From a virus (taxonomy: Duplodnaviria; Caudoviricetes): DNA of 64,000 nucleotides. Location of the stretch: IMG/VR virus record IMGVR_UViG_3300033463_000012; one strand, written 5' to 3'. Shown piece after piece: positions 1 to 64,000 of this stretch. The translations under genes and the position numbers were made by a program. The notes under the pieces are model-generated. The model did not search any database, was not told the origin of the DNA, and was given only the letters and a program-made list of their open reading frames with translations. The stretch's first letter is position 1. Every line of letters starts with the position of its first letter.

Positions 1-1
1 T

Positions 2-34
2 GACTTGGCAGACTACCTGGAGGAACAACTCTAA
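2..34 (+). CDS. 3' end of an upstream ORF (..DLADYLEEQL*), truncated by the window edge; possibly a prohead core protein
   Basis: Open frame to TAA at 32-34, directly before gp21; the stop overlaps the CTAAATT motif. Confidence 0.4.
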   Translation, partial: DLADYLEEQL

Positions 35-37
35 ATT
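31..37 (+). promoter_or_regulatory. Putative late promoter CTAAATT (gp21)
   Basis: Motif recurring just upstream of structural genes; analogous to T4 TATAAATA. Confidence 0.7.
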
Positions 38-54
38 CACAAGAGGTAGACAAA

Positions 55-693
55 ATGAAGCTAATAGTCGAAACAGTAGAACCAAATGAAATCAACGTCC
101 TCAATGAAGCGACCGAGGACGGGAAGAAGCATTGGTATATTTCCGGCCCCTTCATGCAGGCGGACACCAAGAACCGCAATGGCCGAATCTACCCGAAGAA
201 GATCCTTGAACGCGAAGTGGAGAAGTATATCAAGGAAAAGGTGAACACCAAGCAGGCCATGGGCGAACTTGACCACCCCCCGCAGACCACGATCAATCTT
301 GAACGTGTTTCCCACTTGGTCGAATCCCTGAAGTTCGAAGGGAACAACGTGATCGGCAAGGCCAAAATCCTGGATACCCCCTGTGGCAGAACGGTTCAGT
401 CCCTGCTCGATGGAGGGGTCAAGTTGGGTGTTTCCTCCCGTGGAGTCGGCTCGCTAAACGAAGACACTGTGGCGGATGACTATTCCCTCGTTTGCATTGA
501 CATCGTGGGTGATCCTTCGGCCCTTTCCGCTTATGTGGACGGGATTTACGAATCGGTCGACTACATCGTTTCAGGTGACAAATTCGTGGAAAAGGCTGTC
601 GACAATCTGAAGAAAGAATTGGACAAGAACGGCTCCAAGAGGATTTATGAGGCGATGAGCCAGTTCCTCAAGGACATCCAGAAGACGCTTTGA
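55..693 (+). CDS. gp21: Prohead core protease (T4 gp21-like)
   Basis: GPFMQAD-KNRNGRIYP, GELDHP, LGVSSRGVGS, DIVGDPS motifs; precedes scaffold and capsid genes. Confidence 0.97.
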   Translation: MKLIVETVEPNEINVLNEATEDGKKHWYISGPFMQADTKNRNGRIYPKKILEREVEKYIKEKVNTKQAMGELDHPPQTTINLERVSHLVESLKFEGNNVIGKAKILDTPCGRTVQSLLDGGVKLGVSSRGVGSLNEDTVADDYSLVCIDIVGDPSALSAYVDGIYESVDYIVSGDKFVEKAVDNLKKELDKNGSKRIYEAMSQFLKDIQKTL

Positions 694-705
694 TAGGAGA
701 AACAA

Positions 706-1095
706 ATGGCCAATTTTCTTGACTACTTGAATGGAGGAGAACCAGAGAAGGACAAGGAGACCATCGAAGACGTGGGCGCCAAAGACCTTCTGAACCGAAT
801 CCTCGCTGAACTCATATCCCTTCATGAAACCGTGGAGGACCTAACGGACATCGTGACTGATCTCAAGGAAAAGAACGCCAATGCACAAGTCCTTCCTCAG
901 GGCAATGTTCAGCCACTGATGACAGAACCAAATTCATATGCAAAGGGATCAAAAGAAGTGAATCCCTCCTTCAACGAAAATCTGAACTCTCCTATTCAGG
1001 TTTCCGGAGCAATGAACACGGACTTCACTGAACACGTAGGAGAACTTTTTGAAGCCATGGTCACAGAATCGAACAACAGGGCTTCAATTCATTAG
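706..1095 (+). CDS. Hypothetical acidic protein in head operon (possible core protein)
   Basis: SD GGAG; lies between gp21 and gp22; several L/I-x-E sites. Confidence 0.75.
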   Translation: MANFLDYLNGGEPEKDKETIEDVGAKDLLNRILAELISLHETVEDLTDIVTDLKEKNANAQVLPQGNVQPLMTEPNSYAKGSKEVNPSFNENLNSPIQVSGAMNTDFTEHVGELFEAMVTESNNRASIH

Positions 1096-1098
1096 GAT

Positions 1099-1105
1099 CT
1101 AAATT
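1099..1105 (+). promoter_or_regulatory. Putative late promoter CTAAATT (gp22-gp23)
   Basis: Intergenic exact motif 32 nt before ATG. Confidence 0.7.
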
Positions 1106-1136
1106 AAATGAAAGAACTCCATAAGGAGAAAAGATT

Positions 1137-2300
1137 ATGCAGATTTACGAAGTTTTGAAAGGATTGATCACCAAGGAACAGCTGGAGGAATTCCAGTCCG
1201 AGGTCAAAAACGTAATCGAAGAAGCGGTCGCCAAGCGGAAGAAGGAAGTCGAAGACCTTTCTGAACGCTATGTTGCAGAAGCAGTAAAGGAACAGGTCGC
1301 CAAGATTGAAGAGGACATCAAGGCCAAGTATGAAGAAAAGGCGGCGGCTGACCAGAATTCCTTGACTGAATCTCAACAGGAGGTCGAAAACTCCCGCACT
1401 GCAATGGAAGCCGAACTCGCCGAGAAGGAATCTCAGCTGGTCGACCTCTATGAACAGAAGAACACCGAGTTGAATGAACAGGCCGAAGCCAAGGCAGCCG
1501 AAGTCGAAGAACAGAAGAAACGGCTCCAGGAAGAATATGCAGCCAAGGAACAGGCACTTCAGGAAGAATATGAAGAAAAGGAATCCAAGCTGATCGAACT
1601 CTACGAAGAAAAGAACGACAGATTGGAACAGGAATACAAGGACAAGGTGGTCGAACTCACCGAAGAACACAAGGCCGAAATCGAGGCCCAGTTGATCGAG
1701 GAAGGAGTGGTCACCAAGGAAAAGTTCGAGCAATTCCGCAAGATGTTCGAAGAAAAGGAAGAACACATGGTGGATGCGCTCAACAAGTTCCTGGATGAGC
1801 AGATAGCGAGCAAAATCTCCGACAAGCTCATCAGGGAATCGGTGGTGTCAGAGGAAATGACGTCTCTTGTCGAAGGCATAAAGATGCTGTTCGAAGAGCA
1901 TTATTCTGGTATCGACGCCACTGCTGGAATTCGCAAAATCCGCGAAGAAAACGAACAACTCAAAGAATCCTATGAACGGTTGGTGAGCGAGAAGGCCGAC
2001 CTGAGCCAGAAGCTGGAATCTGCCGCCACGAGGATTCTGATCACGGAAAAGACGCAAGACCTATCTGATGTCCAGAGGGAGAAAGTGATGACTTACTTCG
2101 AAGGACGGGATTTTGACTTCGTCAACTCCAGGATCGACAATTTCATACAGCTGACCGAAAATGACAACAGGTCCAAGAAGGCACTCCGTTCAGAAAGACG
2201 CATTCAGCGTTTGGACGAAGTGAATTCAGGTTGCCTTCCCGAAAAGAAGCCGCAAACCAAGGACGCTGATTTCATGAATGCAGTCAGCAAGTATATGTAA
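1137..2300 (+). CDS. gp22: Prohead core scaffold protein (gp22-like)
   Basis: Glu-rich coiled coil, LVEGIKMLFEEHY segment, position between gp21 and gp23. Confidence 0.88.
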   Translation: MQIYEVLKGLITKEQLEEFQSEVKNVIEEAVAKRKKEVEDLSERYVAEAVKEQVAKIEEDIKAKYEEKAAADQNSLTESQQEVENSRTAMEAELAEKESQLVDLYEQKNTELNEQAEAKAAEVEEQKKRLQEEYAAKEQALQEEYEEKESKLIELYEEKNDRLEQEYKDKVVELTEEHKAEIEAQLIEEGVVTKEKFEQFRKMFEEKEEHMVDALNKFLDEQIASKISDKLIRESVVSEEMTSLVEGIKMLFEEHYSGIDATAGIRKIREENEQLKESYERLVSEKADLSQKLESAATRILITEKTQDLSDVQREKVMTYFEGRDFDFVNSRIDNFIQLTENDNRSKKALRSERRIQRLDEVNSGCLPEKKPQTKDADFMNAVSKYM

Positions 2301-2325
2301 ACCATTATCCATAAAGGAAAACAAA

Positions 2326-3804
2326 ATGAGCATTCTATCCGAAAAGTGGTCCCGCGCAAAGGGACTTGGACTGGACGACATCAAGGACCAGTCCGTCAAG
2401 AACAACATGGCGCAGCTGCTCGAAAACCAGATGCGCGAACTCGGTGGCCGTGGATTCCTGACCGAAGCTGACACCGGGATGGGCGGCAACTTCGCTACCG
2501 GTATCGGTGACGGTGGCAATCCTGCTGGCGAATCCGGTATCGCTATCGGTGCCAAGCCCACTGGCAACCTCCCCGCTGGTGGCGACAACATGGGCGCTCT
2601 CGCTCCTATGTCCTTCGCTCTCCTCCGTCGTTCGTTCCCTGCCCTATTCGCCAACAAGGTCGTAGGTGTCCAGGCCATGAACGGTCCCGTGTCCCTCATC
2701 ATGGCCCAGCGCTATGTCTATCAGGGCACCAAGGACGAAGCCGGTTGGGACAAGGTTCCCTCTTACGCTGGCTTTACCGGCAACTTCAACGGCATGACCG
2801 GTGTTGATGCAGCTTCCGCCAAGATTATGGCTTCCGCTGCCGCTCAGGACCCCCAGATCGCTGAAGCTTGGAGACTTCGTGCTCCTATCGCCGACGCCAA
2901 CGATGGCCCTGTCACTGATTTCGGTGGTGACCTCAACAAGTACCCCGAACTCACCGTCCACATGTCCCGCGTTCCGGTTCTCGCCAAGACCCGTAAGCTG
3001 GGCGCTTCCTACTCTCTGGAAGCCGTCATGGACGCCAAGGCCGTTCTCAACCTCGACCTGGAAAAGGAACTCCTTTCCACCATCCAGTATGAACTGGTTG
3101 CCGAACAGGACCGTGAAATCATCGCTCGCCTGAAGAAGGTTGCCCAGGATGAAGGCAACATTTCCACTGGCAACGAAGAAGCCGGCTACATCTACGAAGG
3201 TTCGCCCTTCCAGACCACCATGGCTTACCCCAACGGTGGTATCGCTGGCCTCGGCATTGACCTGACCACTCTTGACGGTGAATCCAACAAGCAGCAGGAC
3301 GCCATTTCCTGCCTGATCACCTACATCATGGGTCTGGCCAACTCCATCGCGGTCGCAACTCACCGCTCCGCTGGCAACTTCGCCATTGTCAGCCCCGGCG
3401 TTGCCACCCTCCTGCAGTGCGCTGGTCCTATCTGGAACCGCGTCGCCTCTGCAGTCAATCCTCTCGAAGCCACTCCCGAAATCGGCACCCTCGGTGAAAA
3501 CATCAAGGTTTACCGTGACCAGTATGCCCTCGAAGACTACGTCCTCGTTGGCTACAAGGGCTCCTCGAACCTCGATGCCGGTATCTTCTACGCTCCTTAC
3601 GTCACCGGACTTGAAAGCCGTGCGGTCAGCGCTCAGAACTTCGCTCCTCGTATCGGGGTCATGAGCCGCTACGCCATCGTGGACAACATCCTCGGTGCTG
3701 GTAGATACTACCGTTACGCCAAGGTTAAGATCCCTGCTAGCTTGTTCAACAAGGCCGAAGTTGACAACACTGTGGCTAGCATGTTCAAGCCCGTCGGATA
3801 CTAG
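2326..3804 (+). CDS. gp23: Major capsid protein (gp23-like)
   Basis: LSEKW..MAQLLENQ, VGVQAMNGP, KTRKLGASYSLE, YKGSSNLDAGIFYAPY, PRIGVMSRY; start at 2326 after SD AAGGA; strong codon bias. Confidence 0.98.
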   Translation: MSILSEKWSRAKGLGLDDIKDQSVKNNMAQLLENQMRELGGRGFLTEADTGMGGNFATGIGDGGNPAGESGIAIGAKPTGNLPAGGDNMGALAPMSFALLRRSFPALFANKVVGVQAMNGPVSLIMAQRYVYQGTKDEAGWDKVPSYAGFTGNFNGMTGVDAASAKIMASAAAQDPQIAEAWRLRAPIADANDGPVTDFGGDLNKYPELTVHMSRVPVLAKTRKLGASYSLEAVMDAKAVLNLDLEKELLSTIQYELVAEQDREIIARLKKVAQDEGNISTGNEEAGYIYEGSPFQTTMAYPNGGIAGLGIDLTTLDGESNKQQDAISCLITYIMGLANSIAVATHRSAGNFAIVSPGVATLLQCAGPIWNRVASAVNPLEATPEIGTLGENIKVYRDQYALEDYVLVGYKGSSNLDAGIFYAPYVTGLESRAVSAQNFAPRIGVMSRYAIVDNILGAGRYYRYAKVKIPASLFNKAEVDNTVASMFKPVGY

Positions 3805-3832
3805 TATTCGACGCTTGAACTGACACGAACTC

Positions 3833-3860
3833 GAGGGAGCCTTCGGGCTCCCTCTTTTAT
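3833..3860 (+). terminator. Rho-independent terminator after gp23
   Basis: GAGGGAGCC-TTCG-GGCTCCCTC followed by TTTT. Confidence 0.92.
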
Positions 3861-3889
3861 TGTCAATTCAATTTTGCTATATTATAAGT

Positions 3890-3940
3890 ATGAAGAAAAT
3901 CACTTGCAAGATTTGTGGCAGAGAATATAGTGGTCATTGA
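3890..3940 (+). pseudogene. 16-codon remnant MKKITCKICGREYSGH*, like the N-terminal zinc finger of a phage homing endonuclease
   Basis: CxxC motif at the N-terminus; preceded by TTGTCA-N17-TATAAG; sits between two terminators. Confidence 0.45.
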
Positions 3941-3951
3941 CAAATAATATG

Positions 3952-3981
3952 AAAATAGGGAGCCCGAAGGCTCCCTATTTT
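3952..3981 (-). terminator. Terminator for ORF 4572-4003 (probably bidirectional)
   Basis: AAAATAGGGAGCC-CGAA-GGCTCCCTATTTT. Confidence 0.9.
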
Positions 3982-4002
3982 GTCGTGTTCATTCAATTGT
4001 TT

Positions 4003-4572
4003 TTACATGCGTTCATTCATTTTGTTGATGAATTCTTCCTTATTTTCATTGAATTCATACACTTCATCACTTATGTCAGGTATCAATTCAAAAGTCAAGG
4101 TGATGTCGTGTAGATTCAATTCATAGGTATTGTAATCTTCTTCTTCACTGTTTTCATCGAATTGGTCAATAAGAACCTGTGCCCCGAAGACAACGGAAAT
4201 CAAAATATTATTTTCGCTGCTAACTTTGGCTTTGACGTTTTTGGTGTAAAATCCACCATATATGCCATAATTTTCAATGTCGAAATCGGAACCAAATTCA
4301 CCCTCTTCCTGGCCTAGAGTGTACGTATTCAATTTATCGTATAAATCTTCAAAAGAACGACACCGTGCTGCGTTTCTAGAAAGAATTTTTGAATACTTGT
4401 TAATCAGTTTTTCAATTTGACGAATTACCTTATTGTTTACAACAAGTTTTTCCGGATCATCTGTTCCGGCAATTGCCTCTGCTGTTTCTGCAGCAGCCAG
4501 AACTTCATTTGGGTCAAACGTATAAAGCACATTATCTACCAGGCGTATCTTCAATTCATTAAAATCCATCAT
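4003..4572 (-). CDS. Hypothetical acidic protein, late promoter
   Basis: 189-aa ORF; reverse CTAAATT at 4615-4621; own terminator. Confidence 0.8.
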   Translation of the reverse strand: MMDFNELKIRLVDNVLYTFDPNEVLAAAETAEAIAGTDDPEKLVVNNKVIRQIEKLINKYSKILSRNAARCRSFEDLYDKLNTYTLGQEEGEFGSDFDIENYGIYGGFYTKNVKAKVSSENNILISVVFGAQVLIDQFDENSEEEDYNTYELNLHDITLTFELIPDISDEVYEFNENKEEFINKMNERM

Positions 4573-4614
4573 ATCCTATCCTTTTTTGCATTCATCATGC
4601 AGTTGAACTTGTCT

Positions 4615-4644
4615 AATTTAGCTAGTTCGATGTATGGCTAAATT
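4615..4644. promoter_or_regulatory. Divergent pair of late promoters (AATTTAG 4615-4621, CTAAATT 4638-4644)
   Basis: Exact motif on each strand, each facing a gene. Confidence 0.7.
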
Positions 4645-4658
4645 GACCAGGAGGACCT

Positions 4659-5099
4659 ATGGCGGTCAACAATGAATACATCAGACTGAATCGGTTCAAA
4701 CGAGAGGATCGTTATTGGATTCAAGAAGTGCCGGAGAAATCTGTCCCGGTCAAATCCAACTTTGCCTATGACCTTTCCTTGAATCCCACCAAAGGCGAGA
4801 TTGTTGACTATCAGGCCATAAATGCCTCCATATTGATGATAATCCTTTCCAATTTCGGTGAACATCCTTTCCGTCCGAACCTGGGATCCTCTGCTCAGAA
4901 CATGCCTTTTGAATCATTTCAGTTGAACCAGAACTATGACGGACTTGCAGGGGAAATCGAAAGGATAGAGACAAGGATCAAGGTATTGGACATAACAGTC
5001 GAAGCTGATCCTGACAATCATTCACTGAAACTAAATATACCATATATGGTTTTGAACACAGGCGAGGTAGCCGAGTTCGACCAGCGTTTGTCCATGTGA
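4659..5099 (+). CDS. gp25: Baseplate wedge subunit (gp25-like)
   Basis: SILMIILSNFGEHPFRPNLGS and ERIETRIKVLDI motifs. Confidence 0.92.
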   Translation: MAVNNEYIRLNRFKREDRYWIQEVPEKSVPVKSNFAYDLSLNPTKGEIVDYQAINASILMIILSNFGEHPFRPNLGSSAQNMPFESFQLNQNYDGLAGEIERIETRIKVLDITVEADPDNHSLKLNIPYMVLNTGEVAEFDQRLSM

Positions 5100-5108
5100 G
5101 GTTCATGA

Positions 5109-7499
5109 ATGGCAGAACAAAGCGTACAGAACAATCTCAACTACACCAACCTCACTTTCCAGAACATCCGGGAAAAGATGGATGCAATAATCCGCTCCGA
5201 TCCCCGTTTCTCGAAATTGGTTGAATCCGCCGTCTACAAGGTCCTGCTCGACAACTGGGCCTCGATGACCGACCTTACCAACTACTACATCGAACGGACT
5301 GCAGAAGAATCGTTCCTGGAATCCGCCCGACACCTGTCCTCCGTAATCATGGGGGCGAAGCAAATCGGTTATGTTCCCCGGCGTCCGATAGGTTCCAACG
5401 CCAACCTTCATTTCACCCTTTCCAACCCTTCCAATGCCCATACATTCGTTGCCGGGGAGAAACTTCGGATAAACGCAGGAAAGGACACCGTGACCTTCCA
5501 GGGTGACAACTTCGTCTTCTTCTCCAACTACACCTACACCATTACGGAAAACGACGCCCTGATTTTGAACGGTGGCGGGAAGATTGAAATCGCCGACGCT
5601 GTTCCTTCCGAAATCGAAGCTGATCCAGAATTCCAGAGCAAGACCGAAGAGGAAAAACTCAAATATCTCGTCCCCATAAAGATTGTGCAGGGTGACAGAA
5701 AGACCTTGACGTTCTATCCTGGCGTTTTGGCTGGACGGAAATTCCAATCCTACAAGGTGGACGATCCCAATTTCTCCAACTTCTACGGCTCCGAGGACAA
5801 CTACGACCCGAAGCCCACCTGGAACATGGACACCGAGTGCGTGGAAATGGAAGGAAATCCGGCCATGTTCACCAGGGTTTTCATCGTGGACGACCAGAAT
5901 GAAGTCGAATACCACGTGAATCGCCGTAGCTTGTATGTGGAAGACTGGACAAACGAGGCGATCGAGGTGGCCAAGAACAATGATCACACCCCGGAAAAAC
6001 TCCCCGTCTGCCTCATCACCACAAACAGGGACACCACGGTCAGCATTGTCTTCGGGGATGACTCGCTGACGAAGACCGGCCCGACCTCCCTCCAATACGT
6101 CAAGCTGGAATATCTCTCGACCAATGGTTCCTCCTCCAACAAATACGGGGTAATCGGTTCCGTGGTCGAATTGAACTCGTCCTCCAACTTCGAAACCCAG
6201 GGCGCCGTAATCGACTTCCCCGGAGAAATCGAGGTTCGTCTCGACTCCAACCTCATCGGCGGTTCGGACTTCGAGGACATTGAATCCATAAGAGTGAACG
6301 CCCCGCAGGTATTCCAGTCCCTCGAACGACTGGTCACCAAGAAGGACTACGTCGCCTTCGCCAAGACCATTACGGACCCCGTGGAAGTGAGATACGCTTC
6401 GGCCTGGGGCGAGTCGGAGGAATGCAAGAGGACAAAGAAAGACGCCATCTACGGCCTTGTGAACTGCGCTCTGGTCACCGCCCTTGGTTCTCCCTACTAC
6501 AAGGACGAAAACGGGAACTGGCAGGAAGTCGACCTGGACAATGAAGACGAAATGGCCAGAATGTTCATAGAAGGCGCTTCATGGGAAGACCTGAAGACCG
6601 TGACCTACTTCGACGTCTATCTGAAACAGAGTGCACTTGACTATGAAGAATACCTGGCCAACATATCGGACACTGACGTGGTTTCCAAGGATTCGGCCAA
6701 GAGGGTCAAGACCTTCACTGATCAGCTTGACAAGAAATCGCAGATAACGGTCACCAATCTCTACATTCCCCCGTCGGTTCACGAATTCAAGTTGGGTGGA
6801 CAAATCACGGTGGCCAAATTCTGTGACAAGAATGATTTGGCGGTCAGGATGCAAAACGCCATATACCAGTGGCTGAACGCAAACCTGGACTTCAACAAGA
6901 AGCTGTATCTGTCTGACATTCAGGCGGTGGTTCAGTCGTTCCCCGAAGTCAAGAACTGCACGCTGAAGTTCATTCCAAAAGCCGATGAAATCCCGGCCGA
7001 CCAGAGGGACATCACGCTCTACACCTACGACACTCCTCCATCGGACCCGGCATACACTGACATCGTAAATGGAATTGTTCAGGAATTTTGGAATGACTAT
7101 GTGTCCAACAGCATGCAGGACTACAAGTGGTCAGTCAGTGATTCCTCCAATTTGTTCCTCTACACCAATGCTCAGCCACCGATCAGCTATTCTGCATATG
7201 AAGAGGAAAGATACCTTCGCAACGGTTTCTCGCAATATGAATATCTGAACGACTTCCTGACTCCTCTATGGAACAAGATAGTCGGTCTGGCCAATGGCAT
7301 GCATGGTGACCCGGCCTGCAAGGAATATCGGAACAATCCGCAGAACTATCAGCATTTCATCAAGACCACTTGCGCATTGCTGGAAAGGTTGTTCTGCTTT
7401 TCCATGATCGACAAGGACGGAAACATAACCGACTTTTCCTTGGACAATGAGCTGGCTTACGTGAAATTCGATGACGGAATTTTGAGATACGAGGACTAA
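5109..7499 (+). CDS. gp6: Baseplate wedge subunit (gp6-like)
   Basis: ESFLESARHLSSV..AKQIGYVP, IVFGD, GGSDFEDIESIRVNAP..RLVTKKDY. Confidence 0.93.
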   Translation: MAEQSVQNNLNYTNLTFQNIREKMDAIIRSDPRFSKLVESAVYKVLLDNWASMTDLTNYYIERTAEESFLESARHLSSVIMGAKQIGYVPRRPIGSNANLHFTLSNPSNAHTFVAGEKLRINAGKDTVTFQGDNFVFFSNYTYTITENDALILNGGGKIEIADAVPSEIEADPEFQSKTEEEKLKYLVPIKIVQGDRKTLTFYPGVLAGRKFQSYKVDDPNFSNFYGSEDNYDPKPTWNMDTECVEMEGNPAMFTRVFIVDDQNEVEYHVNRRSLYVEDWTNEAIEVAKNNDHTPEKLPVCLITTNRDTTVSIVFGDDSLTKTGPTSLQYVKLEYLSTNGSSSNKYGVIGSVVELNSSSNFETQGAVIDFPGEIEVRLDSNLIGGSDFEDIESIRVNAPQVFQSLERLVTKKDYVAFAKTITDPVEVRYASAWGESEECKRTKKDAIYGLVNCALVTALGSPYYKDENGNWQEVDLDNEDEMARMFIEGASWEDLKTVTYFDVYLKQSALDYEEYLANISDTDVVSKDSAKRVKTFTDQLDKKSQITVTNLYIPPSVHEFKLGGQITVAKFCDKNDLAVRMQNAIYQWLNANLDFNKKLYLSDIQAVVQSFPEVKNCTLKFIPKADEIPADQRDITLYTYDTPPSDPAYTDIVNGIVQEFWNDYVSNSMQDYKWSVSDSSNLFLYTNAQPPISYSAYEEERYLRNGFSQYEYLNDFLTPLWNKIVGLANGMHGDPACKEYRNNPQNYQHFIKTTCALLERLFCFSMIDKDGNITDFSLDNELAYVKFDDGILRYED

Positions 7500-7502
7500 C
7501 GA

Positions 7503-10058
7503 ATGGCCGGAGTCAAGCATTTCTACGTAGGAGAATATGTCGAGGGGAGCACGCCGGGCGACCCTTCTGAATACTACAAGTTCATCATGGACGTTCAACG
7601 TGCGTTCAAGAACTACTTTGCAACGGAGCAGGAAGAGACTGACGCCGAGATAATGTTCGTCCAAAACTACACGGACTATGCGACCGGGTATGGCGAAGTC
7701 CCGTTGTTCATAGGAACCAAATCAGGGGGCGGTGCCAATGCTGGAATGCCCAGATACTGCCAGAACCTTGTCTACACTTCGTTGGCGTGGGAACGGCACA
7801 GAGGCACAATAACCTTCGCCCACAGGAGCTATTATGATTCCCCGTTGGTGATTTCTCCCGTCGATTTGGACCACGGTACAATAACAATCAGGGGCATTTC
7901 GTTCTATCGAAACCCACCGGACAGTGGAAATGCTGGCACCAACGTCTGCAACTATTTGTCGGCCTCCACTGAAACCACTGTCATTCCGATTGTGTTCGAG
8001 AACTGCCGATTCGGGAGCTGGGGTACATGTGGTGGCTCCTGCATGAACATGTCCACCCACAACAAGAAGGTCAGCACGTTCAACGGAGAGGCCCTGGTCA
8101 TTTGCAAGGCATGTGTTTTCGACGGAACACAGAAGGCAACGGTTGGGATGTGTCTTAACATAACACCCCCGGCATACGTAGCCCCTCAACCTTTGTTCGT
8201 GGCATACAACTGCCTATTCAGGGGTGCCATGAACTCGCAAATTGGTGGTGTCATCACTGTTCAAAGCGCCAGCAACATGGAAGCGCACGACGCACTTCAA
8301 TGTGGCATATACAACTCATACATCTGTTGCAATTTGTATGCGGGTATGTGGGATATGCCGAAGGTTCAATCCAACTGCGAATTCATCAACTGCGTCTTCG
8401 CCGACAAGCTGTATTATGACAACTATGGGATGAAGTTCAACCCGACTGGCACAAATGGCTATCGGTTTACCTATAACACTTCATACACAACGTCCACGCA
8501 TCACCCGACGTTGAAGAACTGCTCAGTGATAGGCGGAAGTCTGGTGACGGGGAACCAGGCGTCATTGGTCAACGTGATAGATTGCCAGACGAATATCAAC
8601 CCGAAGCCAATCTACACCGAAGAGGGAAACTATAAGACGGTCTTCGGGGTGCCCACAAATCCAAATAATGGCTATTGGCTGACTGGGGCGAACAACTGGA
8701 ATGCAGGAAATACGAACAGGGTTATTTTCTGCAACCCGAGCACCTACCCTAATGACGAATACCACAAATTCGTCTATTTCGGAACTCCGATCAAGGGAGG
8801 GAAGCTGGACGACAAGGGGTCAATGGAAGTGTTTACAGATCCCAGGATTCTCGGCTATTTCGGAACTTCCTATCCAAATTTCCTGAACGAACCGAAAATC
8901 CACCGCGGCTACTCCAATGCACTGACAAACGAACACCCGACTGACCTCCTGCCCGACGAGTGGTATGACGAATATAAGAGGTTCCGTGGCTCTTCAGTGG
9001 ATATCGGGATGGTGGAATACACGCCCTACTACATCACAATGTCGGTATCCCCAGAATATACTGGAGATGAAGAGGATTTCGGCACATTCAAATTCAACAC
9101 CATTCAAGATGCAATTGACCATTACATTCAAACACATCAGGGAATCGACTATACTGGTTGCAAGATAGTGGTCGAACAGGACATGGAAGTTCCTCAAATC
9201 AAATTCAATGACGACAGGTTGATTTCCGCGGCCACTCAGATGTTTGTGATTTGTGGAAGACGCGCTGAACCTTATGTCGACAATCCTCAGATCAAACTCA
9301 CTTGTTCCGGTGCCTCCATGTTCGAATTCGAATCCACCGGAGAAGGATCAATCCCGGATGGCCTTGAATTCCGTGACATTGAATTCATAGGTTCAGGTGC
9401 CTCGAGCGTGATCAAGGTCGGAGAGGATTCCACTGTCAAGCTGCTTTTCCAGAGATGCAAATTCACCGCTACAGGAAAGAACACGACACAGGCGTTCATC
9501 TCCGGGACTTTAAACGGTTCGTATCCTCAGAACGCCCCGTCAAGAATCATCGTGGACAACTGCGCGTTCGAAGGCAAGGCGGTCGATTTCAAGACGGATG
9601 GTTCAGGGAGCAACATCGCCTTCGTGAACACAACCTTCATGGGAAACAAGACAGGGAAGACAGCCGAGGTTTCCGTCACCAATTCCATTCAGCGTTTCAT
9701 CAACTGTGGATTCTGGCGGTGCGAAAAACCCGTGGACGGAACATTCGAGATGATCAACACTTGGCTCTTCAACTGTCCTGAACAGGATTGGAAAGCGGCC
9801 AGCAAGTTGACCAATTGCGCGACTGACCTTTCCTCCTTTGGACAGGCCACTGCATCCAATTGCAAATACGAACTCAACCCGGATGAACAGTTTTATTCAT
9901 ACGGCAAATACGGGTTGCTTAAATTCTTTCCAAAGGAAGGATCAGACTTGACTACAGGAGCGACGACCGATGTCCTCAAGGACTTCTCCATCTACGTATA
10001 TGCCGGGTTGGCTCCTGAACAATACGACCCAATCGGAACAGGGAGGCCTTTGAGATGA
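7503..10058 (+). CDS. Large baseplate-associated protein with two predicted parallel beta-helix regions
   Basis: Repeated FxNCxF/NCLF motifs; R...VDIGMVEY cap motif; located in baseplate operon. Confidence 0.75.
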   Translation: MAGVKHFYVGEYVEGSTPGDPSEYYKFIMDVQRAFKNYFATEQEETDAEIMFVQNYTDYATGYGEVPLFIGTKSGGGANAGMPRYCQNLVYTSLAWERHRGTITFAHRSYYDSPLVISPVDLDHGTITIRGISFYRNPPDSGNAGTNVCNYLSASTETTVIPIVFENCRFGSWGTCGGSCMNMSTHNKKVSTFNGEALVICKACVFDGTQKATVGMCLNITPPAYVAPQPLFVAYNCLFRGAMNSQIGGVITVQSASNMEAHDALQCGIYNSYICCNLYAGMWDMPKVQSNCEFINCVFADKLYYDNYGMKFNPTGTNGYRFTYNTSYTTSTHHPTLKNCSVIGGSLVTGNQASLVNVIDCQTNINPKPIYTEEGNYKTVFGVPTNPNNGYWLTGANNWNAGNTNRVIFCNPSTYPNDEYHKFVYFGTPIKGGKLDDKGSMEVFTDPRILGYFGTSYPNFLNEPKIHRGYSNALTNEHPTDLLPDEWYDEYKRFRGSSVDIGMVEYTPYYITMSVSPEYTGDEEDFGTFKFNTIQDAIDHYIQTHQGIDYTGCKIVVEQDMEVPQIKFNDDRLISAATQMFVICGRRAEPYVDNPQIKLTCSGASMFEFESTGEGSIPDGLEFRDIEFIGSGASSVIKVGEDSTVKLLFQRCKFTATGKNTTQAFISGTLNGSYPQNAPSRIIVDNCAFEGKAVDFKTDGSGSNIAFVNTTFMGNKTGKTAEVSVTNSIQRFINCGFWRCEKPVDGTFEMINTWLFNCPEQDWKAASKLTNCATDLSSFGQATASNCKYELNPDEQFYSYGKYGLLKFFPKEGSDLTTGATTDVLKDFSIYVYAGLAPEQYDPIGTGRPLR

Positions 10059-11101
10059 ACATTTTCAGCATTGGCCCGTTTGAACAATTCGATGTACCCA
10101 GGAATCCGGATGACCCCTATGTCCCGATTGACCCACCCGATGATGATGGAAATCCTTTTGAATGGGTATATGACCACACGCAGAGGGACAAGCAGGGTGA
10201 CCCGATCAAGATAGGTCCATGGAATGACAGATTGACCGACATCGTGAACTGGATTCCCGGTGCATTAAGGGACACTGAACTGACGGAATTCGTCTCTTTG
10301 TATCAGGACTTCTTAAACAAGGGAATGTACACCACTCCCTGCAAATGGGACGAATCGGAACTCGCCACCTCGATGCTCAAGAAAATCGAGAGGATTTTGG
10401 ACTTCCGGGATCCTTCCGAAATAGATGAGAATTTGATACAGAACTATGCAGACCTTCTTGGCTTCTCTGCGTCCGACATGAAGAAAATCAGCGAGATGAA
10501 CAAGGGCGAAGAAGGGGATGAATCACTGGATGACGTCTACAACAGATGCAGAGAACTCATCCGTTCCATTCCTTTCCTGGAAGCCAACAAGACGACTGAA
10601 ATCGCCATGATGCTCTTGATCGGCATACTCGGAAAAACCTTTGAATTCAAGGTCATGTATCTCGGGAAAGGAAGGACAGGGCAAGACTATGACAACTGCT
10701 ATTGGGAGGACAAAGGAAACCCGACTCCTCACTTCGGCCTGGAACTCCCTCTGGGCAAAAGTTTGGACGATGCTACTGCAAAAGTGGTCAACCAGATAAT
10801 CGAATCCATTCGGCCTATCAACACTGTCTATGAAGGAATAACTCAGTCAGAAACAATCGACGTGACATTGGGTTCGAACACCAAGGACGAGGAAGGGTGG
10901 AAGAACGCTGACACCATGAAGATCAGCTCGACCATATACAACAACCAGTTTATGGATGTCACTGAAGGGACCATCTATGTCAATCCGAATCCTCAGGTAT
11001 CAAACAGAAATTCGACAGAGGAACCTATATTGACCAAGGCAGCAAACAGAAAAGTTGAGAAATTGGACACTGATATGCTTTTGGATAAAGAGGAAGAGTA
11101 G
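10055..11101 (+). CDS. Baseplate wedge protein (gp7/P2 gpI-like domain)
   Basis: FVSLYQDFL, ILDFRDPSEIDENLIQNYADLLGF, RELIRSIP..NKTT, IESIRPINT; follows gp6. Confidence 0.7.
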   Translation: MNIFSIGPFEQFDVPRNPDDPYVPIDPPDDDGNPFEWVYDHTQRDKQGDPIKIGPWNDRLTDIVNWIPGALRDTELTEFVSLYQDFLNKGMYTTPCKWDESELATSMLKKIERILDFRDPSEIDENLIQNYADLLGFSASDMKKISEMNKGEEGDESLDDVYNRCRELIRSIPFLEANKTTEIAMMLLIGILGKTFEFKVMYLGKGRTGQDYDNCYWEDKGNPTPHFGLELPLGKSLDDATAKVVNQIIESIRPINTVYEGITQSETIDVTLGSNTKDEEGWKNADTMKISSTIYNNQFMDVTEGTIYVNPNPQVSNRNSTEEPILTKAANRKVEKLDTDMLLDKEEE

Positions 11102-11120
11102 TAAATTAATGGATAAATGG

Positions 11121-11225
11121 TCCCTGACTGCATAGGATGACTTCTGAGCCACTTTCGGGTGAGGTAAGTAAAAGATACTAGACATAGGTAAAACTGGCTC
11201 AGAACGCACCAGAAACAGTGAGGGA
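11121..11225 (+). repeat. Dispersed ~105-bp dyad-symmetric element, copy 1
   Basis: TCCCTGACTG..TTCTGAGCCA-core GGTAAGTAAAAGATACTAG-TGGCTCAGAA..CAGTGAGGGA. Confidence 0.75.
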
Positions 11226-11240
11226 GAAGGTAGGTAAGAT

Positions 11241-12107
11241 ATGGCAACTTGTGGATGTTCAGGCGTAGGTTCAGGGGATTGGATATTCACTGAAATTTGT
11301 TCAATCCAAGAATTAGCTGCCTATTGCAAAAGAAAATTGGGTGCGGGCGTTTTATGCGTCCAGCTCACTGATCAGCACCTTCTGGACTGCTGCTGTCAGG
11401 CAATCCGAATGGCCTACCGCTATCTCTACGGCGAAGCGACCAAGCGCGACTACCTCATCATGAAACTTCTGCATGGACAGACTCATTATCGGGCTGCACA
11501 CAAGGACAAGGATGGGAACGAGGTCGAAGGCAACGTCTATACCCTGATTTGGAATGACATCGAAAAGAAATTGGAAGAACAACCAATCGACCCGGAAGAA
11601 TGGTGCAAATATACCTATGCCTGGGACTTTTCGATCATGAACCTGTTCGGCGGGATCAACACCCTTCACTCGGCCGAAAACCTGCTGTTGTCTGACTGGG
11701 CAAGGAATCTGACGAAGAATGGCGGTGGCCTGGTTTCCTATGATGCTGCAATGACTTGGCTGAAGCAGGTGGACAATCAGTTTGGCGCACATTTCCAGGC
11801 GTCAATGCATGAACCTTCTCATACTTTGACCGTTCTGCCTATGCCGAAATATGACACTTGGGCGCTGTTGCAGATATGGAAGAAAGCGGAAGTGCACGAA
11901 ATTTTGAACAACCCCTTGGTCATGGACTTGGCCCAGGGATATTGCTTCATGCAACTAGGTGTGATTTTGAACAAGTATACAGTGACTCTTGCCGGTGGCG
12001 GGTCATTGAACGGGTCGGATTTCTACAGCCAGGGCAAGGAACTGGTGGATTCGACCATGGAACGGTTGAGGGGAGAAGCCGATCCTCCGCTGTTCTTCAT
12101 AGGCTAA
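11241..12107 (+). CDS. gp13: Neck protein (gp13-like)
   Basis: ELAAYCKRKLGAGVLCVQLTDQHLLDC; LNKYTVTLAGGGSLNGSDFYSQG..PPLFFIG. Confidence 0.92.
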   Translation: MATCGCSGVGSGDWIFTEICSIQELAAYCKRKLGAGVLCVQLTDQHLLDCCCQAIRMAYRYLYGEATKRDYLIMKLLHGQTHYRAAHKDKDGNEVEGNVYTLIWNDIEKKLEEQPIDPEEWCKYTYAWDFSIMNLFGGINTLHSAENLLLSDWARNLTKNGGGLVSYDAAMTWLKQVDNQFGAHFQASMHEPSHTLTVLPMPKYDTWALLQIWKKAEVHEILNNPLVMDLAQGYCFMQLGVILNKYTVTLAGGGSLNGSDFYSQGKELVDSTMERLRGEADPPLFFIG

Positions 12108-12110
12108 ATT
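12104..12110 (+). promoter_or_regulatory. Putative late promoter CTAAATT (cargo-like cluster 12138-15264)
   Basis: Exact motif overlapping the gp13 stop. Confidence 0.7.
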
Positions 12111-12137
12111 GAACAAACAACCAAAAGGAAATTTCAA

Positions 12138-12395
12138 ATGATCAGACGCAGAAGACTTTACGAAGAAGACGACTATGTTAGAGGTAAAGAGTGGACCCAT
12201 GCTAATTTGAACTATAAAAGCGGTTATCATGATGCGCTGAAATTCGTTGTCAATGTCGCTGAAGATTACGATGATATTGATGGATTTCGTGTATGGATAA
12301 ATCATGCTATTACAAAAGCTAAAAAAGAACTGAGTGAAGCGGGTGAATCATGGGCAAAGATCAGAGGCCTTAACCAAGAGAAAACAGGAGTATAG
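12138..12395 (+). CDS. Hypothetical protein, candidate internal head protein (MIRRRRLYE leader)
   Basis: SD AAGGA; late promoter; basic leader ending L-x-E. Confidence 0.75.
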   Translation: MIRRRRLYEEDDYVRGKEWTHANLNYKSGYHDALKFVVNVAEDYDDIDGFRVWINHAITKAKKELSEAGESWAKIRGLNQEKTGV

Positions 12396-12396
12396 A

Positions 12397-13386
12397 ATGA
12401 TCAGACACAGAAGAATGATGGAATCTAGAATAAGCGATAAGGCACAAGAAATAATAAATGCCAAGAAGAAACGTCAGGATAGGCGTTCCTCCAAAATGTC
12501 ATACGAAGAGACTCAAGAGGCCGAAAACAAACGTCGCATTGAGCGGATATTCATGATAAAGGTCAAGAAGCTGTACGGTCTTCTTCCTGAGATATTGAAA
12601 GATGTGGAAACTGTTTATCAGGTAACAGGAAAGGCCATAGATGAGGAAGCTGGTGACGAGACTTTTCCTGATATGTTTTTCGGTATCTCAGACAATGAGC
12701 CTTATGTTGAGGTTGAAGCCGACTTGGTAGCTAGGGTTTCCGGGGAAACAGGAAGAAAGCATTTGATTTTGCAAAGTAAATATGACGGTTATTCTCTAAA
12801 TATCGATATAAACGGTGGCAGAGTAATTTACTCTTATATTCTTAAATTCGCCAGGAGCCTAGAGGATGTTGATGAAAGCGAGAGCGACAAGGACGCCATA
12901 GAACATCTTTTCAAACAAATCTCTCGGTGTATTGAAATTGTAGAAGATGATGCTGATGAAGTGAGCAAGAAGCTGGAAGGAATCCTTGACGAATACGACC
13001 GTAAGGAAATTCGTGGAATGAAGGAATCCTACAGACGTCGTGGTCACATGCTTCGTGAAGGACTTCTCAGTCAAGCCAAAGAAGAAGCCGAAAAGAGAAA
13101 GAGCAATGGAAAAATCATTCAGGAAAGGGCAAAGGAATTCCTGAAAGTTTTGAAAGAACTCTATCTGCACGCCGGTTATCATTTTGATTGGGATGAAGCC
13201 GAATGGACATCAGACAATGATCTCAAAATTCCATACGACATCAATGACGAAAAGACCGAAAAATTGGTCAATGAACTTTGCAGATATGGATGGATTTCCA
13301 AATGGAACAAATACAAGATTTGGGTCAAAGCAAAAGAATTTGCGGATGATGACCGTTTTGAAACCCTAATGGGTTGGTTGTCCTAA
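12397..13386 (+). CDS. Hypothetical two-module protein with leader MIRHRRMME and internal linker MKESYRRRGHMLRE
   Basis: Start at 12397 after SD AGGAG; linker at 13018-13059. Confidence 0.8.
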   Translation: MIRHRRMMESRISDKAQEIINAKKKRQDRRSSKMSYEETQEAENKRRIERIFMIKVKKLYGLLPEILKDVETVYQVTGKAIDEEAGDETFPDMFFGISDNEPYVEVEADLVARVSGETGRKHLILQSKYDGYSLNIDINGGRVIYSYILKFARSLEDVDESESDKDAIEHLFKQISRCIEIVEDDADEVSKKLEGILDEYDRKEIRGMKESYRRRGHMLREGLLSQAKEEAEKRKSNGKIIQERAKEFLKVLKELYLHAGYHFDWDEAEWTSDNDLKIPYDINDEKTEKLVNELCRYGWISKWNKYKIWVKAKEFADDDRFETLMGWLS

Positions 13387-13411
13387 TGAAGGTTATTGAT
13401 CAAAAGGAGTT

Positions 13412-14620
13412 ATGAACATGGATTCATTTTGGAGCACAGAAGCATATTTATATCGCGAAGAAGATGATTTCTATTGCTTCAATTGTCTGGGTGATGAAGC
13501 GTCACTTGACATATTCATCGACAAGGAAACATTGGATTCCAGTTATGCCTTGATCATTGGTGATGAATATGCTATCGGGGACAAAGACAATCATGTTTCC
13601 GAAGACGTGATTCTGACCAAAGGAAATGAATTACTGGAAAGCGTGATCGGGGAATATGCAACACTGACCAAAGATCAACTCATGGAGATGACATACAATG
13701 CATCAACCCAGGTCACTTCGGAATACAATGACCTAGGAACCGATACCAGAACAGGGCTTCCTTGGGGTCAAACCGAAGACATGAATGAATCCACTGAACC
13801 GGAAAAACTCGACGAAAGACTGGAAATAGATGACAATTTCAGAGTCATGTGGGGTGGACATTTGACCAACATCGCTGACACTCTGTATGCAATCTACAAG
13901 GGTGGAGACAACTTCAACAGACAAGAATTTCAAGACGGAATGGTAAGAAGCAGAAGTCTGAACAATGCCATGATGTATTTGAACATCTTTTCTGCTCTGC
14001 AACGCAAAGGTTGGCTGACAAAGGAACGTCAGGGTCGTCATTTCAAGTATCATCTTACACCCGAAGGAATGAAACAGGTTGATCGTGTTCTCGCCGCTTT
14101 GGGTGAAAAGAGAAATGACATCAAAACAGCAAAGCCAGAAACAAAGCCGGAAAGCAAACCCGAAACAAAACCAGTGTCCAACAAGATTTCCGTGATGCCT
14201 TTTGAACAGTGTTTCTTCGCCTCAATGGTTTTGGATGCCGAAGATTACAGTGGACCACGTGAATGCTCCTGGATCAGTCCCAGTAATTTGCGTGAAGTGC
14301 TTGAAACATATACAGATGAAGATGACAATCCTTTGAATGTAAATGAACTCAAGCGGCTATATGAAGAATATAAGGCAAAAATCCTCAATGGTGAATCCAA
14401 AAGCAATGCAAAACTTCATAAGGTTGGTTATGACTATGGGGAAATTTCCAGCAGATGCATTCCAGACATCACCGAATATGGAAAATCTTGGCCCGAATAT
14501 GACAGACGGCAGGCACGTGTTCAGCTAGAAACCACACTTTGGATGCTTGTTACAACTTCCAGAGACGATTGGAAATTCAATGACAATGAATGGGATAGTT
14601 GCCCTGTCAAGAAAAAGTAA
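13412..14620 (+). CDS. Hypothetical multi-module protein with a winged-helix-like segment
   Basis: LQRKGWLTKERQGRHFKYHLTPEG; junction MNESTEPEKLDE; KPETKP spacer. Confidence 0.8.
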   Translation: MNMDSFWSTEAYLYREEDDFYCFNCLGDEASLDIFIDKETLDSSYALIIGDEYAIGDKDNHVSEDVILTKGNELLESVIGEYATLTKDQLMEMTYNASTQVTSEYNDLGTDTRTGLPWGQTEDMNESTEPEKLDERLEIDDNFRVMWGGHLTNIADTLYAIYKGGDNFNRQEFQDGMVRSRSLNNAMMYLNIFSALQRKGWLTKERQGRHFKYHLTPEGMKQVDRVLAALGEKRNDIKTAKPETKPESKPETKPVSNKISVMPFEQCFFASMVLDAEDYSGPRECSWISPSNLREVLETYTDEDDNPLNVNELKRLYEEYKAKILNGESKSNAKLHKVGYDYGEISSRCIPDITEYGKSWPEYDRRQARVQLETTLWMLVTTSRDDWKFNDNEWDSCPVKKK

Positions 14621-14628
14621 GGAGAATA

Positions 14629-15264
14629 ATGAACATGAAGGAAAGTGTATTTGACAAAGGCATGCCAGAACACGATTATGTTTGGACAATCTTTGACTAT
14701 GATACTGGTGATTCAGAATACGAAGCGGACACCAGTTTCGAAACAGTTGAAGAAGCCAAAGCCGATGGTTTGGATTTCCTGAAAGGACTGACTGATGGAC
14801 ACTATGTGCTCAAGGTCTGGAATTTCTATGAAGATGAAGGCCCATTGGAAGATGGTGGTGTCCTTTGGATTGAAAGTGACCATGGCGAAATAAAAGATGA
14901 CATGGACGAATCTGTCGAAAGCCACGGTCAGATGCTTAATGAAGATGAATATCTCAGCAATCCTTTCAAGGTCGGGGACATTCTTGCAGGTTCATACAAC
15001 TACCGTGTCATAATTCCTCACTTCACCCAGGTCATTGCAGTCACACCGAAATCAGTGAAGTGCAGAGATTTGGTCGGTCAGGGAATGTCCGGCATGTTCG
15101 GTAACACCGCATACGCCGAAAAGGACGTATTCGACACCAGAGAACCGATTTGGACCGCTCGTGTCAAATACTACCGTGATGGTGATAGTCCACATGTCTA
15201 TCATGGACAGGTCTCGTACAGTCTATGGGACGGCAAGCCCATGCAATACGATTATATGGATTAG
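14629..15264 (+). CDS. Hypothetical two-module protein with linker MDESVESHGQMLNE
   Basis: Start 14629 after SD GGAG; linker 14902-14943, then FKVGDIL..VTPKSV phage-type module. Confidence 0.8.
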   Translation: MNMKESVFDKGMPEHDYVWTIFDYDTGDSEYEADTSFETVEEAKADGLDFLKGLTDGHYVLKVWNFYEDEGPLEDGGVLWIESDHGEIKDDMDESVESHGQMLNEDEYLSNPFKVGDILAGSYNYRVIIPHFTQVIAVTPKSVKCRDLVGQGMSGMFGNTAYAEKDVFDTREPIWTARVKYYRDGDSPHVYHGQVSYSLWDGKPMQYDYMD

Positions 15265-15287
15265 CTGACAAAGAATGAACATAAGAA

Positions 15288-15314
15288 GAGGCCCCACGAA
15301 AATGGGGCCTATTT
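15288..15314. terminator. Terminator between convergent genes
   Basis: AGGCCCCA-CGAAAA-TGGGGCCT followed by ATTTT. Confidence 0.8.
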
Positions 15315-15339
15315 TAATCAATAAATCAGAAGCATGTTT

Positions 15340-16026
15340 TTAATGATATTTGTCTTCCTTCAACATTTTTCCACGATAACGACGAGATTCCTTCATGTTC
15401 CTATGCATTTTGGCGAGTTTCTGTTTCTGTTCAGTCGAAAGAAGTTTCCAATAATTGTTTGGATTGGTGTAGCTCTTGACAGTTTTGTACAATTTGTCGA
15501 CAAGGTTTTTGTATTCATTCAAAAGGTAAATAGTTGGAACAGTAACAGCTTCAATAGTCGGAGTATCAAAATACTCTTCACGACAATCTTCATAGCAACA
15601 AACCAAAAAGTTATACAATTTATCTGGACTGCTAATACAATTTGAGTATTCCAAAGAAGTATCACCACCGGTTCTTGACCAATAAATAGTCAGTGGATAG
15701 TGTACATTAGGGTCATATTCTACATACCACCACAGGTCTGATGGACCAATTACTATAAATCCTTCATGAGTTATTCTGCAAATTTTGTATTCTTTCTCTG
15801 GTTTACTCAATTCTTCAATTAAATCATATTCATCCTGAGGATCTTTTTCAAAATTATCAAGACCATTGCACTTTATTGTCTTTTTATGTTCATCATAAAG
15901 TTCTTCCCAAATTTTATGAATTTTCCTACATTTGTCTTCAATGTAATCTGTAATTTCAGAACATTCCCAAGCTGCATCATGCAACTTCCGTTCTTCCTCT
16001 TCAGTGAATTCATATTCATCACGCAT
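15340..16026 (-). CDS. Hypothetical AT-rich protein ending in linker MKESRRYRGKMLKE
   Basis: 228-aa ORF; reverse CTAAATT at 16053-16059. Confidence 0.8.
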   Translation of the reverse strand: MRDEYEFTEEEERKLHDAAWECSEITDYIEDKCRKIHKIWEELYDEHKKTIKCNGLDNFEKDPQDEYDLIEELSKPEKEYKICRITHEGFIVIGPSDLWWYVEYDPNVHYPLTIYWSRTGGDTSLEYSNCISSPDKLYNFLVCCYEDCREEYFDTPTIEAVTVPTIYLLNEYKNLVDKLYKTVKSYTNPNNYWKLLSTEQKQKLAKMHRNMKESRRYRGKMLKEDKYH

Positions 16027-16052
16027 ATTCGAATCCTTTTGGTTGTTTATTC

Positions 16053-16074
16053 AATTTAGTCCCGTCTCTAAATT
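16053..16074. promoter_or_regulatory. Divergent late promoters (AATTTAG 16053-16059, CTAAATT 16068-16074)
   Basis: Exact motif on both strands. Confidence 0.7.
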
Positions 16075-16095
16075 GGTCAAGAGAGGTGCAATGTC

Positions 16096-17055
16096 ATGAA
16101 AAGATCTGGTTGGCCATATTTCTACAGCTCCAGCATACGCAGATTGTTGGTTGCCTTTATGACCACTTTCTCTGACATCAAGGTTCGTAGATATGATGAC
16201 TCTGGTCTGAAGACACCAGAGCATTACAAGGAAATCCTGGTTCCTATCAAGTTCGGTCCTATGTCAAAGTATTTCCAGAGACGGACTGAAGACGCATCAG
16301 GGCAAAGGTATTACATTCAGCTCCCTGCAATGGCCGTCACATTCTCGTCGTTCTCCTTTGACAATGCACGTTCCACTGCCTCAAGACAAAGACGATTCCT
16401 TCTTGACCCTGACAAATACACCGTTCCTGCTGAATTCCTGACCGACATGATGCCTTCCCCCTGGGACATCAACTTCACTTTGGCCATAAAGACGGAATCA
16501 TTCCAGGACTTCTGCCAGATAATCGAGCAAATCGTTCCCTGGTTCAACCCGGCAATCCACATCAAGGTCAAGGAATTCGAGACTGTCAACTTGGAAAGGG
16601 ACATTGAAGTGATCTTGAACGGGATGAGCACTGACATCACGGAAGAAGTTGAGGAAGACGGCAAGCGATATGTTTCCGGAACCTTGGACTTTGTCGCCAA
16701 GGCCTGGATGTACAAGCCAATCTCAATGGCCGACAACATGATCAAGGTCATCCATACCCACTACGGTTTTGACCCCGAATTCAATCTCGACGGGGAGAAT
16801 TTCGTGACCAAGGGAATGAAGCTGGAAGAGGCAATGGACAAGAAGGAATATCCCATGAAACCTGCGAGAACACGTGGGGAAGTGGACAAGATGGATGTGG
16901 AAAATGCACCTGAAGACTTGCCGGACATGGGATACATCAATGACAAAACCACCGACGGAAGGCCGAATCACGTGCCTTACAATGTCGAAGTGAAGCCGGA
17001 TGAAGCGGAAATGGAATTCAATGCAGAGGATGCAGAAGGAGAAACGAATGGCTGA
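16096..17055 (+). CDS. gp15: Tail sheath stabilizer / tail terminator (gp15-like)
   Basis: SIRRLLVAF..FSDIKVRR, VPIKFGP, QLPAM, PSPWDINFTL..QIIEQIVPWFNP. Confidence 0.93.
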   Translation: MKRSGWPYFYSSSIRRLLVAFMTTFSDIKVRRYDDSGLKTPEHYKEILVPIKFGPMSKYFQRRTEDASGQRYYIQLPAMAVTFSSFSFDNARSTASRQRRFLLDPDKYTVPAEFLTDMMPSPWDINFTLAIKTESFQDFCQIIEQIVPWFNPAIHIKVKEFETVNLERDIEVILNGMSTDITEEVEEDGKRYVSGTLDFVAKAWMYKPISMADNMIKVIHTHYGFDPEFNLDGENFVTKGMKLEEAMDKKEYPMKPARTRGEVDKMDVENAPEDLPDMGYINDKTTDGRPNHVPYNVEVKPDEAEMEFNAEDAEGETNG

Positions 17056-17860
17056 TGTTGAAATCTATGTATGTGCATCCGATAAAAATCTCAAGGACAT
17101 AACCAGATTGAAATTGCCTTCAAACAGAAAAGTCATTACAACAGAAAAATCTGGATTTAAAGACAATATTGACAATTTGAATCCTTGGTATTGTGAAGCA
17201 TCTGCTCTGTATTCTTTGTGGAAAAATTCAACTGCTGACATAATCGGTTTGGAACATTATCGCAGATTCTTTGTATCAAATGGCAAAATATTGAATGAAG
17301 AACAGATAAAGTCAAAGCTGAAAGAAAATGACATTATTGCCTGTGAAATGAAACTCAAATCTCCTACGATAGATGCTGGTTTCAGAAAAGGATTTGTTGG
17401 ATTCCCGTGGACAAAAGAAAAAAGATGTAAAATTCATTGGATGTTGACAGACTTTTTGAATCATCTTTCCGCCACTGAAAAGTATGCAGAGATGTCAAAA
17501 TTCATGCAAAATGAATTGAATCATAGCAGTGCATTCTTCAAGGGAAACATGTTCATTGCCAAAAGGTCTGTAGTTGAACCTTGGTTTGAAATGATGTTCA
17601 CTGAGTTGGAATCCTATCTGAAGTCAAAAAATATAAAATTGGATGAATCGAACCTTAGGTCAATTGGTTGGTTGTTCGAATATCTGTTTTTGCCGTGGTG
17701 TCATTATATGAAATTGAAGATTGCACCATGTAATATCCGTGAATATGATAAATGTCTGAAAAGAATTGATACTGACATTCATGCTATTGTTCATAAAAAG
17801 ATTGTAATAAAGGCAAAGAAAAGAACTACAAGTAAAATTCAAGATGATTGGGAGGACTAG
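17048..17860 (+). CDS. DUF4422-family putative glycosyltransferase
   Basis: DNIDNLNPWYCEASALYSLWKN..IIGLEHYRRFF, NMFIAK, R..GWLFE. Confidence 0.85.
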   Translation: MADVEIYVCASDKNLKDITRLKLPSNRKVITTEKSGFKDNIDNLNPWYCEASALYSLWKNSTADIIGLEHYRRFFVSNGKILNEEQIKSKLKENDIIACEMKLKSPTIDAGFRKGFVGFPWTKEKRCKIHWMLTDFLNHLSATEKYAEMSKFMQNELNHSSAFFKGNMFIAKRSVVEPWFEMMFTELESYLKSKNIKLDESNLRSIGWLFEYLFLPWCHYMKLKIAPCNIREYDKCLKRIDTDIHAIVHKKIVIKAKKRTTSKIQDDWED

Positions 17861-18649
17861 ATGAGATTCGGAAGGGAAGTAAAGGAAAATCCTAGGACAT
17901 TTCAAGAAAAGCTGATCTGGCTGCAATTCTATGACAAAATGAATTGGCTGAAGCCTATATGTTCCGACAAAATAAAAGTCAGGGAATATGTGAAGGAAAA
18001 GATAGGATCAGACATCTGCGTTCCTCTTCTCAAGGTTTATGATTCTCCCGATGACATCAAGCTGGAAGAATTGCCCAATCATTTCATTCTGAAGACAAAT
18101 CACGGAAGTGGTCAATTCATCAGATGCAGAGACAAATCAAAGTTCAATCTTCAGGAAGCGAAATCCAAACTAAAAACCTGGTTGTCTCGTCCTTATGGTG
18201 TCTCCACTTGTGAACCTCATTATTTCTACATAGACAGAAAATGCTATGCCGAGGCACTTCTGGAAAACACCAATGGAAACAACGTGGATGACTACAAGCT
18301 ATACTGTTTCAATGGAAAGCCAAAGATGGTTCAGATGGAATGCGACAAGGGAACACCCAATGCTCGTTTCCAATATTATGACATGAATTTGAAGTTCATG
18401 AACATTTGCAGGACTGATCATAAGAGTCGGAAGGACCTTGTCAAAAAGGATATTCTGCCGAAGCACTTGGACATTATGAAGGAATATGCAGAAAAGTTGG
18501 CCGCACCTTTCAAATTCGTTCGGGTTGACTTTTATGAAGTGAACGGAAAGGTGTATTTTGGCGAAATGACATTTGTCCCAGGTGCAGCTAATTTTTCATT
18601 TACGAATCCTAATGTATCATTGGAATTGGGGAAGTGGCTCAATATATGA
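17861..18649 (+). CDS. TupA-like ATP-grasp amide ligase
   Basis: NPRTFQEKL, DKIKVREYV, FILKTNHGSG, DYKLYCFNGKP, FVRVDFY..GEMTF. Confidence 0.9.
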   Translation: MRFGREVKENPRTFQEKLIWLQFYDKMNWLKPICSDKIKVREYVKEKIGSDICVPLLKVYDSPDDIKLEELPNHFILKTNHGSGQFIRCRDKSKFNLQEAKSKLKTWLSRPYGVSTCEPHYFYIDRKCYAEALLENTNGNNVDDYKLYCFNGKPKMVQMECDKGTPNARFQYYDMNLKFMNICRTDHKSRKDLVKKDILPKHLDIMKEYAEKLAAPFKFVRVDFYEVNGKVYFGEMTFVPGAANFSFTNPNVSLELGKWLNI

Positions 18650-19476
18650 AGTATTCAATCCTTACATACAATTTCGGTGGCTATGACAATCCAAGGAAAC
18701 CACAGGAAGTTTCCAAGGAAGCTGAATATGTTTTCGTGACAGATTCCAAGGGTTCAGTTGCTCCTTTTGTCAGGAAATCATTGAACATCAAGGGAACGCC
18801 ATTGGCCAAGTGTCAATATGTGAAGCATCATCCTTTCGAGTTCGTGTCATCTGATTGGGTCATAGTCATGGACTCGAGCATTGAAATTCAGCAGGACTTG
18901 ACCCCTTTGGTCGAATATTGTCAAGAAAAGGGAATTGAAGCAATGTTCATTTCCTCTCCATACGCCACTACATGGAAAACTGAAATCAAACCGAATCCAG
19001 TCTGGCAGAAAAGGAATCCCAATCTCAAGAAGGAAATCGATTGGCTTTGGAAGACATTCCCAGATGACAGATTAAACATAGAAGGGATGTTCTACATATT
19101 GCACAAAACTGATTTGGTGAACAGCATATTCTCATCTATTGTAGCTCACTGTAATGACTTGAAGAAACATGGCAGTGATCCGCGTCCTTGTCAGGTGATC
19201 TATTCCGGGACAGTGGCCAATGAATTTGCAGAAGAAATCAAATCCGGCAAAATCTCCTTTATGTCCTCATATCAGATTCGTGGTGCAGGTACAATGATGT
19301 GCATCTACCAACATGGGTCAAATAGGAAGTTTTCTGTTCTGAAATGTAGAGACGGAGTGAACATCATAGGTCTTGACTACAAACCACTTACTTTTAAGTG
19401 GCTGGATAGAGTTAAACCTTCAAAACCGGAAGTTCAAAAGAAACATATTTCAGGATTTGAGGAGTGGGATGAATGA
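18646..19476 (+). CDS. DUF616-like putative glycosyltransferase
   Basis: ILTYNFGGYD..EYVFVTD, YVKHHP, IVMDSSI. Confidence 0.65.
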   Translation: MKYSILTYNFGGYDNPRKPQEVSKEAEYVFVTDSKGSVAPFVRKSLNIKGTPLAKCQYVKHHPFEFVSSDWVIVMDSSIEIQQDLTPLVEYCQEKGIEAMFISSPYATTWKTEIKPNPVWQKRNPNLKKEIDWLWKTFPDDRLNIEGMFYILHKTDLVNSIFSSIVAHCNDLKKHGSDPRPCQVIYSGTVANEFAEEIKSGKISFMSSYQIRGAGTMMCIYQHGSNRKFSVLKCRDGVNIIGLDYKPLTFKWLDRVKPSKPEVQKKHISGFEEWDE

Positions 19477-20216
19477 TCAGAATAATGTCATTAGGCAGTA
19501 ATTGTGCAGACCTTTCATATCTTGGTGATTTTCGGGTTCCTGGTCCTGTTGACAATTGGGTGGCCAATCATGGATTTGAAGATGCATTGCATCTTTTCAC
19601 TGATTTCAAACAACAGATAGAAAGTGGATGGTTGGAAGCAAAACCAAGAATAAAAGCATTTGCTGAAGACAGTGACATAAATTTCAGATATGAGTCTTAT
19701 TCATGCATTCATCTTGACATGAGAAATCCTGATATTGTCAAGAAGGTTTTCAAACGTTATGAAACAATGATTGAATTTGCAGAAAAGGTGAAGGCCGACC
19801 CGGAATGCTATTTTTCGTATACCTTGGGGTGTCATGATATTTGCAAAGAGAAAGGATTGTTCGTATTAAAAAAAGAAACTGTAAATGCAATCAAAGAATT
19901 TGGCAAGACATTTCCATTGAACAAACTCATTCTGGTCGGGACGACAAAGGTCAAAGTGAAGGGTGGATATTTCAATGGTTATATTGAAAAGAAACCAGAA
20001 TTTGCCAATTATGTTTTCATACCGGATATATCAGTGTCTGCAAGAAAGTTGACCAAGAAAGAAAATTCAGAATGCATGCGAAAAAACATGGATCATATAA
20101 ATGATCCGGGTGGAATACCTTTTAAGAAACCTTCAGATTTCATTGAGCATAAAAAGGTAATAGTCAAAAAACCTGTACATAAAAGGACTGTAAAATACGA
20201 TGATTGGGACGACTAA
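19473..20216 (+). CDS. DUF1796-like (putative papain-like) protein
   Basis: N-terminal SLGSNC..PGPVDNW, resembling SLGxxC..PFDW. Confidence 0.55.
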   Translation: MIRIMSLGSNCADLSYLGDFRVPGPVDNWVANHGFEDALHLFTDFKQQIESGWLEAKPRIKAFAEDSDINFRYESYSCIHLDMRNPDIVKKVFKRYETMIEFAEKVKADPECYFSYTLGCHDICKEKGLFVLKKETVNAIKEFGKTFPLNKLILVGTTKVKVKGGYFNGYIEKKPEFANYVFIPDISVSARKLTKKENSECMRKNMDHINDPGGIPFKKPSDFIEHKKVIVKKPVHKRTVKYDDWDD

Positions 20217-20997
20217 ACTCGAAATCACTGTCTGCACACCACTTGACAGAATAGACACCATCAAGCAAAAGGGCATGCCTCCTAATCGTGTCCTCTATGT
20301 TCCAGGAATCACTGACTCAAAAGGTGGCATTCCTGACCTCAATCCCTGGTATTGCGAAGCCACTGCCCTCTATTGGATGTGGAAGAAATCGAAGGCAAAG
20401 ATTGTAGGCCTTGAACATTATCGCAGATTCTTCGTGGACAATCAAAACAAATTCCTGACCGAGACTAAAATCCAGGACCTTCTCAAGGTTCATGATGTCA
20501 TAGTCGCGGAACATAGATACCTAGGCAAACCCGAAACCTGGCCGATTGTCGCCCAGTCCATTGTCACTGGTTGGGAAGGCAGAAAATTTCAGGCATACAA
20601 GATGATATATGGCTTCATTCTTCATCTGGCCAGGAATCCGAAGACCTATGACTTCGCCAGATTCGTCCTCAATGACCTATACGATGAGCAGACTCTGTAC
20701 AAATGCAATATGTTCATAGCCAAGAAAAAGCTGTTGAACGAGTGGTGCGAGTTCATGTTCCCTGCACTTGATGAATGGTTCAAGACCGACGGGATGGTCC
20801 TTGATCAAACTAACATGAGATTGGTCGGATATGTATTTGAACATATCTTTGGTTCTTGGCTCAAATGGAAGGAATACAAGATATATGTCAGTCCCTATCT
20901 GGTGTTCGACAAGGAATTGAAGGAAGTCGACCCATTACAGATGGGAGTGGACGGGTTGAAGTATCTGCAGCCGACAAGCAAGGTCAGATACTTGTGA
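20200..20997 (+). CDS. Second DUF4422-family putative glycosyltransferase
   Basis: LNPWYCEATALYWMWK..VGLEHYRRFF, CNMFIAK, RLVGYVFE; paralog of 17048. Confidence 0.85.
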   Translation: MIGTTKLEITVCTPLDRIDTIKQKGMPPNRVLYVPGITDSKGGIPDLNPWYCEATALYWMWKKSKAKIVGLEHYRRFFVDNQNKFLTETKIQDLLKVHDVIVAEHRYLGKPETWPIVAQSIVTGWEGRKFQAYKMIYGFILHLARNPKTYDFARFVLNDLYDEQTLYKCNMFIAKKKLLNEWCEFMFPALDEWFKTDGMVLDQTNMRLVGYVFEHIFGSWLKWKEYKIYVSPYLVFDKELKEVDPLQMGVDGLKYLQPTSKVRYL

Positions 20998-20998
20998 G

Positions 20999-21005
20999 CT
21001 AAATT
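20999..21005 (+). promoter_or_regulatory. Putative late promoter CTAAATT
   Basis: Exact intergenic motif. Confidence 0.7.
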
Positions 21006-21028
21006 GAATAAACATTAAGGAGTGTATT

Positions 21029-21808
21029 ATGAGAAAGAAATATGAACTAACAGATGAAACAATGGAATGGAAAGGACATACCTTGCATCGGATTCGTGCT
21101 CTCAAGAATTTCAAATACACCGAAGAAGGTAATCTTGGTGGTTGGGTTGAATCAGAAGACAACTTGAGTCAAGAAGGCAATTGTTGGATATATAGCCATG
21201 CCAAGGTATATGACAATGCGGTAGTAATGGACAATGCTGATGTATCTGGTGATGCTCAAGTATATGGTAATGCAGTCATAAAAAAAGAAGCGAAAGTAAG
21301 TTATAATGCCAAGGTATATGGTAATGCCACGATTGAAGGAGATTCCTTAGTATTTGGAAATGCAACCATTTGCGACAATGCCAAATTACTGTGGCATGCT
21401 GAAGTGACAGATCATGCCATTATAGCCGATAATGCCAAGGTATCTGGTAATGCCAAGGTATATGACGATGCTGTAGTAAATGGATATGCCGAGATACACG
21501 ACAGTGCCGAAGTATATGGTAATGCTCATGTATCTGAAAAAGCATGGGTATATGGTGAAGCAAGAGTATATGATGATGCTCATATATACGGAAGTGCTCA
21601 GGTTTATGGAATTTCCAAAGTATATGAAGAAGCACAGGTATATGAAAATGCAAAGGTGTCAGGTGATATTTGGATCAATGGCAAAGCCGATGTTCACGGT
21701 GATGTTATTCTTGGGCCTGCTGTTGGTCAGTTAGATATTTGTGGAACTGCAAATATTGAATCGAATGATGATGTCAATATTCCCAGAGGTAGAAAAACAA
21801 TTCATTAG
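21029..21808 (+). CDS. Hexapeptide-repeat (left-handed beta-helix) phage protein
   Basis: KYELTDE..LHRIRAL..LGGWVESEDNLSQEGNCWI followed by about 25 AKVYGN-type repeats. Confidence 0.9.
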   Translation: MRKKYELTDETMEWKGHTLHRIRALKNFKYTEEGNLGGWVESEDNLSQEGNCWIYSHAKVYDNAVVMDNADVSGDAQVYGNAVIKKEAKVSYNAKVYGNATIEGDSLVFGNATICDNAKLLWHAEVTDHAIIADNAKVSGNAKVYDDAVVNGYAEIHDSAEVYGNAHVSEKAWVYGEARVYDDAHIYGSAQVYGISKVYEEAQVYENAKVSGDIWINGKADVHGDVILGPAVGQLDICGTANIESNDDVNIPRGRKTIH

Positions 21809-21829
21809 GATTTTGAAATAGGAGCATAT

Positions 21830-22771
21830 ATGAAGCAACCAATAATGGTCAATGAATTCGATGAAGATTTGTTCGATTCCTTTTATGAAGGCAGTGCATT
21901 GACTTTCCTTGGAATGGTCCCGGAGGAAGCCCAGAATTATCTTGACTATTTCAAGGACTATACCGACGTCGATGACAATGTCCAGTGCTACATCGTCAGC
22001 GGAAGTGCAATGAATGACGGGTATGGCCTGCGGGGATCAAACAGATATCCGGATGACCTTCATATCTTCATTGTCCCCCTGGAAGCGTTCGGTGATGTAG
22101 GCAAGATCGCCATTCCTCGGTTCCAAATCGGTGGCCGTTGGTTTGATGACGTAGTCGACAACAATGCTCGGAAAAACATGGAGGAATCCTGTCATTGTCG
22201 TGGTCATCAACTCAATGAACGATGGAGTTCAGACGAAGATACGGTTTATTCATGTCTTCATTATTGTAATAAATATGAAAAGCCAATATGGTTTGCAGAA
22301 TTGAATGACGATGAGTATTATTTTGACCTGTATTTAAACATAGGCCGTTTGCTTGGAGAAGCCAAACCGCTCATTCCTTCCAATCTGTTGAAAATATGGG
22401 AAGCATTAGCAGATTATGAATTCGAAGACGAAGATGCAGATACCATAGATTTTGCATACAATTATGTTAAGACTGGAGATAATGGACACTATGGCAATGA
22501 CCCCGATGCAGAAGGTTATGCTTATGCAAAGTTGAACATAGATGGAAATATCAATATAGAGGATTACATTATTCCGGTGATTGAAGGCGCTTTGGGCATA
22601 GTGAATGATCCTAGCAATGGCTTTATTGACAAAGATGCTAGTTTAAGTGAAGATGAACTTCTGTCTGCAGAAAATATCTTCATCGATGCACTTGTCAAAA
22701 CATATAATTCAAATGGATATGACAAAGAATTGAACGATTTGGATGGAAAAGAATTCGAGGAAAATTTTTAA
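21830..22771 (+). CDS. Hypothetical two-module protein with linker MEESCHCRGHQLNE
   Basis: Module 1 GSAMNDGYGL..YPDDL..GGRWFDDVVDNN; linker 22178-22219. Confidence 0.85.
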   Translation: MKQPIMVNEFDEDLFDSFYEGSALTFLGMVPEEAQNYLDYFKDYTDVDDNVQCYIVSGSAMNDGYGLRGSNRYPDDLHIFIVPLEAFGDVGKIAIPRFQIGGRWFDDVVDNNARKNMEESCHCRGHQLNERWSSDEDTVYSCLHYCNKYEKPIWFAELNDDEYYFDLYLNIGRLLGEAKPLIPSNLLKIWEALADYEFEDEDADTIDFAYNYVKTGDNGHYGNDPDAEGYAYAKLNIDGNINIEDYIIPVIEGALGIVNDPSNGFIDKDASLSEDELLSAENIFIDALVKTYNSNGYDKELNDLDGKEFEENF

Positions 22772-22794
22772 GGTAGTCAAAAGATGATAAATAC

Positions 22795-22828
22795 AAACCC
22801 TGCCCCTCAAAAGGCAGGGTTTTCTTTT
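22795..22828 (+). terminator. Rho-independent terminator
   Basis: AAACCCTGCC-CCTCAAAA-GGCAGGGTTT followed by T tract. Confidence 0.85.
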
Positions 22829-22859
22829 GACCCTTCATCCAAATTTTTATTATATTATA
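22827..22859 (+). promoter_or_regulatory. Early/middle-type promoter before RNase H
   Basis: TTGACC...TATTATATTATA, same -10 block as the minus-strand early promoters. Confidence 0.65.
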
Positions 22860-22884
22860 CTCAGGAAAACCACTCGGAGGTTCC

Positions 22885-23760
22885 ATGACTCTATTTCTTG
22901 ACTGGTCAAACTACATGTATCGGTGCCTGTTCGTCTCCCGAAATCAGGATCCTTTTGACGATGAGTTCAAACTTTGGCGCCATATCATTTTCCGCTGCCT
23001 CATGGATGAAATCAAGTCATTCAATCCCGACGAGGTGGTGATCGCGGGGGACGGCAGAAATCCTTGGAGAAAGGCGATTTATGCAGATTACAAGGCCGGC
23101 CGAAACAAGGGAAGGGAGGAATCCCCAGTTGATTTCGACAAATTCTTTCAGGTTGCAGAAGAGTTCTGGCTTGAATTGAAGGAATCTTTCCCCAACATCA
23201 AGTGGCTCAAAAAGGAAAGAATCGAAGCCGACGACATCGTGGGGGTTCTGGTGAAGAATCTGCATAAAGATTGCATGGCCATTACCACGGACAAGGACTA
23301 CATTCAGCTCCTCAAATACCCGGGCTTCAGACTGTTCAACCCGATCAAACGGGAAGATGTGAAATCCTTGAATCCCAAAATGGATTTGGATGTCAAGTGC
23401 ATCTGCGGAGACGGGTCGGACAACATCTCCGGAATCAAGCGCGGAATCGGTCCTAAACGTGCGGAGAAGTTGCTGACCGAAGGAAAGCTGGACGAATTTC
23501 TGAACAAGGACGAAGAAGCGAAAAATTCCTATGTTCGCAATCGTCAGCTGATCGACATGGACAACATTCCTCAGGACATTCAGCTGGAAATCCTGAACGA
23601 ATACAAGTCCTATCCAGTTCAGCGGTTCGACACGGAAAGGTTCAAGAAGTTCATTATGAAGAACAGCCCAAGCATGATCCTTGAAACATCCTCCCTCGCA
23701 GCCAGTCTTTCCAAGGTCGGCAGTGTTCCGATATCCAATATAGACAGTTTCATCCAGTAG
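22885..23760 (+). CDS. rnh: RNase H / 5'-3' flap exonuclease (T4 rnh-like)
   Basis: LFLDWSN, WRKAIYADYKAGR, IEADDIVG, TTDKDYIQL, GDGSDNISGI..GIGPK. Confidence 0.95.
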   Translation: MTLFLDWSNYMYRCLFVSRNQDPFDDEFKLWRHIIFRCLMDEIKSFNPDEVVIAGDGRNPWRKAIYADYKAGRNKGREESPVDFDKFFQVAEEFWLELKESFPNIKWLKKERIEADDIVGVLVKNLHKDCMAITTDKDYIQLLKYPGFRLFNPIKREDVKSLNPKMDLDVKCICGDGSDNISGIKRGIGPKRAEKLLTEGKLDEFLNKDEEAKNSYVRNRQLIDMDNIPQDIQLEILNEYKSYPVQRFDTERFKKFIMKNSPSMILETSSLAASLSKVGSVPISNIDSFIQ

Positions 23761-23761
23761 G

Positions 23762-23869
23762 CTCCCTGGCTGTCTAGGAGCCACTCAGGGGCCATTTCTG
23801 ATGAGGTAGCTATAACTTACTAGCTCTCGAACAAATGAATCCTAGACCATCCTGGAAGCTGTAGGAGAG
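23762..23869 (+). repeat. Dispersed ~105-bp dyad-symmetric element, copy 2
   Basis: Core GGTAGCTATAACTTACTAG at 23805-23823 with periodic arms. Confidence 0.85.
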
Positions 23870-23875
23870 TTGTAG

Positions 23876-24187
23876 ATGATAGCAGAGCCATTTGAGCAAC
23901 AATTGTTTGTAAAAATCATTTCAAAGAAATTGGAAGAGTTCGGAATATCGCTTGTTAGTTGTCGCTATGAGTATGACTCGATTACTTCTACTCCTGTGAA
24001 GTTTAATAATTTCATATATTTTATAGATTTTAGTGATGAAGATGAATTAAAGGTAGTGCACATCACCTACCCCAATTTTCCAGTTCCTATGCAAATTTCG
24101 TCTTTTAAGGAAAAATCAATGAAAGAAATAATCGAAAAGGTGACTAGATTCTTTGTAGAACATAAAGACGATTCCAGGTTGATCTGA
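23876..24187 (+). CDS. Hypothetical protein (FxxxLFxxILxKKL family)
   Basis: 103-aa ORF; SD GGAG; FEQQLFVKIISKKLEEFG. Confidence 0.75.
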   Translation: MIAEPFEQQLFVKIISKKLEEFGISLVSCRYEYDSITSTPVKFNNFIYFIDFSDEDELKVVHITYPNFPVPMQISSFKEKSMKEIIEKVTRFFVEHKDDSRLI

Positions 24188-24537
24188 TGAGTTTCCAAAC
24201 TTCACTGCTAATCAACATTCTGCAAAAGAAATTGGCAGAACATGGTTGGGAAATCGACATCAGTTTTGATTCAGTGGTTCCCGGTTGCACATTCTTTTAT
24301 GTCTGGACAAAAGATGATAAAATAATGTTCCGGATTCATGTGGAATTCAATGGAGATATCGGCCACGTGTTCATCAGAAAAATATGGAAGGACGGTGTAT
24401 CTCATAAAATTCCTGACATCTGGTCCAAAGAGGAAAGCGAGCTGATCAACAAGACAATCGAAGCGATGGAAAACGAAAAACATCTCAAGACAAGGGTGAA
24501 GAAGAAGGATGTCTTGAATAGGATAAAGGGGAAATGA
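24187..24537 (+). CDS. Hypothetical protein (same family)
   Basis: TGATG overlap; FQTSLLINILQKKLAEHG. Confidence 0.75.
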   Translation: MSFQTSLLINILQKKLAEHGWEIDISFDSVVPGCTFFYVWTKDDKIMFRIHVEFNGDIGHVFIRKIWKDGVSHKIPDIWSKEESELINKTIEAMENEKHLKTRVKKKDVLNRIKGK

Positions 24538-25556
24538 TAGCTGCACAGGCATTCTTCACTCGCAGCAATGGTGGTGTTCGTGGGGACATGACACAGGACT
24601 TTTGGTTTCATGTCGGATTCAAGGACACTGACATAAAGATGATACAATATGCTAAGGACAATCCTGATGACGTGGACTTTGTCCTTTCTGGTCGGTCTCC
24701 TTTCCTTGACGATTTCATAGCCAGGGACATGATGGAATATCTTGACAAACGACCTGGCTGCAAACTCATCTTGATCGAAGGTGGTCGTTTCCCTGAATAT
24801 CATTTTCCTGAGTCTGGACCTTGTCGTGAAATTCTGTCCCGAGTCAAGTTGTTTCTGCACAACTCCGAATTTCTGTCAGAAGATTGGGACGTAATTTCTC
24901 ATACAGTGAAATCGAGTCAGATAAAGATGACAAATCTCAATGTATTCACTCCGAGTTTCCCTGACATCATTCCATTGGAAGAACGCTTGCCTAATGTGTT
25001 CATGTTCGGAGCGGTTTCGGAATACAAGGGAACATTGGACTTTTGGCACAACTTTGATTCCTACAAGAATGACAAATATGCCTTTGGTTCCGCAGGTTCA
25101 GTTGGTCCTCATGTCATGATGCAGAACAAGATTGAATATGTCAAGGCGCAGATGAATCAGCCACTGAACAAAAACATATTCAATTTCGTCGGTGCATACG
25201 AGAAGGGATGCAAATGGATTGAATGGTTCCTTCCTCATACTCGGTTCGCATTGTTCGGTTGGAAGCCAAGGCCTTGTATGATCGAGGCACCTGAGTATTC
25301 CTTTCTTGAATGCATTGACAGAGGAGTTCCGGTTGTGGTCAGGAAGGACTGGTTGGACTCGATCAAGGTATTCGGGCGGAAACCTGACATTCAGAATTCG
25401 GGAATCATCACCTTTGAAGATTGGTCAGAGTTGAAGGACTTGGACAAATACGAGCCAGACTACACTGACATCATTCAAAAACAGCGAGACTTCCTTTCCA
25501 AATGGTGGGGAAAATCCGTAGCGGAAAACTTGGAAAAACTGTTCAGCGAGGCATAG
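24534..25556 (+). CDS. GT-B glycosyltransferase, DNA alpha-glucosyltransferase-like
   Basis: N-terminal GGV, FGAVSEYKG, EAPEYSFLECIDRGVPVV resembling T4 AGT EYTxLExxxxGxIPV; next to replication genes. Confidence 0.6.
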   Translation: MIAAQAFFTRSNGGVRGDMTQDFWFHVGFKDTDIKMIQYAKDNPDDVDFVLSGRSPFLDDFIARDMMEYLDKRPGCKLILIEGGRFPEYHFPESGPCREILSRVKLFLHNSEFLSEDWDVISHTVKSSQIKMTNLNVFTPSFPDIIPLEERLPNVFMFGAVSEYKGTLDFWHNFDSYKNDKYAFGSAGSVGPHVMMQNKIEYVKAQMNQPLNKNIFNFVGAYEKGCKWIEWFLPHTRFALFGWKPRPCMIEAPEYSFLECIDRGVPVVVRKDWLDSIKVFGRKPDIQNSGIITFEDWSELKDLDKYEPDYTDIIQKQRDFLSKWWGKSVAENLEKLFSEA

Positions 25557-25592
25557 AATAGTTATATTTGGCCTATAAGGAGAAAATCATAG

Positions 25593-26549
25593 ATGAGTGC
25601 TTCTGACATCTGGGTTGAAAAGTATCGCCCGTCTCACGTGAAGAATGTCGTCATGCCTGAACAATATCACAAGTTCTTTCAGGACATGGTGGACGAAGGT
25701 ACATGCAAGAACGTGTTGCTTTACAGTTCCACCCCTGGTTCCGGGAAGACTTCTTTGGCCAAGGCGATTGTGAATGACCTCAAAGCCGACTGCAAATACA
25801 TAAACATTTCGGCTCAACGAGGCATCGATGTCCTAAGAGATGAAATCACCACCTTTGCGACCACCCAGTCATTTGTGGCCGATGGAAAGAAAATCATCAT
25901 CTGTGATGAGTTCGATGGAGCTACGGTCGCACTGCAGCAGGCACTTCGTGCAGCCATTGAAACCTACGAGAAGAATTGCAGATTCATTCTCACCTGCAAT
26001 TACGTGGAAAAGATCATCCCGGCTCTGCGTGAAGGTCGACTGCAGATGTTCGACTTCAATTTCCAGGACGAGAAGTTCAGGAAGGAATTGCGGCCGAAGA
26101 TGATCGAACGTGTTTCCGGAATCCTCAAGCACGAGAATGTCGAATTCGAGCAAGAGGCAGTGAACGAGATAGTGGACAAAAACTATCCCTCGCTCAGAAA
26201 GATGTTGTCCATGGTTTCCAAGGTAGCCAGCATGTACGGGAAGGTTACCCTGGAGAACATATCCACATCCGAGACACTTCGACAGCAGTTGTACAAGTTG
26301 ATCGAAGACAAGGATTTGACGGGCGCGCGGAAGTTCGTCATAAACAACTCCTTGGACGTCGGCGAGCTGTATTCCCAGATGTGGCGGGAATGGGTGAACG
26401 ACATGGACATTCAAGTTCAGGCGGTGTTGATCCCGAAGCTGGCTACCTATCAGTATCAGCACAACTTCGTCTTGGACCCTGAGTTGAATTTCACCGCTTG
26501 CATCCTGGAAATCATCAGTGCACTCTGCGAGGTCAACGACAAGCAATGA
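25593..26549 (+). CDS. gp44: Clamp loader large subunit (gp44-like)
   Basis: WVEKYRP, PGSGKTS, IICDEFD, QQALRAAIE..NCRFILTCNY. Confidence 0.96.
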   Translation: MSASDIWVEKYRPSHVKNVVMPEQYHKFFQDMVDEGTCKNVLLYSSTPGSGKTSLAKAIVNDLKADCKYINISAQRGIDVLRDEITTFATTQSFVADGKKIIICDEFDGATVALQQALRAAIETYEKNCRFILTCNYVEKIIPALREGRLQMFDFNFQDEKFRKELRPKMIERVSGILKHENVEFEQEAVNEIVDKNYPSLRKMLSMVSKVASMYGKVTLENISTSETLRQQLYKLIEDKDLTGARKFVINNSLDVGELYSQMWREWVNDMDIQVQAVLIPKLATYQYQHNFVLDPELNFTACILEIISALCEVNDKQ

Positions 26550-27073
26550 CCAGTTATGAGGTCTTCAAGATAATTCTCAACTTCAGAGCCAAGCACTGTG
26601 GTTGTGGAATCAGACTTCCTATTTGCGACAAGTGGGAAAGGGAAAACAGAAACCCGAAGTCGAGCATAATCTTCATCTGCAATCAATTGTCAAACTTGTC
26701 TCAAACCAAGGAAGACATTGAATTTTTCGTGGGTTTGGCTCATGTGAAGTTCGGTGATCCTTGGGAAAATATGAAAAAATTTCTTGAAAAAAACACTCCA
26801 CTCTCCCTCAAGAAAGAGCTATATTTAAGAACAGAACAGGACAACAAGTCCTTGGACAAACTTCTGAAAACCTCCAATATGTCCCTGTATGACCTCTTCA
26901 AATCTCCTCCGGGTGGAAACTCGATAGCGACCGCCCTGCTGAGGAATTTGTTGATAAACCCGTGGTGCTACGTCAATCACCTCAACGTAGTGGACGGACT
27001 CAAACTCAAAAAGGATGAGGTGAAAACATTGCGCATAGTAAAGGAGATAACACATGCCAAGAAACAACATTGA
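26546..27073 (+). CDS. Probable helicase loader (gp59-like, divergent)
   Basis: MTSYEVFKIILNFRAKH resembles gp59 N-termini; immediately upstream of gp32 as in T4. Confidence 0.5.
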   Translation: MTSYEVFKIILNFRAKHCGCGIRLPICDKWERENRNPKSSIIFICNQLSNLSQTKEDIEFFVGLAHVKFGDPWENMKKFLEKNTPLSLKKELYLRTEQDNKSLDKLLKTSNMSLYDLFKSPPGGNSIATALLRNLLINPWCYVNHLNVVDGLKLKKDEVKTLRIVKEITHAKKQH

Positions 27074-27923
27074 TTTTTCGTCCCTCAAAGCCCAGATTGA
27101 CCAGATGTCGCATCGTGGTCCGAAGCGTCAGCCGTCAGACCCTCGCTTCTACGATCTCACTTTCCCTGAAGGCGAGACTCGTGCCACCGCGATCATCCGT
27201 TTCCTTCCTTCCAAGATTGGCGATCCTAACTGCTTCGTCAACGTGAAGTCGCACTGGTTCAAGTATTCGACCCCGGAAGGAACCCGCAACTTCTATGAAC
27301 CCTGCCCTCGCACCATCGGTCATAAGTGCCCCATTTGTGACTACGCCTTCGCCCACAAGGACGACAAGGGGAAGATGGCCGGCGACGCCTTCATCACCAA
27401 CATCATGGTGATCAAGGATCCCAACAAGCCCGAGAATGAAGGCAAGGTTTTCCTGTTCCGTTTCAAGAGGGACGTCTGGAAGAAGATTCAGCAGGTGATT
27501 TCTCCTGAAGACGGCATTGATGAACCCGCGAACATCTTTGACTTGGAAAGCGCTCCCAACCTCAAGTTGGTTTGCACCAAGCGTTCCGTTCCTGGTTTCG
27601 TCCGCCCTGTCGCTCGCTACGATGAATCCGCTTGGACTTCTCCCACCCCGATCATCATCAAGGGCGAGAAGATGTCCGAGGAGTTCTTGGACAGCATCAA
27701 CGACAAGGTCTATTCCCTGGAAGAATTCATCGCTCCTGACAAGTTCAAGAGCTATGAAGAATTGCAGGGCAAGTTCGACCTCGCCGTGAACACCCTCTCG
27801 GAAGTTCCCAATGAAGCCGAAGCGCCTTCTGCAGAAATTCCGGAATCCTCCCCCAAGACTGACTCCAACAAGTTCGTGAAGGGTCAGGACACCGTCGGGG
27901 AAGATTTCTTTGACAACCTTTAG
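27054..27923 (+). CDS. gp32: Single-stranded DNA-binding protein (gp32-like)
   Basis: DPRFY, AIIRFLP, EPCPRTIGHKCPIC, VIKDPNKPENEGKVFLF, acidic tail. Confidence 0.96.
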   Translation: MPRNNIDFSSLKAQIDQMSHRGPKRQPSDPRFYDLTFPEGETRATAIIRFLPSKIGDPNCFVNVKSHWFKYSTPEGTRNFYEPCPRTIGHKCPICDYAFAHKDDKGKMAGDAFITNIMVIKDPNKPENEGKVFLFRFKRDVWKKIQQVISPEDGIDEPANIFDLESAPNLKLVCTKRSVPGFVRPVARYDESAWTSPTPIIIKGEKMSEEFLDSINDKVYSLEEFIAPDKFKSYEELQGKFDLAVNTLSEVPNEAEAPSAEIPESSPKTDSNKFVKGQDTVGEDFFDNL

Positions 27924-27945
27924 TGTGTAAATCCTCTCACACCGT

Positions 27946-27977
27946 CGGGGGCTCCTAACTGAGCCCCCTTTTCTTTT
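27946..27977 (+). terminator. Terminator after gp32
   Basis: GGGGGCTC-CTAACT-GAGCCCCC followed by TTTTCTTTT. Confidence 0.88.
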
Positions 27978-28000
27978 GTCTCCATTATTCAAAAGAAAGG

Positions 28001-28107
28001 CTCCCTGACTGCACAGGAAAGTCAAGGAGCCACTTTCTGATGATGCTAGTATAAACTACTAGGCCTATGTACAAATGGCCTAGGACTCATCCTGGTCAGT
28101 GTCAGAG
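28001..28107 (+). repeat. Dispersed ~105-bp dyad-symmetric element, copy 3
   Basis: CTCCCTGACTG..GAGCCACTTTC-core GCTAGTATAAACTACTAG-AAATGGCCTAGGACTCATCCTGG; overlaps the 3' end of the convergent ORF. Confidence 0.8.
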
Positions 28108-28577
28108 AATTTCTCCCTGGACTTGCGAACATTCTCGTCCAGCTTGCGGATGCATTCCCAGTTGGCCATGGGGACGATGGTGTAATTTCCGAGACAGGGA
28201 AGACTTTTCTTTTTCGACTGAGGAAAAACCTCCTGTCCGATGAGGAAATTCTTGATGAGTCCTTCGACGGAAATGTCCAGAGAGGGATCAATTTCCTTGG
28301 CTTCGTTCAGGATTCGGTCGACCTTCGCTTCAATCCACGGGGTCAACTTGAAATACTTCCCGCGGCCCACCTGCTTGTAGACGAAAAAGCCACCGCTCAC
28401 CATGGCGGCGACCAATTCATTGCAGGAAATGTAGCCCTTGGACTTGAACATGATGGAATCCGCGTTCACCCCTTCCGGAAAGCAATAGGGGACGAAAAGC
28501 ATCTTCATGTAGGTGGAAAATCTCACCTTGCCGTTTTTCACGGTATATGGCGTCTTGAAAGTAGGAACATTGACCAT
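28080..28577 (-). CDS. Hypothetical early protein
   Basis: Start at 28577 (MVNVPTF) after SD CAGGAGG and an early promoter. Confidence 0.8.
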   Translation of the reverse strand: MVNVPTFKTPYTVKNGKVRFSTYMKMLFVPYCFPEGVNADSIMFKSKGYISCNELVAAMVSGGFFVYKQVGRGKYFKLTPWIEAKVDRILNEAKEIDPSLDISVEGLIKNFLIGQEVFPQSKKKSLPCLGNYTIVPMANWECIRKLDENVRKSREKFSDTDQDES

Positions 28578-28607
28578 AGTGGCCTCCTGACATAGTGTGG
28601 TTCTATG

Positions 28608-28643
28608 TATAATATAATAACTTTTCGGCCAAATGGTATACAA
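28608..28643 (-). promoter_or_regulatory. Early promoter
   Basis: TTGTAT..GGCCGAAAAGTTATTATATTATA. Confidence 0.75.
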
Positions 28644-28666
28644 AATTTGAAGAAAATTCACCTGGA

Positions 28667-28673
28667 CTAAATT
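28667..28673 (+). promoter_or_regulatory. Putative late promoter CTAAATT (fibre 1)
   Basis: Exact intergenic motif. Confidence 0.7.
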
Positions 28674-28712
28674 GACCAGGAAAAGGATCAAATCGTATTC
28701 AGGGTAGGATAT

Positions 28713-31700
28713 ATGGCCAATTCATACGATTACAACGAAGTTCAGCCGGGTGCATCTGACATTGACCGTGAGGCTTGGCCCGTCATGTATGACCCCTATG
28801 GGGACGATGACGGGTTGAAGGAAGTATCAACCAAAGACACGAACACGGTGGACTTGTCGGGGAAGGGGACATCCAACAGCAAGTTGTCCGCGGACGTGAA
28901 GGTGAGCAAGCAGGAAAACAATGCCTTGAAGGCCTTGTCCGATGGCTTGTATGTGGCGGACAAATCACCTGTCCTGTCGATCAAAGGTTCAGAATTCATT
29001 GACGTTTCCTCGGCGGAGCCACAGCGTCCAGTCATTTCATTGAAGAAATCCGAAGATGAATCCAATGACCTCGTGGACAATGGTGGGCTTTATGTTCATG
29101 TTCCGGTGAAGGAAATTCAGGGTTCCGACACGGTGGACGTTTCCAAGGAAGATGACACTTGGTCAATAGATGTGAAACTTGACCCGAATCAAGGAAATGT
29201 CATTCTGTCCACCGAAAATGGACTGAAGGCGGAGATAGCTTCCGGGGTGATCACAGAGGTCGAGGGTTCCAATTCAATCTCGGCCACAAAAAGCGGGAAT
29301 GTCTACACTCTTGACACACTGATTTCGACCGCAACCGACAATGCCCTTCAATCCACGGAAAACGGGTTGTATGTTCCTAATACCGTGGTCCCTGAAGATT
29401 TCATCAAATCCGTGGACGACACCGACTCGATCACCCTCACGGTTGACGAGAATGCAAAATTGACTGCAGATGTCAAGGTGGACAACACCAATCCTGGAAA
29501 CGTGACTTTCTCCTTTACTCCGAATGGTTTGAAAGGCGAAGTCGAAATTCCTGCGGATTATGTCACTGGAGTTCAGGACACGGCCGACGTCAAGTTGTCA
29601 GTGAATGAAGGAATCCTGAGTGCAGAAATCGCTTCAGGGGTGATTCCTGAAATTCGTGGTTCTGAGTCAATAGACGTTCAGACTTCTGGGAACGTGAATG
29701 TAATCACGACCAACATATCCAGTGCAGCTGACAATATGATTTCAGTTGCAAGTGGTGGCCTGTATGTTCCTCCGACCGAAATCCCAGATGTTCCTGTGAA
29801 GAGTTTGGTCGAAGGCAATTGTATTGAAATAACTGAAAATCCTTCTGGAACATTTGAAATAGGAACGAAAGTTTCAGAATTTTATGACAATGACCTGACA
29901 ACCAAATCCGATGGACTTTATGTAAGGGTTCCTGTAAAGGAATTCACCGAAGGAAATGGCATAGAAATCAATGACTATGGTGGTGAAGGGAATTTCACCA
30001 TTGGACTCAAGGGCTATTCAATAGAAAACCTTGATGGTGAAAATGGCGTAAATGTTCAATCTGATGTCGATGAAACCAGTTGGACAATTTCAGCCAATAT
30101 CTCGGAAGACGAGGGAAACAAGGTCGAAATCAGTGAAAATGACCAAGGTCTTTATGTAGGTCCAGAACTTCCCTCTGGTGGTTCAGTCGGCCAGGTGCTG
30201 AAGAAAACCGCAAATGGTTCCGAATGGGGAGATGAACAAACTCAGTATGTCTCGGGAATCACAGACTCCAACACAATTTCCTTGGCTGTTGATCAAGGTC
30301 AGCTTTCCGCCTCTGCAAACATTTCCAATGAATCCGGAAACATCCTTGAGGACAGAAACGGTCTTTATGTTCCGAATTCAGTGATTCCCCAGGACTTCAT
30401 TCGGTCGGTCGGAAACACTGATTCAATTTCCCTGAATGTGGATGCAAATGGGGAACTTACAGCTTCGGCCAGAATAGACACCAACAACCCCGGTAATGTT
30501 CACCTGAGCATCACTGAAGATGGCTTGGTGGCTTCTGCAGACATTCCCGAGGACTACATCAACAACGTGGTCGATTCGGAAACCGTTCATCTTTCAGTGG
30601 ATGACGGGGACCTCTCGGCTTCGGCAAAGGTATCTTCAAAGGGAGACAACCAGACTGATCCCGCGAATGCCCTGGAAATCGAACAGGACGGCCTTTGGAC
30701 TCCCACCCTCTACCTTGGACCATTCGATTCCTCGGCTCGTCCTTCTGAAGCGATAACTGGTCAATACATTTTCGACACTGACCTTGGATATTGTCTCTAT
30801 CGTCATGGAGGTGCATGGGTCAACTCAACCGGCGCCATAGTCGAAGGAAACGTTGAACCCACAGGTCAGGCGGTGGATTGGCTGGTGAATCCGATGACCG
30901 CCTATGGAGACTTGCTCGTGGGTGGACCTAGCGGAACTCCAAGTGCAATGCATGTCGGGCCTTCTGGAGCCTATCTCAAATCCGGTGAAAATGGTCTTGA
31001 ATGGGGAGAAGTGAATTCCCTGGTCCTTTCCGACCTGGCCGACAACACAGCCACCGTGATTGAGGATGGACAACATGATGGCCTCTATGTTCCTCCTAGC
31101 TCACTTGAAGGAATGATAACCACTGCAGGTGATTTGATTGCAGGTGACGCCAGTGGTGAACCTGATACATTGTCCAAGGGAACAGTCGGGCAAGTCCTTA
31201 CCTCGACCCAGAACGGAATTGAATGGCAAACCGGTATCCATGCACCCAATGTGGAAATCGCCTCAACCAACAGCACTGACTTGACCTTGTCCTCCCGTAA
31301 CGCCAAGTGCCAAATCTACACTGACTCCTCTGAATCCATTTACATAAAGACTTCGGACGATGCACTTTCGGCCAAGATGATCAACATCATCTCCGAACAG
31401 GAATATGGCGACCCGGACCAGTATGGAAACAGGGCCCGGTATCAGTCCTATGTGCAAATTCTGGACACTTATGGCGTCTACATGGCGACGAACAATGGAA
31501 CCATTAACATTTCCAATTACTCGAACAACCTCAACTCCTACATCCAGATAACCAACCAGGGCTCGTCCAATATCAAAATCTACGGTCAGAACGGGTTGAC
31601 TATCGGTGCTTTGAACGATAACTGCAAGACCTACTATGGCTGGAGCGACACCCTGATGGAAGGCGGTTTGGTCAACGTCAAGTCGAAGAGCAACACGATG

Positions 31701-32777
31701 ACCATAGACGGATACAGCAACACCTTCATTTACAGCCGAAACGGATATGTTCGTCTGGAAGGCAAAAACGGTATTTATCTGAACCCCAACACCAATGCCG
31801 GGGTATACGCCAATACCAACAATGGAGGAAACCCGAACACCTCCTACTACGGCGCCTCGTTCTCTTTGACCACCTCCTCGTTCAACACGCAGACGATGTA
31901 TATGGCCAACCACGGAACGGCGAGCGAAATCAGCTCCTCGATCGTGGTTTCACAGTCTTACGCCGGGGTTTCCATAGTATCGCAGAACCCCTATGATGGG
32001 ACGTTCGTTGCGAAAATGACATACTCCTCGGAAGGCAGTCTCCAATTCGACAACTATCCTTCCGAATACGACGACACAAAGACCTACGAATTACTGGGTA
32101 TTCAAACCGACGATGGAACGGTCGACAAGGTATCCATGACGGATGCCTTCAACTCCGGTTCTCCGATTACCTCTTACGGCGACCTGATCTACGGCGACGC
32201 TTCGGGTATCGCTTCGGCTCTCCCGATAGGAACCGAGGGGCAGGCTCTTGTTGTGGACTCCTATGGTCAAATCGCCTGGGAAGACAAACCCCGTTCTTGC
32301 CAGGAAAACTATGCTTTCGTCAACTCCACCAACATCGAAAGTGCAGATGACTACAAGGGAAGATTGTTTGTTTCCCGGGTAATCTGCAACCACGACGGGA
32401 ACTATTCGGAACTCGGGTTTGCCCTGAAATCTGGCACCACGGGCAAGGTAGGCATGGCGATATACGACGTGAACAGTGATCTTGTGGCACGGACGGAGCT
32501 GATCGAAATTTCCAACCCGACAATAGATGGATATATCTACTGGCATGAAACCGAAAACGAATACGTTTTGCATGCCGGGGAAGAATACTACTTCGCGATA
32601 TGGTTTGGTGATTACCCATATTCCAATACATTGCAGGTGTTCGCAAAGGTGGTCGACAGCTCCCTTGATGCCTTAATGATGGGGACGGTAATCGGTCAAC
32701 AGTCGATAACGGAAATGCCCACAACTCTTGGAACGCTGAACTATGAACGGTATTGCTTCCACATGTCAGCGAGGTAG
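28713..32777 (+). CDS. Large repetitive tail-fibre-like virion protein 1
   Basis: Many N-x-L-xxxx-GLYV repeats, GDLIxGxASG..GQVLT modules, late promoter. Confidence 0.8.
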   Translation: MANSYDYNEVQPGASDIDREAWPVMYDPYGDDDGLKEVSTKDTNTVDLSGKGTSNSKLSADVKVSKQENNALKALSDGLYVADKSPVLSIKGSEFIDVSSAEPQRPVISLKKSEDESNDLVDNGGLYVHVPVKEIQGSDTVDVSKEDDTWSIDVKLDPNQGNVILSTENGLKAEIASGVITEVEGSNSISATKSGNVYTLDTLISTATDNALQSTENGLYVPNTVVPEDFIKSVDDTDSITLTVDENAKLTADVKVDNTNPGNVTFSFTPNGLKGEVEIPADYVTGVQDTADVKLSVNEGILSAEIASGVIPEIRGSESIDVQTSGNVNVITTNISSAADNMISVASGGLYVPPTEIPDVPVKSLVEGNCIEITENPSGTFEIGTKVSEFYDNDLTTKSDGLYVRVPVKEFTEGNGIEINDYGGEGNFTIGLKGYSIENLDGENGVNVQSDVDETSWTISANISEDEGNKVEISENDQGLYVGPELPSGGSVGQVLKKTANGSEWGDEQTQYVSGITDSNTISLAVDQGQLSASANISNESGNILEDRNGLYVPNSVIPQDFIRSVGNTDSISLNVDANGELTASARIDTNNPGNVHLSITEDGLVASADIPEDYINNVVDSETVHLSVDDGDLSASAKVSSKGDNQTDPANALEIEQDGLWTPTLYLGPFDSSARPSEAITGQYIFDTDLGYCLYRHGGAWVNSTGAIVEGNVEPTGQAVDWLVNPMTAYGDLLVGGPSGTPSAMHVGPSGAYLKSGENGLEWGEVNSLVLSDLADNTATVIEDGQHDGLYVPPSSLEGMITTAGDLIAGDASGEPDTLSKGTVGQVLTSTQNGIEWQTGIHAPNVEIASTNSTDLTLSSRNAKCQIYTDSSESIYIKTSDDALSAKMINIISEQEYGDPDQYGNRARYQSYVQILDTYGVYMATNNGTINISNYSNNLNSYIQITNQGSSNIKIYGQNGLTIGALNDNCKTYYGWSDTLMEGGLVNVKSKSNTMTIDGYSNTFIYSRNGYVRLEGKNGIYLNPNTNAGVYANTNNGGNPNTSYYGASFSLTTSSFNTQTMYMANHGTASEISSSIVVSQSYAGVSIVSQNPYDGTFVAKMTYSSEGSLQFDNYPSEYDDTKTYELLGIQTDDGTVDKVSMTDAFNSGSPITSYGDLIYGDASGIASALPIGTEGQALVVDSYGQIAWEDKPRSCQENYAFVNSTNIESADDYKGRLFVSRVICNHDGNYSELGFALKSGTTGKVGMAIYDVNSDLVARTELIEISNPTIDGYIYWHETENEYVLHAGEEYYFAIWFGDYPYSNTLQVFAKVVDSSLDALMMGTVIGQQSITEMPTTLGTLNYERYCFHMSAR

Positions 32778-32779
32778 TA

Positions 32780-33199
32780 ATGATAGGTTATCATCTTTCA
32801 CTGGTTCCGAACATTCGCAAATTCCAATCTTCAAAGAGCGGAAGCGGTTTTGGGACGAATTTCTATGGTCCGGGACTCTATGTGGCTTTGGACACGGAGC
32901 CAATAGAAAACTGGGCCGAAATGATGGATGCTGATACATACTACGTATATGAAGTTGAAATCCCCGATACAGCCAACATACTGGATGACGAGAACAAGTA
33001 TTGGGACGTTGTGGCCAAATACGTTGATTTTGACAAAGAGGAGCCAAGCAACGAGGATTTGCGAAGGGCTTCCAACTATATGGTCAGAAAACTCGGCTAT
33101 GAAGGACTGAATTATTGGAATGAAGAGGACGGAAATGCAATAGTCCTTTGGAAGCCTTCAGTCGCTAGGATTGTTTCAATGAAAGAACACAGAAACTAA
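32780..33199 (+). CDS. ADP-ribosyltransferase-fold protein
   Basis: YH..F....G...YGPGLY, YVYEVEI, GYEGLNY..IVLW pattern typical of polyvalent-protein ART domains; start 32780 after GAGG. Confidence 0.6.
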   Translation: MIGYHLSLVPNIRKFQSSKSGSGFGTNFYGPGLYVALDTEPIENWAEMMDADTYYVYEVEIPDTANILDDENKYWDVVAKYVDFDKEEPSNEDLRRASNYMVRKLGYEGLNYWNEEDGNAIVLWKPSVARIVSMKEHRN

Positions 33200-33202
33200 A
33201 TT
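33196..33202 (+). promoter_or_regulatory. Putative late promoter CTAAATT
   Basis: Exact motif overlapping the upstream stop. Confidence 0.7.
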
Positions 33203-33241
33203 GAACAAAGCCAAACAGAAGAATCGATTTGGACAAGGAAG

Positions 33242-34063
33242 ATGAATATGTTCGTAATGAATGATTTGACGAGAAGAGCCATTGTCGAGGCCATAAGGAA
33301 ATATGGTCTCACCAGGTGCTACGAGGAAGACCTCCACAAGGGTTCGGCGCTCTACTGCTATTGGGTGAACAACAACTTCTTCCAGTCCGAGGCTTACAAG
33401 GTCCTAATGGACGTCGAGAACAAGTTCGGTGCACATGGTGTTCTGGGCCGTCCTCGTGACCATTTCTCCCAGACCGTCGTGGAAAGAACCGAGGAGCGGA
33501 TGTTCAACTATGGTTTTCGCGGTGGACGTGTCCTATACATCGTCGACCCACTTTCATTCGAGATTGACTCCTATCTGGACAAGAACAACATCCCATCAAA
33601 GGAAGGGGAATATCTGAAAGCCGTGGAAGAAATAGACCGCGAAGATGAATCCAGAAACTACAGAGGCAGTATGCTGAAAGAGTCCTCCGATAGCAAATAC
33701 GAACTGACCGATGAGACGATGAAGTGGAAAGGTTGGTTGGTTTTATATCGTATTCGTGCACTTCGTTCCTTTGGAGATGTGAAGAAGGGAGACAAGGGCG
33801 GCTGGGTCGAAAGAATCGGCAATCTTTCTCTCAGTGGTGATTGCTGGATATACGACGATGCAAAGGTGTTTGGACCGGCAAAAGTATGTCATGATTCCCA
33901 AGTTCGAGATGAAGTCGAAATTCAAGGATATACCGGAATATACGGAAATTCCAAGATATGTGGAAACACCACAATAGGTGGGCGATCATCGTTGACAGAT
34001 GTCGAGGTTCGTGGGAGAGATGTCAAATTATATGACGTCACATTACAAGGTGTGCGAAAATAG
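33242..34063 (+). CDS. Two-module protein: unknown N-module, linker EDESRNYRGSMLKE, hexapeptide-repeat module
   Basis: C-module KYELTDETM.WKG..LYRIRAL is homologous to the start of ORF 21029. Confidence 0.85.
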   Translation: MNMFVMNDLTRRAIVEAIRKYGLTRCYEEDLHKGSALYCYWVNNNFFQSEAYKVLMDVENKFGAHGVLGRPRDHFSQTVVERTEERMFNYGFRGGRVLYIVDPLSFEIDSYLDKNNIPSKEGEYLKAVEEIDREDESRNYRGSMLKESSDSKYELTDETMKWKGWLVLYRIRALRSFGDVKKGDKGGWVERIGNLSLSGDCWIYDDAKVFGPAKVCHDSQVRDEVEIQGYTGIYGNSKICGNTTIGGRSSLTDVEVRGRDVKLYDVTLQGVRK

Positions 34064-34086
34064 ATGTTCTGCAAGGAACTGTTTTC

Positions 34087-34125
34087 AAGACCCGTCCCCC
34101 ACAAAGGAGCGGGTTTTCTTTTTTC
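34087..34125 (+). terminator. Rho-independent terminator
   Basis: AAGACCCG-TCC..GGA-G-CGGGTTTT followed by CTTTTTT. Confidence 0.75.
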
Positions 34126-34130
34126 AGGGG

Positions 34131-34137
34131 CTAAATT
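34131..34137 (+). promoter_or_regulatory. Putative late promoter CTAAATT (fibres 2 and 3)
   Basis: Exact intergenic motif. Confidence 0.7.
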
Positions 34138-34175
34138 GATCAAAGAGGGTGGTCCATGAAGCAGGAGGACGGCCA

Positions 34176-37154
34176 GTGAATTTTTACAAGGTTCAGACAG
34201 GTTTTCAGATAGTGGATCCTAGTGGTGTTCCTGGGACCCCGATTGATGGCATTTCGACCACATTGACGGATTCGGTTTCCAAACTTCCCACTGACAAGGC
34301 AGTCTTGGATGCAATCGAAGTAGCCAAGGAAGAGGCGGAGGCCAGCGGAATATCGAAGGACATTATCACTTCCTACGGCGACCTCATCCAGGGTAATGCC
34401 TGCGGGGAACCTGAAACGCTGGGAAAGGGAACAAAGGGCCAGGTCCTCACTTCAACCGAAAACGGCCTTGAATGGCAAACGGGGATACATTCGCCCAATA
34501 CCGAAATCGCGGCGACCGATGACACGACCCTGGTTCTGACCGGCAAAAACCTGGAAATCGGACAGCTCACCCCCTACGGACAGCAGGGCATCACCACCAT
34601 GGACATCGAAATGAAGTCGGCTGGTATGGTGACCCTCTATTCAGAATCGTCAGGGGTAGTCGCATCCGCTCCAGCAGTCGATCTCATGGGTAGTGTATAC
34701 GTCAACACCAAGGCAAGCTCGATAACCAACACCTCCGACACCAACATAACGTCGTTTGCCAATTCCGGTCGTTTTTCCGTATTGACCAACAAGAGCCCTT
34801 CCACCGGCGAATACACCGACGCCATGGAAATCGGCATAACTGGTTTCCAGGTCCGGTCCAGTTCCTACAACAAGCAGGAATCGAACGGTCCCCTCACGAT
34901 AAAGGCGCAGGCGCAGGGCGAAATCTACACGGCCTCGACCTTGACCATTCACTCCGGAAACCCGATTTACATCAAGACGGACACCGGGGCGCCCATAAAG
35001 TTGTCCACCGAGTCTTCCGGCTCCGCTCTCGCATATGTTCAGATACAGGGAACTTCGATTTCCTTGAGGACCAACACCGACGCAACTCATTACGGGGAAA
35101 CGACTTACGCTCCCACTTCGATTTCCACCGGTTTCACGGGCGCCTCCTCTCCGACCGCTTTGACGGTATACAGCTCCTCGAACATAGTCGGTAGCGCAAA
35201 GTCGATTAGTTTCATTTCGGCGGTGGGTTCCGGTGACTCAGGGACGGCTTCGTTCAATGCAGGTGCAATCGGAGGAACGACCACAATATCCGGTTCCACC
35301 ATCCAGTTGATCGGTGCTCCAAATGGCGCCATGTACATAGACTCGAATGGCATCAGAATTGTAGATGTGCAACATCCGGTTTCAGTGAACTCCGCTGGCT
35401 TTGGTGTAAACAGCTATGGTGAAGTAAACATAAAGACGGCGGACGGGGACAACATCCTGGTTGAAACCTATCCTGATGGTGGATTGATCACCCTGAAGGC
35501 AGCGTGGGAAAACGGAGACGGGGACGTTGTTCATTCCACTATGGTCTTGGATGGGGAAAATGGAATAAATCTCACCACCCCGTCCGTAATTGAACTTGAA
35601 GCCGAAGACACCATAGCGCTCACTTCAGAATCCGCGATTGAATTGGAATCGACCGGTGGACAAATAAACATCAAGGATTCCGGTGGGTCGGACATCACAA
35701 TTCTCTGCAAACCCACAAATGCTGCCTGTGAAGGCAAGGTATTGGCTGGTTCCTATTATGTTGAACTGGATAGCGTGGGAAATGCAACAAACAAATCGTC
35801 CCTTAGACTTGAACCAAATACCGTGATCGGCACTGTGAATGCATCTGGTCCCGGTGCCAGTATGGAATTCACCGCAAGATCAGACCAGGAAACAAGCGGG
35901 ACGACTGAAACAAGAACTTCCTACTTCTCGATACATGACACTAATGGCATTACGGCCAGCACGTCCTATGGTCCTATCTCGTTGAGCACTCCCGGACCAA
36001 TCGCTGTTCTTGCTGGTCCTTCCATATTCCTCAGCACCACGGCATTGTCTCCCACGAACATCAACATAAATGGCTCCACCGCCAACCTGTCTGCAAGTGC
36101 GAAATCAATTTCAATGATCGCCGCTGTTGGGTCGAATGACTCTGGCACCGCTTCATTCAATGCCGGTTCGATAAATGGCACTACCACGATTTCCGGTTCT
36201 TCGATAAGTTTGATTGGTGCACCTAATGGAACATTGAGCATCAATTCAACCGGGATGAACATCATTCTTCCGACATTGCCAATAATGATTTCAACAACGG
36301 CTGTTAGGATTCCTGTCTACAATCGGCCTTATGATTCCACTCGGACATACGAGTTGATGGCCAGGGACACCACGGAAGGATATATTGACAAGGTTCCGAT
36401 GGCAGACGTGTTCGCCGCCGGGTCTCCCATGACTTCCTACGGGGATTTGATCTATGGTGGTGCATCGGGAACTCCTTCCAGACTTGCAATAGGATCCACT
36501 GGACAAGTCTTGACAGTGAATGCTTCCGGTGTTCCCGAATGGGCGAATGGAGGTGGTGGAGGAGCGGTTCAGTCAGTTTCGGACACTGATTCCATTTCCT
36601 TGACTCTTGACCAGAATGGAGATTTGACAGCTGACTTGAATGTGGACAATTCTTCCGGAAACGTCTCGCTTACGGTTGGCAATGATGGCCTGTATGGTGA
36701 AGTCGAATTCCCTGTAGCGGCACTTGATTCCGGAAGCCCTGGCATTCTGGTCACCGGAAACATTGTCAATGAATACAGTATCGGTATTGTAATATCGAAC
36801 AGACAGGACAACATCCTTGAAGAAGTGGATGATGACCTAAACAATGGCCTGTATGTTCCTCCGAGTGAATTGGATGGATTGATCACAACTGCAGGTGACC
36901 TGATAGTCGGCGGAGCCAGTGGCGAACCAGAAGCGCTATCAGCCGGGACGGAAGGACAGGTTCTGACCATAAATGCCTCGGGTGTTCCTTCATGGGGAAA
37001 TGCAGGAGGAACCAATTGGTATTGCGGTTCCTTCACAACTGCAAACAGACCAGCCAACCCGACCGAAGGCCAATATGGATACGATACCACGATAGATTGT
37101 ATCATCTATTACATCGGCAATTATTGGAGAACTGCAGCCGGAGCCATAGTTTAA
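34176..37154 (+). CDS. Tail-fibre-like virion protein 2
   Basis: GTG start after GGAGG; shares GDLI..GQVLT, GLYVPPS and RP...GQY.YDT modules with fibre 1; internal ~54-aa duplication. Confidence 0.8.
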   Translation: MNFYKVQTGFQIVDPSGVPGTPIDGISTTLTDSVSKLPTDKAVLDAIEVAKEEAEASGISKDIITSYGDLIQGNACGEPETLGKGTKGQVLTSTENGLEWQTGIHSPNTEIAATDDTTLVLTGKNLEIGQLTPYGQQGITTMDIEMKSAGMVTLYSESSGVVASAPAVDLMGSVYVNTKASSITNTSDTNITSFANSGRFSVLTNKSPSTGEYTDAMEIGITGFQVRSSSYNKQESNGPLTIKAQAQGEIYTASTLTIHSGNPIYIKTDTGAPIKLSTESSGSALAYVQIQGTSISLRTNTDATHYGETTYAPTSISTGFTGASSPTALTVYSSSNIVGSAKSISFISAVGSGDSGTASFNAGAIGGTTTISGSTIQLIGAPNGAMYIDSNGIRIVDVQHPVSVNSAGFGVNSYGEVNIKTADGDNILVETYPDGGLITLKAAWENGDGDVVHSTMVLDGENGINLTTPSVIELEAEDTIALTSESAIELESTGGQINIKDSGGSDITILCKPTNAACEGKVLAGSYYVELDSVGNATNKSSLRLEPNTVIGTVNASGPGASMEFTARSDQETSGTTETRTSYFSIHDTNGITASTSYGPISLSTPGPIAVLAGPSIFLSTTALSPTNININGSTANLSASAKSISMIAAVGSNDSGTASFNAGSINGTTTISGSSISLIGAPNGTLSINSTGMNIILPTLPIMISTTAVRIPVYNRPYDSTRTYELMARDTTEGYIDKVPMADVFAAGSPMTSYGDLIYGGASGTPSRLAIGSTGQVLTVNASGVPEWANGGGGGAVQSVSDTDSISLTLDQNGDLTADLNVDNSSGNVSLTVGNDGLYGEVEFPVAALDSGSPGILVTGNIVNEYSIGIVISNRQDNILEEVDDDLNNGLYVPPSELDGLITTAGDLIVGGASGEPEALSAGTEGQVLTINASGVPSWGNAGGTNWYCGSFTTANRPANPTEGQYGYDTTIDCIIYYIGNYWRTAAGAIV

Positions 37155-37168
37155 GAGAGGTATAGAGT

Positions 37169-39421
37169 ATGTTCAAGATAAAAGACGCGTGGCAGATAGT
37201 TGAGAATACTCAGGGTGTTCAGCTTTGGACGGACACCCGAGATGGCCAGCAATACAGATACAAGCAGTTCGGCAATCAGATTTGGATGATAGACAACTGG
37301 AACTACGGTGGTTTGGAAAGTGATTTTAGACCAATATCTAGTTCTATGTCATCCGGTCACGCTTGGAGATATGAAAACGTTTTGGATTACCAAAACTGGG
37401 AATCTGAATATGGCATGAAACGAGGTGCTTTGTATAGCGATGGCACCTCATATATGGGAATACCAAGTGGATGGCACCTAGCAACAAAAGCAGAGTGGGA
37501 CGCCCTTATTGCATGGGCACAATCTGAATATGTTGGTTTTGGTATTCAGGCGCTAATGGCAAAAACAACATTTTGGTGCCCGAATAATCCTTCTTCCGAT
37601 GTTAATTTTGAAAACTACAACAAATCCGGTTTTAATCTTGTTCCGGCAGGTCACGCTTCATGGAGTAACTACAACTTTGAAAAATCCGATAAGAACTACA
37701 ACTGCATAGCTAGTTTTTATACTAGATCTGCTTCTGGTTATAGGAGATACTATACGTTCCAACAGGATGAAAATAGTTTGCCTACAGCCGAAGAAAAGAT
37801 ATTTGATTCGGGTAAATGGTGGGCTTCCTCAGTCCGTCTAATCAAGGACGGCTCTATCCCCGCTCCTCAGCCAATCATCACCGAGATAACCACTTCTCTT
37901 GACTCCACTGGTTCGGACAACAAGATCGCCACGGAAAAGGCAACTCGCACGGCCATCACCAACGCGACTTCCTCCAAGATGTCCAACCCGATGACAACCG
38001 CAGGAGACGTGATTGTCGGCGGTTCTTCCGGAACTCCCGCCAGACTCGCCATAGGAACAAACGGACAGGTTCTCACATCCAATGGGACTACAGCATCTTG
38101 GGCAAATGTTCCTGCACAAGACGGCGACCACAAGGTGGCCACTTCCTCCTCTGATACCACACCAGATTATCTCATAGACAAAATCGGTGCAGGCAATGGC
38201 ATACAGTTGACTGAAATCGTTTCGGGTTCATCTCGCTACATAGAAATTGAAAACACTGCAATGGAAGGTGACCACCAGGTGCAGGTTTCAATATCTGACG
38301 ACTCCGCCGGATATCTGGAGGACAAGATAGTCGCAGGCACAGGTATAACCATAAACGTCTTGTCCGACAGCTCCGGTGTAGAAACCCTGGAGATTTCGTC
38401 ATCCGGTGGCGGTGGTGGCATGGTCAACCCCATGACGACCGCAAACGACATCATCATTGGTGGTTCAAGTGGGACACCGACCAGATTGGGTGCAGGTTCC
38501 GACAAGCAGATTCTGACCAGCAACAACGGTCAAGTCAGTTGGGAAGATTCCTTGTATGCACTTGGGGTGGACAATACGAATGACACCTATATGTTCTACA
38601 CCCAATTCGTAGATTCCAATACGAGAGCCGGTGGCGGATACGAAAACGAGCTGAAGACTCTTGGGATGAATTCGGCTTCAGTCGGCGGAATCCTTTCACT
38701 TCGAGCCGGAACACCCGTTGAAAGCGGATTCATAACCCAGAACGAACCCTACTGGAGAACGGAAACCGACGTATTCAATGCCGGACACCCGATGACTGAT
38801 CAGGGTGACTTGATCGTGGGATCGGCCAGTGGTGTTCCGATGAGATTCGCGGCCGCGGGTGATGGCTCATTCCTCAAGACCACCACGGTTTCTGGAATAG
38901 GCAAGGTCCTTCAATGGGCACCGCTCCCCGCTCCTTCGATTCAGAACTATTCGCTTTCCTTGTCCGACAGCACTTCTGAATCTTCTTCGGAATTGGAAAA
39001 CAAGGTTCACTTCTCCAAGGTATTCTGCCCCAGTGCGAAGACAGTTTCTCGAATGGGCTTCTTCCATAAATCGGGAACACAGGGTGTTGTGGGCATGGGC
39101 ATATACGACGCATCCGGTTCGGCTCTTGCAAGGACCGCGGTTGCTGGGGTGACATCTTCGACACAGGGGCATGTTTGCTGGATGGATTTGGCCAGCTCAA
39201 TAACCTTGGAAGCCGGGACTGAATACTGGTTCGCATTCTTTGAAGGTTGGGCTTCCGGTGAATGGAACTGCGGCATTAACTTCGCCCGGAACACCAACAT
39301 AAACGGCGCCGGAAACACCATAATAATTTCATACAGCTTGGGTTCGGGAACGACTTCAATGCCCGCTTCCATATCCAGCACAATCGAAGGTCAATTCACT
39401 CCGTGGATAGTAGCGGACTAG
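37169..39421 (+). CDS. Tail-fibre-like virion protein 3 with N-terminal FISUMP (Fib_succ_major) domain
   Basis: DTRDGQQY..GNQIWM..NY, PSGWHLAT..EW, SGFNLVPAG, SVRLIKD; then NPMTTAGD repeats; C-domain paralogous to fibre 1. Confidence 0.85.
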   Translation: MFKIKDAWQIVENTQGVQLWTDTRDGQQYRYKQFGNQIWMIDNWNYGGLESDFRPISSSMSSGHAWRYENVLDYQNWESEYGMKRGALYSDGTSYMGIPSGWHLATKAEWDALIAWAQSEYVGFGIQALMAKTTFWCPNNPSSDVNFENYNKSGFNLVPAGHASWSNYNFEKSDKNYNCIASFYTRSASGYRRYYTFQQDENSLPTAEEKIFDSGKWWASSVRLIKDGSIPAPQPIITEITTSLDSTGSDNKIATEKATRTAITNATSSKMSNPMTTAGDVIVGGSSGTPARLAIGTNGQVLTSNGTTASWANVPAQDGDHKVATSSSDTTPDYLIDKIGAGNGIQLTEIVSGSSRYIEIENTAMEGDHQVQVSISDDSAGYLEDKIVAGTGITINVLSDSSGVETLEISSSGGGGGMVNPMTTANDIIIGGSSGTPTRLGAGSDKQILTSNNGQVSWEDSLYALGVDNTNDTYMFYTQFVDSNTRAGGGYENELKTLGMNSASVGGILSLRAGTPVESGFITQNEPYWRTETDVFNAGHPMTDQGDLIVGSASGVPMRFAAAGDGSFLKTTTVSGIGKVLQWAPLPAPSIQNYSLSLSDSTSESSSELENKVHFSKVFCPSAKTVSRMGFFHKSGTQGVVGMGIYDASGSALARTAVAGVTSSTQGHVCWMDLASSITLEAGTEYWFAFFEGWASGEWNCGINFARNTNINGAGNTIIISYSLGSGTTSMPASISSTIEGQFTPWIVAD

Positions 39422-39429
39422 GAGGCATC

Positions 39430-39609
39430 ATGAAAGTAGTCAGACAACGTTATTATATTGATGGAAAAACCTACGAAGACTTGTCCACCCTTCAAGACCT
39501 CAAGGAAGGAACAGTGATCGAAACCGTCCTTGTGGTCGAAGAATTGAAGGAAGAGGACAAGTCAGGAATCAAACTTGGTGGAAAGGGCGAAGAACCTAAG
39601 GAAAAATAG
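39430..39609 (+). CDS. Small hypothetical protein
   Basis: SD GGAGG, ATG 39430, follows fibre 3. Confidence 0.65.
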   Translation: MKVVRQRYYIDGKTYEDLSTLQDLKEGTVIETVLVVEELKEEDKSGIKLGGKGEEPKEK

Positions 39610-39611
39610 GA

Positions 39612-39618
39612 CTAAATT
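39612..39618 (+). promoter_or_regulatory. Putative late promoter CTAAATT
   Basis: Exact intergenic motif. Confidence 0.7.
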
Positions 39619-39638
39619 ATTCACAAAAGGAGATCACT

Positions 39639-39998
39639 ATGCGCAGAAATGACATATTGGGCCTTGATGAATCATACGACCTTGTTGGTCAAGACGGAAA
39701 TGCCTATGCACTCATGGGCTACACTTCTCGTGCAATGAGGGATGCCTATCGGGTTGCAAGACAGGCCGGTGACGAGAAGGCCATGGAAGATTTCGGAGAA
39801 GAGGCACGAAAGGCCACGATGAACAAGGCCATGTCAGGTGACTACAACAATCTTCTGGTCACCCTGGACGACATGATTCGAAAGGTGAATGCATATATGT
39901 TCCCGGACGAAATGAACGAGGACGATGACTATGACTGGGAACAGGACGACAAGGAACTTGATTCTGCAGTCGACCCAGAAGAGGAAAACATCCAGTAA
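39639..39998 (+). CDS. Conserved phage-type hypothetical protein with short leader MRRNDILGLDE
   Basis: LVGQDGNAYALMG..SGDYNNLL module begins right after L-D-E. Confidence 0.8.
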   Translation: MRRNDILGLDESYDLVGQDGNAYALMGYTSRAMRDAYRVARQAGDEKAMEDFGEEARKATMNKAMSGDYNNLLVTLDDMIRKVNAYMFPDEMNEDDDYDWEQDDKELDSAVDPEEENIQ

Positions 39999-40009
39999 AG
40001 GACACCAAT

Positions 40010-40342
40010 ATGAATGATGATGAATTGGAAAACATCTTGATGGACATTGTCAAAGAGGTTGGTGTTGAATCTTCATTCGGTTGCATTGACCCAAACAGCA
40101 TGGAAGCCACAAGAGCTGACGAATGGTTCACTGATTGCTATTATGAACTTGAAGATTTCGTCAATGACAATGGAATGGAAGCGCTCGAAACTCCTGATGG
40201 CAGAGACATGCTGAAACGATTTGAACGTGACCTCAAGAAAAAATTGGATTGGTTGATTTATGACGAAAATCATCCATACGACCTTGAAGACAAAAAGGAT
40301 CTCAATTTCAAAGACACTTTCAAAATGTTGGATGACCTTTGA
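40010..40342 (+). CDS. Hypothetical acidic protein
   Basis: SD AAGGA; 110 aa. Confidence 0.75.
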   Translation: MNDDELENILMDIVKEVGVESSFGCIDPNSMEATRADEWFTDCYYELEDFVNDNGMEALETPDGRDMLKRFERDLKKKLDWLIYDENHPYDLEDKKDLNFKDTFKMLDDL

Positions 40343-40360
40343 TTTTGAAATTCAAGAAAT

Positions 40361-40393
40361 AGGAGAGGACTATGAATCCTCTCCTTTCTTTTT
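40361..40393 (+). terminator. Rho-independent terminator
   Basis: AGGAGAGGA-CTATGAA-TCCTCTCCT followed by TTCTTTTT. Confidence 0.85.
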
Positions 40394-40395
40394 GT

Positions 40396-40402
40396 CTAAA
40401 TT
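40396..40402 (+). promoter_or_regulatory. Putative late promoter CTAAATT
   Basis: Exact intergenic motif. Confidence 0.65.
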
Positions 40403-40430
40403 CTACAGATGTACAGCATGAGGAATCTTT

Positions 40431-40604
40431 ATGTACGATATCATTGTCGGGATCCTTACAATAATCTTTTGGATTTTGACGGCGGCGTTCATAAAGAAGT
40501 GGCCGGAAAGCAAACACGAAAATCTGACAACTTTCCTATACTTCACTTACGCTATCATCTACATAGTTTTCATCTATTTTATAGGAGCAAATCATGGTAA
40601 ATGA
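40431..40604 (+). CDS. 57-aa protein with two transmembrane segments (not in the ORF track)
   Basis: MYDIIVGILTIIFWILTAAFIKKW..FLYFTYAIIYIVFIYFIGANHGK*; SD GAGGA. Confidence 0.6.
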   Translation: MYDIIVGILTIIFWILTAAFIKKWPESKHENLTTFLYFTYAIIYIVFIYFIGANHGK

Positions 40605-40899
40605 AACACTTGAAACCAATGGACTGAAAGTGACTGACGTTCATGTCTTCATCGTGGACAAGAAGAACAGCGACAGTGGCATCCTCGCAATCGCCGAAGT
40701 CGAGTTTAACAACATTCTGATGGTCGGAAGCCTCAGATTGTTCAAGTCCCGTGAAGGTGAACTATACTTCAATTTCCCCCGCAACCCTCAGTCGAAGCGT
40801 GGTCGTTCATATTCCTTCCTCAAGGACGACAAGGCCCGTGCTGAAGTTCTGGCCGAAATCGTGAAGGAATACGAAAGAGTCATCAAGGAACAGGGCTAA
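40594..40899 (+). CDS. spoVG: SpoVG-family nucleic-acid-binding protein
   Basis: KVTDVHV..LAIAEVEFNN..V.SLRLF..G.LYFNFP. Confidence 0.75.
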   Translation: MVNETLETNGLKVTDVHVFIVDKKNSDSGILAIAEVEFNNILMVGSLRLFKSREGELYFNFPRNPQSKRGRSYSFLKDDKARAEVLAEIVKEYERVIKEQG

Positions 40900-40915
40900 A
40901 ATTTCTAAAACAAAG

Positions 40916-40945
40916 AATCGGGGGCTTCAATGGTCCCCGATTTTA
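40916..40945 (+). terminator. Terminator
   Basis: AATCGGGG..CCCCGATT followed by TT. Confidence 0.7.
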
Positions 40946-40969
40946 TTATATTTCTCCTAGAGGTACAAG

Positions 40970-41257
40970 ATGACCAAACCTGACATCCATTCCATTTTCG
41001 GTGATTGTGATCCTGTATTCGAAAAACTCGTTCAGAAAATCTTGAATTTGATAGACTTGTCTGGAAAGAGTCGAGATGCATACAATCTTTCCTGTGACGC
41101 CATGGAAAAAATACACTACGAGGACAATGAAGAGGAATGCTGGGCAATTCTCAAACATTATGAACACCCGACGGAAGTGGATTGGGATGACGCTGAATAC
41201 AGATTCCTCCACGATTTCATGAGGTGGACGAACAAGGCACTGGAGGGAAAGAATTGA
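40970..41257 (+). CDS. Hypothetical protein
   Basis: SD GAGG; upstream TTATTATATT. Confidence 0.7.
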   Translation: MTKPDIHSIFGDCDPVFEKLVQKILNLIDLSGKSRDAYNLSCDAMEKIHYEDNEEECWAILKHYEHPTEVDWDDAEYRFLHDFMRWTNKALEGKN

Positions 41258-42774
41258 ATCTCGAAAAGTTGAGCGAGGTATTCTACCGTGTCCTTGGGCC
41301 TATGAATGAATTGGCTCAGCTGAAGAAGGACATGTCGTTCATGGTCCCCGGTTCCCAATTCTCCCCTGCATTCAAGAATCACACGTGGGACGGCAGGGTT
41401 TCCTTCTTTGATGCGAGACGAAGGACAATACCAGCCGGGCTCTATCCAATGGTGTACAAGATTTGCAAGGAAAGGAATTTCGACCTCAGAGTGGACGACT
41501 TCGTCAAAGCTGACCAAATCAATGATCCCAAACCTGACACTGAAGCGTTCATAAAGTCCCTGAATCTTCCCTTCGCCCCACGTGAGTATCAGATCCAGCA
41601 ATTCGAGAAGGCAATAACTCATCGTCGGGGAGTCATCTGTTCACCCACTGGTTCCGGCAAGTCCTTGGTCATCTATCTCTGCGTTCGCTGGCTATTGGAA
41701 AACATGTCAGGAAAGATCCTCTTGGTCGTTCCCACTGTTTCCCTGGTTGAACAGATGTGGAGTGACTTCAAGGACTATGGTTGGACCGACGTGGACGAAT
41801 ACGGTGAACAGCTTTATTCGGGAAAGGAGCCTACGTTCAAGAAGCGGTTCCTTTTGACCACCTATCAGTCAATCATGAAGAAGGACATGGACTTCTTTGA
41901 ATCCTATACGACCCTGATGAACGATGAAGCGCATTCGGTCAAATCCGCCATGCTGATGAAGATCGCCAAGATGTGCCAGAACGCCAGATATCGCCTGGGC
42001 TTCACAGCCACTGTCCCCAATGAGCCAATTGACTATCTGAACATCTACGGCATGCTAGGTTGGAAAATCTATGACCTGAAGTCCTATGAGTTGATCGACC
42101 AGGGCTATTTGTCCAGAATCAAGGTGGTCAATTTGTTCTTGGAATACTCGGAAGCCACCAGAAAGAGAGGTTCAGGCCGGAGCTATGCAGAGGAAGTGAA
42201 TCTGCTCGAAGACAGTGACGAGAGACTTCAAGGTTTTGCCTACATTCTTGACAATCTTCCGGAAACTCAGAACACCTTGATCCTCGTGAACCATATCAGG
42301 CACTTGAAGAAAATGCAGAAATGGCTGGAGGAAACATACAAGGACAAATTCAAAATCCATGTCATTCAAGGTGCAACTGACCCGATCGCCAGAGAAGGCA
42401 TCAGACAAGGCATGGAAAATGAAAAAGGTTCCGTCCTTCTGGCCACCTATGGCACGATGTCCACAGGCATCAACATCAAGAGGATACACCACATCATCTT
42501 CGGCGCCTCGTCCAAATCCCCCATTCGAGTCCTTCAGTCAATAGGTCGTGGACTCAGACTTCATGAATCGAAGGACAAGTTGATTCTATGGGACGTGGTC
42601 GATGACCTTTCCACGAAGACGAAGCGGGGAAATCTGAAGCTGAACTACATGATGAAGCATTGGAACGAAAGGTTCACGGAAATCTACGGGCCGCAGAAAT
42701 TCGAATGCCTGAAAAAGACACTGAATCTAAATGTAGAAACTGAGGAGAACGCAAATGCTCAAGCCGATAAGTGA
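41254..42774 (+). CDS. uvsW: SF2 DNA helicase (UvsW-like)
   Basis: WDGRVSFF, PREYQ, SPTGSGKS, DEAH, GFTAT, STGINIKRIH, LQSIGRGLR; probable TTG start after GGAGG. Confidence 0.95.
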   Translation: MNLEKLSEVFYRVLGPMNELAQLKKDMSFMVPGSQFSPAFKNHTWDGRVSFFDARRRTIPAGLYPMVYKICKERNFDLRVDDFVKADQINDPKPDTEAFIKSLNLPFAPREYQIQQFEKAITHRRGVICSPTGSGKSLVIYLCVRWLLENMSGKILLVVPTVSLVEQMWSDFKDYGWTDVDEYGEQLYSGKEPTFKKRFLLTTYQSIMKKDMDFFESYTTLMNDEAHSVKSAMLMKIAKMCQNARYRLGFTATVPNEPIDYLNIYGMLGWKIYDLKSYELIDQGYLSRIKVVNLFLEYSEATRKRGSGRSYAEEVNLLEDSDERLQGFAYILDNLPETQNTLILVNHIRHLKKMQKWLEETYKDKFKIHVIQGATDPIAREGIRQGMENEKGSVLLATYGTMSTGINIKRIHHIIFGASSKSPIRVLQSIGRGLRLHESKDKLILWDVVDDLSTKTKRGNLKLNYMMKHWNERFTEIYGPQKFECLKKTLNLNVETEENANAQADK

Positions 42775-43537
42775 AAACGCAGAACCTGTCAAGGAATCCG
42801 TAGTCGAAGAAATCCCGAAGGGTTGGTTGTACATTGACTGGCTTCCTTCCAATTTCAAGTGCTACCCCAAGGGCACGAAGATCCTTTCTCGTCCACTGAA
42901 GGTCCTTGAATTGAAGCATCTCGCCACGATGACGGAGAAGACATCCGACATGGTGATCGACAATGTCCTCAAGGACTCGATCATGGGAATCAACTACGAG
43001 GACCTGATCATCGCCGACAAGCTGTTCATCATCATGTGGCAGCGGGCGAATACCTATCAGGGTGACCAGTTCTCCATTCCGTTCACTTGTCCCGAATGCG
43101 AGAAGGAAGGCAAGTATCTGTTCGATCCTTCCAAGTTGTCCTTCAGTGACATTCCTGAGGACTATTCGCCTGACAAGGAATACGACATCGGTGGACACAA
43201 GGTTCAGCTGGATCAGTTCAGGGTCAAGACCAAGGCATTGATGACCGCATTCGTCCAGGAAAATCCTTCGGTCGACGTGGACATTCTTGCCTCCAATGCA
43301 GTGAGAATCGGAAAGCTGGATGGACAGGAAGTCGACATCGCTACTGCCTACAACTTCGTGATCAACATGCCTCCGGCCGACTTCATCAAGCTGAATGGCA
43401 TCTGCGAAAAGACGGCGATCAAAGTGTTCCCCATCGTCGAAGTCAAGTGCGAATCCTGTGGAAAGGAGGTGCCCGTGATGGTTTCTTTCACGAGCGAATT
43501 TTTTCTACCCTCCTATTCCGTCGGCGACACTGATTGA
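42755..43537 (+). CDS. gp26: Baseplate hub assembly protein (gp26-like)
   Basis: LPS..Y, RPLKV.E, DL..AD..F....RA, two CxxC motifs, terminal FF; upstream CTAAATG. Confidence 0.75.
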   Translation: MLKPISENAEPVKESVVEEIPKGWLYIDWLPSNFKCYPKGTKILSRPLKVLELKHLATMTEKTSDMVIDNVLKDSIMGINYEDLIIADKLFIIMWQRANTYQGDQFSIPFTCPECEKEGKYLFDPSKLSFSDIPEDYSPDKEYDIGGHKVQLDQFRVKTKALMTAFVQENPSVDVDILASNAVRIGKLDGQEVDIATAYNFVINMPPADFIKLNGICEKTAIKVFPIVEVKCESCGKEVPVMVSFTSEFFLPSYSVGDTD

Positions 43538-43538
43538 A

Positions 43539-43721
43539 ATGGAATATGGCCTGATGCGAACACTGGGCATGAGCTACAGTGAAATCGAGCAATGTCCTTT
43601 TGACGAGATTCAGGCCTTCCTTGAACTTCATCGCAGAGAAGTCGAGAACAGACAGAAGGCAAGAGAGGAAGCCAAGTCCGGCAGAAAGATGGTGGACCTC
43701 AAGTCGGCTATGGGTCTCTAG
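43539..43721 (+). CDS. gp51-like hub assembly protein, possibly the frameshifted extension of gp26
   Basis: GMSYSEIEQCPFDE pattern; no SD; frame open from the T6 run at 43499. Confidence 0.65.
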   Translation: MEYGLMRTLGMSYSEIEQCPFDEIQAFLELHRREVENRQKAREEAKSGRKMVDLKSAMGL

Positions 43722-43726
43722 GACTG

Positions 43727-43831
43727 TTCCTCAGCTCCAGGGAACCACTCAGGGACATTTTCTCCAAGGGTAGCTATAACTTATTAGCTCTTGATTGAAT
43801 GGACAGGAATGGCTCCTAATCAGCCAGGAGC
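43727..43831 (+). repeat. Dispersed ~105-bp dyad-symmetric element, copy 4
   Basis: Core GGTAGCTATAACTTATTAG 43769-43787; fills the gap between convergent genes. Confidence 0.85.
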
Positions 43832-43833
43832 AT

Positions 43834-44616
43834 TTACCAATCTATCCCGAAATCGTCATTGTTCCGCGGTGGATATACCTGCGGGGTCTGTTGTTCCCCG
43901 TTCTTCAGTTTCCGCAGGTCATAGTTCTGTGCCAAGGCATCGGAACCACCTTCAAGATATTGCTTCATTGGCTGAAGTTTTTCGGGTGATTCCTCGACTA
44001 TGGCATTTTCATGGTCAGTGGTTTCCTTGACTTCCTCTCCAATGTCATCATAGCTCCTCAACATTGGATTTTCCCAAACACGGGCGATCATTATCCAGGA
44101 GTGTTGAGTGTTCAGAAATTGCGAGTCAGTGTCCTTCACGTCGACCACTTCGTAGAATATGCCGGAATAGTGAGGTCTGAACACGTCCCCGTATTTCGGC
44201 TGATATCCTTCGAGATCAGCTTTCTTTGCATAGGAATCCCAGGCCAGCTTCCCGATGTAGACTTGAAAATTGTCAAGACCTTCAATGCCGAACTTGGTGT
44301 ATTGTCTGTTGTCCGAGGGAAGTTCAAAATACAACTTGACCCTGAACACCTTCCTGACTCGCCTGTCATTGTCCTCGCCGAAGATGCGTTCATTGTAGAG
44401 CGAGTAGTCGATTTGATACCAGTCGCAGACTTCTCCCGCCATGTCCAAGGATTCCGACGTAAGTTGGTCGGTCAACTTCTTTTCCGAGTCATAGCAGGAA
44501 TTGTTGGTGTTGAACCACCCATTGACGAAATTGTAGCAACCGTTCAAAGCGAACACCCTCTGCGAGTCATCCGCTTCGAAGTTCATTTCCGGTGTTTCCA
44601 ATACCTGAATTTCCAT
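43834..44616 (-). CDS. gp14: Neck protein (gp14-like)
   Basis: IFGED, TKFGIE..D, PKYGD....IFYEV..V; reverse CTAAATT at 44622-44628. Confidence 0.88.
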   Translation of the reverse strand: MEIQVLETPEMNFEADDSQRVFALNGCYNFVNGWFNTNNSCYDSEKKLTDQLTSESLDMAGEVCDWYQIDYSLYNERIFGEDNDRRVRKVFRVKLYFELPSDNRQYTKFGIEGLDNFQVYIGKLAWDSYAKKADLEGYQPKYGDVFRPHYSGIFYEVVDVKDTDSQFLNTQHSWIMIARVWENPMLRSYDDIGEEVKETTDHENAIVEESPEKLQPMKQYLEGGSDALAQNYDLRKLKNGEQQTPQVYPPRNNDDFGIDW

Positions 44617-44633
44617 CTACGAATTTAGACAAA

Positions 44634-44666
44634 GAAAAAGGAGAGGATTTCGGTCCTCTCCTTTTC
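44634..44666. terminator. Terminator (can act in both directions)
   Basis: AAAAAGGAGAGGA-TTTCGG-TCCTCTCCTTTT. Confidence 0.85.
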
Positions 44667-44684
44667 ATTGTTCATTTGGTTCAT

Positions 44685-45278
44685 CTACAGCTTTCTGAAC
44701 CTTGATTCATAGCGTCCCATCTCGGTTCTCGCGATGATGTAGGGACCTTCCTTGACGATTTCACGAAGGAAGTCGGGTTCGTCCTCTTCAATCTTCTTGA
44801 TCAGATTCTTCACTTCCTCCGGAGTTTCGATCATTTCCCCGTTTTTCATATCGGACATTCCACCGAAGGCAGAGAAACCGAAGTATTTACGAGCAGCTTC
44901 TTCGTCCTTTGCAATAACGGAAACGATTTCAATTTCCTTGTCTTCCTCATTGCGGAAAGTGAAGACTTCACCAGGAACGGTCTTGATCACACCTGGGGCG
45001 ACGAATTCAATGTATCCATCATCGAAGGTATGCTCATTCCAGAACTTGATGAACTCGTCATTGTCCATGAGGTAGACAGTGCTCCGGGTGTTTCCTCGTT
45101 CACCCCTGCACTTCTCCATCACGACCTGGGTGTTGTTGTTCACGAACCAGAAATACCAGTCCTCGTCCCGTTCACCGGTCGAGAGATCAAAATTCCCGGT
45201 CTTGTCCTCGGCCACTCCCAATTTGACCAGAATCTTGGCGACTTCATCTTCGGTCAATTCTTCTGCTATGACTTTCAT
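44685..45278 (-). CDS. Hypothetical acidic late protein
   Basis: Reverse CTAAATT at 45304-45310; starts MKVIAE. Confidence 0.8.
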   Translation of the reverse strand: MKVIAEELTEDEVAKILVKLGVAEDKTGNFDLSTGERDEDWYFWFVNNNTQVVMEKCRGERGNTRSTVYLMDNDEFIKFWNEHTFDDGYIEFVAPGVIKTVPGEVFTFRNEEDKEIEIVSVIAKDEEAARKYFGFSAFGGMSDMKNGEMIETPEEVKNLIKKIEEDEPDFLREIVKEGPYIIARTEMGRYESRFRKL

Positions 45279-45315
45279 GAACTACCTCTGTACAACTTTG
45301 CGAAATTTAGAGTTC

Positions 45316-45447
45316 TCAGAATTTGTCGGACTTGTTTCCGAACACCGCTTCGTCCACCTGACATAAAAACCAGTGAATCGCAAAGAGTGCAAATGTGGTG
45401 AGAACGACCAGACCCATGGCGATCAAAATGATCCTCAAGAAAATCAC
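45316..45447 (-). CDS. 43-aa membrane peptide (not in the ORF track)
   Basis: GTG overlapping the uvsY stop; MIFLRIILIAMGLVVLTTFALFAIHWFL.. Confidence 0.55.
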   Translation of the reverse strand: MIFLRIILIAMGLVVLTTFALFAIHWFLCQVDEAVFGNKSDKF

Positions 45448-45857
45448 AGGCCGAATCCTCCCTGATACTGAAGGAATTGCAGATAGTTCTTGATCGAGAA
45501 ACTCATGCGGTTGATGTTCCCGAGTGTTTCCTGAAGATAGTCGACCACCAACTTCTGCTTCGCCATGTCAGATGCAAGTTTCAACCAGTCAGGGTCGCAC
45601 TTGATCTGGGAATCAATCTCCTTGGTGGAATCCCACTTGTAGTCGGTTTCGAAGTGGTATTTCTTGTAGAGTTCACCGTAGAGCTTGTCCTGTGACAGCT
45701 GCAGCTTCACGAGAATGGCCGACTGATTGTTGAAGATGTCAAGCCAATGTTGATAGAGACTCGGGATTCCTTGACATTTCTCCATCGCATTGGACTTGTC
45801 GAATTTCAAATCTTCGGTGGCTTGTGCCTTGAGGGCTTTGAATTCCTCTCCAGTCAT
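45444..45857 (-). CDS. uvsY: Recombination mediator (UvsY-like)
   Basis: DLKFD, IPSLYQHWL, IDSQIKCDPD, DYLQETL..I.RMSFSIKN. Confidence 0.88.
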   Translation of the reverse strand: MTGEEFKALKAQATEDLKFDKSNAMEKCQGIPSLYQHWLDIFNNQSAILVKLQLSQDKLYGELYKKYHFETDYKWDSTKEIDSQIKCDPDWLKLASDMAKQKLVVDYLQETLGNINRMSFSIKNYLQFLQYQGGFGL

Positions 45858-45866
45858 GTGATTCTC

Positions 45867-46253
45867 CTAGTGAAAGGAATTTTCCAAAAGGATCTGAATT
45901 TCAATGACGGCCTGATTGTCTTCATAGGCCTCAGGACCCCAAACCGACACGCGGACAAAACCCGTCTCGGAAATCCAAGGATTGAGATTGGGATCCTTCT
46001 TCTTGTTGTTTTCCATCCACTGACGAATGGCGGAATCTGTGCAAGAGCGAACGGTGTCCTTGAGATTGTCCACCATATCGTCCACCTGTTCATCGTCGGC
46101 TGGGTCGCTGTTGTCCTTGAATTTGATGTTCTTGTAGAGCAGAACCGCCTTGGCGCAGGTCTCGAAGTCAATCTGGTCATAGGCCTCAAGGAACGGCTGA
46201 TGCCAAATGTTCCAATCCATTTCAGTTTCCTTGGCAGCTTTCTTCGCAGTCAT
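45867..46253 (-). CDS. Hypothetical protein
   Basis: SD AAGGAG; 128 aa. Confidence 0.8.
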   Translation of the reverse strand: MTAKKAAKETEMDWNIWHQPFLEAYDQIDFETCAKAVLLYKNIKFKDNSDPADDEQVDDMVDNLKDTVRSCTDSAIRQWMENNKKKDPNLNPWISETGFVRVSVWGPEAYEDNQAVIEIQILLENSFH

Positions 46254-46312
46254 GTGGTTTTCTCCTTTACTGCAAATATAGAAAATTCCAGCTAGGTCGG
46301 AGTGACTATTTC

Positions 46313-47158
46313 CTAGTTTTGCTCATCACGACAGAGCTGTTCAAGAATGTGCAGACAGTTCGTGATGAATTCATATGCCTTCTGATTTTTCATATCAATT
46401 TCAGAAAGCGCAAGGTGACAGTATGAAATCGCCTTTTGAATGGACTCTTTCATTTCCGATTCATTGGTTGCAGGTTCTTCTTCACTCATTCTGCAACCAA
46501 GCAAATCATGACAAGCGACTAGAGTGTCTTTGACGTCTCCAGGTTTGTCACTAGGAGCCGGATGAATCTTTTCTTCCAGTTTCTTCTTGTCCAAATCCGC
46601 CATGGCTTTCATCAACTTTTCGATGTGATCAGTAACGAACGTCTTGGTTCCTTCAACCAACCTGTTCATTTCCTTGGACAGTTCCATCTCACATGCCTTC
46701 TTGTAACGACTGTAAAATTCTTCCAAGGAGTATTCTCGATTGACGTCCATAGCGTCGGCCAAGCTGAAAACTTTGTTACCGAGTTTCCTTTTGATTTCCT
46801 CTTGCTGTTCATCTTCTTCGGATTCGGCCAGCTTCATCAATGGTTCACAAAATTCCACAAATCCGCAGAAAGTTGCATCGGCGTCGACATTCCAATCGTG
46901 GACATATCCTTTGCCATCAAATCCACAGCCCCTGCACCTGAATTCCGTGAAGTGCTCGTCAAAGTTCACATAAGGAACAACAAGGTCCTTATGACATTGT
47001 GGACAAATGGCCGGAATCAGCCAATCGTTGGTTCCTTCCTTCTTCCACCAAAAACTTGTTTTCGGTTCATTGAGATCACTCTTGTACAAATGAAATTCAA
47101 CACGTTCCATTTCCTTGACAGACTTGGGACGAGATGTTTTTGCTTCATTGTTTTCCAT
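46313..47158 (-). CDS. Hypothetical protein with zinc ribbon (CPQC..CRGC)
   Basis: Start MENNEAK at 47158 after GGAG. Confidence 0.75.
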   Translation of the reverse strand: MENNEAKTSRPKSVKEMERVEFHLYKSDLNEPKTSFWWKKEGTNDWLIPAICPQCHKDLVVPYVNFDEHFTEFRCRGCGFDGKGYVHDWNVDADATFCGFVEFCEPLMKLAESEEDEQQEEIKRKLGNKVFSLADAMDVNREYSLEEFYSRYKKACEMELSKEMNRLVEGTKTFVTDHIEKLMKAMADLDKKKLEEKIHPAPSDKPGDVKDTLVACHDLLGCRMSEEEPATNESEMKESIQKAISYCHLALSEIDMKNQKAYEFITNCLHILEQLCRDEQN

Positions 47159-47159
47159 G

Positions 47160-47423
47160 CTAGTTCTCCTTTGCCAGGTCATTCCAAATTTCTTCACCGA
47201 CTTCTCCGCCATCCATCGTCTTCGTGTCGAATGGATATGTCTTGCACCCTCCCCGGAAAAGCATAGTCGATTTCCACAGAAGCAGGTTGTCACCAATCCA
47301 CTCGACTACATAGGTGCCATCATTGTGTTCAAACTTGAGGTAGTTCGCCCCACGTTCCCAATGTTCAATTCCCTTGTTGATCAGGGTTCCGAACAATATG
47401 TCGAGGTCCTGTGGCAATCTCAT
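47160..47423 (-). CDS. Hypothetical protein
   Basis: SD GAGG; tightly packed. Confidence 0.7.
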   Translation of the reverse strand: MRLPQDLDILFGTLINKGIEHWERGANYLKFEHNDGTYVVEWIGDNLLLWKSTMLFRGGCKTYPFDTKTMDGGEVGEEIWNDLAKEN

Positions 47424-47431
47424 GTTCTACC

Positions 47432-47644
47432 TCAATATCCACAAACTCGTCCAGCCCAGAAGTCATATTGAATCGAGGAAGGACACCAGCCGTTGAAGTT
47501 GAACGTCCTGTATCCATGGCCATAGAAATAATAGACACCTTCATAGTGCCCGCCATAAACCTGGCAGTGCTTCAGGGATCCATATTCGCAGAAACCGAAC
47601 GAGGTTGCGGTCAAAAGCGCCACCAGGCAGATGAGTTTCTTCAT
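47432..47644 (-). CDS. Small secreted Cys/Tyr-rich protein
   Basis: MKKLICLVALLTATSFG signal-peptide pattern; 4 Cys in the mature part. Confidence 0.7.
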   Translation of the reverse strand: MKKLICLVALLTATSFGFCEYGSLKHCQVYGGHYEGVYYFYGHGYRTFNFNGWCPSSIQYDFWAGRVCGY

Positions 47645-47817
47645 TTCAAGTTCTCCTTCAGGAATTTCTTGTAATAATAGTCACTGGTCGCCTTTTCCAT
47701 GTAGGATGCGTAAATCTTTTCGGAGATGTCCAATACGATCCCCGACAACCATTCAAACTTCAGGTGACGAAGTTTGATCGAAAGGTTGAGAAGAGCGCAA
47801 GCGATGTTGACTCTCAT
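47641..47817 (-). CDS. 58-aa hypothetical protein (not in the ORF track)
   Basis: MRVNIACALL..KKFLKENLK*; fills the gap with an ATGA overlap. Confidence 0.55.
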   Translation of the reverse strand: MRVNIACALLNLSIKLRHLKFEWLSGIVLDISEKIYASYMEKATSDYYYKKFLKENLK

Positions 47818-47824
47818 TTACAAC

Positions 47825-48049
47825 CTACTTGAAAAGTTCCAGCTGTTCAAGTCCGCAGCAGGTCTCTGGTTCCGGCTTGAGAATCTGGTCAATCATGGGT
47901 TCGAGTTCCTTCTTCCCCTTGACCAGTTCTCCGACCGTCTTGTCCATGATGCAGCACGACTTGAATCTGCAGTTCTCGCACTTCTTGTCGCACTTCTTGG
48001 TGACTTCCCAAATGGCGTCACAAACCTTTGCCATCCACTTGTCCATCAC
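47825..48049 (-). CDS. Small Cys-rich protein
   Basis: KCDKKCENCRFKSCC. Confidence 0.65.
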   Translation of the reverse strand: MMDKWMAKVCDAIWEVTKKCDKKCENCRFKSCCIMDKTVGELVKGKKELEPMIDQILKPEPETCCGLEQLELFK

Positions 48050-48174
48050 TTGGCTTCCTTGACCTTCTTGTCCAGTTCAGTGAGAAGGACTTCGGCTCGT
48101 TCCGCCGGATTCTTCCCGATCATGAAGAGGTTGAAGACTTCATTGAATTCCTTGTCGATTTCGTTCATTTCCAT
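48046..48174 (-). CDS. 42-aa hypothetical protein (not in the ORF track)
   Basis: Strong SD AAGGAGG; MEMNEIDKEF.. Confidence 0.6.
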   Translation of the reverse strand: MEMNEIDKEFNEVFNLFMIGKNPAERAEVLLTELDKKVKEAK

Positions 48175-48205
48175 GTTGGACCTCCTTGGTTGTGGTTCTG
48201 GTTCC

Positions 48206-48289
48206 TACCGAGAGAGGGAATTGAACCCTCACGTCCTTGCGGACAGCGGATTTTGAGTCCACCGCGTCTACCTATTCCACCATCTCGGC
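48206..48289 (-). tRNA. tRNA-Leu(CAA)
   Basis: Cloverleaf with acceptor GCCGAGA/TCTCGGT, D-loop GG, anticodon loop CT-CAA-AA, long variable arm GTCC-GCAA-GGAC, GGTTCAATTCC; no encoded CCA. Confidence 0.95.
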
Positions 48290-48298
48290 TTGTCTGGT

Positions 48299-48332
48299 TA
48301 TAATATAATAAATTTGTCCTGAAAGTGGTCAA
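48299..48332 (-). promoter_or_regulatory. Early promoter for tRNA-Leu and downstream ORFs
   Basis: TTGACC-N16-TATTATATTATA. Confidence 0.75.
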
Positions 48333-48354
48333 ACTTTTTGCAATTATTTGTCAC

Positions 48355-48460
48355 TTCACTGCACTGATTCCTAGGTATGCAGAGGCCATTTGTTCGAGAG
48401 CTGGTAGATTATAGCTACCCTTGCAGAAAATGGCTCAGAACTCATCCCTGTAGCTGAGGA
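48355..48460 (-). repeat. Dispersed ~105-bp dyad-symmetric element, copy 5
   Basis: Reverse-strand core GGTAGCTATAATCTACCAG (48401-48419). Confidence 0.85.
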
Positions 48461-48853
48461 TCAGTTCCAGCTGAACCCCTGATCCTCTCCATCCTGGTCA
48501 TCGTCCTCGGAAACATAATAGTCCCATTCCTCGAACAGTGACTCGATTGTGTCAGGTTCGAAGTGGACATAGTTGGAAAGATCGCCGGCATAGACGCACT
48601 TGCAGTTCCCGACATTGTCCACCCGCTTCCAAATCTTTATGAGGTAGTTGTTCGCGTGACAAATTCCTACAAGTCCCACGAGCTGATCCCACGTGGTTTT
48701 AATCCAAGCGTTCAGTTCGGAGATTTTGAAGAAACCGCCGGACATCGAGTATTTCTGCGGTATCTCGGAGATTTCACCTGTCTGAAGTTTGATCACTTCC
48801 TGTGGTGTCAGCTTTTCCACTATCACGGCATCGAATAAGGTAGGTGAGGACAT
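48461..48853 (-). CDS. Hypothetical protein
   Basis: Start MSSPTLF at 48853 after AAGGA; upstream CTAAATG variant. Confidence 0.7.
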   Translation of the reverse strand: MSSPTLFDAVIVEKLTPQEVIKLQTGEISEIPQKYSMSGGFFKISELNAWIKTTWDQLVGLVGICHANNYLIKIWKRVDNVGNCKCVYAGDLSNYVHFEPDTIESLFEEWDYYVSEDDDQDGEDQGFSWN

Positions 48854-48893
48854 AAGTTTTCCTTGTTGAATTTGAATATTCCATTTAGCCCTC

Positions 48894-48921
48894 AAAAAGA
48901 AAGGGAGCCCGAAGGCTCCCT
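48894..48921 (-). terminator. Rho-independent terminator
   Basis: GGGAGCC-TTCG-GGCTCCC then TTTCTTTTT on the minus strand; hairpin identical to those at 3835 and 3958. Confidence 0.9.
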
Positions 48922-48941
48922 GTTCCTCGTTCCGGTTTCCT

Positions 48942-49283
48942 CTAGAAGGAGGGGTCCCGATAGTAGCAGGCGTGGCCGAGGGACCAACGTTCGTATTTCG
49001 AGTCCAGCCGGCGACGGGGGTAGGCCGAGTTCCCACGCCAGCGACCATAGCGGAAGACCACGTGGTTGGTGCGGTTGTTCGGGTTGGAAGTGTATTCGTA
49101 TTCCTGGTCTTCACTGAGGATTTCGCCCCTGACCAGCTTGGCGTCCAGCTCCCGAACGATCACGTGGCGGGGATTGATCACCTTAATGACTTCGTAGGCG
49201 TAGCAATCCGACCCGACCCCCATGCTCGCTCCCATTCCGACTTCGGGCTTGACCTTGGGTTCCTTGAGGATGTTTCTTTTCAT
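48942..49283 (-). CDS. Conserved phage-type hypothetical early protein
   Basis: PEVGMGAS..GSDCYAYEVI..YYRDPSF; own early promoter and leader. Confidence 0.85.
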   Translation of the reverse strand: MKRNILKEPKVKPEVGMGASMGVGSDCYAYEVIKVINPRHVIVRELDAKLVRGEILSEDQEYEYTSNPNNRTNHVVFRYGRWRGNSAYPRRRLDSKYERWSLGHACYYRDPSF

Positions 49284-49321
49284 GGCTGCCTCCTGGATAG
49301 TGGTTCTTGTCTCTACCCTAA

Positions 49322-49354
49322 TAATATAATATCTTTTTGGAGGAAGCGTATCAA
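49322..49354 (-). promoter_or_regulatory. Early promoter
   Basis: TTGATA-N17-TATTATATTA. Confidence 0.8.
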
Positions 49355-49385
49355 CTTTTTTGCAATTTTTTCAGAACGAATTCCT

Positions 49386-49907
49386 CTATCTGGTCAATGG
49401 TCTCGGAATCATAGTTTTTCCATCTATTGCACAACTTGTTTTCTTGTCCGATTCGTCTTTCAGCCAGAAAAAGATTTCATTGGGATTGAAAGCCAAGAGT
49501 GATTTCCTGGCCAAATCCAAAAGGTCATTCTTTCCGAAGACAATGCCGAGACAATATTTGTTCAAATCCTTGTAGATGTAGTTTTTGACTCCGTGACTGT
49601 TGAATTTTCCATTGAGGATTTTTACAAAAAGATGCACCTGAAACATCTTCTTGTCCAACTTTTGTTTTTTCTCATCTATGAATTTGATTATTTCATTTGT
49701 GTCATTCAGACCGATGAATACTTTTCTGTCGCAGAATTTCAGGTTCACTTCCCAATTGTAGGTGTTTGGCAGATGACTGACACGCAAGTTGAGGTCTGCA
49801 CTCTGAAGGATGACTTCACCAAAGTTATTTTGTCTTGTCGGAAGAAGAGGAGCGCTGTATGCATTCCTCACCTCCTCAATGAACATTGGATTCAATGTGT
49901 ATTCCAT
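49386..49907 (-). CDS. Hypothetical protein (FxxxLFxxIL family)
   Basis: FQVHLFVKILNGKFNSHG in mid-protein. Confidence 0.75.
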   Translation of the reverse strand: MEYTLNPMFIEEVRNAYSAPLLPTRQNNFGEVILQSADLNLRVSHLPNTYNWEVNLKFCDRKVFIGLNDTNEIIKFIDEKKQKLDKKMFQVHLFVKILNGKFNSHGVKNYIYKDLNKYCLGIVFGKNDLLDLARKSLLAFNPNEIFFWLKDESDKKTSCAIDGKTMIPRPLTR

Positions 49908-49910
49908 AGT

Positions 49911-50726
49911 TCACTTCATCACGAACAGGATTTCCACCTTGTTCTCGTCCGCGGTGTAATAGATGTCACCGGTCGGGATGAAGTTCCATTCGGCCTGGGT
50001 GTATTTGTCCACGGGGCGAGCATAGACCGCGGCGATTTTCTCGGAGAAGTTCCTGTCGTCGAACGGATTGCCCTTGGTCGGTGGCACGTTGTTCAGTTCT
50101 TCGATTCGCCCGTGGAAGATCGGGAATTTGTCCATGTTGGGCGCATTGGGATCGACCTTCTGCATCATGACGATTCCGTTGAATTTGTAGAAGGTGTAGT
50201 CGTATTCCTCACCGTCGTCCCGGAACCATTCTTCATGGGCTCGCTTCAGAGCGGACTTCGTGGTGTCGATGTAATACTGGTCAATGCGAATACCAGTGCG
50301 CTTGTAGATCATCGTGGACAGGCGCTTCCAGAGACCATCGTGGTTCCCATGTCCGTGGGAATTCGACTTCTTCGACCGAACGTCCACCCCGTGCTTGATG
50401 TCCTGCATGTGGCAGAGGCAGTGGAGCATTTCGTGGCAGACACAGTTCTTCAACATCCGGTCCATGATGTCCTTGGAAACCAGGATGCAGGAGCGTTCCA
50501 CGTGCATGATGTTTTCGGGGTCCATGCAGTAGCCACCCATGGCGCCCTCGATCCCGACGATTTCTTCAGCCCAGGCGATCGGGATGTTCGGAATCTTCCC
50601 GCCATAGACCTCTGCATTGATCTCGTCGAAGAGGGCCTTCAGCTTCTTGTCGCTTTCCTTCGGGACCAGCTTTTCGAAGTCGGGGCTGGGCTTGATCTCG
50701 TCTTTGGTTTCCTGAGTTTCTGCCAT
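49911..50726 (-). CDS. SprT-like zinc metalloprotease
   Basis: LFDEINAEVYGGKIP, CHEMLH, H...HDGLWK. Confidence 0.85.
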   Translation of the reverse strand: MAETQETKDEIKPSPDFEKLVPKESDKKLKALFDEINAEVYGGKIPNIPIAWAEEIVGIEGAMGGYCMDPENIMHVERSCILVSKDIMDRMLKNCVCHEMLHCLCHMQDIKHGVDVRSKKSNSHGHGNHDGLWKRLSTMIYKRTGIRIDQYYIDTTKSALKRAHEEWFRDDGEEYDYTFYKFNGIVMMQKVDPNAPNMDKFPIFHGRIEELNNVPPTKGNPFDDRNFSEKIAAVYARPVDKYTQAEWNFIPTGDIYYTADENKVEILFVMK

Positions 50727-50751
50727 ATCTGCCTCCTGGGTGGTGTCTAGG

Positions 50752-50786
50752 TATAATATAATATCTTTTTGGCCCCAGCGTATCGA
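50752..50786 (-). promoter_or_regulatory. Early promoter
   Basis: TCGATA-N17-TATTATATTATA. Confidence 0.75.
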
Positions 50787-51509
50787 CTATTTCTCATTTT
50801 TTTCATTTTCTTCCGCAGGATTCTTCCCGAGGTAGGCATACTCGTAGGCCTTGAATGACCTGGAAATGAAGTCCTTGACACTGAAGCCGTCACCCCATTT
50901 GTTCGTGAAAGTCATCCGCCTATGAGTTTTTCCGATTCCGAGATCAATGATGAAGTCCTTCCCGTAGTTGACTCTATGCCAACCGATTTTCACAGGGATG
51001 TCATTCAGATTGCCGCGAACGGTGATTTCGTCTCCGTTCTCGTGTCGCTTTATATTGGTCAAACTGTTGGCGGTTTCATTAACAATCCCGTTCATGATAT
51101 TCTTCACAAGTTTCCGTCGGCAATCTTCCTTTGCGATTTTGGAAAGATATGCTCTGAATCCTTCGAACCAGTCGAAGGCTCGCTGAACGAAGGGTTCCAC
51201 CTTTTCACCTTTGTTCGGAAAGTTCAAGACCCTCCACCAATCATCCATCTTTTCCACAGGTTCACATTTGACTTTGGTCTGATAAGCGACGAAGTCATTG
51301 TTGTGCGGATTCCAGTCGTCGTCCCTGTAGATGACACTGAAAAGTTCTCCATCATTCACGGCGAATCCGAAGATGAATTTCTTAGGTTCACACCAATATC
51401 CACTCAGTCCTGCCTTGCCGGAAACTTCAGTGACATCGATCCTTCCTCTGATGCGATTGAATGGAATGTTCCTCTTGGTCAGTTCTTTCTGAATTGCATT
51501 GAGGTCCAT
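50787..51509 (-). CDS. Hypothetical early protein, paralog A
   Basis: Start MDLNAIQ at 51509; clearly similar along its length to 52287-51571. Confidence 0.85.
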   Translation of the reverse strand: MDLNAIQKELTKRNIPFNRIRGRIDVTEVSGKAGLSGYWCEPKKFIFGFAVNDGELFSVIYRDDDWNPHNNDFVAYQTKVKCEPVEKMDDWWRVLNFPNKGEKVEPFVQRAFDWFEGFRAYLSKIAKEDCRRKLVKNIMNGIVNETANSLTNIKRHENGDEITVRGNLNDIPVKIGWHRVNYGKDFIIDLGIGKTHRRMTFTNKWGDGFSVKDFISRSFKAYEYAYLGKNPAEENEKNEK

Positions 51510-51539
51510 AGTTCCTCCTGGTTCTGGTGGTCTGATCAA

Positions 51540-51570
51540 AATATAATATCTTTTCGGTCAAAGTGTACAA
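51540..51570 (-). promoter_or_regulatory. Early promoter
   Basis: TTGTAC-N16-TATTATATT. Confidence 0.75.
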
Positions 51571-52287
51571 CTATTTTTCCATTTTTTCGGTATTGTCATT
51601 TTCATTATTGGAGAATTCATAGAATTTGATGGATTTGGAAATGAAGTCCTTGACGTTGAATTTGGTTTTCCACGTGTTCGAGAATATCATCCTGCTATGA
51701 GTTTTGCCTATTACAAGAGTGATGATGAAATCCTTTCCACCATTGATCGAATGCCAACCGAGTTTCACGGGAATATTGTTCAACTCCCCGGAAACGTCCA
51801 AATGATTTATGTCATTTTCCTTCCTTACCTTTTTCATGTCCTTGGAAAATTCTTCGATGGTTCCGTTCAGGATGTTCCTCACCAGCTTGCGCCGACATTC
51901 TTCCTTGGACACTTTCAGAAGATGATTGCGAAATCCTTCAAACCATTCCATTGAACGTTGGACAAACTTTTCGACGCTTTCCTTTTCCTTAGGATTGTTC
52001 ACCACCCTCCATAAATCTCCCAACTTCGTCACAGGTTCGCAGACATCAGTTGAATGAAGGAAGAAATCGTTTCCTTTCTTGAGAATGTTTTTTTGATAGA
52101 TGACACTGAAGATGTTCCCGTTGTTCACTGCAAAGGCAAATGTGTATGTCCTCGGCGTGTTGTATTCGGCCCAGTAGTGATTCAAGCTAGGCTTTCCAGA
52201 AACAGTAGCTACATCGATCCTTCCCCTGATGTGTTCGAAAGTGATGTTTTTCCTTTTCAGTTCCTTTTTAATGTCATCTAGGTTCAT
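51571..52287 (-). CDS. Hypothetical early protein, paralog B (tandem duplicate)
   Basis: IRGRIDV..VSGK, CEPV, WFEGFR, CRRKLV, IPVK.GWH shared with paralog A. Confidence 0.85.
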   Translation of the reverse strand: MNLDDIKKELKRKNITFEHIRGRIDVATVSGKPSLNHYWAEYNTPRTYTFAFAVNNGNIFSVIYQKNILKKGNDFFLHSTDVCEPVTKLGDLWRVVNNPKEKESVEKFVQRSMEWFEGFRNHLLKVSKEECRRKLVRNILNGTIEEFSKDMKKVRKENDINHLDVSGELNNIPVKLGWHSINGGKDFIITLVIGKTHSRMIFSNTWKTKFNVKDFISKSIKFYEFSNNENDNTEKMEK

Positions 52288-52310
52288 GATGTCTCCTATA
52301 TGGTTTAATC

Positions 52311-52341
52311 AATATAATATCTTTTCGTCCGAGGTATACAA
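52311..52341 (-). promoter_or_regulatory. Early promoter
   Basis: TTGTAT-N16-TATTATATT. Confidence 0.75.
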
Positions 52342-52363
52342 AGAAAATGATAAATATGCAGAT

Positions 52364-52470
52364 GCTCTGTCAGCTCCAGGGATGAGTTCCTAGACAGTTT
52401 TGCAGCTGGCTAGTAGTTTATAGCTACCTCACATGAAACTGGCTCTGAGTGGCTCCCTGGAGATGTGGGA
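52364..52470 (-). repeat. Dispersed ~105-bp dyad-symmetric element, copy 6
   Basis: Reverse-strand core GGTAGCTATAAACTACTAG (52410-52428). Confidence 0.85.
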
Positions 52471-52490
52471 CAGTGCAGCACCTATACAGT

Positions 52491-52519
52491 AAAAGGGGAC
52501 CCTGGTTGGAGGGTCCCCT
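52491..52519 (-). terminator. Terminator after the AAA+ gene
   Basis: AGGGGACCC..GGGTCCCCT followed by TTT on the minus strand. Confidence 0.8.
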
Positions 52520-52545
52520 GCTGTGGGTAGGAGGCGATATGGAAA

Positions 52546-53637
52546 CTACAGGGTGTCCTTGATGTGTTCGAAGGCGAGGTTGTAGATCCTTTCATCCAGG
52601 ACAATCCAGTTGGTGTGCTGGAGGAAGTAGGTCATGAGATGACCGATCGCTTCGTTCTGCTTGGCGTCCTTCAGGTATTCGAGATACTTCTTGAAGTTCA
52701 CCGTGATGACTTCCTTCTGTTCGGGAGTGAAGTCCTTTTCCATGTAGCGCTTGATCTGGTCATTGACCCCGACGATTTCGTGCAGCTTCAGGGACTTGAG
52801 TTCCTTCTTGCTCTTTTCGAAGTCGCCCTCGAGCAGCTTGGCCACATCGATCGTCTTCTGCTTTTCGAGATAGCGCTGGAAGGCGCCGGTGGCTTCAGGC
52901 CCCACGAAGGAGGCGACCATCTTGCTTTCGACCGGGTCGAGGGTGCGACCCTTGAAGGCCGCAATGGTTTCAGAGACGGCTTCCCAGGAGCGGCGAGAGG
53001 GAGTGATGTCCATGGGGTCCTCGGTTTCAATCTGATCCCCGTCCAGCCATTCCGGTTCAGCGGTGATGAAGTCGATCACGCGTTCGTCGATCCCGCTCTT
53101 GGAGCCCCAGGTGAGCCATTCGTCCACGGTGGGCTTGAAGATCGAGGGAGCGAAGCGGTCCAGCAGGGCCTTGTCGAGGTCCTGAATGGTGTAGCCGTCC
53201 CCGACATTCGCCGCGGCGACGATCACGGAACCTTCAGGCAGCTTGCGGTTGACGAGTTTCTTGTTGAGGGTGAGGTCCATCACCACGTTCAGGATTTCGG
53301 GACGACCGCGGTTGATCTCGTCCAGGAAGAGGCAGAAGGGCTTGTCTTCCTGCCACCAAGCGGGAGGGAGGAAGTCCATGACCTCGGTCTTGGTCCCGTC
53401 GGCGAGAGTGATCTCCTTCTTGCAGGGAAGACCGATGAGGTCACCCGGGTCGCTCATCTGACCGAGGAAGAGAGGGACCACCTTGTAGCCCTTCGATTCG
53501 TAAAACTTCGTGACAATCTGGCTCTTGCCGAGGCCGTGGCCCCCGAGGAGCAGAAGGTTGCGGGTCTTGGGCATGTGTTCCAGGGTGAAGAGGAGTTCCT
53601 GGATGTTGACTCGGGCGATCTTCTTAGGTTCGTTCAT
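52546..53637 (-). CDS. MoxR-family AAA+ ATPase
   Basis: GGHGLGKS, DLIGLP, LFLDEINR, AAAN, LDKALLDRF, PSRRSWE. Confidence 0.93.
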   Translation of the reverse strand: MNEPKKIARVNIQELLFTLEHMPKTRNLLLLGGHGLGKSQIVTKFYESKGYKVVPLFLGQMSDPGDLIGLPCKKEITLADGTKTEVMDFLPPAWWQEDKPFCLFLDEINRGRPEILNVVMDLTLNKKLVNRKLPEGSVIVAAANVGDGYTIQDLDKALLDRFAPSIFKPTVDEWLTWGSKSGIDERVIDFITAEPEWLDGDQIETEDPMDITPSRRSWEAVSETIAAFKGRTLDPVESKMVASFVGPEATGAFQRYLEKQKTIDVAKLLEGDFEKSKKELKSLKLHEIVGVNDQIKRYMEKDFTPEQKEVITVNFKKYLEYLKDAKQNEAIGHLMTYFLQHTNWIVLDERIYNLAFEHIKDTL

Positions 53638-53693
53638 GGTTGCCTCCTGGCTGGTTCTTGTGGTTCTGTTCTACCCCGCTCTTGGCTGGGCTC

Positions 53694-54095
53694 TTATAAT
53701 ATAATATCTTTTTGACCAAACGGAACCAACTTTTTTGCAAAAAATGCATTTTTTTCGGAAATGGCCGTTTCTGCAGTCAAAAAGCCAACTACCCTCTCGC
53801 AGATGTGGGCGGCAAACTGTTCTTCACCGTAGCGGGAAATGGCTTCGTCCATCCAGATTCTCATTTCCCCTTCCATGTGTCTATCCCCCTGTCGGCCCAG
53901 TTCAATGCTCACCCCGCACTTCCCGTTGGTCTCGTTGTCGATCACCCTCGCGAAGTAGGCCTGTCCACCCTGACGTTTGGCCACGAGTTTGTTCTGACTC
54001 ATTTCCAATTCCAAGTCGGGGTTTTCCTTCAACTTGGTTGCGGCCATGTTCAGGATGTATTTGGCCATGTAGAGGATGCCGGTATCGTTCATCAC
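53694..54095 (-). CDS. Hypothetical protein whose 3' end runs through the next promoter
   Basis: 133-aa ORF; GTGA overlap with the upstream gene. Confidence 0.7.
   Translation of the reverse strand: MMNDTGILYMAKYILNMAATKLKENPDLELEMSQNKLVAKRQGGQAYFARVIDNETNGKCGVSIELGRQGDRHMEGEMRIWMDEAISRYGEEQFAAHICERVVGFLTAETAISEKNAFFAKKLVPFGQKDIIL
53695..53729 (-). promoter_or_regulatory. Early promoter (near-identical to those at 55373 and 58624)
   Basis: TTGGTT-CCGTTTGGTCAAAAAGA-TATTATATTATA. Confidence 0.8.
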
Positions 54096-54283
54096 TGCTC
54101 CACGATATAGAAGTCATCGCGTTCGGGCTGGACAGCGAGACCGCCCCATGTCCCATGAAGCTGACCCCAGTCGTCCACTAGTTCGACGATTCCTTCCTTG
54201 TCGGCGTATCGGGGTTCGTCCACCATGACATTGATGTGAATCTTCTTCCCGATGAGGTGTGCGTATTTTTCTCTGTTGTTCAT
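54092..54283 (-). CDS. DUF4314-like small protein
   Basis: M.DEP....EGIVELVDDWGQLHGTWGGLAV.P..D.F. Confidence 0.75.
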   Translation of the reverse strand: MNNREKYAHLIGKKIHINVMVDEPRYADKEGIVELVDDWGQLHGTWGGLAVQPERDDFYIVEQ

Positions 54284-54298
54284 GCTGACCTCTTTGGT

Positions 54299-54415
54299 TT
54301 AGCGTTTTCTTCTGAGCTGGTCGTCTATGGATTCGAGGATGAGCAGTATGTCACGGAGTTTGCCAAGAATCACGAACAACATGATCGATACCGCCATCCC
54401 GAAAATCCATAGCAT
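54299..54415 (-). CDS. 38-aa membrane peptide
   Basis: SD AAGGAG; MLWIFGMAVSIMLFVILG.. Confidence 0.6.
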   Translation of the reverse strand: MLWIFGMAVSIMLFVILGKLRDILLILESIDDQLRRKR

Positions 54416-54422
54416 ATCTCCT

Positions 54423-55340
54423 TTACACCGCCTCCCTGTTGAACCGGAAGGCGACGCGCGAGTTGTGAAGTTCCTTGAGGGTCTTGAAGATGTTCTGGAT
54501 GTAGACCTTCGCTTCCTCGGAATTGTCACGATTGATGAAGAATTCGTATTCCGCGTTGTTGTCGTAGTCGATGTAGGTCTGAACATTGATCCTGGAGCAG
54601 TTCGTGCACTTGGTGATAGCTGCCTTGAAGGTGGGGCGATAGTCACCGCTCGTGGCGTAGACGCAGGCGCCTTCGTTCTCGTTGAGCATGGAGATTTCCT
54701 TCCCGCCGATGCGGTTCTCGATTCCCTTGAGGGCTTCGACCACCATCGTCTTGACCATGTTGAACTGCATGTCGTTCGCGAAGTTGGCCAGGATGTTCTG
54801 CTTGCCCTTGGCCTCGTATTCCTTCTTCTTTTCCAGGACCTTGTCCACGAAACCTTCGATGTCGATTTCGCCGTTCGCGTCCTCGTCCACGTAGGAGTAG
54901 AGCTGGTCATCAGTCCCGATCGAGTTGCTGTCCTTCATCATGTCATACTTGCCGGGGCAGTGAAACTTGAAGTTCCGAACCAGAACCTCGTCCCCGATGC
55001 AGGCGACCAGACCAGCTCGGCAGTTGTAGGTCACGCGGGAATTGGCGGCCGTCTTCACGTGGAAATAGACCGAGTAGTGCTTGGTTCGACTCCAGCTGAT
55101 CTTGTCGTTCAGGGTGATCATGGTGTGACCGTCCAGAACCGACTTGTAGGGAGTGACGTAGGCGTTGTAGAAAGGAGAGGTGAGGGAGGTCGAGAGGTTG
55201 TCGACCGAGTATTCGACCCCGCGATTGTCGAGGACCCTCTTCAGCTCCGCCATGATTTTGTCGTGGCGGATGCGGAGGCGACCCGAGTTGAAACCGGTGT
55301 GAGTTTTCTGGTTGGGGTGTCCGTAGATTTTGATTTCCAT
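54423..55340 (-). CDS. Hypothetical early protein
   Basis: 305 aa; strong codon bias; own promoter and leader. Confidence 0.85.
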   Translation of the reverse strand: MEIKIYGHPNQKTHTGFNSGRLRIRHDKIMAELKRVLDNRGVEYSVDNLSTSLTSPFYNAYVTPYKSVLDGHTMITLNDKISWSRTKHYSVYFHVKTAANSRVTYNCRAGLVACIGDEVLVRNFKFHCPGKYDMMKDSNSIGTDDQLYSYVDEDANGEIDIEGFVDKVLEKKKEYEAKGKQNILANFANDMQFNMVKTMVVEALKGIENRIGGKEISMLNENEGACVYATSGDYRPTFKAAITKCTNCSRINVQTYIDYDNNAEYEFFINRDNSEEAKVYIQNIFKTLKELHNSRVAFRFNREAV

Positions 55341-55372
55341 AGGTGCCTCCTGGCTGGTTCTTGGTTTCTAGG

Positions 55373-55407
55373 TATAATATAATATCTTTTTGGCCAAACG
55401 GAACCAA
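55373..55407 (-). promoter_or_regulatory. Early promoter
   Basis: TTGGTT-N17-TATTATATTATA. Confidence 0.8.
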
Positions 55408-55457
55408 AAATCTTCAGGGATATGCACTTTTTAGTTTCTACAGAAATTCTAGAAAAT

Positions 55458-55853
55458 TTAGCCCTTGAACCACAGGCCCTCTATTTCCTCCAATGCTTGC
55501 TCTATGCACGTTTTGAAGGTCTTGGACTTGTCCTCGTAGTATTCCAGAATCTTGACGGTTTTCGGCCCATCATAGATTTCCGCTCTGAACAAGGAAAGGA
55601 TCGCCTGAATGGAGCCATCCTCGTTTCTCGCGATCGCCATGCCGGGAACGAAACAGACTCGCTTGTCCTCAAGGGTAAGTGTCATCTTGTCCTTCCAATC
55701 AGACCCGTAGAGAAATTGAACCTCGGTGTGTTTCTTCACGAAGTCGATCAGAAAGTAGGACAACGTGTAGCCAGTGCGACGGCAATGGATGTCAGGGTTG
55801 AATTCCTGTCCTTCCTGTTCGTCGCCGTAGCTGTTCCATTCAGGTTCATCCAA
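55458..55853 (-). CDS. Hypothetical protein
   Basis: TTG start after GGAGG. Confidence 0.75.
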   Translation of the reverse strand: MDEPEWNSYGDEQEGQEFNPDIHCRRTGYTLSYFLIDFVKKHTEVQFLYGSDWKDKMTLTLEDKRVCFVPGMAIARNEDGSIQAILSLFRAEIYDGPKTVKILEYYEDKSKTFKTCIEQALEEIEGLWFKG

Positions 55854-56229
55854 CGCTGTATCCTCCGAACGATGCCCTCATCTTCTTCAGTCTTTCCTCG
55901 CGGAGCGCCTGATGCATCTTTCGCTTCTCCGCCATCTTGTCTTCAAAGCGACGGCGTTCAGTGATGTATTTCTGCAAGAAGCGCGCTTCCTTCTTCGACT
56001 CGGATTCCTCGGTATCGACTTCTTCCGATTCCTTCTTCACTGGCTTCGGCTTGAATTTGTTTTCATACCGAACGACTATGGCAAGGTTGGTGTGCGTGTC
56101 GAATTTTTCCCTGAACATCATGGGAAGGTCTTTGGTCAAGGTGAGGCTTTGCGCCAACACCTTGTCCCCGCATTCCTTCAGCCACGCGTCCTCTTCGGAC
56201 GTCCAAGTCCTCACTCCGGAAGTGTTCAT
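55846..56229 (-). CDS. Hypothetical protein with Myb/SANT-like start
   Basis: Start MNTSG at 56229; RTWTSEEDAWLKE. Confidence 0.65.
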   Translation of the reverse strand: MNTSGVRTWTSEEDAWLKECGDKVLAQSLTLTKDLPMMFREKFDTHTNLAIVVRYENKFKPKPVKKESEEVDTEESESKKEARFLQKYITERRRFEDKMAEKRKMHQALREERLKKMRASFGGYSVG

Positions 56230-56621
56230 CAGGCGACCTCCATCCCTTCGGTCTTGGCGGTCTTGTTCATCTCCCGCTTGATCTGCTCCCGGATTTCTTC
56301 CTTGTCGAAGCAGTAGTCGGAAGCGGTGAATCCTTCCTTGATCGAGCACAGCTTGGCGGACACCTCGTCAATGAGGACATCCTGATGACTGTACACTTCC
56401 CACCACGCGGTAGCCCGAATGAACACCTCGTCGTCCACCGCTTCGTTCAGCATGTTCGGGTCGCACGGAGTGGCGCCCCCGTCGGTGCCCACATAGTCGA
56501 GTTCAAAGTTGACATCCCCTTCCTTGTGATACTTCTTCGCTTCAGTGTTGATGATCTGAATGAATTCCTTGTAGCGGGAATCGAGAAGTTCCTTGGTCTG
56601 CGTTTCGGTGTTGGTGGTCAT
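56229..56621 (-). CDS. Hypothetical protein
   Basis: Start MTTNTET at 56621 after GGAG. Confidence 0.75.
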   Translation of the reverse strand: MTTNTETQTKELLDSRYKEFIQIINTEAKKYHKEGDVNFELDYVGTDGGATPCDPNMLNEAVDDEVFIRATAWWEVYSHQDVLIDEVSAKLCSIKEGFTASDYCFDKEEIREQIKREMNKTAKTEGMEVA

Positions 56622-56623
56622 GA

Positions 56624-57079
56624 CTAGTTCTCCTTCATCATGCTTTGTTGTAGAATTTCCAGTTTGTCCTTCGTCTTGCTGAGTTCTTCGTCGTTCACTG
56701 TGGTATAGGTCCAACCTCCGAAGTTGATGTGTCTGTCCTTGAAAAATCCCGACGCACGTTCCACGTCAGATGCCTTGTTCCAAACTCGCATGTCGGTCAC
56801 GAGAAGGGAAAAGCCGTAGAGTGATCCCCACGTCCTTCCGCCTGCGCCAATGCGAATGTTGAAATATCCATAGCTCCAGACCTTGTACATCAGGGTCGAG
56901 TCGCTCTTGATCTCGTTCCATCCGTGGGTGTAGGCGTAGTCGGATATGTAGTTCTCCAGCTTCGCATACTGCTCCCTGATCTTCTCTGGATCCTCCACCG
57001 CGGCCGTCTCGTAGATAAGATAGCTCGGGGTGGAGGACTTCTTGGACACGAGGTCCTTCAGTCTGGAAAGAAGTCCCAT
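56624..57079 (-). CDS. Hypothetical protein
   Basis: SD GGAGG; 151 aa. Confidence 0.8.
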   Translation of the reverse strand: MGLLSRLKDLVSKKSSTPSYLIYETAAVEDPEKIREQYAKLENYISDYAYTHGWNEIKSDSTLMYKVWSYGYFNIRIGAGGRTWGSLYGFSLLVTDMRVWNKASDVERASGFFKDRHINFGGWTYTTVNDEELSKTKDKLEILQQSMMKEN

Positions 57080-57088
57080 GGTTTCCTC

Positions 57089-58570
57089 CTAGGCGTCTTC
57101 GTCTTCGCTCTTCACGTAGGCGACTCGACCGACCTTGGAAAGATTGTCTTTGCAGTAGTTGTAATGGTTCTCGGAGTCGATCAGCCAGCAGACATCCGCG
57201 GGATTGATCCCCTTGAGATTCGGGGTGTAGCATTCTCCGTCGGTGAAGACGATGATTCCGTCGTAGGAGGAATCCGCCTTTTCCAGGAAGTCAAAGACGA
57301 CCTGGAAATCCGTGCCTCCGCGACCGGCGGGCTTGTATTCCTTCATCGCCTTCTTCAGCTGAATGGGCTTGTGATTCTGAATCTGAGCGTCGAAGAAATA
57401 GACGTCCAGCTCCTGAATCCCGTAGGCGAAGATGTTGTTGATCGAGCCGAAGCAGTCCGCGAGGGCCTTGGAGGAAACCGACCCGGAAGTGTCGATGAAC
57501 CAAGCCAGCTTCGTGGTGTATTCATGCTTTCGACCGGGGAAGCCGAAGCCGAAGCGGCGGTTGGGGCGCATCCGGTTGAGAGTCGTGTTGGAGGAGAGGA
57601 CTCGCTGACGGAATTGCTTGAGGATGCTCTTGTAATTCACCTTGGGCTTCAGCGAGGCGAGCAGCGTTTCCTGATAGCCACCCGTGACCGAGCCCCACTG
57701 ACCGGTGATCTGCGCTTCGCGAATGGCGTTCTCGATTTCGTTCTCGATGATAGGGTCTTCATCCCAGTTTTCGGAAAGTTCGGTGGGGTTCTGCGGATTG
57801 TTGTAGCGGTCCATCCCCTTGCGTTCCTTGCCGGAGCCGGAGCCGGAACCTTCCTTCTTTTCGTCCTGCTTGCCTTCACCGGAACCAGAGCCGTTCTTGT
57901 CTTCGCCCTTCTTCCGGCGACCGCGCTTACCCTGACCGTTCTGACCTTCGCCGGAATCTTCACTGCTTTCTCCGCCAGTGGGACCGGGGTTGATGTGAAC
58001 CTTGGCGTCGATCATTTCGATGTAGCGGTCGAGCAGGTTGTAGTAGTATTCCATGTGCCGCTTCTGCATGGTTTCGAGATCGGGCAGCTGGATTCGTCCC
58101 ACGACCTTCTCCAGCTTTTCGCGAGTGAAACCAGTGCGGCGCTTCAGCTCTTCGTCCGAGAGGGCCTTGACCGACTCGTACAGCTTCATGAACTTTTCCT
58201 GGTCCTCGGAATAGCCCTTCTTCTGGATGTAGTCGTAGAGGTCCTTCACCTTGGCCTGACCGAGGTTGCGACCGTGTTCCGCAAGGGTGAGGTTGGAGGC
58301 GTTGTAGGAGGCGACCGGATTTTTCTTCTTCCGTTCGTAGGGGTGACGGAGGAGAATGCGGTCGAGTTCGTTGAAGAGGACGTTCTTCAGAGCCCCGTCG
58401 GAAAGTTCGGAGATGAAGTCGGGGTTGTAGTGGATTTCCTTCTTCCAAACCCCAATGGTTTCAATCTTCTTGTCGATGACCAGCTTGTGAGTCAGGGAAA
58501 CCATCTGATAAAGGGGTTCATCCAGATAGAGTTTCCCGAAGATGTCTCTGATTCGTTCTTCTGCGGTCAT
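57089..58570 (-). CDS. DUF2201-type VWA-domain protein (MoxR partner)
   Basis: YNPDF..L, RPNRRF, IDTSGSVS MIDAS motif, GRGGTDF, VFTDG; start MTAEERI at 58570. Confidence 0.9.
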   Translation of the reverse strand: MTAEERIRDIFGKLYLDEPLYQMVSLTHKLVIDKKIETIGVWKKEIHYNPDFISELSDGALKNVLFNELDRILLRHPYERKKKNPVASYNASNLTLAEHGRNLGQAKVKDLYDYIQKKGYSEDQEKFMKLYESVKALSDEELKRRTGFTREKLEKVVGRIQLPDLETMQKRHMEYYYNLLDRYIEMIDAKVHINPGPTGGESSEDSGEGQNGQGKRGRRKKGEDKNGSGSGEGKQDEKKEGSGSGSGKERKGMDRYNNPQNPTELSENWDEDPIIENEIENAIREAQITGQWGSVTGGYQETLLASLKPKVNYKSILKQFRQRVLSSNTTLNRMRPNRRFGFGFPGRKHEYTTKLAWFIDTSGSVSSKALADCFGSINNIFAYGIQELDVYFFDAQIQNHKPIQLKKAMKEYKPAGRGGTDFQVVFDFLEKADSSYDGIIVFTDGECYTPNLKGINPADVCWLIDSENHYNYCKDNLSKVGRVAYVKSEDEDA

Positions 58571-58623
58571 GTCTGCCTCCTGGCTAGATTTTGAGAGGTT
58601 GTGGTTTTCTAGGCCTCTCTGGG

Positions 58624-58658
58624 TATAATATAATAACTTTTGGCCAAAACGGAACCAA
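58624..58658 (-). promoter_or_regulatory. Early promoter
   Basis: TTGGTT-N17-TATTATATTATA. Confidence 0.8.
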
Positions 58659-58682
58659 CTTTTTGCAAAAAATGCAGATACC

Positions 58683-58859
58683 CTAATCTTTCTTAATATG
58701 CTCCAATTTCTCAAATTTCTCTTTTGCTGCAGTATATGAGTAAGTTCCGAACACCTGGGCTTTCGTGTCGGCGGTCAGGATTCGGTAGCAGTAGAGGTCC
58801 TTCCTGAGGATGAAGTGTTTCCCAGTGGCCAAATCTTCGGGCTGTTCTTTTTCTTCCAT
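58683..58859 (-). CDS. 58-aa hypothetical protein (not in the ORF track)
   Basis: TAATG overlap; MEEKEQPEDL..HIKKD*. Confidence 0.55.
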   Translation of the reverse strand: MEEKEQPEDLATGKHFILRKDLYCYRILTADTKAQVFGTYSYTAAKEKFEKLEHIKKD

Positions 58860-59050
58860 TAGTCGTATTCTCCCAAGTCTGCAAGCGCTTGAAACATATT
58901 CTCGTAGTCAGAGTCTCGCCCCTCGGATATCCGCTTGTCGCATTCATTGCAGATTTCCAAGTGCCTATGGGAAAAGTTGTATTTGATCAGGGAAGTTTTC
59001 GATTCCCCGCAAATCATGCAAGACTTGAGGTCTTGAATTCTTTCCTCCAT
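58859..59050 (-). CDS. Small zinc-finger protein
   Basis: CMICG..ICNECD; SD GGAGG. Confidence 0.7.
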   Translation of the reverse strand: MEERIQDLKSCMICGESKTSLIKYNFSHRHLEICNECDKRISEGRDSDYENMFQALADLGEYD

Positions 59051-59063
59051 ATCCCACCTCCGA

Positions 59064-59237
59064 CTAGTCGATTCTCTTCTTCCTTGTTTTCTTTTCCTGT
59101 TCAAGCAGGATGACCTTCGTTGGCTTCTCGCGCTTCGGCTTGTTCCTGAGGAGGATCCAATTCGAAATCGAGAAATACAACAGTAGGCACATGGCTACTG
59201 TCATTACCATCTGAGTGACTATGAACAAAGTGTCCAT
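59064..59237 (-). CDS. Small membrane protein
   Basis: SD AAGGAG; hydrophobic N-terminus, basic tail. Confidence 0.65.
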   Translation of the reverse strand: MDTLFIVTQMVMTVAMCLLLYFSISNWILLRNKPKREKPTKVILLEQEKKTRKKRID

Positions 59238-59247
59238 CTTTTTCTCC

Positions 59248-59799
59248 TTATTCGACTCGCAGTCCCATCCAAGTTCTGTTGTCATCCAAGTAGGCATCGT
59301 GTGTCAACCAAAAACCATAGAGGAAACACGCGGCTTGATATTTATATCTTGCACCGAATGAATCACTATCGAACATTTCCGTGGCTTCATTCAGTTCTTC
59401 CCTTACTGAATCCTTTTGCTCTTGTGTTAGTTTCATGTATTCAGTGGTGTCCATGTATTCCTTGATCTTGGACAGACGAAGGAACCATCTCTGATATTCC
59501 TGTTCCATCCGCTCAAGGATTTTCTCGCAATCCTTTTTGGTGTAGTAGTGCCATTTCTCGCTCCACTCCAAACCACCTGGATGCACTTCGTCCTTTCGGT
59601 GAGTGATCTCGAACAATGCCCTGGCATCGTCGGGCATTCCCAATTTCGATGCAGTGGAGAATTCGCAAATGGTTTCGTCTATTGGTCCTGAACCGGAACA
59701 AAGCCATTTGAGCTCGTCATACCAATCATCCAGGACAACATGACATGTTCCGTCTTCGTTGTCCTTCTTCACCATTCTGACGTAGACAGTCCAAGACAT
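59248..59799 (-). CDS. Hypothetical protein
   Basis: SD GGAG; 183 aa. Confidence 0.8.
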   Translation of the reverse strand: MSWTVYVRMVKKDNEDGTCHVVLDDWYDELKWLCSGSGPIDETICEFSTASKLGMPDDARALFEITHRKDEVHPGGLEWSEKWHYYTKKDCEKILERMEQEYQRWFLRLSKIKEYMDTTEYMKLTQEQKDSVREELNEATEMFDSDSFGARYKYQAACFLYGFWLTHDAYLDDNRTWMGLRVE

Positions 59800-59826
59800 T
59801 TCAGTTCTCCTAGATGAGAATATAAC

Positions 59827-60453
59827 TTATTTCAAACAATTCGAGAATATCTCCTTGATCCTCGTCTCCAGTTCTTCGATAGTTCCATTGTTGTCGATTT
59901 CGTAGTCGAAGACAAAGTGGTCAAGAGCTGTTTCCGAATCATGTGTCTGCGTGCTGTCATTGGTGTCCACGAAACCTTCCTTGTTCCCTCTCCAGATTCG
60001 CAGGGTGCTGGTTTCCGGGAATGCCTTCTTCAAATCATGATATTCAGAAGGGAAACGGAAGTCAGTGACCAGGACGACGTCGGCCTTGTTTTCCTTGACT
60101 CTTTTGACCAATTGTTCAGTCCACCAATTCTCGGCCACGTTCTTGCGGAAGATTTCTGTCCCATAGGTCTGCAGAAGGATGCGGGTCAAAGCCGTCTTGT
60201 CTTCATACCAGTTTTCGTCCTTGATATGCAGAAGGTCAGCCAGCATGTCATTTCCTGACCGTCTTGCTTCCTGTGAAAGTTCATTGAGATAGCTGGCCAG
60301 GACTGCAAAATCTCGCTTGCATCCATCCTTCACTCCCTTGGCCAGCATCTCGCAGTCGACCTTGAGTCCCTGAGATTCAAGCCATTCCTTGGCGATCTTC
60401 GCGGCCAGGTTCTTTCCAGAGTGAATTTTTCCACCGAGCATCCATAGTTTCAT
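59827..60453 (-). CDS. Deoxynucleoside monophosphate kinase (T4 gp1-like)
   Basis: GGKIHSGK, RILLQTYGTEIFR, VTDFRFPSE, HDSE. Confidence 0.9.
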   Translation of the reverse strand: MKLWMLGGKIHSGKNLAAKIAKEWLESQGLKVDCEMLAKGVKDGCKRDFAVLASYLNELSQEARRSGNDMLADLLHIKDENWYEDKTALTRILLQTYGTEIFRKNVAENWWTEQLVKRVKENKADVVLVTDFRFPSEYHDLKKAFPETSTLRIWRGNKEGFVDTNDSTQTHDSETALDHFVFDYEIDNNGTIEELETRIKEIFSNCLK

Positions 60454-61250
60454 AGAGCGTTCTCCTTTTGCTTCAATATAGTTTTGTCACTGAAATCGAA
60501 CAAGCGATCAAAGTGTCTAGGTCTCGCTTCAACGGAATCCAGAAAATCCCTGAAGCATTCGTTCACTGCTTCCTTTATCCTCGGATACTGTTCTTCCTTT
60601 ATTTCGTAGAAAGCGAGCATCCTGTCTACATTTCCTGTGTTAGGCGCCGAAAAGGTGATCCTCATTTGAAAGAGGTTGACGTTTATGGTCAATATTCCTT
60701 GAATGAAAAAAGCGGCCATTGTGTCAGCTCGCTTCACCCAATGTTCAGCTGAAATGATCTCGTCAACGTGATTTATCATGATGTTCAAGGCGAGTTTGTC
60801 CTTGAAGTCAGTTTTCCTGAATTCACTTTTCAGCTTCTCGACTTGTTCATAGACATAGTCAACCAGTTCTTCAAATGACCTTCCATTCTTTGGATAACCT
60901 ACCACATGTCTTTCATAAAGCAGTTCAATAGGTTCATCTTCTGTTGGTTCATGAAGGCATCCGCCTGCATCATTGATGAAGAATGCATAGTCACCATTGT
61001 CGAGGTAGGTAAAGAAAAGTTTGTATTCCTGTCTGCCCCACTTTCCAAGGCGACCATTACCAATGTCGACCATCAGCATGTTTCTGAGTTCTTCGTTCCT
61101 GTCCATCCACCTGATGTCCCAAGGACCAGCATGGATGTATTCTTGAACAAGAAACACTGAACCTTCCCCGAATCGTTCTTGAATCATATCACGAACAATA
61201 TGATATACAGCTCGATTCTTTTCGGTAATGGCGCCAATCGTTATAGGCAT
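60450..61250 (-). CDS. Hypothetical protein
   Basis: 266 aa; overlaps both neighbours. Confidence 0.8.
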   Translation of the reverse strand: MPITIGAITEKNRAVYHIVRDMIQERFGEGSVFLVQEYIHAGPWDIRWMDRNEELRNMLMVDIGNGRLGKWGRQEYKLFFTYLDNGDYAFFINDAGGCLHEPTEDEPIELLYERHVVGYPKNGRSFEELVDYVYEQVEKLKSEFRKTDFKDKLALNIMINHVDEIISAEHWVKRADTMAAFFIQGILTINVNLFQMRITFSAPNTGNVDRMLAFYEIKEEQYPRIKEAVNECFRDFLDSVEARPRHFDRLFDFSDKTILKQKENAL

Positions 61251-61567
61251 GCGTTCACCGTTTTCAGGACGAAGTCGACTATTTTCTTCAATGACTCTTG
61301 GTCAAAGTTGTATCTTCCGGCTAATGACTGATGAGAAAGGACCTTTCCTTTTTTCTTTATCGAAAGCGTGACGACCATGTTCCCTTCATTCACGCGCATG
61401 AACCTTATGATCACGCACCTTTCGACCACATAGTATTTGTCGGACATTCCATCCTGAACGACTACAATTGGCTGATCATCGGCATATTTGACTATGTTTT
61501 CCCAGCCGAGTTGATCCTTCAGCTTTTCCGCCAACAGGTTTATGAAGAATTCCTTTTGAAAGTTCAT
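61241..61567 (-). CDS. Hypothetical protein (FxxxFFxNLL family)
   Basis: FQKEFFINLLAEKL. Confidence 0.75.
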   Translation of the reverse strand: MNFQKEFFINLLAEKLKDQLGWENIVKYADDQPIVVVQDGMSDKYYVVERCVIIRFMRVNEGNMVVTLSIKKKGKVLSHQSLAGRYNFDQESLKKIVDFVLKTVNACL

Positions 61568-61583
61568 GTGGTTCTCCTAGACA

Positions 61584-61630
61584 AAATATAATCAATTCTT
61601 TGTACTCTTGACCAAAAAATTTATTATATT
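61584..61630. promoter_or_regulatory. Overlapping divergent early-type promoters
   Basis: + strand TTGTAC-N16-TATTATATT; - strand TTGGTC..GATTATATT. Confidence 0.65.
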
Positions 61631-61636
61631 TTTCTC

Positions 61637-62155
61637 ATGAAACAGAGACATGTTGACCAATTGAAGCTGATATTCCCGGAGACCCCTGACCATTGCGGAC
61701 AGGAAGGCACGGGGACATTTTATGCCTTCAACAAGCAACTTCGGTTCGGCCATGTCGGTGAGGAGTATTTCCTTGACCGGTGGGAACACGGATTTGACTA
61801 CATCCGGTGCAGAAATTTCAAGGTGTTTCTGAAAAAGCTGGAAGCGCTCAGGAAGACCTTTGAACGAGAACAGTTCAGAAAGAATCTGACCGCGAACATC
61901 CTCTGCAAGAAGTTGGAGGAAAAGGGTTTCGAAGCAAAGGTAATAAAAGAGCTGGACCGCGATGACGTCAAAATCCGTGCAACACATCCGAAGCATCCTC
62001 CATTGAGCAAGTTCTCGTTCAGGGTTGGCTCGGATTTCATTGATGCCTATCACGGAGTGGTTCGAATCTACTTCATGGGCGGTGATCCTAAGTTTACAAT
62101 TCCTGGGGCAATGGAAGCTGTCATAAAGAGGGCCAAATGGAAAAAGCTGCTATGA
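61637..62155 (+). CDS. Hypothetical protein, paralog of 62152
   Basis: QLKLIFPETPD; FRKNLTANILCKKLEEKG. Confidence 0.8.
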   Translation: MKQRHVDQLKLIFPETPDHCGQEGTGTFYAFNKQLRFGHVGEEYFLDRWEHGFDYIRCRNFKVFLKKLEALRKTFEREQFRKNLTANILCKKLEEKGFEAKVIKELDRDDVKIRATHPKHPPLSKFSFRVGSDFIDAYHGVVRIYFMGGDPKFTIPGAMEAVIKRAKWKKLL

Positions 62156-62712
62156 CCAAAGACCAGCTGAAACAGGTCAAGGAGATATTCCCGGAGATAC
62201 CTGATGATCTGCTGGATTATCCTACAACTTCATTTTATGTTTTCCGTAATTGGTGTTGCATGAGTCACATCAACGGGGAATACGAGATGAACGAATGGGG
62301 GACAACCAATTTCTATGCTCGTTCCGAAAATTTCGACGTGTTTCTGAATCAACTGAAGGAAGTGAGAAAGCGGTTTGATCAGAAAGAGGAGAAAAGAAAA
62401 CGGGAAAAGGTCGCGAGGAATTTCATATCGAAAATCCTTTGCACCAAGCTGAACAAACTCGGATTCACGACGGAAGTTCATGAAGACGATGTATTGGAAC
62501 ATCTGACGATAGATGCCTTCTTTCCTCCGCCTTTGATGTCCGGGTCCCTTGCGCAGATTGATGTTTGGGTTGGACGCGTTCAGGTATATTATATGTACAA
62601 CATCTTGTTCGACCGGAGGGAAGAACAGGGAAATATGGTGGAAGGCGCCGTAGAAAGGATCGCTGAACTTCAAAAGGACGAGCTGGAGAAGTATCATCAT
62701 GAGCTACGCTAG
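62152..62712 (+). CDS. Hypothetical protein, paralog of 61637
   Basis: QVKEIFPEIPD; ARNFISKILCTKLNKLG. Confidence 0.8.
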   Translation: MTKDQLKQVKEIFPEIPDDLLDYPTTSFYVFRNWCCMSHINGEYEMNEWGTTNFYARSENFDVFLNQLKEVRKRFDQKEEKRKREKVARNFISKILCTKLNKLGFTTEVHEDDVLEHLTIDAFFPPPLMSGSLAQIDVWVGRVQVYYMYNILFDRREEQGNMVEGAVERIAELQKDELEKYHHELR

Positions 62713-63208
62713 ACTGAAACCGATAACCAAGTGGCTGAACGACCATAACATACCTTATGTGGGTACCAGTTCACCGAATGGCCACGATGAGGTGTTCGAT
62801 TGGAAGGGAAACACTTGGTGTGTGGGCAGCTTCAAGATGTACAAAAAGAACCTGATGCTGTCAAAAGTCAATTGTCAGATCAATCTGATCTTCCCCAAGT
62901 CCAGGATGGTCTACGAATACTTGGAGAACATGGAAAAGATTGACTACGAGATGAAATTGGCCTACAGAATTCTGAGCAAGAAGTTCCAATCAGATAAAAA
63001 TTTCTTGTGGGAATATCATGGAAACATCATATGGAAGGATTGGGACATCGCTATCGAGCCGTTTAAAGTGGTGGTCTACAATAATATCGATGACCCTAGC
63101 AAGCATGTATGCAAGAAATGGACATGGGGATGGTCCAGGGGCATCAAGGTTCAAACCATGATCAAACGGGTGATCAAGTTGGTTGAGGAATACGAAAGGA
63201 TCGTTTGA
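62699..63208 (+). CDS. Hypothetical protein
   Basis: YEMKLAYRILSKKF. Confidence 0.75.
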   Translation: MSYARLKPITKWLNDHNIPYVGTSSPNGHDEVFDWKGNTWCVGSFKMYKKNLMLSKVNCQINLIFPKSRMVYEYLENMEKIDYEMKLAYRILSKKFQSDKNFLWEYHGNIIWKDWDIAIEPFKVVVYNNIDDPSKHVCKKWTWGWSRGIKVQTMIKRVIKLVEEYERIV

Positions 63209-63943
63209 TTACTTGTTTCCTGTAAGGCCAGGCGACATCGTGTGCGGCTGACCAGTGAACGGGCAAACAGGGATGCAGTTCGGCTGCCAGAAGTTTGAAG
63301 TTCCTGTGGGCGCCGACAACTTGATTTTTCCCATGGTGTTCAATTCAATGTCACCCTGAGATTGGAAGCGGATGTTTCCCTTGATGTTCAAGTCAAATCC
63401 ACCGTTTTCCGTATTGGCGTTGTCTATTACAATGTGACCGGACTTGGATATCATTATGGACGCGCCTGACCTGTGGTTGAAGGTCAGTTCCCCTGTCTGC
63501 CTGTTCATCTTCAGATAGTCGCCTTCGTCCGTCTCGAAGAAAACCATCGTATGGGGATAGTCACCCAGAGGATTGGAGACCATTCCCTTGAGTTCCTTTT
63601 TCGTCAGGGAGACCTTCGTCGTGTATTTCGGCATGTAGAGGTCATCGTTGTCGAAATAGACGTTGACCAGTGCATCCACCGGAGGAACGACGAAATTGCC
63701 AACCTTTGATCCAGTGAAACCAATGTCGGGAAGAGCCCACGGAAGGTCTTGGTCGGGAATGGATTCGGAGAAAATGCCGAACACGCGAATTTGACAACGG
63801 CCTAGTTTCTCCGGGTCATTGTTGGACACCACCTTTCCAGGATAGAACGTGGCGGTGACCTGTGGTGATTCCCTCTCGACCTGCTCCTTGAGAAGTTCAG
63901 TCAGGTCAAGGCCTAATGTCTTTTCTGAATCTTTGGTGTCCAT
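63209..63943 (-). CDS. gp5: Baseplate central spike, gp5/gpV-like (OB fold plus beta-helix, no lysozyme)
   Basis: YPGKVVSNNDPEKLGRCQIRVFG..LPWA, HRSGA; reverse CTAAATT at 63950-63956. Confidence 0.85.
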   Translation of the reverse strand: MDTKDSEKTLGLDLTELLKEQVERESPQVTATFYPGKVVSNNDPEKLGRCQIRVFGIFSESIPDQDLPWALPDIGFTGSKVGNFVVPPVDALVNVYFDNDDLYMPKYTTKVSLTKKELKGMVSNPLGDYPHTMVFFETDEGDYLKMNRQTGELTFNHRSGASIMISKSGHIVIDNANTENGGFDLNIKGNIRFQSQGDIELNTMGKIKLSAPTGTSNFWQPNCIPVCPFTGQPHTMSPGLTGNK

Positions 63944-64000
63944 ACAAAAAATTTAGACCTTGTTTTGTCTGCGATATTCCTTTGAAATCAGTCGCAAAAC

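Follow-up and report, generated by a model that had tools for sequence, protein, structure and literature searches.

The window analysed here is a 64,000-nucleotide stretch from the 182.5-kb genome of an uncultured T4-like phage of the cattle gut. It contains six copies of a non-coding repeat of about 113 bp (~110 bases), and about ten copies are present in the genome as a whole. Each copy in the window was recovered by nhmmer at 82–94 bits (E 1e-24 to 1e-28), and no seventh copy was detected in the window by this search. A sequence-only reading had proposed six dispersed elements in this region, and all six are present within about 5 nt of where it had placed them. Three further copies were located beyond the window in the same genome (L098:7425-7540, L036:5767-5874 and L100:15390-15504), of which the analysis covered roughly 60%. 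The window copies are referred to below as c1 to c6, and copies elsewhere in the genome as c0, c7 and cA.

Copy c1 (11117–11230, plus strand) lies between a late-promoter motif (GTAAATTA, at 11101) and the start codon at 11241, for which its right end provides the ribosome-binding site GAGGGAG. Copy c2 (23759–23871, plus strand) takes up the whole space from the stop codon of an rnh-like (RNase H) gene, at 23760, to an ATG at 23876, its right end providing an AGGAG ribosome-binding site. The same arrangement is found for c0, so that in three cases (c0, c1 and c2) the copy separates the stop codon of one gene from the start codon of the following one, for which it provides the Shine-Dalgarno sequence. 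Copy c3 (27998–28112, plus strand) follows a gp32-like gene and its intrinsic terminator (27947–27978). A convergent gene on the minus strand (ATG 28577, stop 28080) runs into this copy, its final 33 nt covering part of the right arm. Copy c4 (43723–43835, plus strand) exactly fills the gap between two convergent stop codons, belonging to a 60-aa ORF ending at 43721 and to a minus-strand neck-protein gene (43834–44616). The location of these two copies between convergent genes, and the overlap of one of them with coding sequence, had been described correctly by the sequence-only reading. On the minus strand, c5 (48353–48465) begins at the stop codon (48461) of a 131-aa gene; after it come an early promoter, at 48332 to 48305, and a tRNA-Leu(CAA) gene (48289–48206). 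Copy c6 (52361–52474, minus strand) has the intrinsic terminator of a MoxR-like ATPase gene (52519 to 52494) on one side and, on the other, the early promoter (52341 to 52311) of the transcription unit that follows. All copies are intergenic, and the gaps that they occupy are of every type, comprising 5′ UTRs, 3′ UTRs, terminator–promoter spacers, and both convergent and divergent junctions. Promoter and terminator searches placed such signals next to the elements and never inside them.

The element is composed of an asymmetric core of ~35 bp, GGTAGCTATAAnnTACTAG, flanked by two arms of ~40 bp. The core is the best-conserved part among paralogs and orthologs alike; its pattern, which had been proposed earlier, matches five copies with up to three mismatches, where 0.02 matches are expected, and the sixth core, in c3, is one base shorter (GCTAGTATAAACTACTAG). 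The flanking motifs GAGCCAyTTT on the left and AAAnTGG on the right are also as originally described. Within the core, two to three reading frames are closed; in the copies that were read, all three are. Conservation drops outward, and the ends are the least conserved part of the element. When one is read inverted, the arms belong to a single sequence family, and each holds two to three RGGAGCCA-like units spaced ~10 bp apart. The outer arms are of two types, O1 and O2, which are present in all four left/right combinations, and arm divergence between copies reaches 50%.

The dyad symmetry of the element is pronounced, with 70.8% of cells pairing compared with 35–44% when the partner is slid. 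Most copies fold into a single imperfect hairpin of ~34–41 bp with energies of −27 to −45 kcal/mol. Based on this, the elements might act as RNA: a long imperfect hairpin, co-transcribed with its neighbours, would be cut by RNase III or protect mRNA ends, and would gate translation where the right end is the ribosome-binding site. T7 RNase III sites and the transcripts of Correia and ERIC elements offer precedents. In c0, c1 and c2 the Shine-Dalgarno sequence of the next gene would pair with a far-left CUCCCU, and all six copies that have co-directional neighbours are oriented like those genes (p about 0.03). The folding data speak against this reading. Fold z-scores are weak (−0.5 to −4.2), and shuffled partners pair as well (69.8 ± 1.1%) as native ones. 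The covariation analysis returned a score of 0.160 compared with 0.152 for shuffled alignments, with 148 of 500 shuffles scoring as high. RNAalifold found no consensus structure (consensus energy −0.41 kcal/mol), and Rfam gave no match at E values up to 10.

Exchange of arms between copies leads to the same answer. A chimera of the 23759 left arm and the 43723 right arm folds at −56.0 kcal/mol, whereas the two native elements reach −37.5 and −36.1 kcal/mol, and the 11117 left arm, combined with a right arm taken from a copy beyond the window, reaches −72.7 kcal/mol. The complementarity between arms of different copies that had been pointed out previously is therefore real, and the poor pairing within copies now has numbers attached to it: native arm pairs have no folding advantage over chimeras overall (p = 0.23) or for the outer arms (p = 0.63), and a weak trend in their favour is confined to the inner hairpin (p = 0.066). 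No G-U strand asymmetry was observed, the mean difference between sense and antisense energies being 0.16 ± 1.4 kcal/mol. Because covariation is absent, native and chimeric arm pairs fold equally well and both strands fold alike, a conserved RNA hairpin is not supported. The transcriptional context of the copies is also varied. Copies c6 and c3 lie behind intrinsic terminators, the sole promoter found to read through cA is a late promoter that does so in antisense, c4 is in no clear transcript, and c7 is upstream of the next late promoter. Taken together, we consider it unlikely that the elements work as RNA. The T7 RNase III sites illustrate the difference: they likewise number about ten and are dispersed, sequence-related intergenic hairpins co-oriented with transcription, but their structures are conserved in obligatory transcripts, whereas the phage elements show no covariation and several lie outside the local transcript or antisense to it.

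The sequence-only reading had preferred a DNA-level role to an RNA, a choice that the absence of covariation, consensus structure, G-U asymmetry and native-pair advantage upholds; it had further proposed strong gyrase or topoisomerase sites with arm words recurring every 10–11 bp, and here the outcome was different. A weak repeat signal does exist, in that base identity at lag 10 within the arms is 0.32 compared with about 0.245 (z of 3.5 per arm set, from homologous and so non-independent copies), and it stems from the two to three phased RGGAGCCA-like units. AT/GC periodicity at 10–11 bp was not found in the left arm, the right arm or the whole element (p 0.23–0.95). A degenerate gyrase cleavage consensus, which makes for a weak test, was not enriched; its best matches reached 9–11 of 13 positions, the same as in shuffled sequences, and fell at varying positions rather than at the core. 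Strong gyrase sites such as Mu SGS and pSC101 par do resemble the element in size (about 100–140 bp) and in having a centre with flanking arms, and the gyrase-bound BIME-2 demonstrates that palindromic repeats can also be gyrase targets. The phage elements differ in lacking AT/GC helical periodicity and consensus enrichment, and in being about ten dispensable copies rather than a single essential site. The reading as strong gyrase or topoisomerase sites is thus left with no positive support, and we regard a strong gyrase or T4 topoisomerase II site as very improbable.

This is a special case of a broader proposal, in which each element would serve the phage in cis by binding a dimeric or multimeric protein. 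Such a site might organise the genome, form a polar barrier or a loading point coupled to the direction in which transcription or replication runs, or be used by a topoisomerase. Contacts with the phased arm units would hold the protein on a single helical face, with polarity given by the asymmetric core. The symmetric arms, each conserved as sequence rather than as a pairing partner, the spacing of their units and the strong conservation of the core are all consistent with such a site, as is the retention, in a related phage, of five of the seven sites that could be compared. Along the genome, six plus-strand copies up to 43.8 kb are followed by three minus-strand copies, a single switch of orientation that is confounded with gene direction. 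A purely selfish element would not have to be oriented in this way, and the pattern is a hint that orientation is under selection and that the element has some function. On the other side, no candidate binding protein was identified, arm differences of up to 50% are large for one binding protein, two of the sites are empty in the relative and so singly dispensable, and all are missing from more distant relatives with the same core genes. With AT/GC periodicity and the gyrase consensus also negative, a beneficial protein site of any kind appears doubtful.

Comparison with relatives was informative about the history of the family. A close relative shares 80–88% protein identity with this phage (87% in the comparison at c2), and the sites of cA, c1, c3, c5 and c6 are filled in both; the orthologs include L137:6209-6322 for c1, L135:10927-11039 for c3, L130:18838-18947 for c5 and L130:11161-11274 for c6. 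The other two comparable sites are cleanly empty in the relative: that of c0 is a 9-nt gap (L039), and at that of c2 (L135) the next ATG follows the rnh stop codon after 3 nt. Presence or absence therefore varies site by site between close relatives. No copy was found in about 85 kb from relatives with portal identity of 77% or less, nor any true copy in IMG/VR, JGI metagenomes or 185,579 prokaryote genomes, where matches were checked by nhmmer. These comparisons show that the origin of the family lies in the ancestor common to this phage and its 80–88% relative.

Orthologous copies are 44–69% identical. Their mean identity (0.546) is no higher than that of non-orthologous pairs between the two genomes (0.559), while copies within the relative average 0.642, and the nearest neighbour of every copy in the relative is a paralog. 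The core provides a further example: in this phage one variant 19-nt core is common to c1 (GGTAAGTAAAAGATACTAG) and cA, and both of their orthologs keep the canonical one. Sharing a site thus brings no extra similarity, whereas sharing a genome does, which shows that copies in one genome keep exchanging sequence, in ongoing gene conversion and concerted evolution.

A MITE-like element had been listed among the alternatives, and the evidence on it is divided. The comparative data favour it, through the two clean empty sites, the absence from distant relatives and the concerted evolution. The flanks of 14 copies show no consistent direct repeat, and strict MITE membership fails because target-site duplications are absent; the arms are inverted repeats, but their termini are not conserved as in MITEs. 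No transposase, RAYT or nuclease gene adjoins any copy, and neither a full-length version, a solo arm nor a transposase gene between arms was found in about 270 kb examined. No RAYT (Y1 HUH transposase) was seen among neighbours or between arms in about 107 kb (~60%) of this genome, and the same ~60% and about 165 kb of relatives yielded no RAYT, GxxExxY-like ORF or gene-carrying full form. Two divergent tnpB (IS605 OrfB) genes were observed in the relative, away from the elements and with flanks that have no similarity to arms or elements.

Recombination among copies also raises the idea that the elements are linkers for swapping gene cassettes, like the PeSL promoter/terminator cassettes documented in T4-like phages (PMC4122927). 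Copy c2 is at the edge of a ~850-bp segment that is replaced in the relative and c1 adjoins a 1.46-kb insertion there, but no rearrangement was seen beside c0, c3 or c6. The element has neither the terminator stem-loop nor the early promoter that a PeSL carries inside, and a separate repeated early promoter/leader unit of this phage (families D2/D3) fits that description better. A linker role is accordingly improbable.

The reading that best accommodates these observations, to which we assign a probability of about 0.5, is that of a palindromic DNA repeat that carries no gene, is specific to its lineage, resembles REP/REPIN, ERIC and Correia elements in general type, and spreads and is homogenised by recombination. 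In its favour are the non-coding nature of the family, the site turnover, restricted distribution, concerted evolution, mosaic arms and varied transcriptional context, and the lack of RNA-type constraint. The element would act, and be kept, as DNA rather than as folded RNA. Its driver might be a protein that recognises the core and phased units, or simply T4-type recombination, which is very active and would use the ~50-bp conserved centre as its substrate. Copies would be broken and then repaired with other copies as template, which would homogenise the family and occasionally seed a new gap, and new copies would survive only where genes stay unbroken. A core that closes reading frames and a right end that replaces the ribosome-binding site would make insertion into gaps tolerable, and effects on expression, for example through UTR hairpins, would be side effects rather than the reason for the element. 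Several points weigh against this repeat interpretation: the searches for a target-site duplication, an adjacent transposase, RAYT or nuclease, a full-length form and a solo arm were negative, conservation is lowest at the ends, in contrast to the terminal repeats of typical MITEs, and neither co-orientation with genes nor a single orientation switch is required of a purely selfish element. The case for movement comes from one relative in which two sites are empty, and precise loss there could be the cause instead.

Among known systems, the family shares with ERIC- and Correia-type elements a dispersed, gene-less, imperfect palindrome of ~100–150 bp with a conserved centre and intergenic location. 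Correia elements of Neisseria (CREE/NEMIS; about 100–155 bp) likewise are dyad-symmetric, have end or arm variants in all left/right combinations (as O1 and O2 do here), can provide expression signals to the next gene and differ in presence among close relatives. They differ in their sharp 26-bp terminal repeats and TA duplication, and in numbering hundreds on a bacterial chromosome, whereas about ten copies occur here in a T4-like phage in which no lysogeny genes were noticed in the parts read, and the phage family is absent from every sampled host genome. ERIC/IRU elements of enterobacteria (about 127 bp) are also strictly intergenic imperfect palindromes with no known transposase, and have a conserved, asymmetric centre that defines orientation. 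ERIC copies are reported to be well conserved and under RNA-level constraint, unlike the 44–69% identical, non-covarying phage orthologs. REP/REPIN sequences are comparably gene-less, palindromic, wedged between genes and of fixed polarity, but are associated with RAYT.

More speculatively, the element may be a putative site for a phage-encoded nuclease, recombinase or topoisomerase-like protein that reads the phased units and polar core, its roughly ten co-oriented copies, flipping once at the late/early gene junction, serving a genome-wide polarity for replication, transcription or condensation; or it may be the gene-less arms of a new nuclease-driven mobile element in this T4-like phage. 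We hold this pair of possibilities to be rather unlikely.

Dispersed palindromic repeats are common in bacteria and rare in phages. In one survey (PMC11602168) MITEs were present in about 0.01% of viral sequences. Those in phages were generally read as borrowed from the host. The family described here contrasts with this, having no detectable copy in host genomes or the other sampled collections, and is placed among core T4-type genes (gp32, rnh, portal, neck and baseplate). For annotation, it accounts for several odd 110-bp gaps and for assembly breaks of this phage at elements. It also shows how untranslated regions, both 5′ and 3′, can accommodate such inserts despite their tight packing. 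Because it combines turnover and concerted evolution between two sampled relatives with a T4-core-gene setting and no outside copies, it offers a compact natural system for the spread and homogenisation of short repeats under T4-type recombination.

The six segments c1 (11117–11230), c2 (23759–23871), c3 (27998–28112) and c4 (43723–43835) on the plus strand, and c5 (48353–48465) and c6 (52361–52474) on the minus strand, can be aligned across ~113 nt; mean column identity is 64%, and 24 columns are invariant. The six ~105-bp dyad-symmetric elements of the sequence-only reading are therefore real. A profile built from the segments recovers every copy at 82–94 bits (E 1e-24 to 1e-28), and the core pattern GGTAGCTATAANNTACTAG, allowing up to three mismatches, occurs five times in the window against 0.02 expected; the core of the copy at 28001 is one base shorter. 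The profile search identified no further copies in the window, only the reverse strands of the six at 11–19 bits, which match because the element is dyad-symmetric, and an independent repeat search also recovers inverted matches between copies (I1–I4 and I6). The window belongs to a circular 182,555-bp contig (ENA ERZ27257207, k141_9194547) of a bovine gut metagenome. The source phage is a distant T4-like myovirus, with a gp23-type major capsid protein (33% identical to cyanophage gp23) and T4-type genes for the portal, prohead protease, gp32, RNase H, baseplate and neck proteins. We identified three more copies in flanking contigs of the same genome, namely cA (L098:7425–7540) and c0 (L036:5767–5874) on the plus strand and c7 (L100:15390–15504, equivalent to window 77616–77730) on the minus strand, giving at least nine in the genome, of which ~107 kb was covered. 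In Logan assemblies made independently from two runs of the source sample, contigs end inside c6 (window 52445–52464) in both cases, so that the repeats break up assemblies of this phage. None of the DNA contigs examined skips an element, the joints arising solely from repeat cross-matching.

Each element is composed of a left arm of ~45 nt, a core of ~18–20 nt with conserved flanks, and a right arm of ~50 nt. Left arms and reverse-complemented right arms align as one family, so the element is an old palindrome around an asymmetric centre. The most conserved stretch runs from GAGCCAyTTTC through GGTAGCTATAAcTTACTAG to AAAnTGG, and conservation falls off toward the element ends. The inner arm usually carries two RGGAGCCA-like units 9–11 nt apart, and in one copy AGGAG occurs three times at a spacing of exactly 10 nt. 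The outer arms are of two types, O1 (like GGCTCCCTGaCTG) and O2 (like ACTGTCCCaCAGCT), and all four left/right combinations are present. Stop codons occupy two of the three sense frames of the core, the third being closed by stops in the core flanks in the three copies inspected (c2, c4 and c6).

The helical periodicity proposed for the arms held only in part. At lag 10 the pooled base identity reaches 0.32 compared with 0.245 in shuffled sequences (z 4.8), a signal of small effective sample because the copies are homologous, and identity at lag 5 is depleted; the AT/GC profile, however, shows no 10–11-bp periodicity. The absence of this AT/GC pattern also bears on the proposal that the elements are strong gyrase sites, which we now consider very unlikely. 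A gyrase cleavage consensus, used as a weak test, is neither enriched nor positioned at the core, and the Mu SGS is a single site, whereas the elements here are numerous and individually dispensable. In E. coli, gyrase targets the BIME-2 repeats, so being a palindromic repeat does not preclude being a topoisomerase site.

A role as an RNA processing or stability hairpin could be envisaged from the folding of single copies, which form long, imperfect hairpins with energies of −27 to −45 kcal/mol and modest z-scores of −0.5 to −4.2. Selection on pairing was tested in four ways, none of which gave a positive result. Combining the left arm of one copy with the right arm of another gives chimeras that average −35.9 kcal/mol against −37.5 kcal/mol for natives (permutation p = 0.23), and certain chimeras are much more stable (−72.7 kcal/mol when the left arm of c1 is joined to the right arm of c0); by region, the native-versus-chimera p value is 0.066 in the inner hairpin, 0.15 in the apical part and 0.63 in the outer arms. 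Sense and antisense fold energies differ by a mean of 0.16 ± 1.4 kcal/mol, and neither strand therefore shows a preference for G-U pairs. RNAalifold on 14 copies returned just a 5-bp apical stem without covariation, at a consensus energy of −0.41 kcal/mol. For the long hairpin, the individual folds were combined by vote into one structure, which was then scored on the alignment: 70.8% of cells pair compared with 35–44% when the partners are slid, and the dyad symmetry is therefore real. With 3′ partners shuffled among sequences, 69.8 ± 1.1% of cells pair (90 of 500 shuffles as high as the native), and the covariation score of this structure is 0.160 against 0.152 shuffled (148 of 500 as high). 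The pairing potential therefore derives from the shared palindromic arm family and not from compensatory evolution, which agrees with the earlier preference for a DNA-level element over an RNA hairpin, and we regard the hairpin role as unlikely. Rfam yielded no family for the element at gathering score, nor at E values up to 10. A hammerhead-like CUGAUGA...GAA motif in two copies was discarded as not conserved, and an intrinsic terminator was rejected as no T-run follows the hairpin.

A CTAAATT(G/A) motif lies 15–45 nt upstream of many structural-gene start codons, with examples at window positions 31, 1099, 4638, 12104, 16068, 20999, 28667, 33196, 34131 and 39612 on the plus strand and 4621, 16059, 44628, 45310 and 63956 on the minus strand. 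It is probably the late promoter of the phage, replacing the TATAAATA of T4. The early promoter has the form TTGACC-N16-TATTATATTATA, and the core, matching neither motif, was rejected as a promoter. The elements occupy every kind of gap relative to promoter and terminator signals. Both c0 and c1 are located between a late promoter and a start codon, for which their right ends provide the Shine-Dalgarno sequence, and c2, between a stop codon and the next start codon, provides one as well. An intrinsic terminator precedes c6 (52519 to 52494), which is followed by the next early promoter, and another precedes c3 (27947–27978); c3 and c4 lie between convergent genes, a position that the sequence-only reading gave for two copies. 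Copy c5 precedes an early promoter and tRNA-Leu, and c7 lies upstream of the late promoter of the next gene. In the divergent gap that holds cA, the sole promoter found reading through is a minus-strand late promoter, which crosses cA in antisense. Hairpins resembling bidirectional intrinsic terminators, with a T-run on each strand, were also observed at gene-block boundaries (window 44635–44666 and 22795–22822). Separately, an 18-nt periodic repeat of at least 15 units (window 21171–21687) lies within ORF 21029–21808, whose product is probably a repeat protein of the hexapeptide or beta-helix type.

All six copies with co-directional neighbours are oriented like those neighbours (two-sided p about 0.03), a bias in which gene direction is confounded with genome position: in genome order, plus copies (cA, c0 to c4) come first and minus copies (c5 to c7) after them, the single change of orientation falling at the convergent junction near 44 kb. 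The palindromic-repeat reading does not account for this bias or for the well-kept asymmetric core; that the elements are instead beneficial protein-binding sites strikes us as improbable. Most early gene cassettes of the minus strand begin with a repeated early promoter and leader unit, which has conserved flanks and reads TTGACC-N16-TATTATATTATA on the transcribed strand; it occurs at window 28608–28667, 48283–48343, 49320–49379, 50752–50811, 51537–51596, 52311–52341, 53695–53754, 55373–55432 and 58624–58683. This unit is far more similar to the PeSL promoter/terminator cassettes of T4-type phages than is the 110-bp element, for which a role as a PeSL-like recombination linker seems quite doubtful.

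Relatives were compared as a graded series from ENA and Logan assemblies. The closest (portal 88%, MoxR 87% and gp32 80% identity) carries copies at the cA, c1, c3, c5 and c6 sites, and a check for empty sites gave clean ones at c0 and c2. At the c0 site, 9 nt separate stop from start codon and both flanking genes are conserved; the empty c2 site has 3 nt after the rnh stop and adjoins a replaced ~850-bp segment. Relatives at 52–77% identity (L040–L042, L133, L134 and L136; ~85 kb) contain no copy, even at the equivalent portal, MoxR and gp32 sites. Exact-pattern scans of IMG/VR, JGI metagenomes and 185,579 GTDB species genomes gave chance matches to core or arm words only (nhmmer-checked), and a host or other-virus origin was rejected on the same result. 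This confines the family to the present lineage of phages. An indel also adjoins an element in the closest relative, where an extra 463-aa gene lies directly downstream of the c1 ortholog, between a small ORF and a gp13-like gene (L137:6404–7866 versus window ~11312).

We found no target-site duplication at the flanks of the 14 copies compared, and none of the copies has a transposase, RAYT or nuclease gene as its neighbour. The ~270 kb of sequence examined contains neither a solo arm nor a full-length form carrying a gene, and a crude motif scan gave no ORF of the GxxExxY (PF13366) nuclease type. Within the sequence examined, the family falls under neither the strict MITE nor the strict REP/RAYT definition. 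Two tnpB (IS605 OrfB/Cas12f-like) genes of 410 aa each, absent from the window phage, are present in the closest relative (L130:15527–16759 and L135:14748–15980), one of them in a 3.2-kb insertion ~2 kb upstream of the c5 ortholog. A link to the element was rejected, as the two genes are ~70% alike and their flanks have no similarity to it.

Same-site copies of the two phages are 44–69% identical (mean 0.546), compared with 0.559 for non-orthologous between-genome pairs. The five copies of the relative share a mean identity of 0.642, and the nearest neighbour of every one is a paralog, a pattern that also holds arm by arm. The variant core GGTAAGTAAAAGATACTAG is common to c1 and cA of the window phage, both orthologs being canonical, and the left arm of c1 is O1 where that of its ortholog is O2. 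Together, these observations require repeated gene conversion between copies after the phages split. Inverted arms take part in the exchange as well: the left arm of c1 is 80–83% identical to the reverse complement of the c0 right arm. The reading we favour, at a probability of about one half, is that of a real, lineage-specific and gene-less family of palindromic repeats that would act and evolve at the DNA level, be gained or lost site by site between genes, and be homogenised by recombination; the Correia, ERIC and REPIN elements are the nearest to it in kind.

Follow-up and report, generated by a model that had tools for sequence, protein, structure and literature searches.

What does a peptide of fixed length do when it recurs inside otherwise dissimilar proteins of a single phage? 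In the 64,000-nt stretch of DNA analysed here (the window), a sequence-only reading had pointed to five copies of a 14-residue linker at domain junctions of late proteins and had proposed that the head protease cuts them. All five 14-mers were recovered on the strands and with exactly the translations that it had claimed:

13018..13059, plus strand: linker MKESYRRRGHMLRE, residues 208-221 of ORF A (profile score 43.4)
14902..14943, plus strand: linker MDESVESHGQMLNE, residues 92-105 of ORF B, the least basic copy (profile score 39.0)
15355..15396, minus strand: linker MKESRRYRGKMLKE, residues 211-224 of the 228 of ORF C (profile score 44.6)
22178..22219, plus strand: linker MEESCHCRGHQLNE, residues 117-130 of ORF D, abutting the GGRWFDDVVDNN module (found by profile scan)
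33641..33682, plus strand: linker EDESRNYRGSMLKE, residues 134-147 of ORF E, five residues ahead of the beta-solenoid module (found by profile scan)

The linker and its putatively late proteins

The core [RHK]G.[MQ]L.E occurs at five sites only, all of them the linkers, in the ~128,000 residues of the six-frame translation of the window. When the six frames were scanned with a BLOSUM profile of the 14-mers, the five linkers (39.0-44.6) stood out from the remainder, which was noise: the next-best match in the window scored 22.6, and ten shuffled windows gave maxima of 15.0-22.8. The linker is conserved as a peptide and not as DNA, with the same codon used at 29 of 64 identical residues and with Arg, Leu and Ser codons differing freely between copies. 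The proteins concerned, together with a stand-alone relative of one module, are as follows:

12397..13386, plus strand: ORF A, 329 aa; leader MIRHRRMMES, N-module, linker, 108-aa C-module
14629..15264, plus strand: ORF B, 211 aa; MNMKES start, linker between two modules
15340..16026, minus strand: ORF C, 228 aa; single module and C-terminal linker, with its own late-promoter-like motif and terminator
21830..22771, plus strand: ORF D, 313 aa; GGRWFDDVVDNN module, linker, 183-aa acidic module
33242..34063, plus strand: ORF E, 273 aa; N-module, linker, YdcK-type beta-solenoid (phrog_5070)
21029..21808, plus strand: stand-alone beta-solenoid, beginning MRKKYELTDETMEWKG, the usual start in its family

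The probable start codons of ORF A and ORF B are at 12397 and 14629. The boundaries at which the linkers had been placed are real, with homologues starting or ending within a few residues of them, but the copy in ORF C is followed only by DKYH and a stop codon and is thus a C-terminal tail, not a junction; no homologue of ORF C was found in the protein collection searched. As had been described, the linker of ORF D directly follows the GGRWFDDVVDNN module, which in P0002 stops six residues past NNAR, and that of ORF E is followed within five residues by the beta-solenoid module, as found in the stand-alone protein. Members of the solenoid family usually start M-x-KK-YELTDE, and the linker ends 4-5 residues ahead of YELTDE in three different fusions. 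The flanking modules are unrelated by BLASTP among themselves, as had been claimed, but the C-module of ORF E matches the stand-alone solenoid (1.5e-26). At 90-210 residues the modules are small, and they are orphans: Pfam and PHROG searches gave no functional family for any but the YdcK-type solenoid, and fold and atlas searches with the modules returned nothing informative.

A position within folded domains had been named as grounds for abandoning the idea; in both structure models (ORF A and ORF E) the linker lies inside no compact globular domain. In the AlphaFold model of ORF E, residues 131-146 are coil (pLDDT <50) and the solenoid begins at residue 153 (pLDDT ~93). In the ORF A model, the linker falls midway along a long connecting helix, in a stretch of low confidence (pLDDT 57-60).

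The linker genes had also been described as lying downstream of a CTAAATT late motif, which holds when whole transcription units are considered, the motif standing 20-45 nt before the first gene of each. All five belong to self-contained units that are led by a late-promoter-like motif and stand among structural genes, and strong terminators close two of these units:

12104..12112, plus strand: late-promoter-like CTAAATTGA, heading the unit of ORF 12138, ORF A, ORF 13412 and ORF B
16051..16059, minus strand: late-promoter-like CTAAATTGA, heading ORF C, with a leader almost identical to that at 12104
20999..21007, plus strand: late-promoter-like CTAAATTGA, heading the solenoid gene and ORF D
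33196..33204, plus strand: late-promoter-like CTAAATTGA, heading ORF E
15289..15310, no strand: bidirectional terminator separating ORF B from ORF C
22795..22822, no strand: bidirectional terminator after ORF D

The motif, read as a promoter from its position only and no more frequent in total than expected by chance, is also found 20-45 nt ahead of the genes for the protease, scaffold, gp25, gp15 and fibre.

Modules recombine across the linker in relatives

By comparison with relatives, the peptide is a true module junction, as the same N- and C-modules recur at it with different partners. The C-module of ORF A is found behind the same linker after four other N-modules, and the C-modules of P0088 and P0089 are identical, with the identity starting within the linker. 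Furthermore, the N-module of ORF E has other downstream modules attached in P0008, three different N-modules are found ahead of the solenoid module, and the GGRWFDDVVDNN module of ORF D has other partners in P0003-P0005. The comparison demonstrates that the cassette joins unrelated small modules in putatively late proteins, two to four to a protein, and that modules recombine across it. Breakpoints inside the linker are also what would be seen if the stretch were kept only as a joint for cassette recombination, with no role for the peptide. However, its codons are not conserved, 42 nt so diverged are a poor substrate for homologous recombination, and amino-acid positions are what the conservation tracks; we regard this explanation as highly improbable.

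Parts of the cassette also occur away from junctions. N-terminal half-linker leaders in the window are MIRHRRMMES (ORF A), MNMKES (ORF B) and the first of the following two, the second being a possible case by inspection only:

12138..12167, plus strand: N-terminal half-linker leader MIRRRRLYEE of ORF 12138-12395
39639..39674, plus strand: N-terminal leader MRRNDILGLDES on a putatively late ORF, possible half-linker

In relatives, P0085 and P0087 carry the half-linker leader MIRRRRLFES at the N-terminus and end in a linker with an extra SRLRRFRRR. These forms show the second half of the cassette on its own as an N-terminal leader, and the full cassette as a C-terminal tail. Because of these leaders and tails, that of ORF C included, the peptide appears to act as a tag and not as a joint alone. 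In relative L022, seven linkers start directly downstream of the capsid gene, a point in favour of the processing proposal below. In L032, linker genes are found in the company of tail genes too (between sheath and tube, for instance), so that position does not imply head association.

The head protease and the two putative cleavage sites

The head genes of the window supply a candidate enzyme and two proteins with which the linker can be compared:

55..693, plus strand: gp21-family prohead protease, candidate processing enzyme (phrog_207, 4.3e-71; PDB 5JBL, 3.6e-24)
1137..2300, plus strand: acidic scaffold protein (phrog_237; pI 4.7; 26 [LI]xE sites)
2449..2466, plus strand: capsid-protein maturation site RGFLTE, followed by A (identical FLTEA in the alignment with T4 gp23)

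ORF 55-693 has the two catalytic residues, His (GELDHP) and Ser (GVSSRG), where the 5JBL chain reads Ala; these are the two gp21 positions named as H85 and S140 (PMC12991175). The cleavage rule of gp21 is I/L-x-E (PMC12991175), and the 26 [LI]xE sites of the scaffold compare with 10.0 expected, a number reached in 0 of 500 shuffles. The capsid site had been thought related to the linker, but its RG is one residue out of register with RG-x-M-L-x-E, so L-x-E alone is common to the two.

Across 22 distinct instances the linker has the consensus [MLF]-x-E-S-x3-[RH]-G-x-M-L-x-E, followed by S, G or D, and both of its halves fit the gp21 rule of I/L-x-E with a small residue behind. At the first putative site, 18 of 22 have a hydrophobic residue at position 1, and E3 and S4 are each present in 21 of 22; at the second, L12 and E14 are each found in 21 of 22, with S or G after E14 in 15 of 22. 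Since the linker resembles two head-protease sites, the proteins that carry it are probably polyproteins whose modules are separated by cleavage as the head matures. Judged from its sequence, the chance that the gp21-type protease of the phage cuts the linker is about even, and we hold the wider proposal, that the 14-mer serves a rare clade of T4-like phages as a conserved cassette for processing and tagging, to be equally finely balanced. The proposed grammar is [hydrophobic]-x-E↓S, a mostly Arg/His-rich spacer with an invariant Gly, and M-L-x-E↓(S/G/D), the arrows marking putative cuts. Cutting after one or both Glu would free the modules and a peptide of ~10 residues, basic in most copies.

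Several findings count against processing. The first site departs from the canonical form in 4 of the 22 instances, which have T, K or E at position 1; [LI]xE is not depleted in the modules (63 versus 70 expected); the helix of the ORF A model continues through the linker; and the gp21 rule leaves G9 (22 of 22), R/H8 and Met11 unexplained, residues that may reflect other binding. In an uncleaved docking tag, a short linear motif would bind one shared partner (acidic scaffold, portal/neck, DNA or a chaperone) and recruit modules without proteolysis. The fixed G9, R/H8 and M11, which exceed what gp21 specificity needs, would suit such a tag, as would the unbroken helix, the RGR core, which we take to be AT-hook-like, and the whole linkers at C-termini, where there is nothing to separate. 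It leaves unexplained, however, why both ends have a hydrophobic-x-E and a small residue, just as the phage's own capsid and scaffold sites do, and why the second half alone should be a leader ending in x-E-S. Docking without cleavage seems to us unlikely, and the two are compatible, as the T4 targeting sequence performs both.

Alternatively, the peptide is cleaved and the spacer is the main product, an Arg-rich counter-ion for head DNA like the internal peptides of T4, with the modules secondary. The linker spacers mostly have a pI of 10-12, P0085 and P0087 end in the Arg-rich extension described above, and relative L018 encodes an Arg-rich protein with L-x-E-S-like sites every 7-15 residues. 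We nevertheless consider this improbable: two of the five spacers in the window are acidic or neutral (pI 4.8 and 6.7), and the diversity and turnover of the modules suggest that selection acts on them. The two non-basic copies also weaken the idea of electrostatic targeting.

Finally, a different protease, whether a phage Clp-family enzyme or a host one, might cut the linker in the cytoplasm, apart from head maturation. L023 has a true Clp-family protease gene (Pfam, 1.2e-24) two genes upstream of its linker genes, and T4 gp21 is itself able to cut disordered loops in the cytoplasm (PMC12991175), so that cleavage need not mean packaging. No Clp-like gene was found in the window or at the loci of other relatives, however, and cutting after the Glu of hydrophobic-x-E marks the gp21 family and not ClpP; this origin of the cuts is quite improbable.

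Known packaging systems and a possible role in cargo delivery

By analogy, the linker cassette is a variation on the capsid-targeting and gp21-processing theme of T4. The T4 capsid-targeting sequence (CTS) is an N-terminal propeptide of 10-20 residues on single proteins (PMC3012670, PMC5694885). Set beside the CTS and the gp21-processed head proteins (IPI, IPII, IPIII, Alt and gp24), the linker is likewise a short conserved peptide on unrelated, fast-evolving proteins, here putatively late ones, and ends in hydrophobic-x-Glu before a small residue. In addition, a gp21-family protease is encoded here, the capsid site is again FLTE↓A, N-terminal leader versions exist (MIRRRRLFES), and L032 has a CTS-like leader, MKNFKEYLKE, on a different protein. 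In contrast to the CTS, none of the five cassettes of the window lies at an N-terminus, where there are half-linkers only; they stand inside the protein (residues 92-221) or form its C-terminal tail (211-224 of 228). They also have two putative sites flanking a usually basic spacer and chain modules together. By inspection, only the terminal hydrophobic-x-E is shared with the MKTYQEFIAE type of CTS, and targeting and cleavage are proven in T4 but putative for the linker.

In phiKZ-like giant phages (SPN3US, 201phi2-1), many head proteins are cut after Glu by a gp21-related protease, some of them multiply, and paralogues have conserved N-terminal leaders in common (PMC5694885). The protease and its three-residue motif ending in Glu are alike, but the phiKZ-like propeptides exceed 100 residues, follow an A/S-x-E motif and include no fixed-length linker between unrelated modules. 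Polyvalent proteins (Iyer et al. 2017, PMC5512222) likewise hold several unrelated effector modules in one chain; their packaging and delivery alongside the DNA are predicted, with processing by a peptidase in some cases. They are large, with recognisable enzymatic domains and often a peptidase domain of their own, whereas the modules described here are small orphans joined by one conserved peptide that is putatively cut in trans.

Because T4 gp21 works within the prohead, the cassette might also take its proteins into the head, possibly through binding of the basic spacer to the acidic scaffold, and the modules might end as internal or ejected head proteins, as IPI-III and Alt do by way of the T4 CTS. 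If the cassette is both cut and head-targeting, the capsid-targeting idea of T4, so far one of single tags at N-termini, would grow to take in chained polyproteins whose internal joint is portable, and the rapid reshuffling of a large set of delivered proteins would be explained. Dozens of orphan modules would then be candidate injected effectors or anti-defence proteins, and the cassette would offer a small natural peptide, tag and release site in one, with which foreign proteins could be loaded into T4-type capsids. A more speculative extension, which we offer tentatively as a doubtful one, is plug-and-play cargo: one dual-site cassette would be capsid-targeting signal, release site and recombination joint at once, so that the products of adjacent small genes would be loaded, freed when the head matures and carried into the next cell along with the DNA. 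The Arg-rich peptides cut out in this way could then stay behind as DNA counter-ions, and the new C-terminal Glu ends could be substrates of a RimK-type ligase; the late head operon of the clade encodes such a ligase.

The linker peptide and its genes in the window

The window belongs to a distant T4-like myovirus, and the following genes were recognised in it:

55-693, gp21-type prohead protease
1137-2300, scaffold
2278-3804, major capsid protein (best phage match 33% identity)
11241-12107, neck/adaptor-like protein
16096-17055, gp15 tail-sheath stabiliser

Other genes identified encode gp25 and gp6 of the baseplate wedge, RNase H, the clamp loader, gp32 and long fibres. A search of the GenBank phage collection for close DNA relatives of the window found none, and a scan of IMG/VR with the gp15-like protein found no relative; the relatives used in the comparison were found in metagenome assemblies of ENA and Logan.

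The sequence-only reading had reported one 14-residue linker peptide in five otherwise unrelated ORFs, and translation at 13018-13059, 14902-14943, 15355-15396(-), 22178-22219 and 33641-33682 reproduced all five copies exactly. The core [RHK]G.[MQ]L.E has five matches in the six frames of the window, the five linkers only. When the window was scanned with a profile built from the five 14-mers, the linkers scored 39-45 and the next best 14-mer 22.6, a value inside the range given by shuffled windows (15-23). The same codon is used at 29/64 identical linker residues; since synonymous codons vary freely, selection on the linker acts at the peptide level, and no homogenisation of the linkers at the DNA level was seen in this window. 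The linker observation itself is real and strong. Four of the proteins (ORF A, 12397-13386; ORF B, 14629-15264; ORF D, 21830-22771; ORF E, 33242-34063) carry the motif between two modules, and in ORF C (15340-16026(-)), for which the protein collection gave no homologue, it forms a C-terminal tail followed by DKYH only. The ten flanking modules show no mutual relation, a solenoid pair excepted. The linker Met was also considered as an internal translation start and rejected, as Shine-Dalgarno-like sequences ahead of it are weak or missing and the Met is not kept in relatives.

The protease, scaffold, gp25, gp15 and fibre genes are each preceded at 20-45 nt by the motif CTAAATTGA, which also stands upstream of each linker unit (12104, 16054(-), 20999 and 33196), and strong bidirectional terminators end two of the units (15289-15310 and 22795-22822). 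By this layout of motif and terminators, the five linker genes belong to self-contained units, each headed by a late-promoter-like motif. None of the five is found in the early/replication part of the window. In addition, two divergent linker units have a near-identical late-promoter-like motif and 5' leader (12104-12137 and 16026-16059(-); CTAAATTGAAyAAACAACCAAAAGGA), which suggests that this promoter-leader cassette arose by duplication.

Module junctions in homologous proteins

The position of the linker at module boundaries was borne out by homologous proteins containing the solenoid, ORF D, ORF E and ORF A modules. The beta-solenoid family (phrog_5070, YdcK repeat) usually starts with M-x-KK-YELTDE, and nearly all of its 77 homologues are stand-alone; three fusions (ORF E, P0007 and L018 651-1727) carry three different N-modules, and in each the linker ends 4-5 residues ahead of YELTDE. 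The N-module of ORF E has a counterpart with 75% identity in P0008; next in that protein come a degenerate linker, a Cys-rich module, a canonical linker (YDESCHRHGRMLRE) and then a third module. In P0002, which ends six residues past NNAR, the GGRWFDDVVDNN module of ORF D occupies the C-terminus, and in P0003-P0005 it occupies the N-terminus and has different partners. Furthermore, the C-module of ORF A stands behind the linker with four different N-modules (P0086, P0088, P0089 and P0090), and the C-modules of P0088 and P0089 are identical, the identity starting inside the linker. At the related loci L022 and L023, one common N-module is found in some proteins with a C-module joined by the linker and in others without it, and one C-module family stands behind two different N-modules. 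Taken together, these comparisons demonstrate that the linker joins shuffled modules, in proteins that are probably expressed late.

Structures of two linker proteins were predicted from alignments that are shallow, so the structural evidence is weak. In the ORF E model (53-row alignment), the linker is coil with pLDDT <50 (residues 131-146) and a confident solenoid comes next; in the ORF A model (7-row alignment), it lies midway in a long helix joining the two modules, with pLDDT 57-60 at the linker and 83-90 in the flanks. Neither model has the linker in a globular domain. Searches of Pfam, PHROGs, the PDB with Foldseek, and the ESM Atlas did not yield usable information on the modules, none of which has a recognisable function.

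Linker genes of relatives lie after the capsid gene (L022, with seven linkers in 11 kb, the first directly after that gene), near the neck gene (L023) or in the sheath-tube interval (L032). In L023, a 9-kb stretch contains four linker-like sequences; three score >27 and the fourth, the degenerate P0008 copy, scores 22.2. No linker was found at marine T4-like loci whose proteases are 47-55% identical. Scanning JGI metagenomes with consensus linker DNA gave five matches, one of which (L034) looks genuine, and scanning IMG/VR with a linker DNA pattern gave 17, about the chance number, with the same system in none. Two unrelated IMG/VR contigs from the pattern scan (L004 5602-5637 and L008 1983-2018) share a homologous protein segment, ES-x2-QRG-x-MLRE-x-A-x-L-x2-AGY-x-Q, which is probably a different family matched by chance. 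The linker system is limited to a rare clade, and a literature search found neither the motif nor any fixed linker of this kind described for a T4-like phage.

Linker composition and the head protease

ORF 55-693, the candidate processing enzyme, is a gp21 homologue (5JBL, 3.6e-24) with His and Ser at two positions where the 5JBL chain reads Ala. T4 cuts gp23 after the Glu of FLTEA, and this maturation site recurs in the capsid protein of the window, the pentapeptide being common to both in alignment. T4 gp22 is cut into small pieces; the scaffold (1137-2300) has 26 [LI]xE sites against 10 expected from composition (0/500 shuffles reach 26), an excess that fits extensive fragmentation of this kind by the protease. 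The proposed relatedness of the capsid site RGFLTE to the linker held in part: L-x-E is common to both, but the RG is shifted by one residue relative to RG-x-M-L-x-E.

Among 22 distinct linker instances, position 1 is M/L/F/Y/I in 18, E3, S4, R/H8, L12 and E14 are each kept in 21, G9 in all 22 and M11 in 16; the residue after E14 is S or G in 15/22 and D in 4/22. By these counts the linker consists of hydrophobic-x-Glu plus a small residue twice, ten residues apart, with a spacer that is usually Arg/His-rich. Half-linkers also exist on their own. P0085 and P0087 begin with MIRRRRLFES and end in MKESRLRRGRMIRE-SRLRRFRRR before the stop, and N-terminal halves are present in the window in ORF 12138 (MIRRRRLYEE), ORF A (MIRHRRMMES) and ORF B (MNMKES). 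Such lone halves would be expected if 'basic stretch + hydrophobic-x-E' leads the next module and 'x-E-S' closes the previous one. MIRRRRLFES was also inspected as a Tat signal and rejected, no hydrophobic region following it.

The gp21 protease of T4 cleaves behind the Glu of I/L-x-E and, less strongly, of x-x-E (PMC12991175), and T4 head proteins carry N-terminal propeptides of 10-20 residues, which direct them to the prohead core before being removed (PMC5694885, PMC3012670). This capsid-targeting sequence with gp21 processing is the closest known system; the linker differs from it in not being an N-terminal propeptide, and would represent a new variant of the same theme that is internal, has two sites and forms chains. 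Cleavage of the linker by the head protease fits best, and we give it about an even chance; that the modules are packaged and injected as cargo, as the sequence-only reading had proposed, is a further step and less probable. The putative cargo modules show no depletion of [LI]xE sites (63 against 70.2 expected), an outcome of no diagnostic value. The constant Gly, R/H8 and Met11 exceed the known gp21 rule and may serve the binding of a partner. At L023, a genuine Clp-family protease gene (1883-2440; Pfam 1.2e-24) adjoins the T4 neck-protein gene just upstream of the linker genes, a second protease in a clade using a gp21-type one; no Clp-family protease was found in the window.

Other genes of the relatives and the window

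Several other genes were observed at the loci of relatives. Patatin-like phospholipase genes that are 95% identical directly adjoin linker-bearing genes at L022 (9124-9987) and L023 (5516-6379). L018 19185-20765 encodes a RimK-type ATP-grasp ligase (Pfam 2.5e-39) and a weak RimB-like domain, with LLKES and an acidic module behind them. The activity of RimK is to extend a C-terminal Glu; Glu-terminated ends of this sort would arise from cutting after Glu, and many small ORFs neighbouring the RimK-type gene end in EEE. The Arg-rich protein of L018 12285-13199 is dotted in its N-terminal part with L-x-E-S-like sites (LIES, LHES, MAES, LAES), beyond which the protein has a segment that is acidic and then a tail rich in Lys and Cys. 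IS605 OrfB/TnpB (Cas12f-like) genes are inserted amid late cargo-like genes of the same locus (1-234 and 15372-16550(-)). In the window, three adjacent glycosyltransferase-like ORFs (17000-17860, 18646-19476 and 19473-20216) have near-identical acidic-Trp C-termini, QDDWED, FEEWDE and YDDWDD, each directly followed by the stop, and these tails look like a C-terminal docking motif in common.
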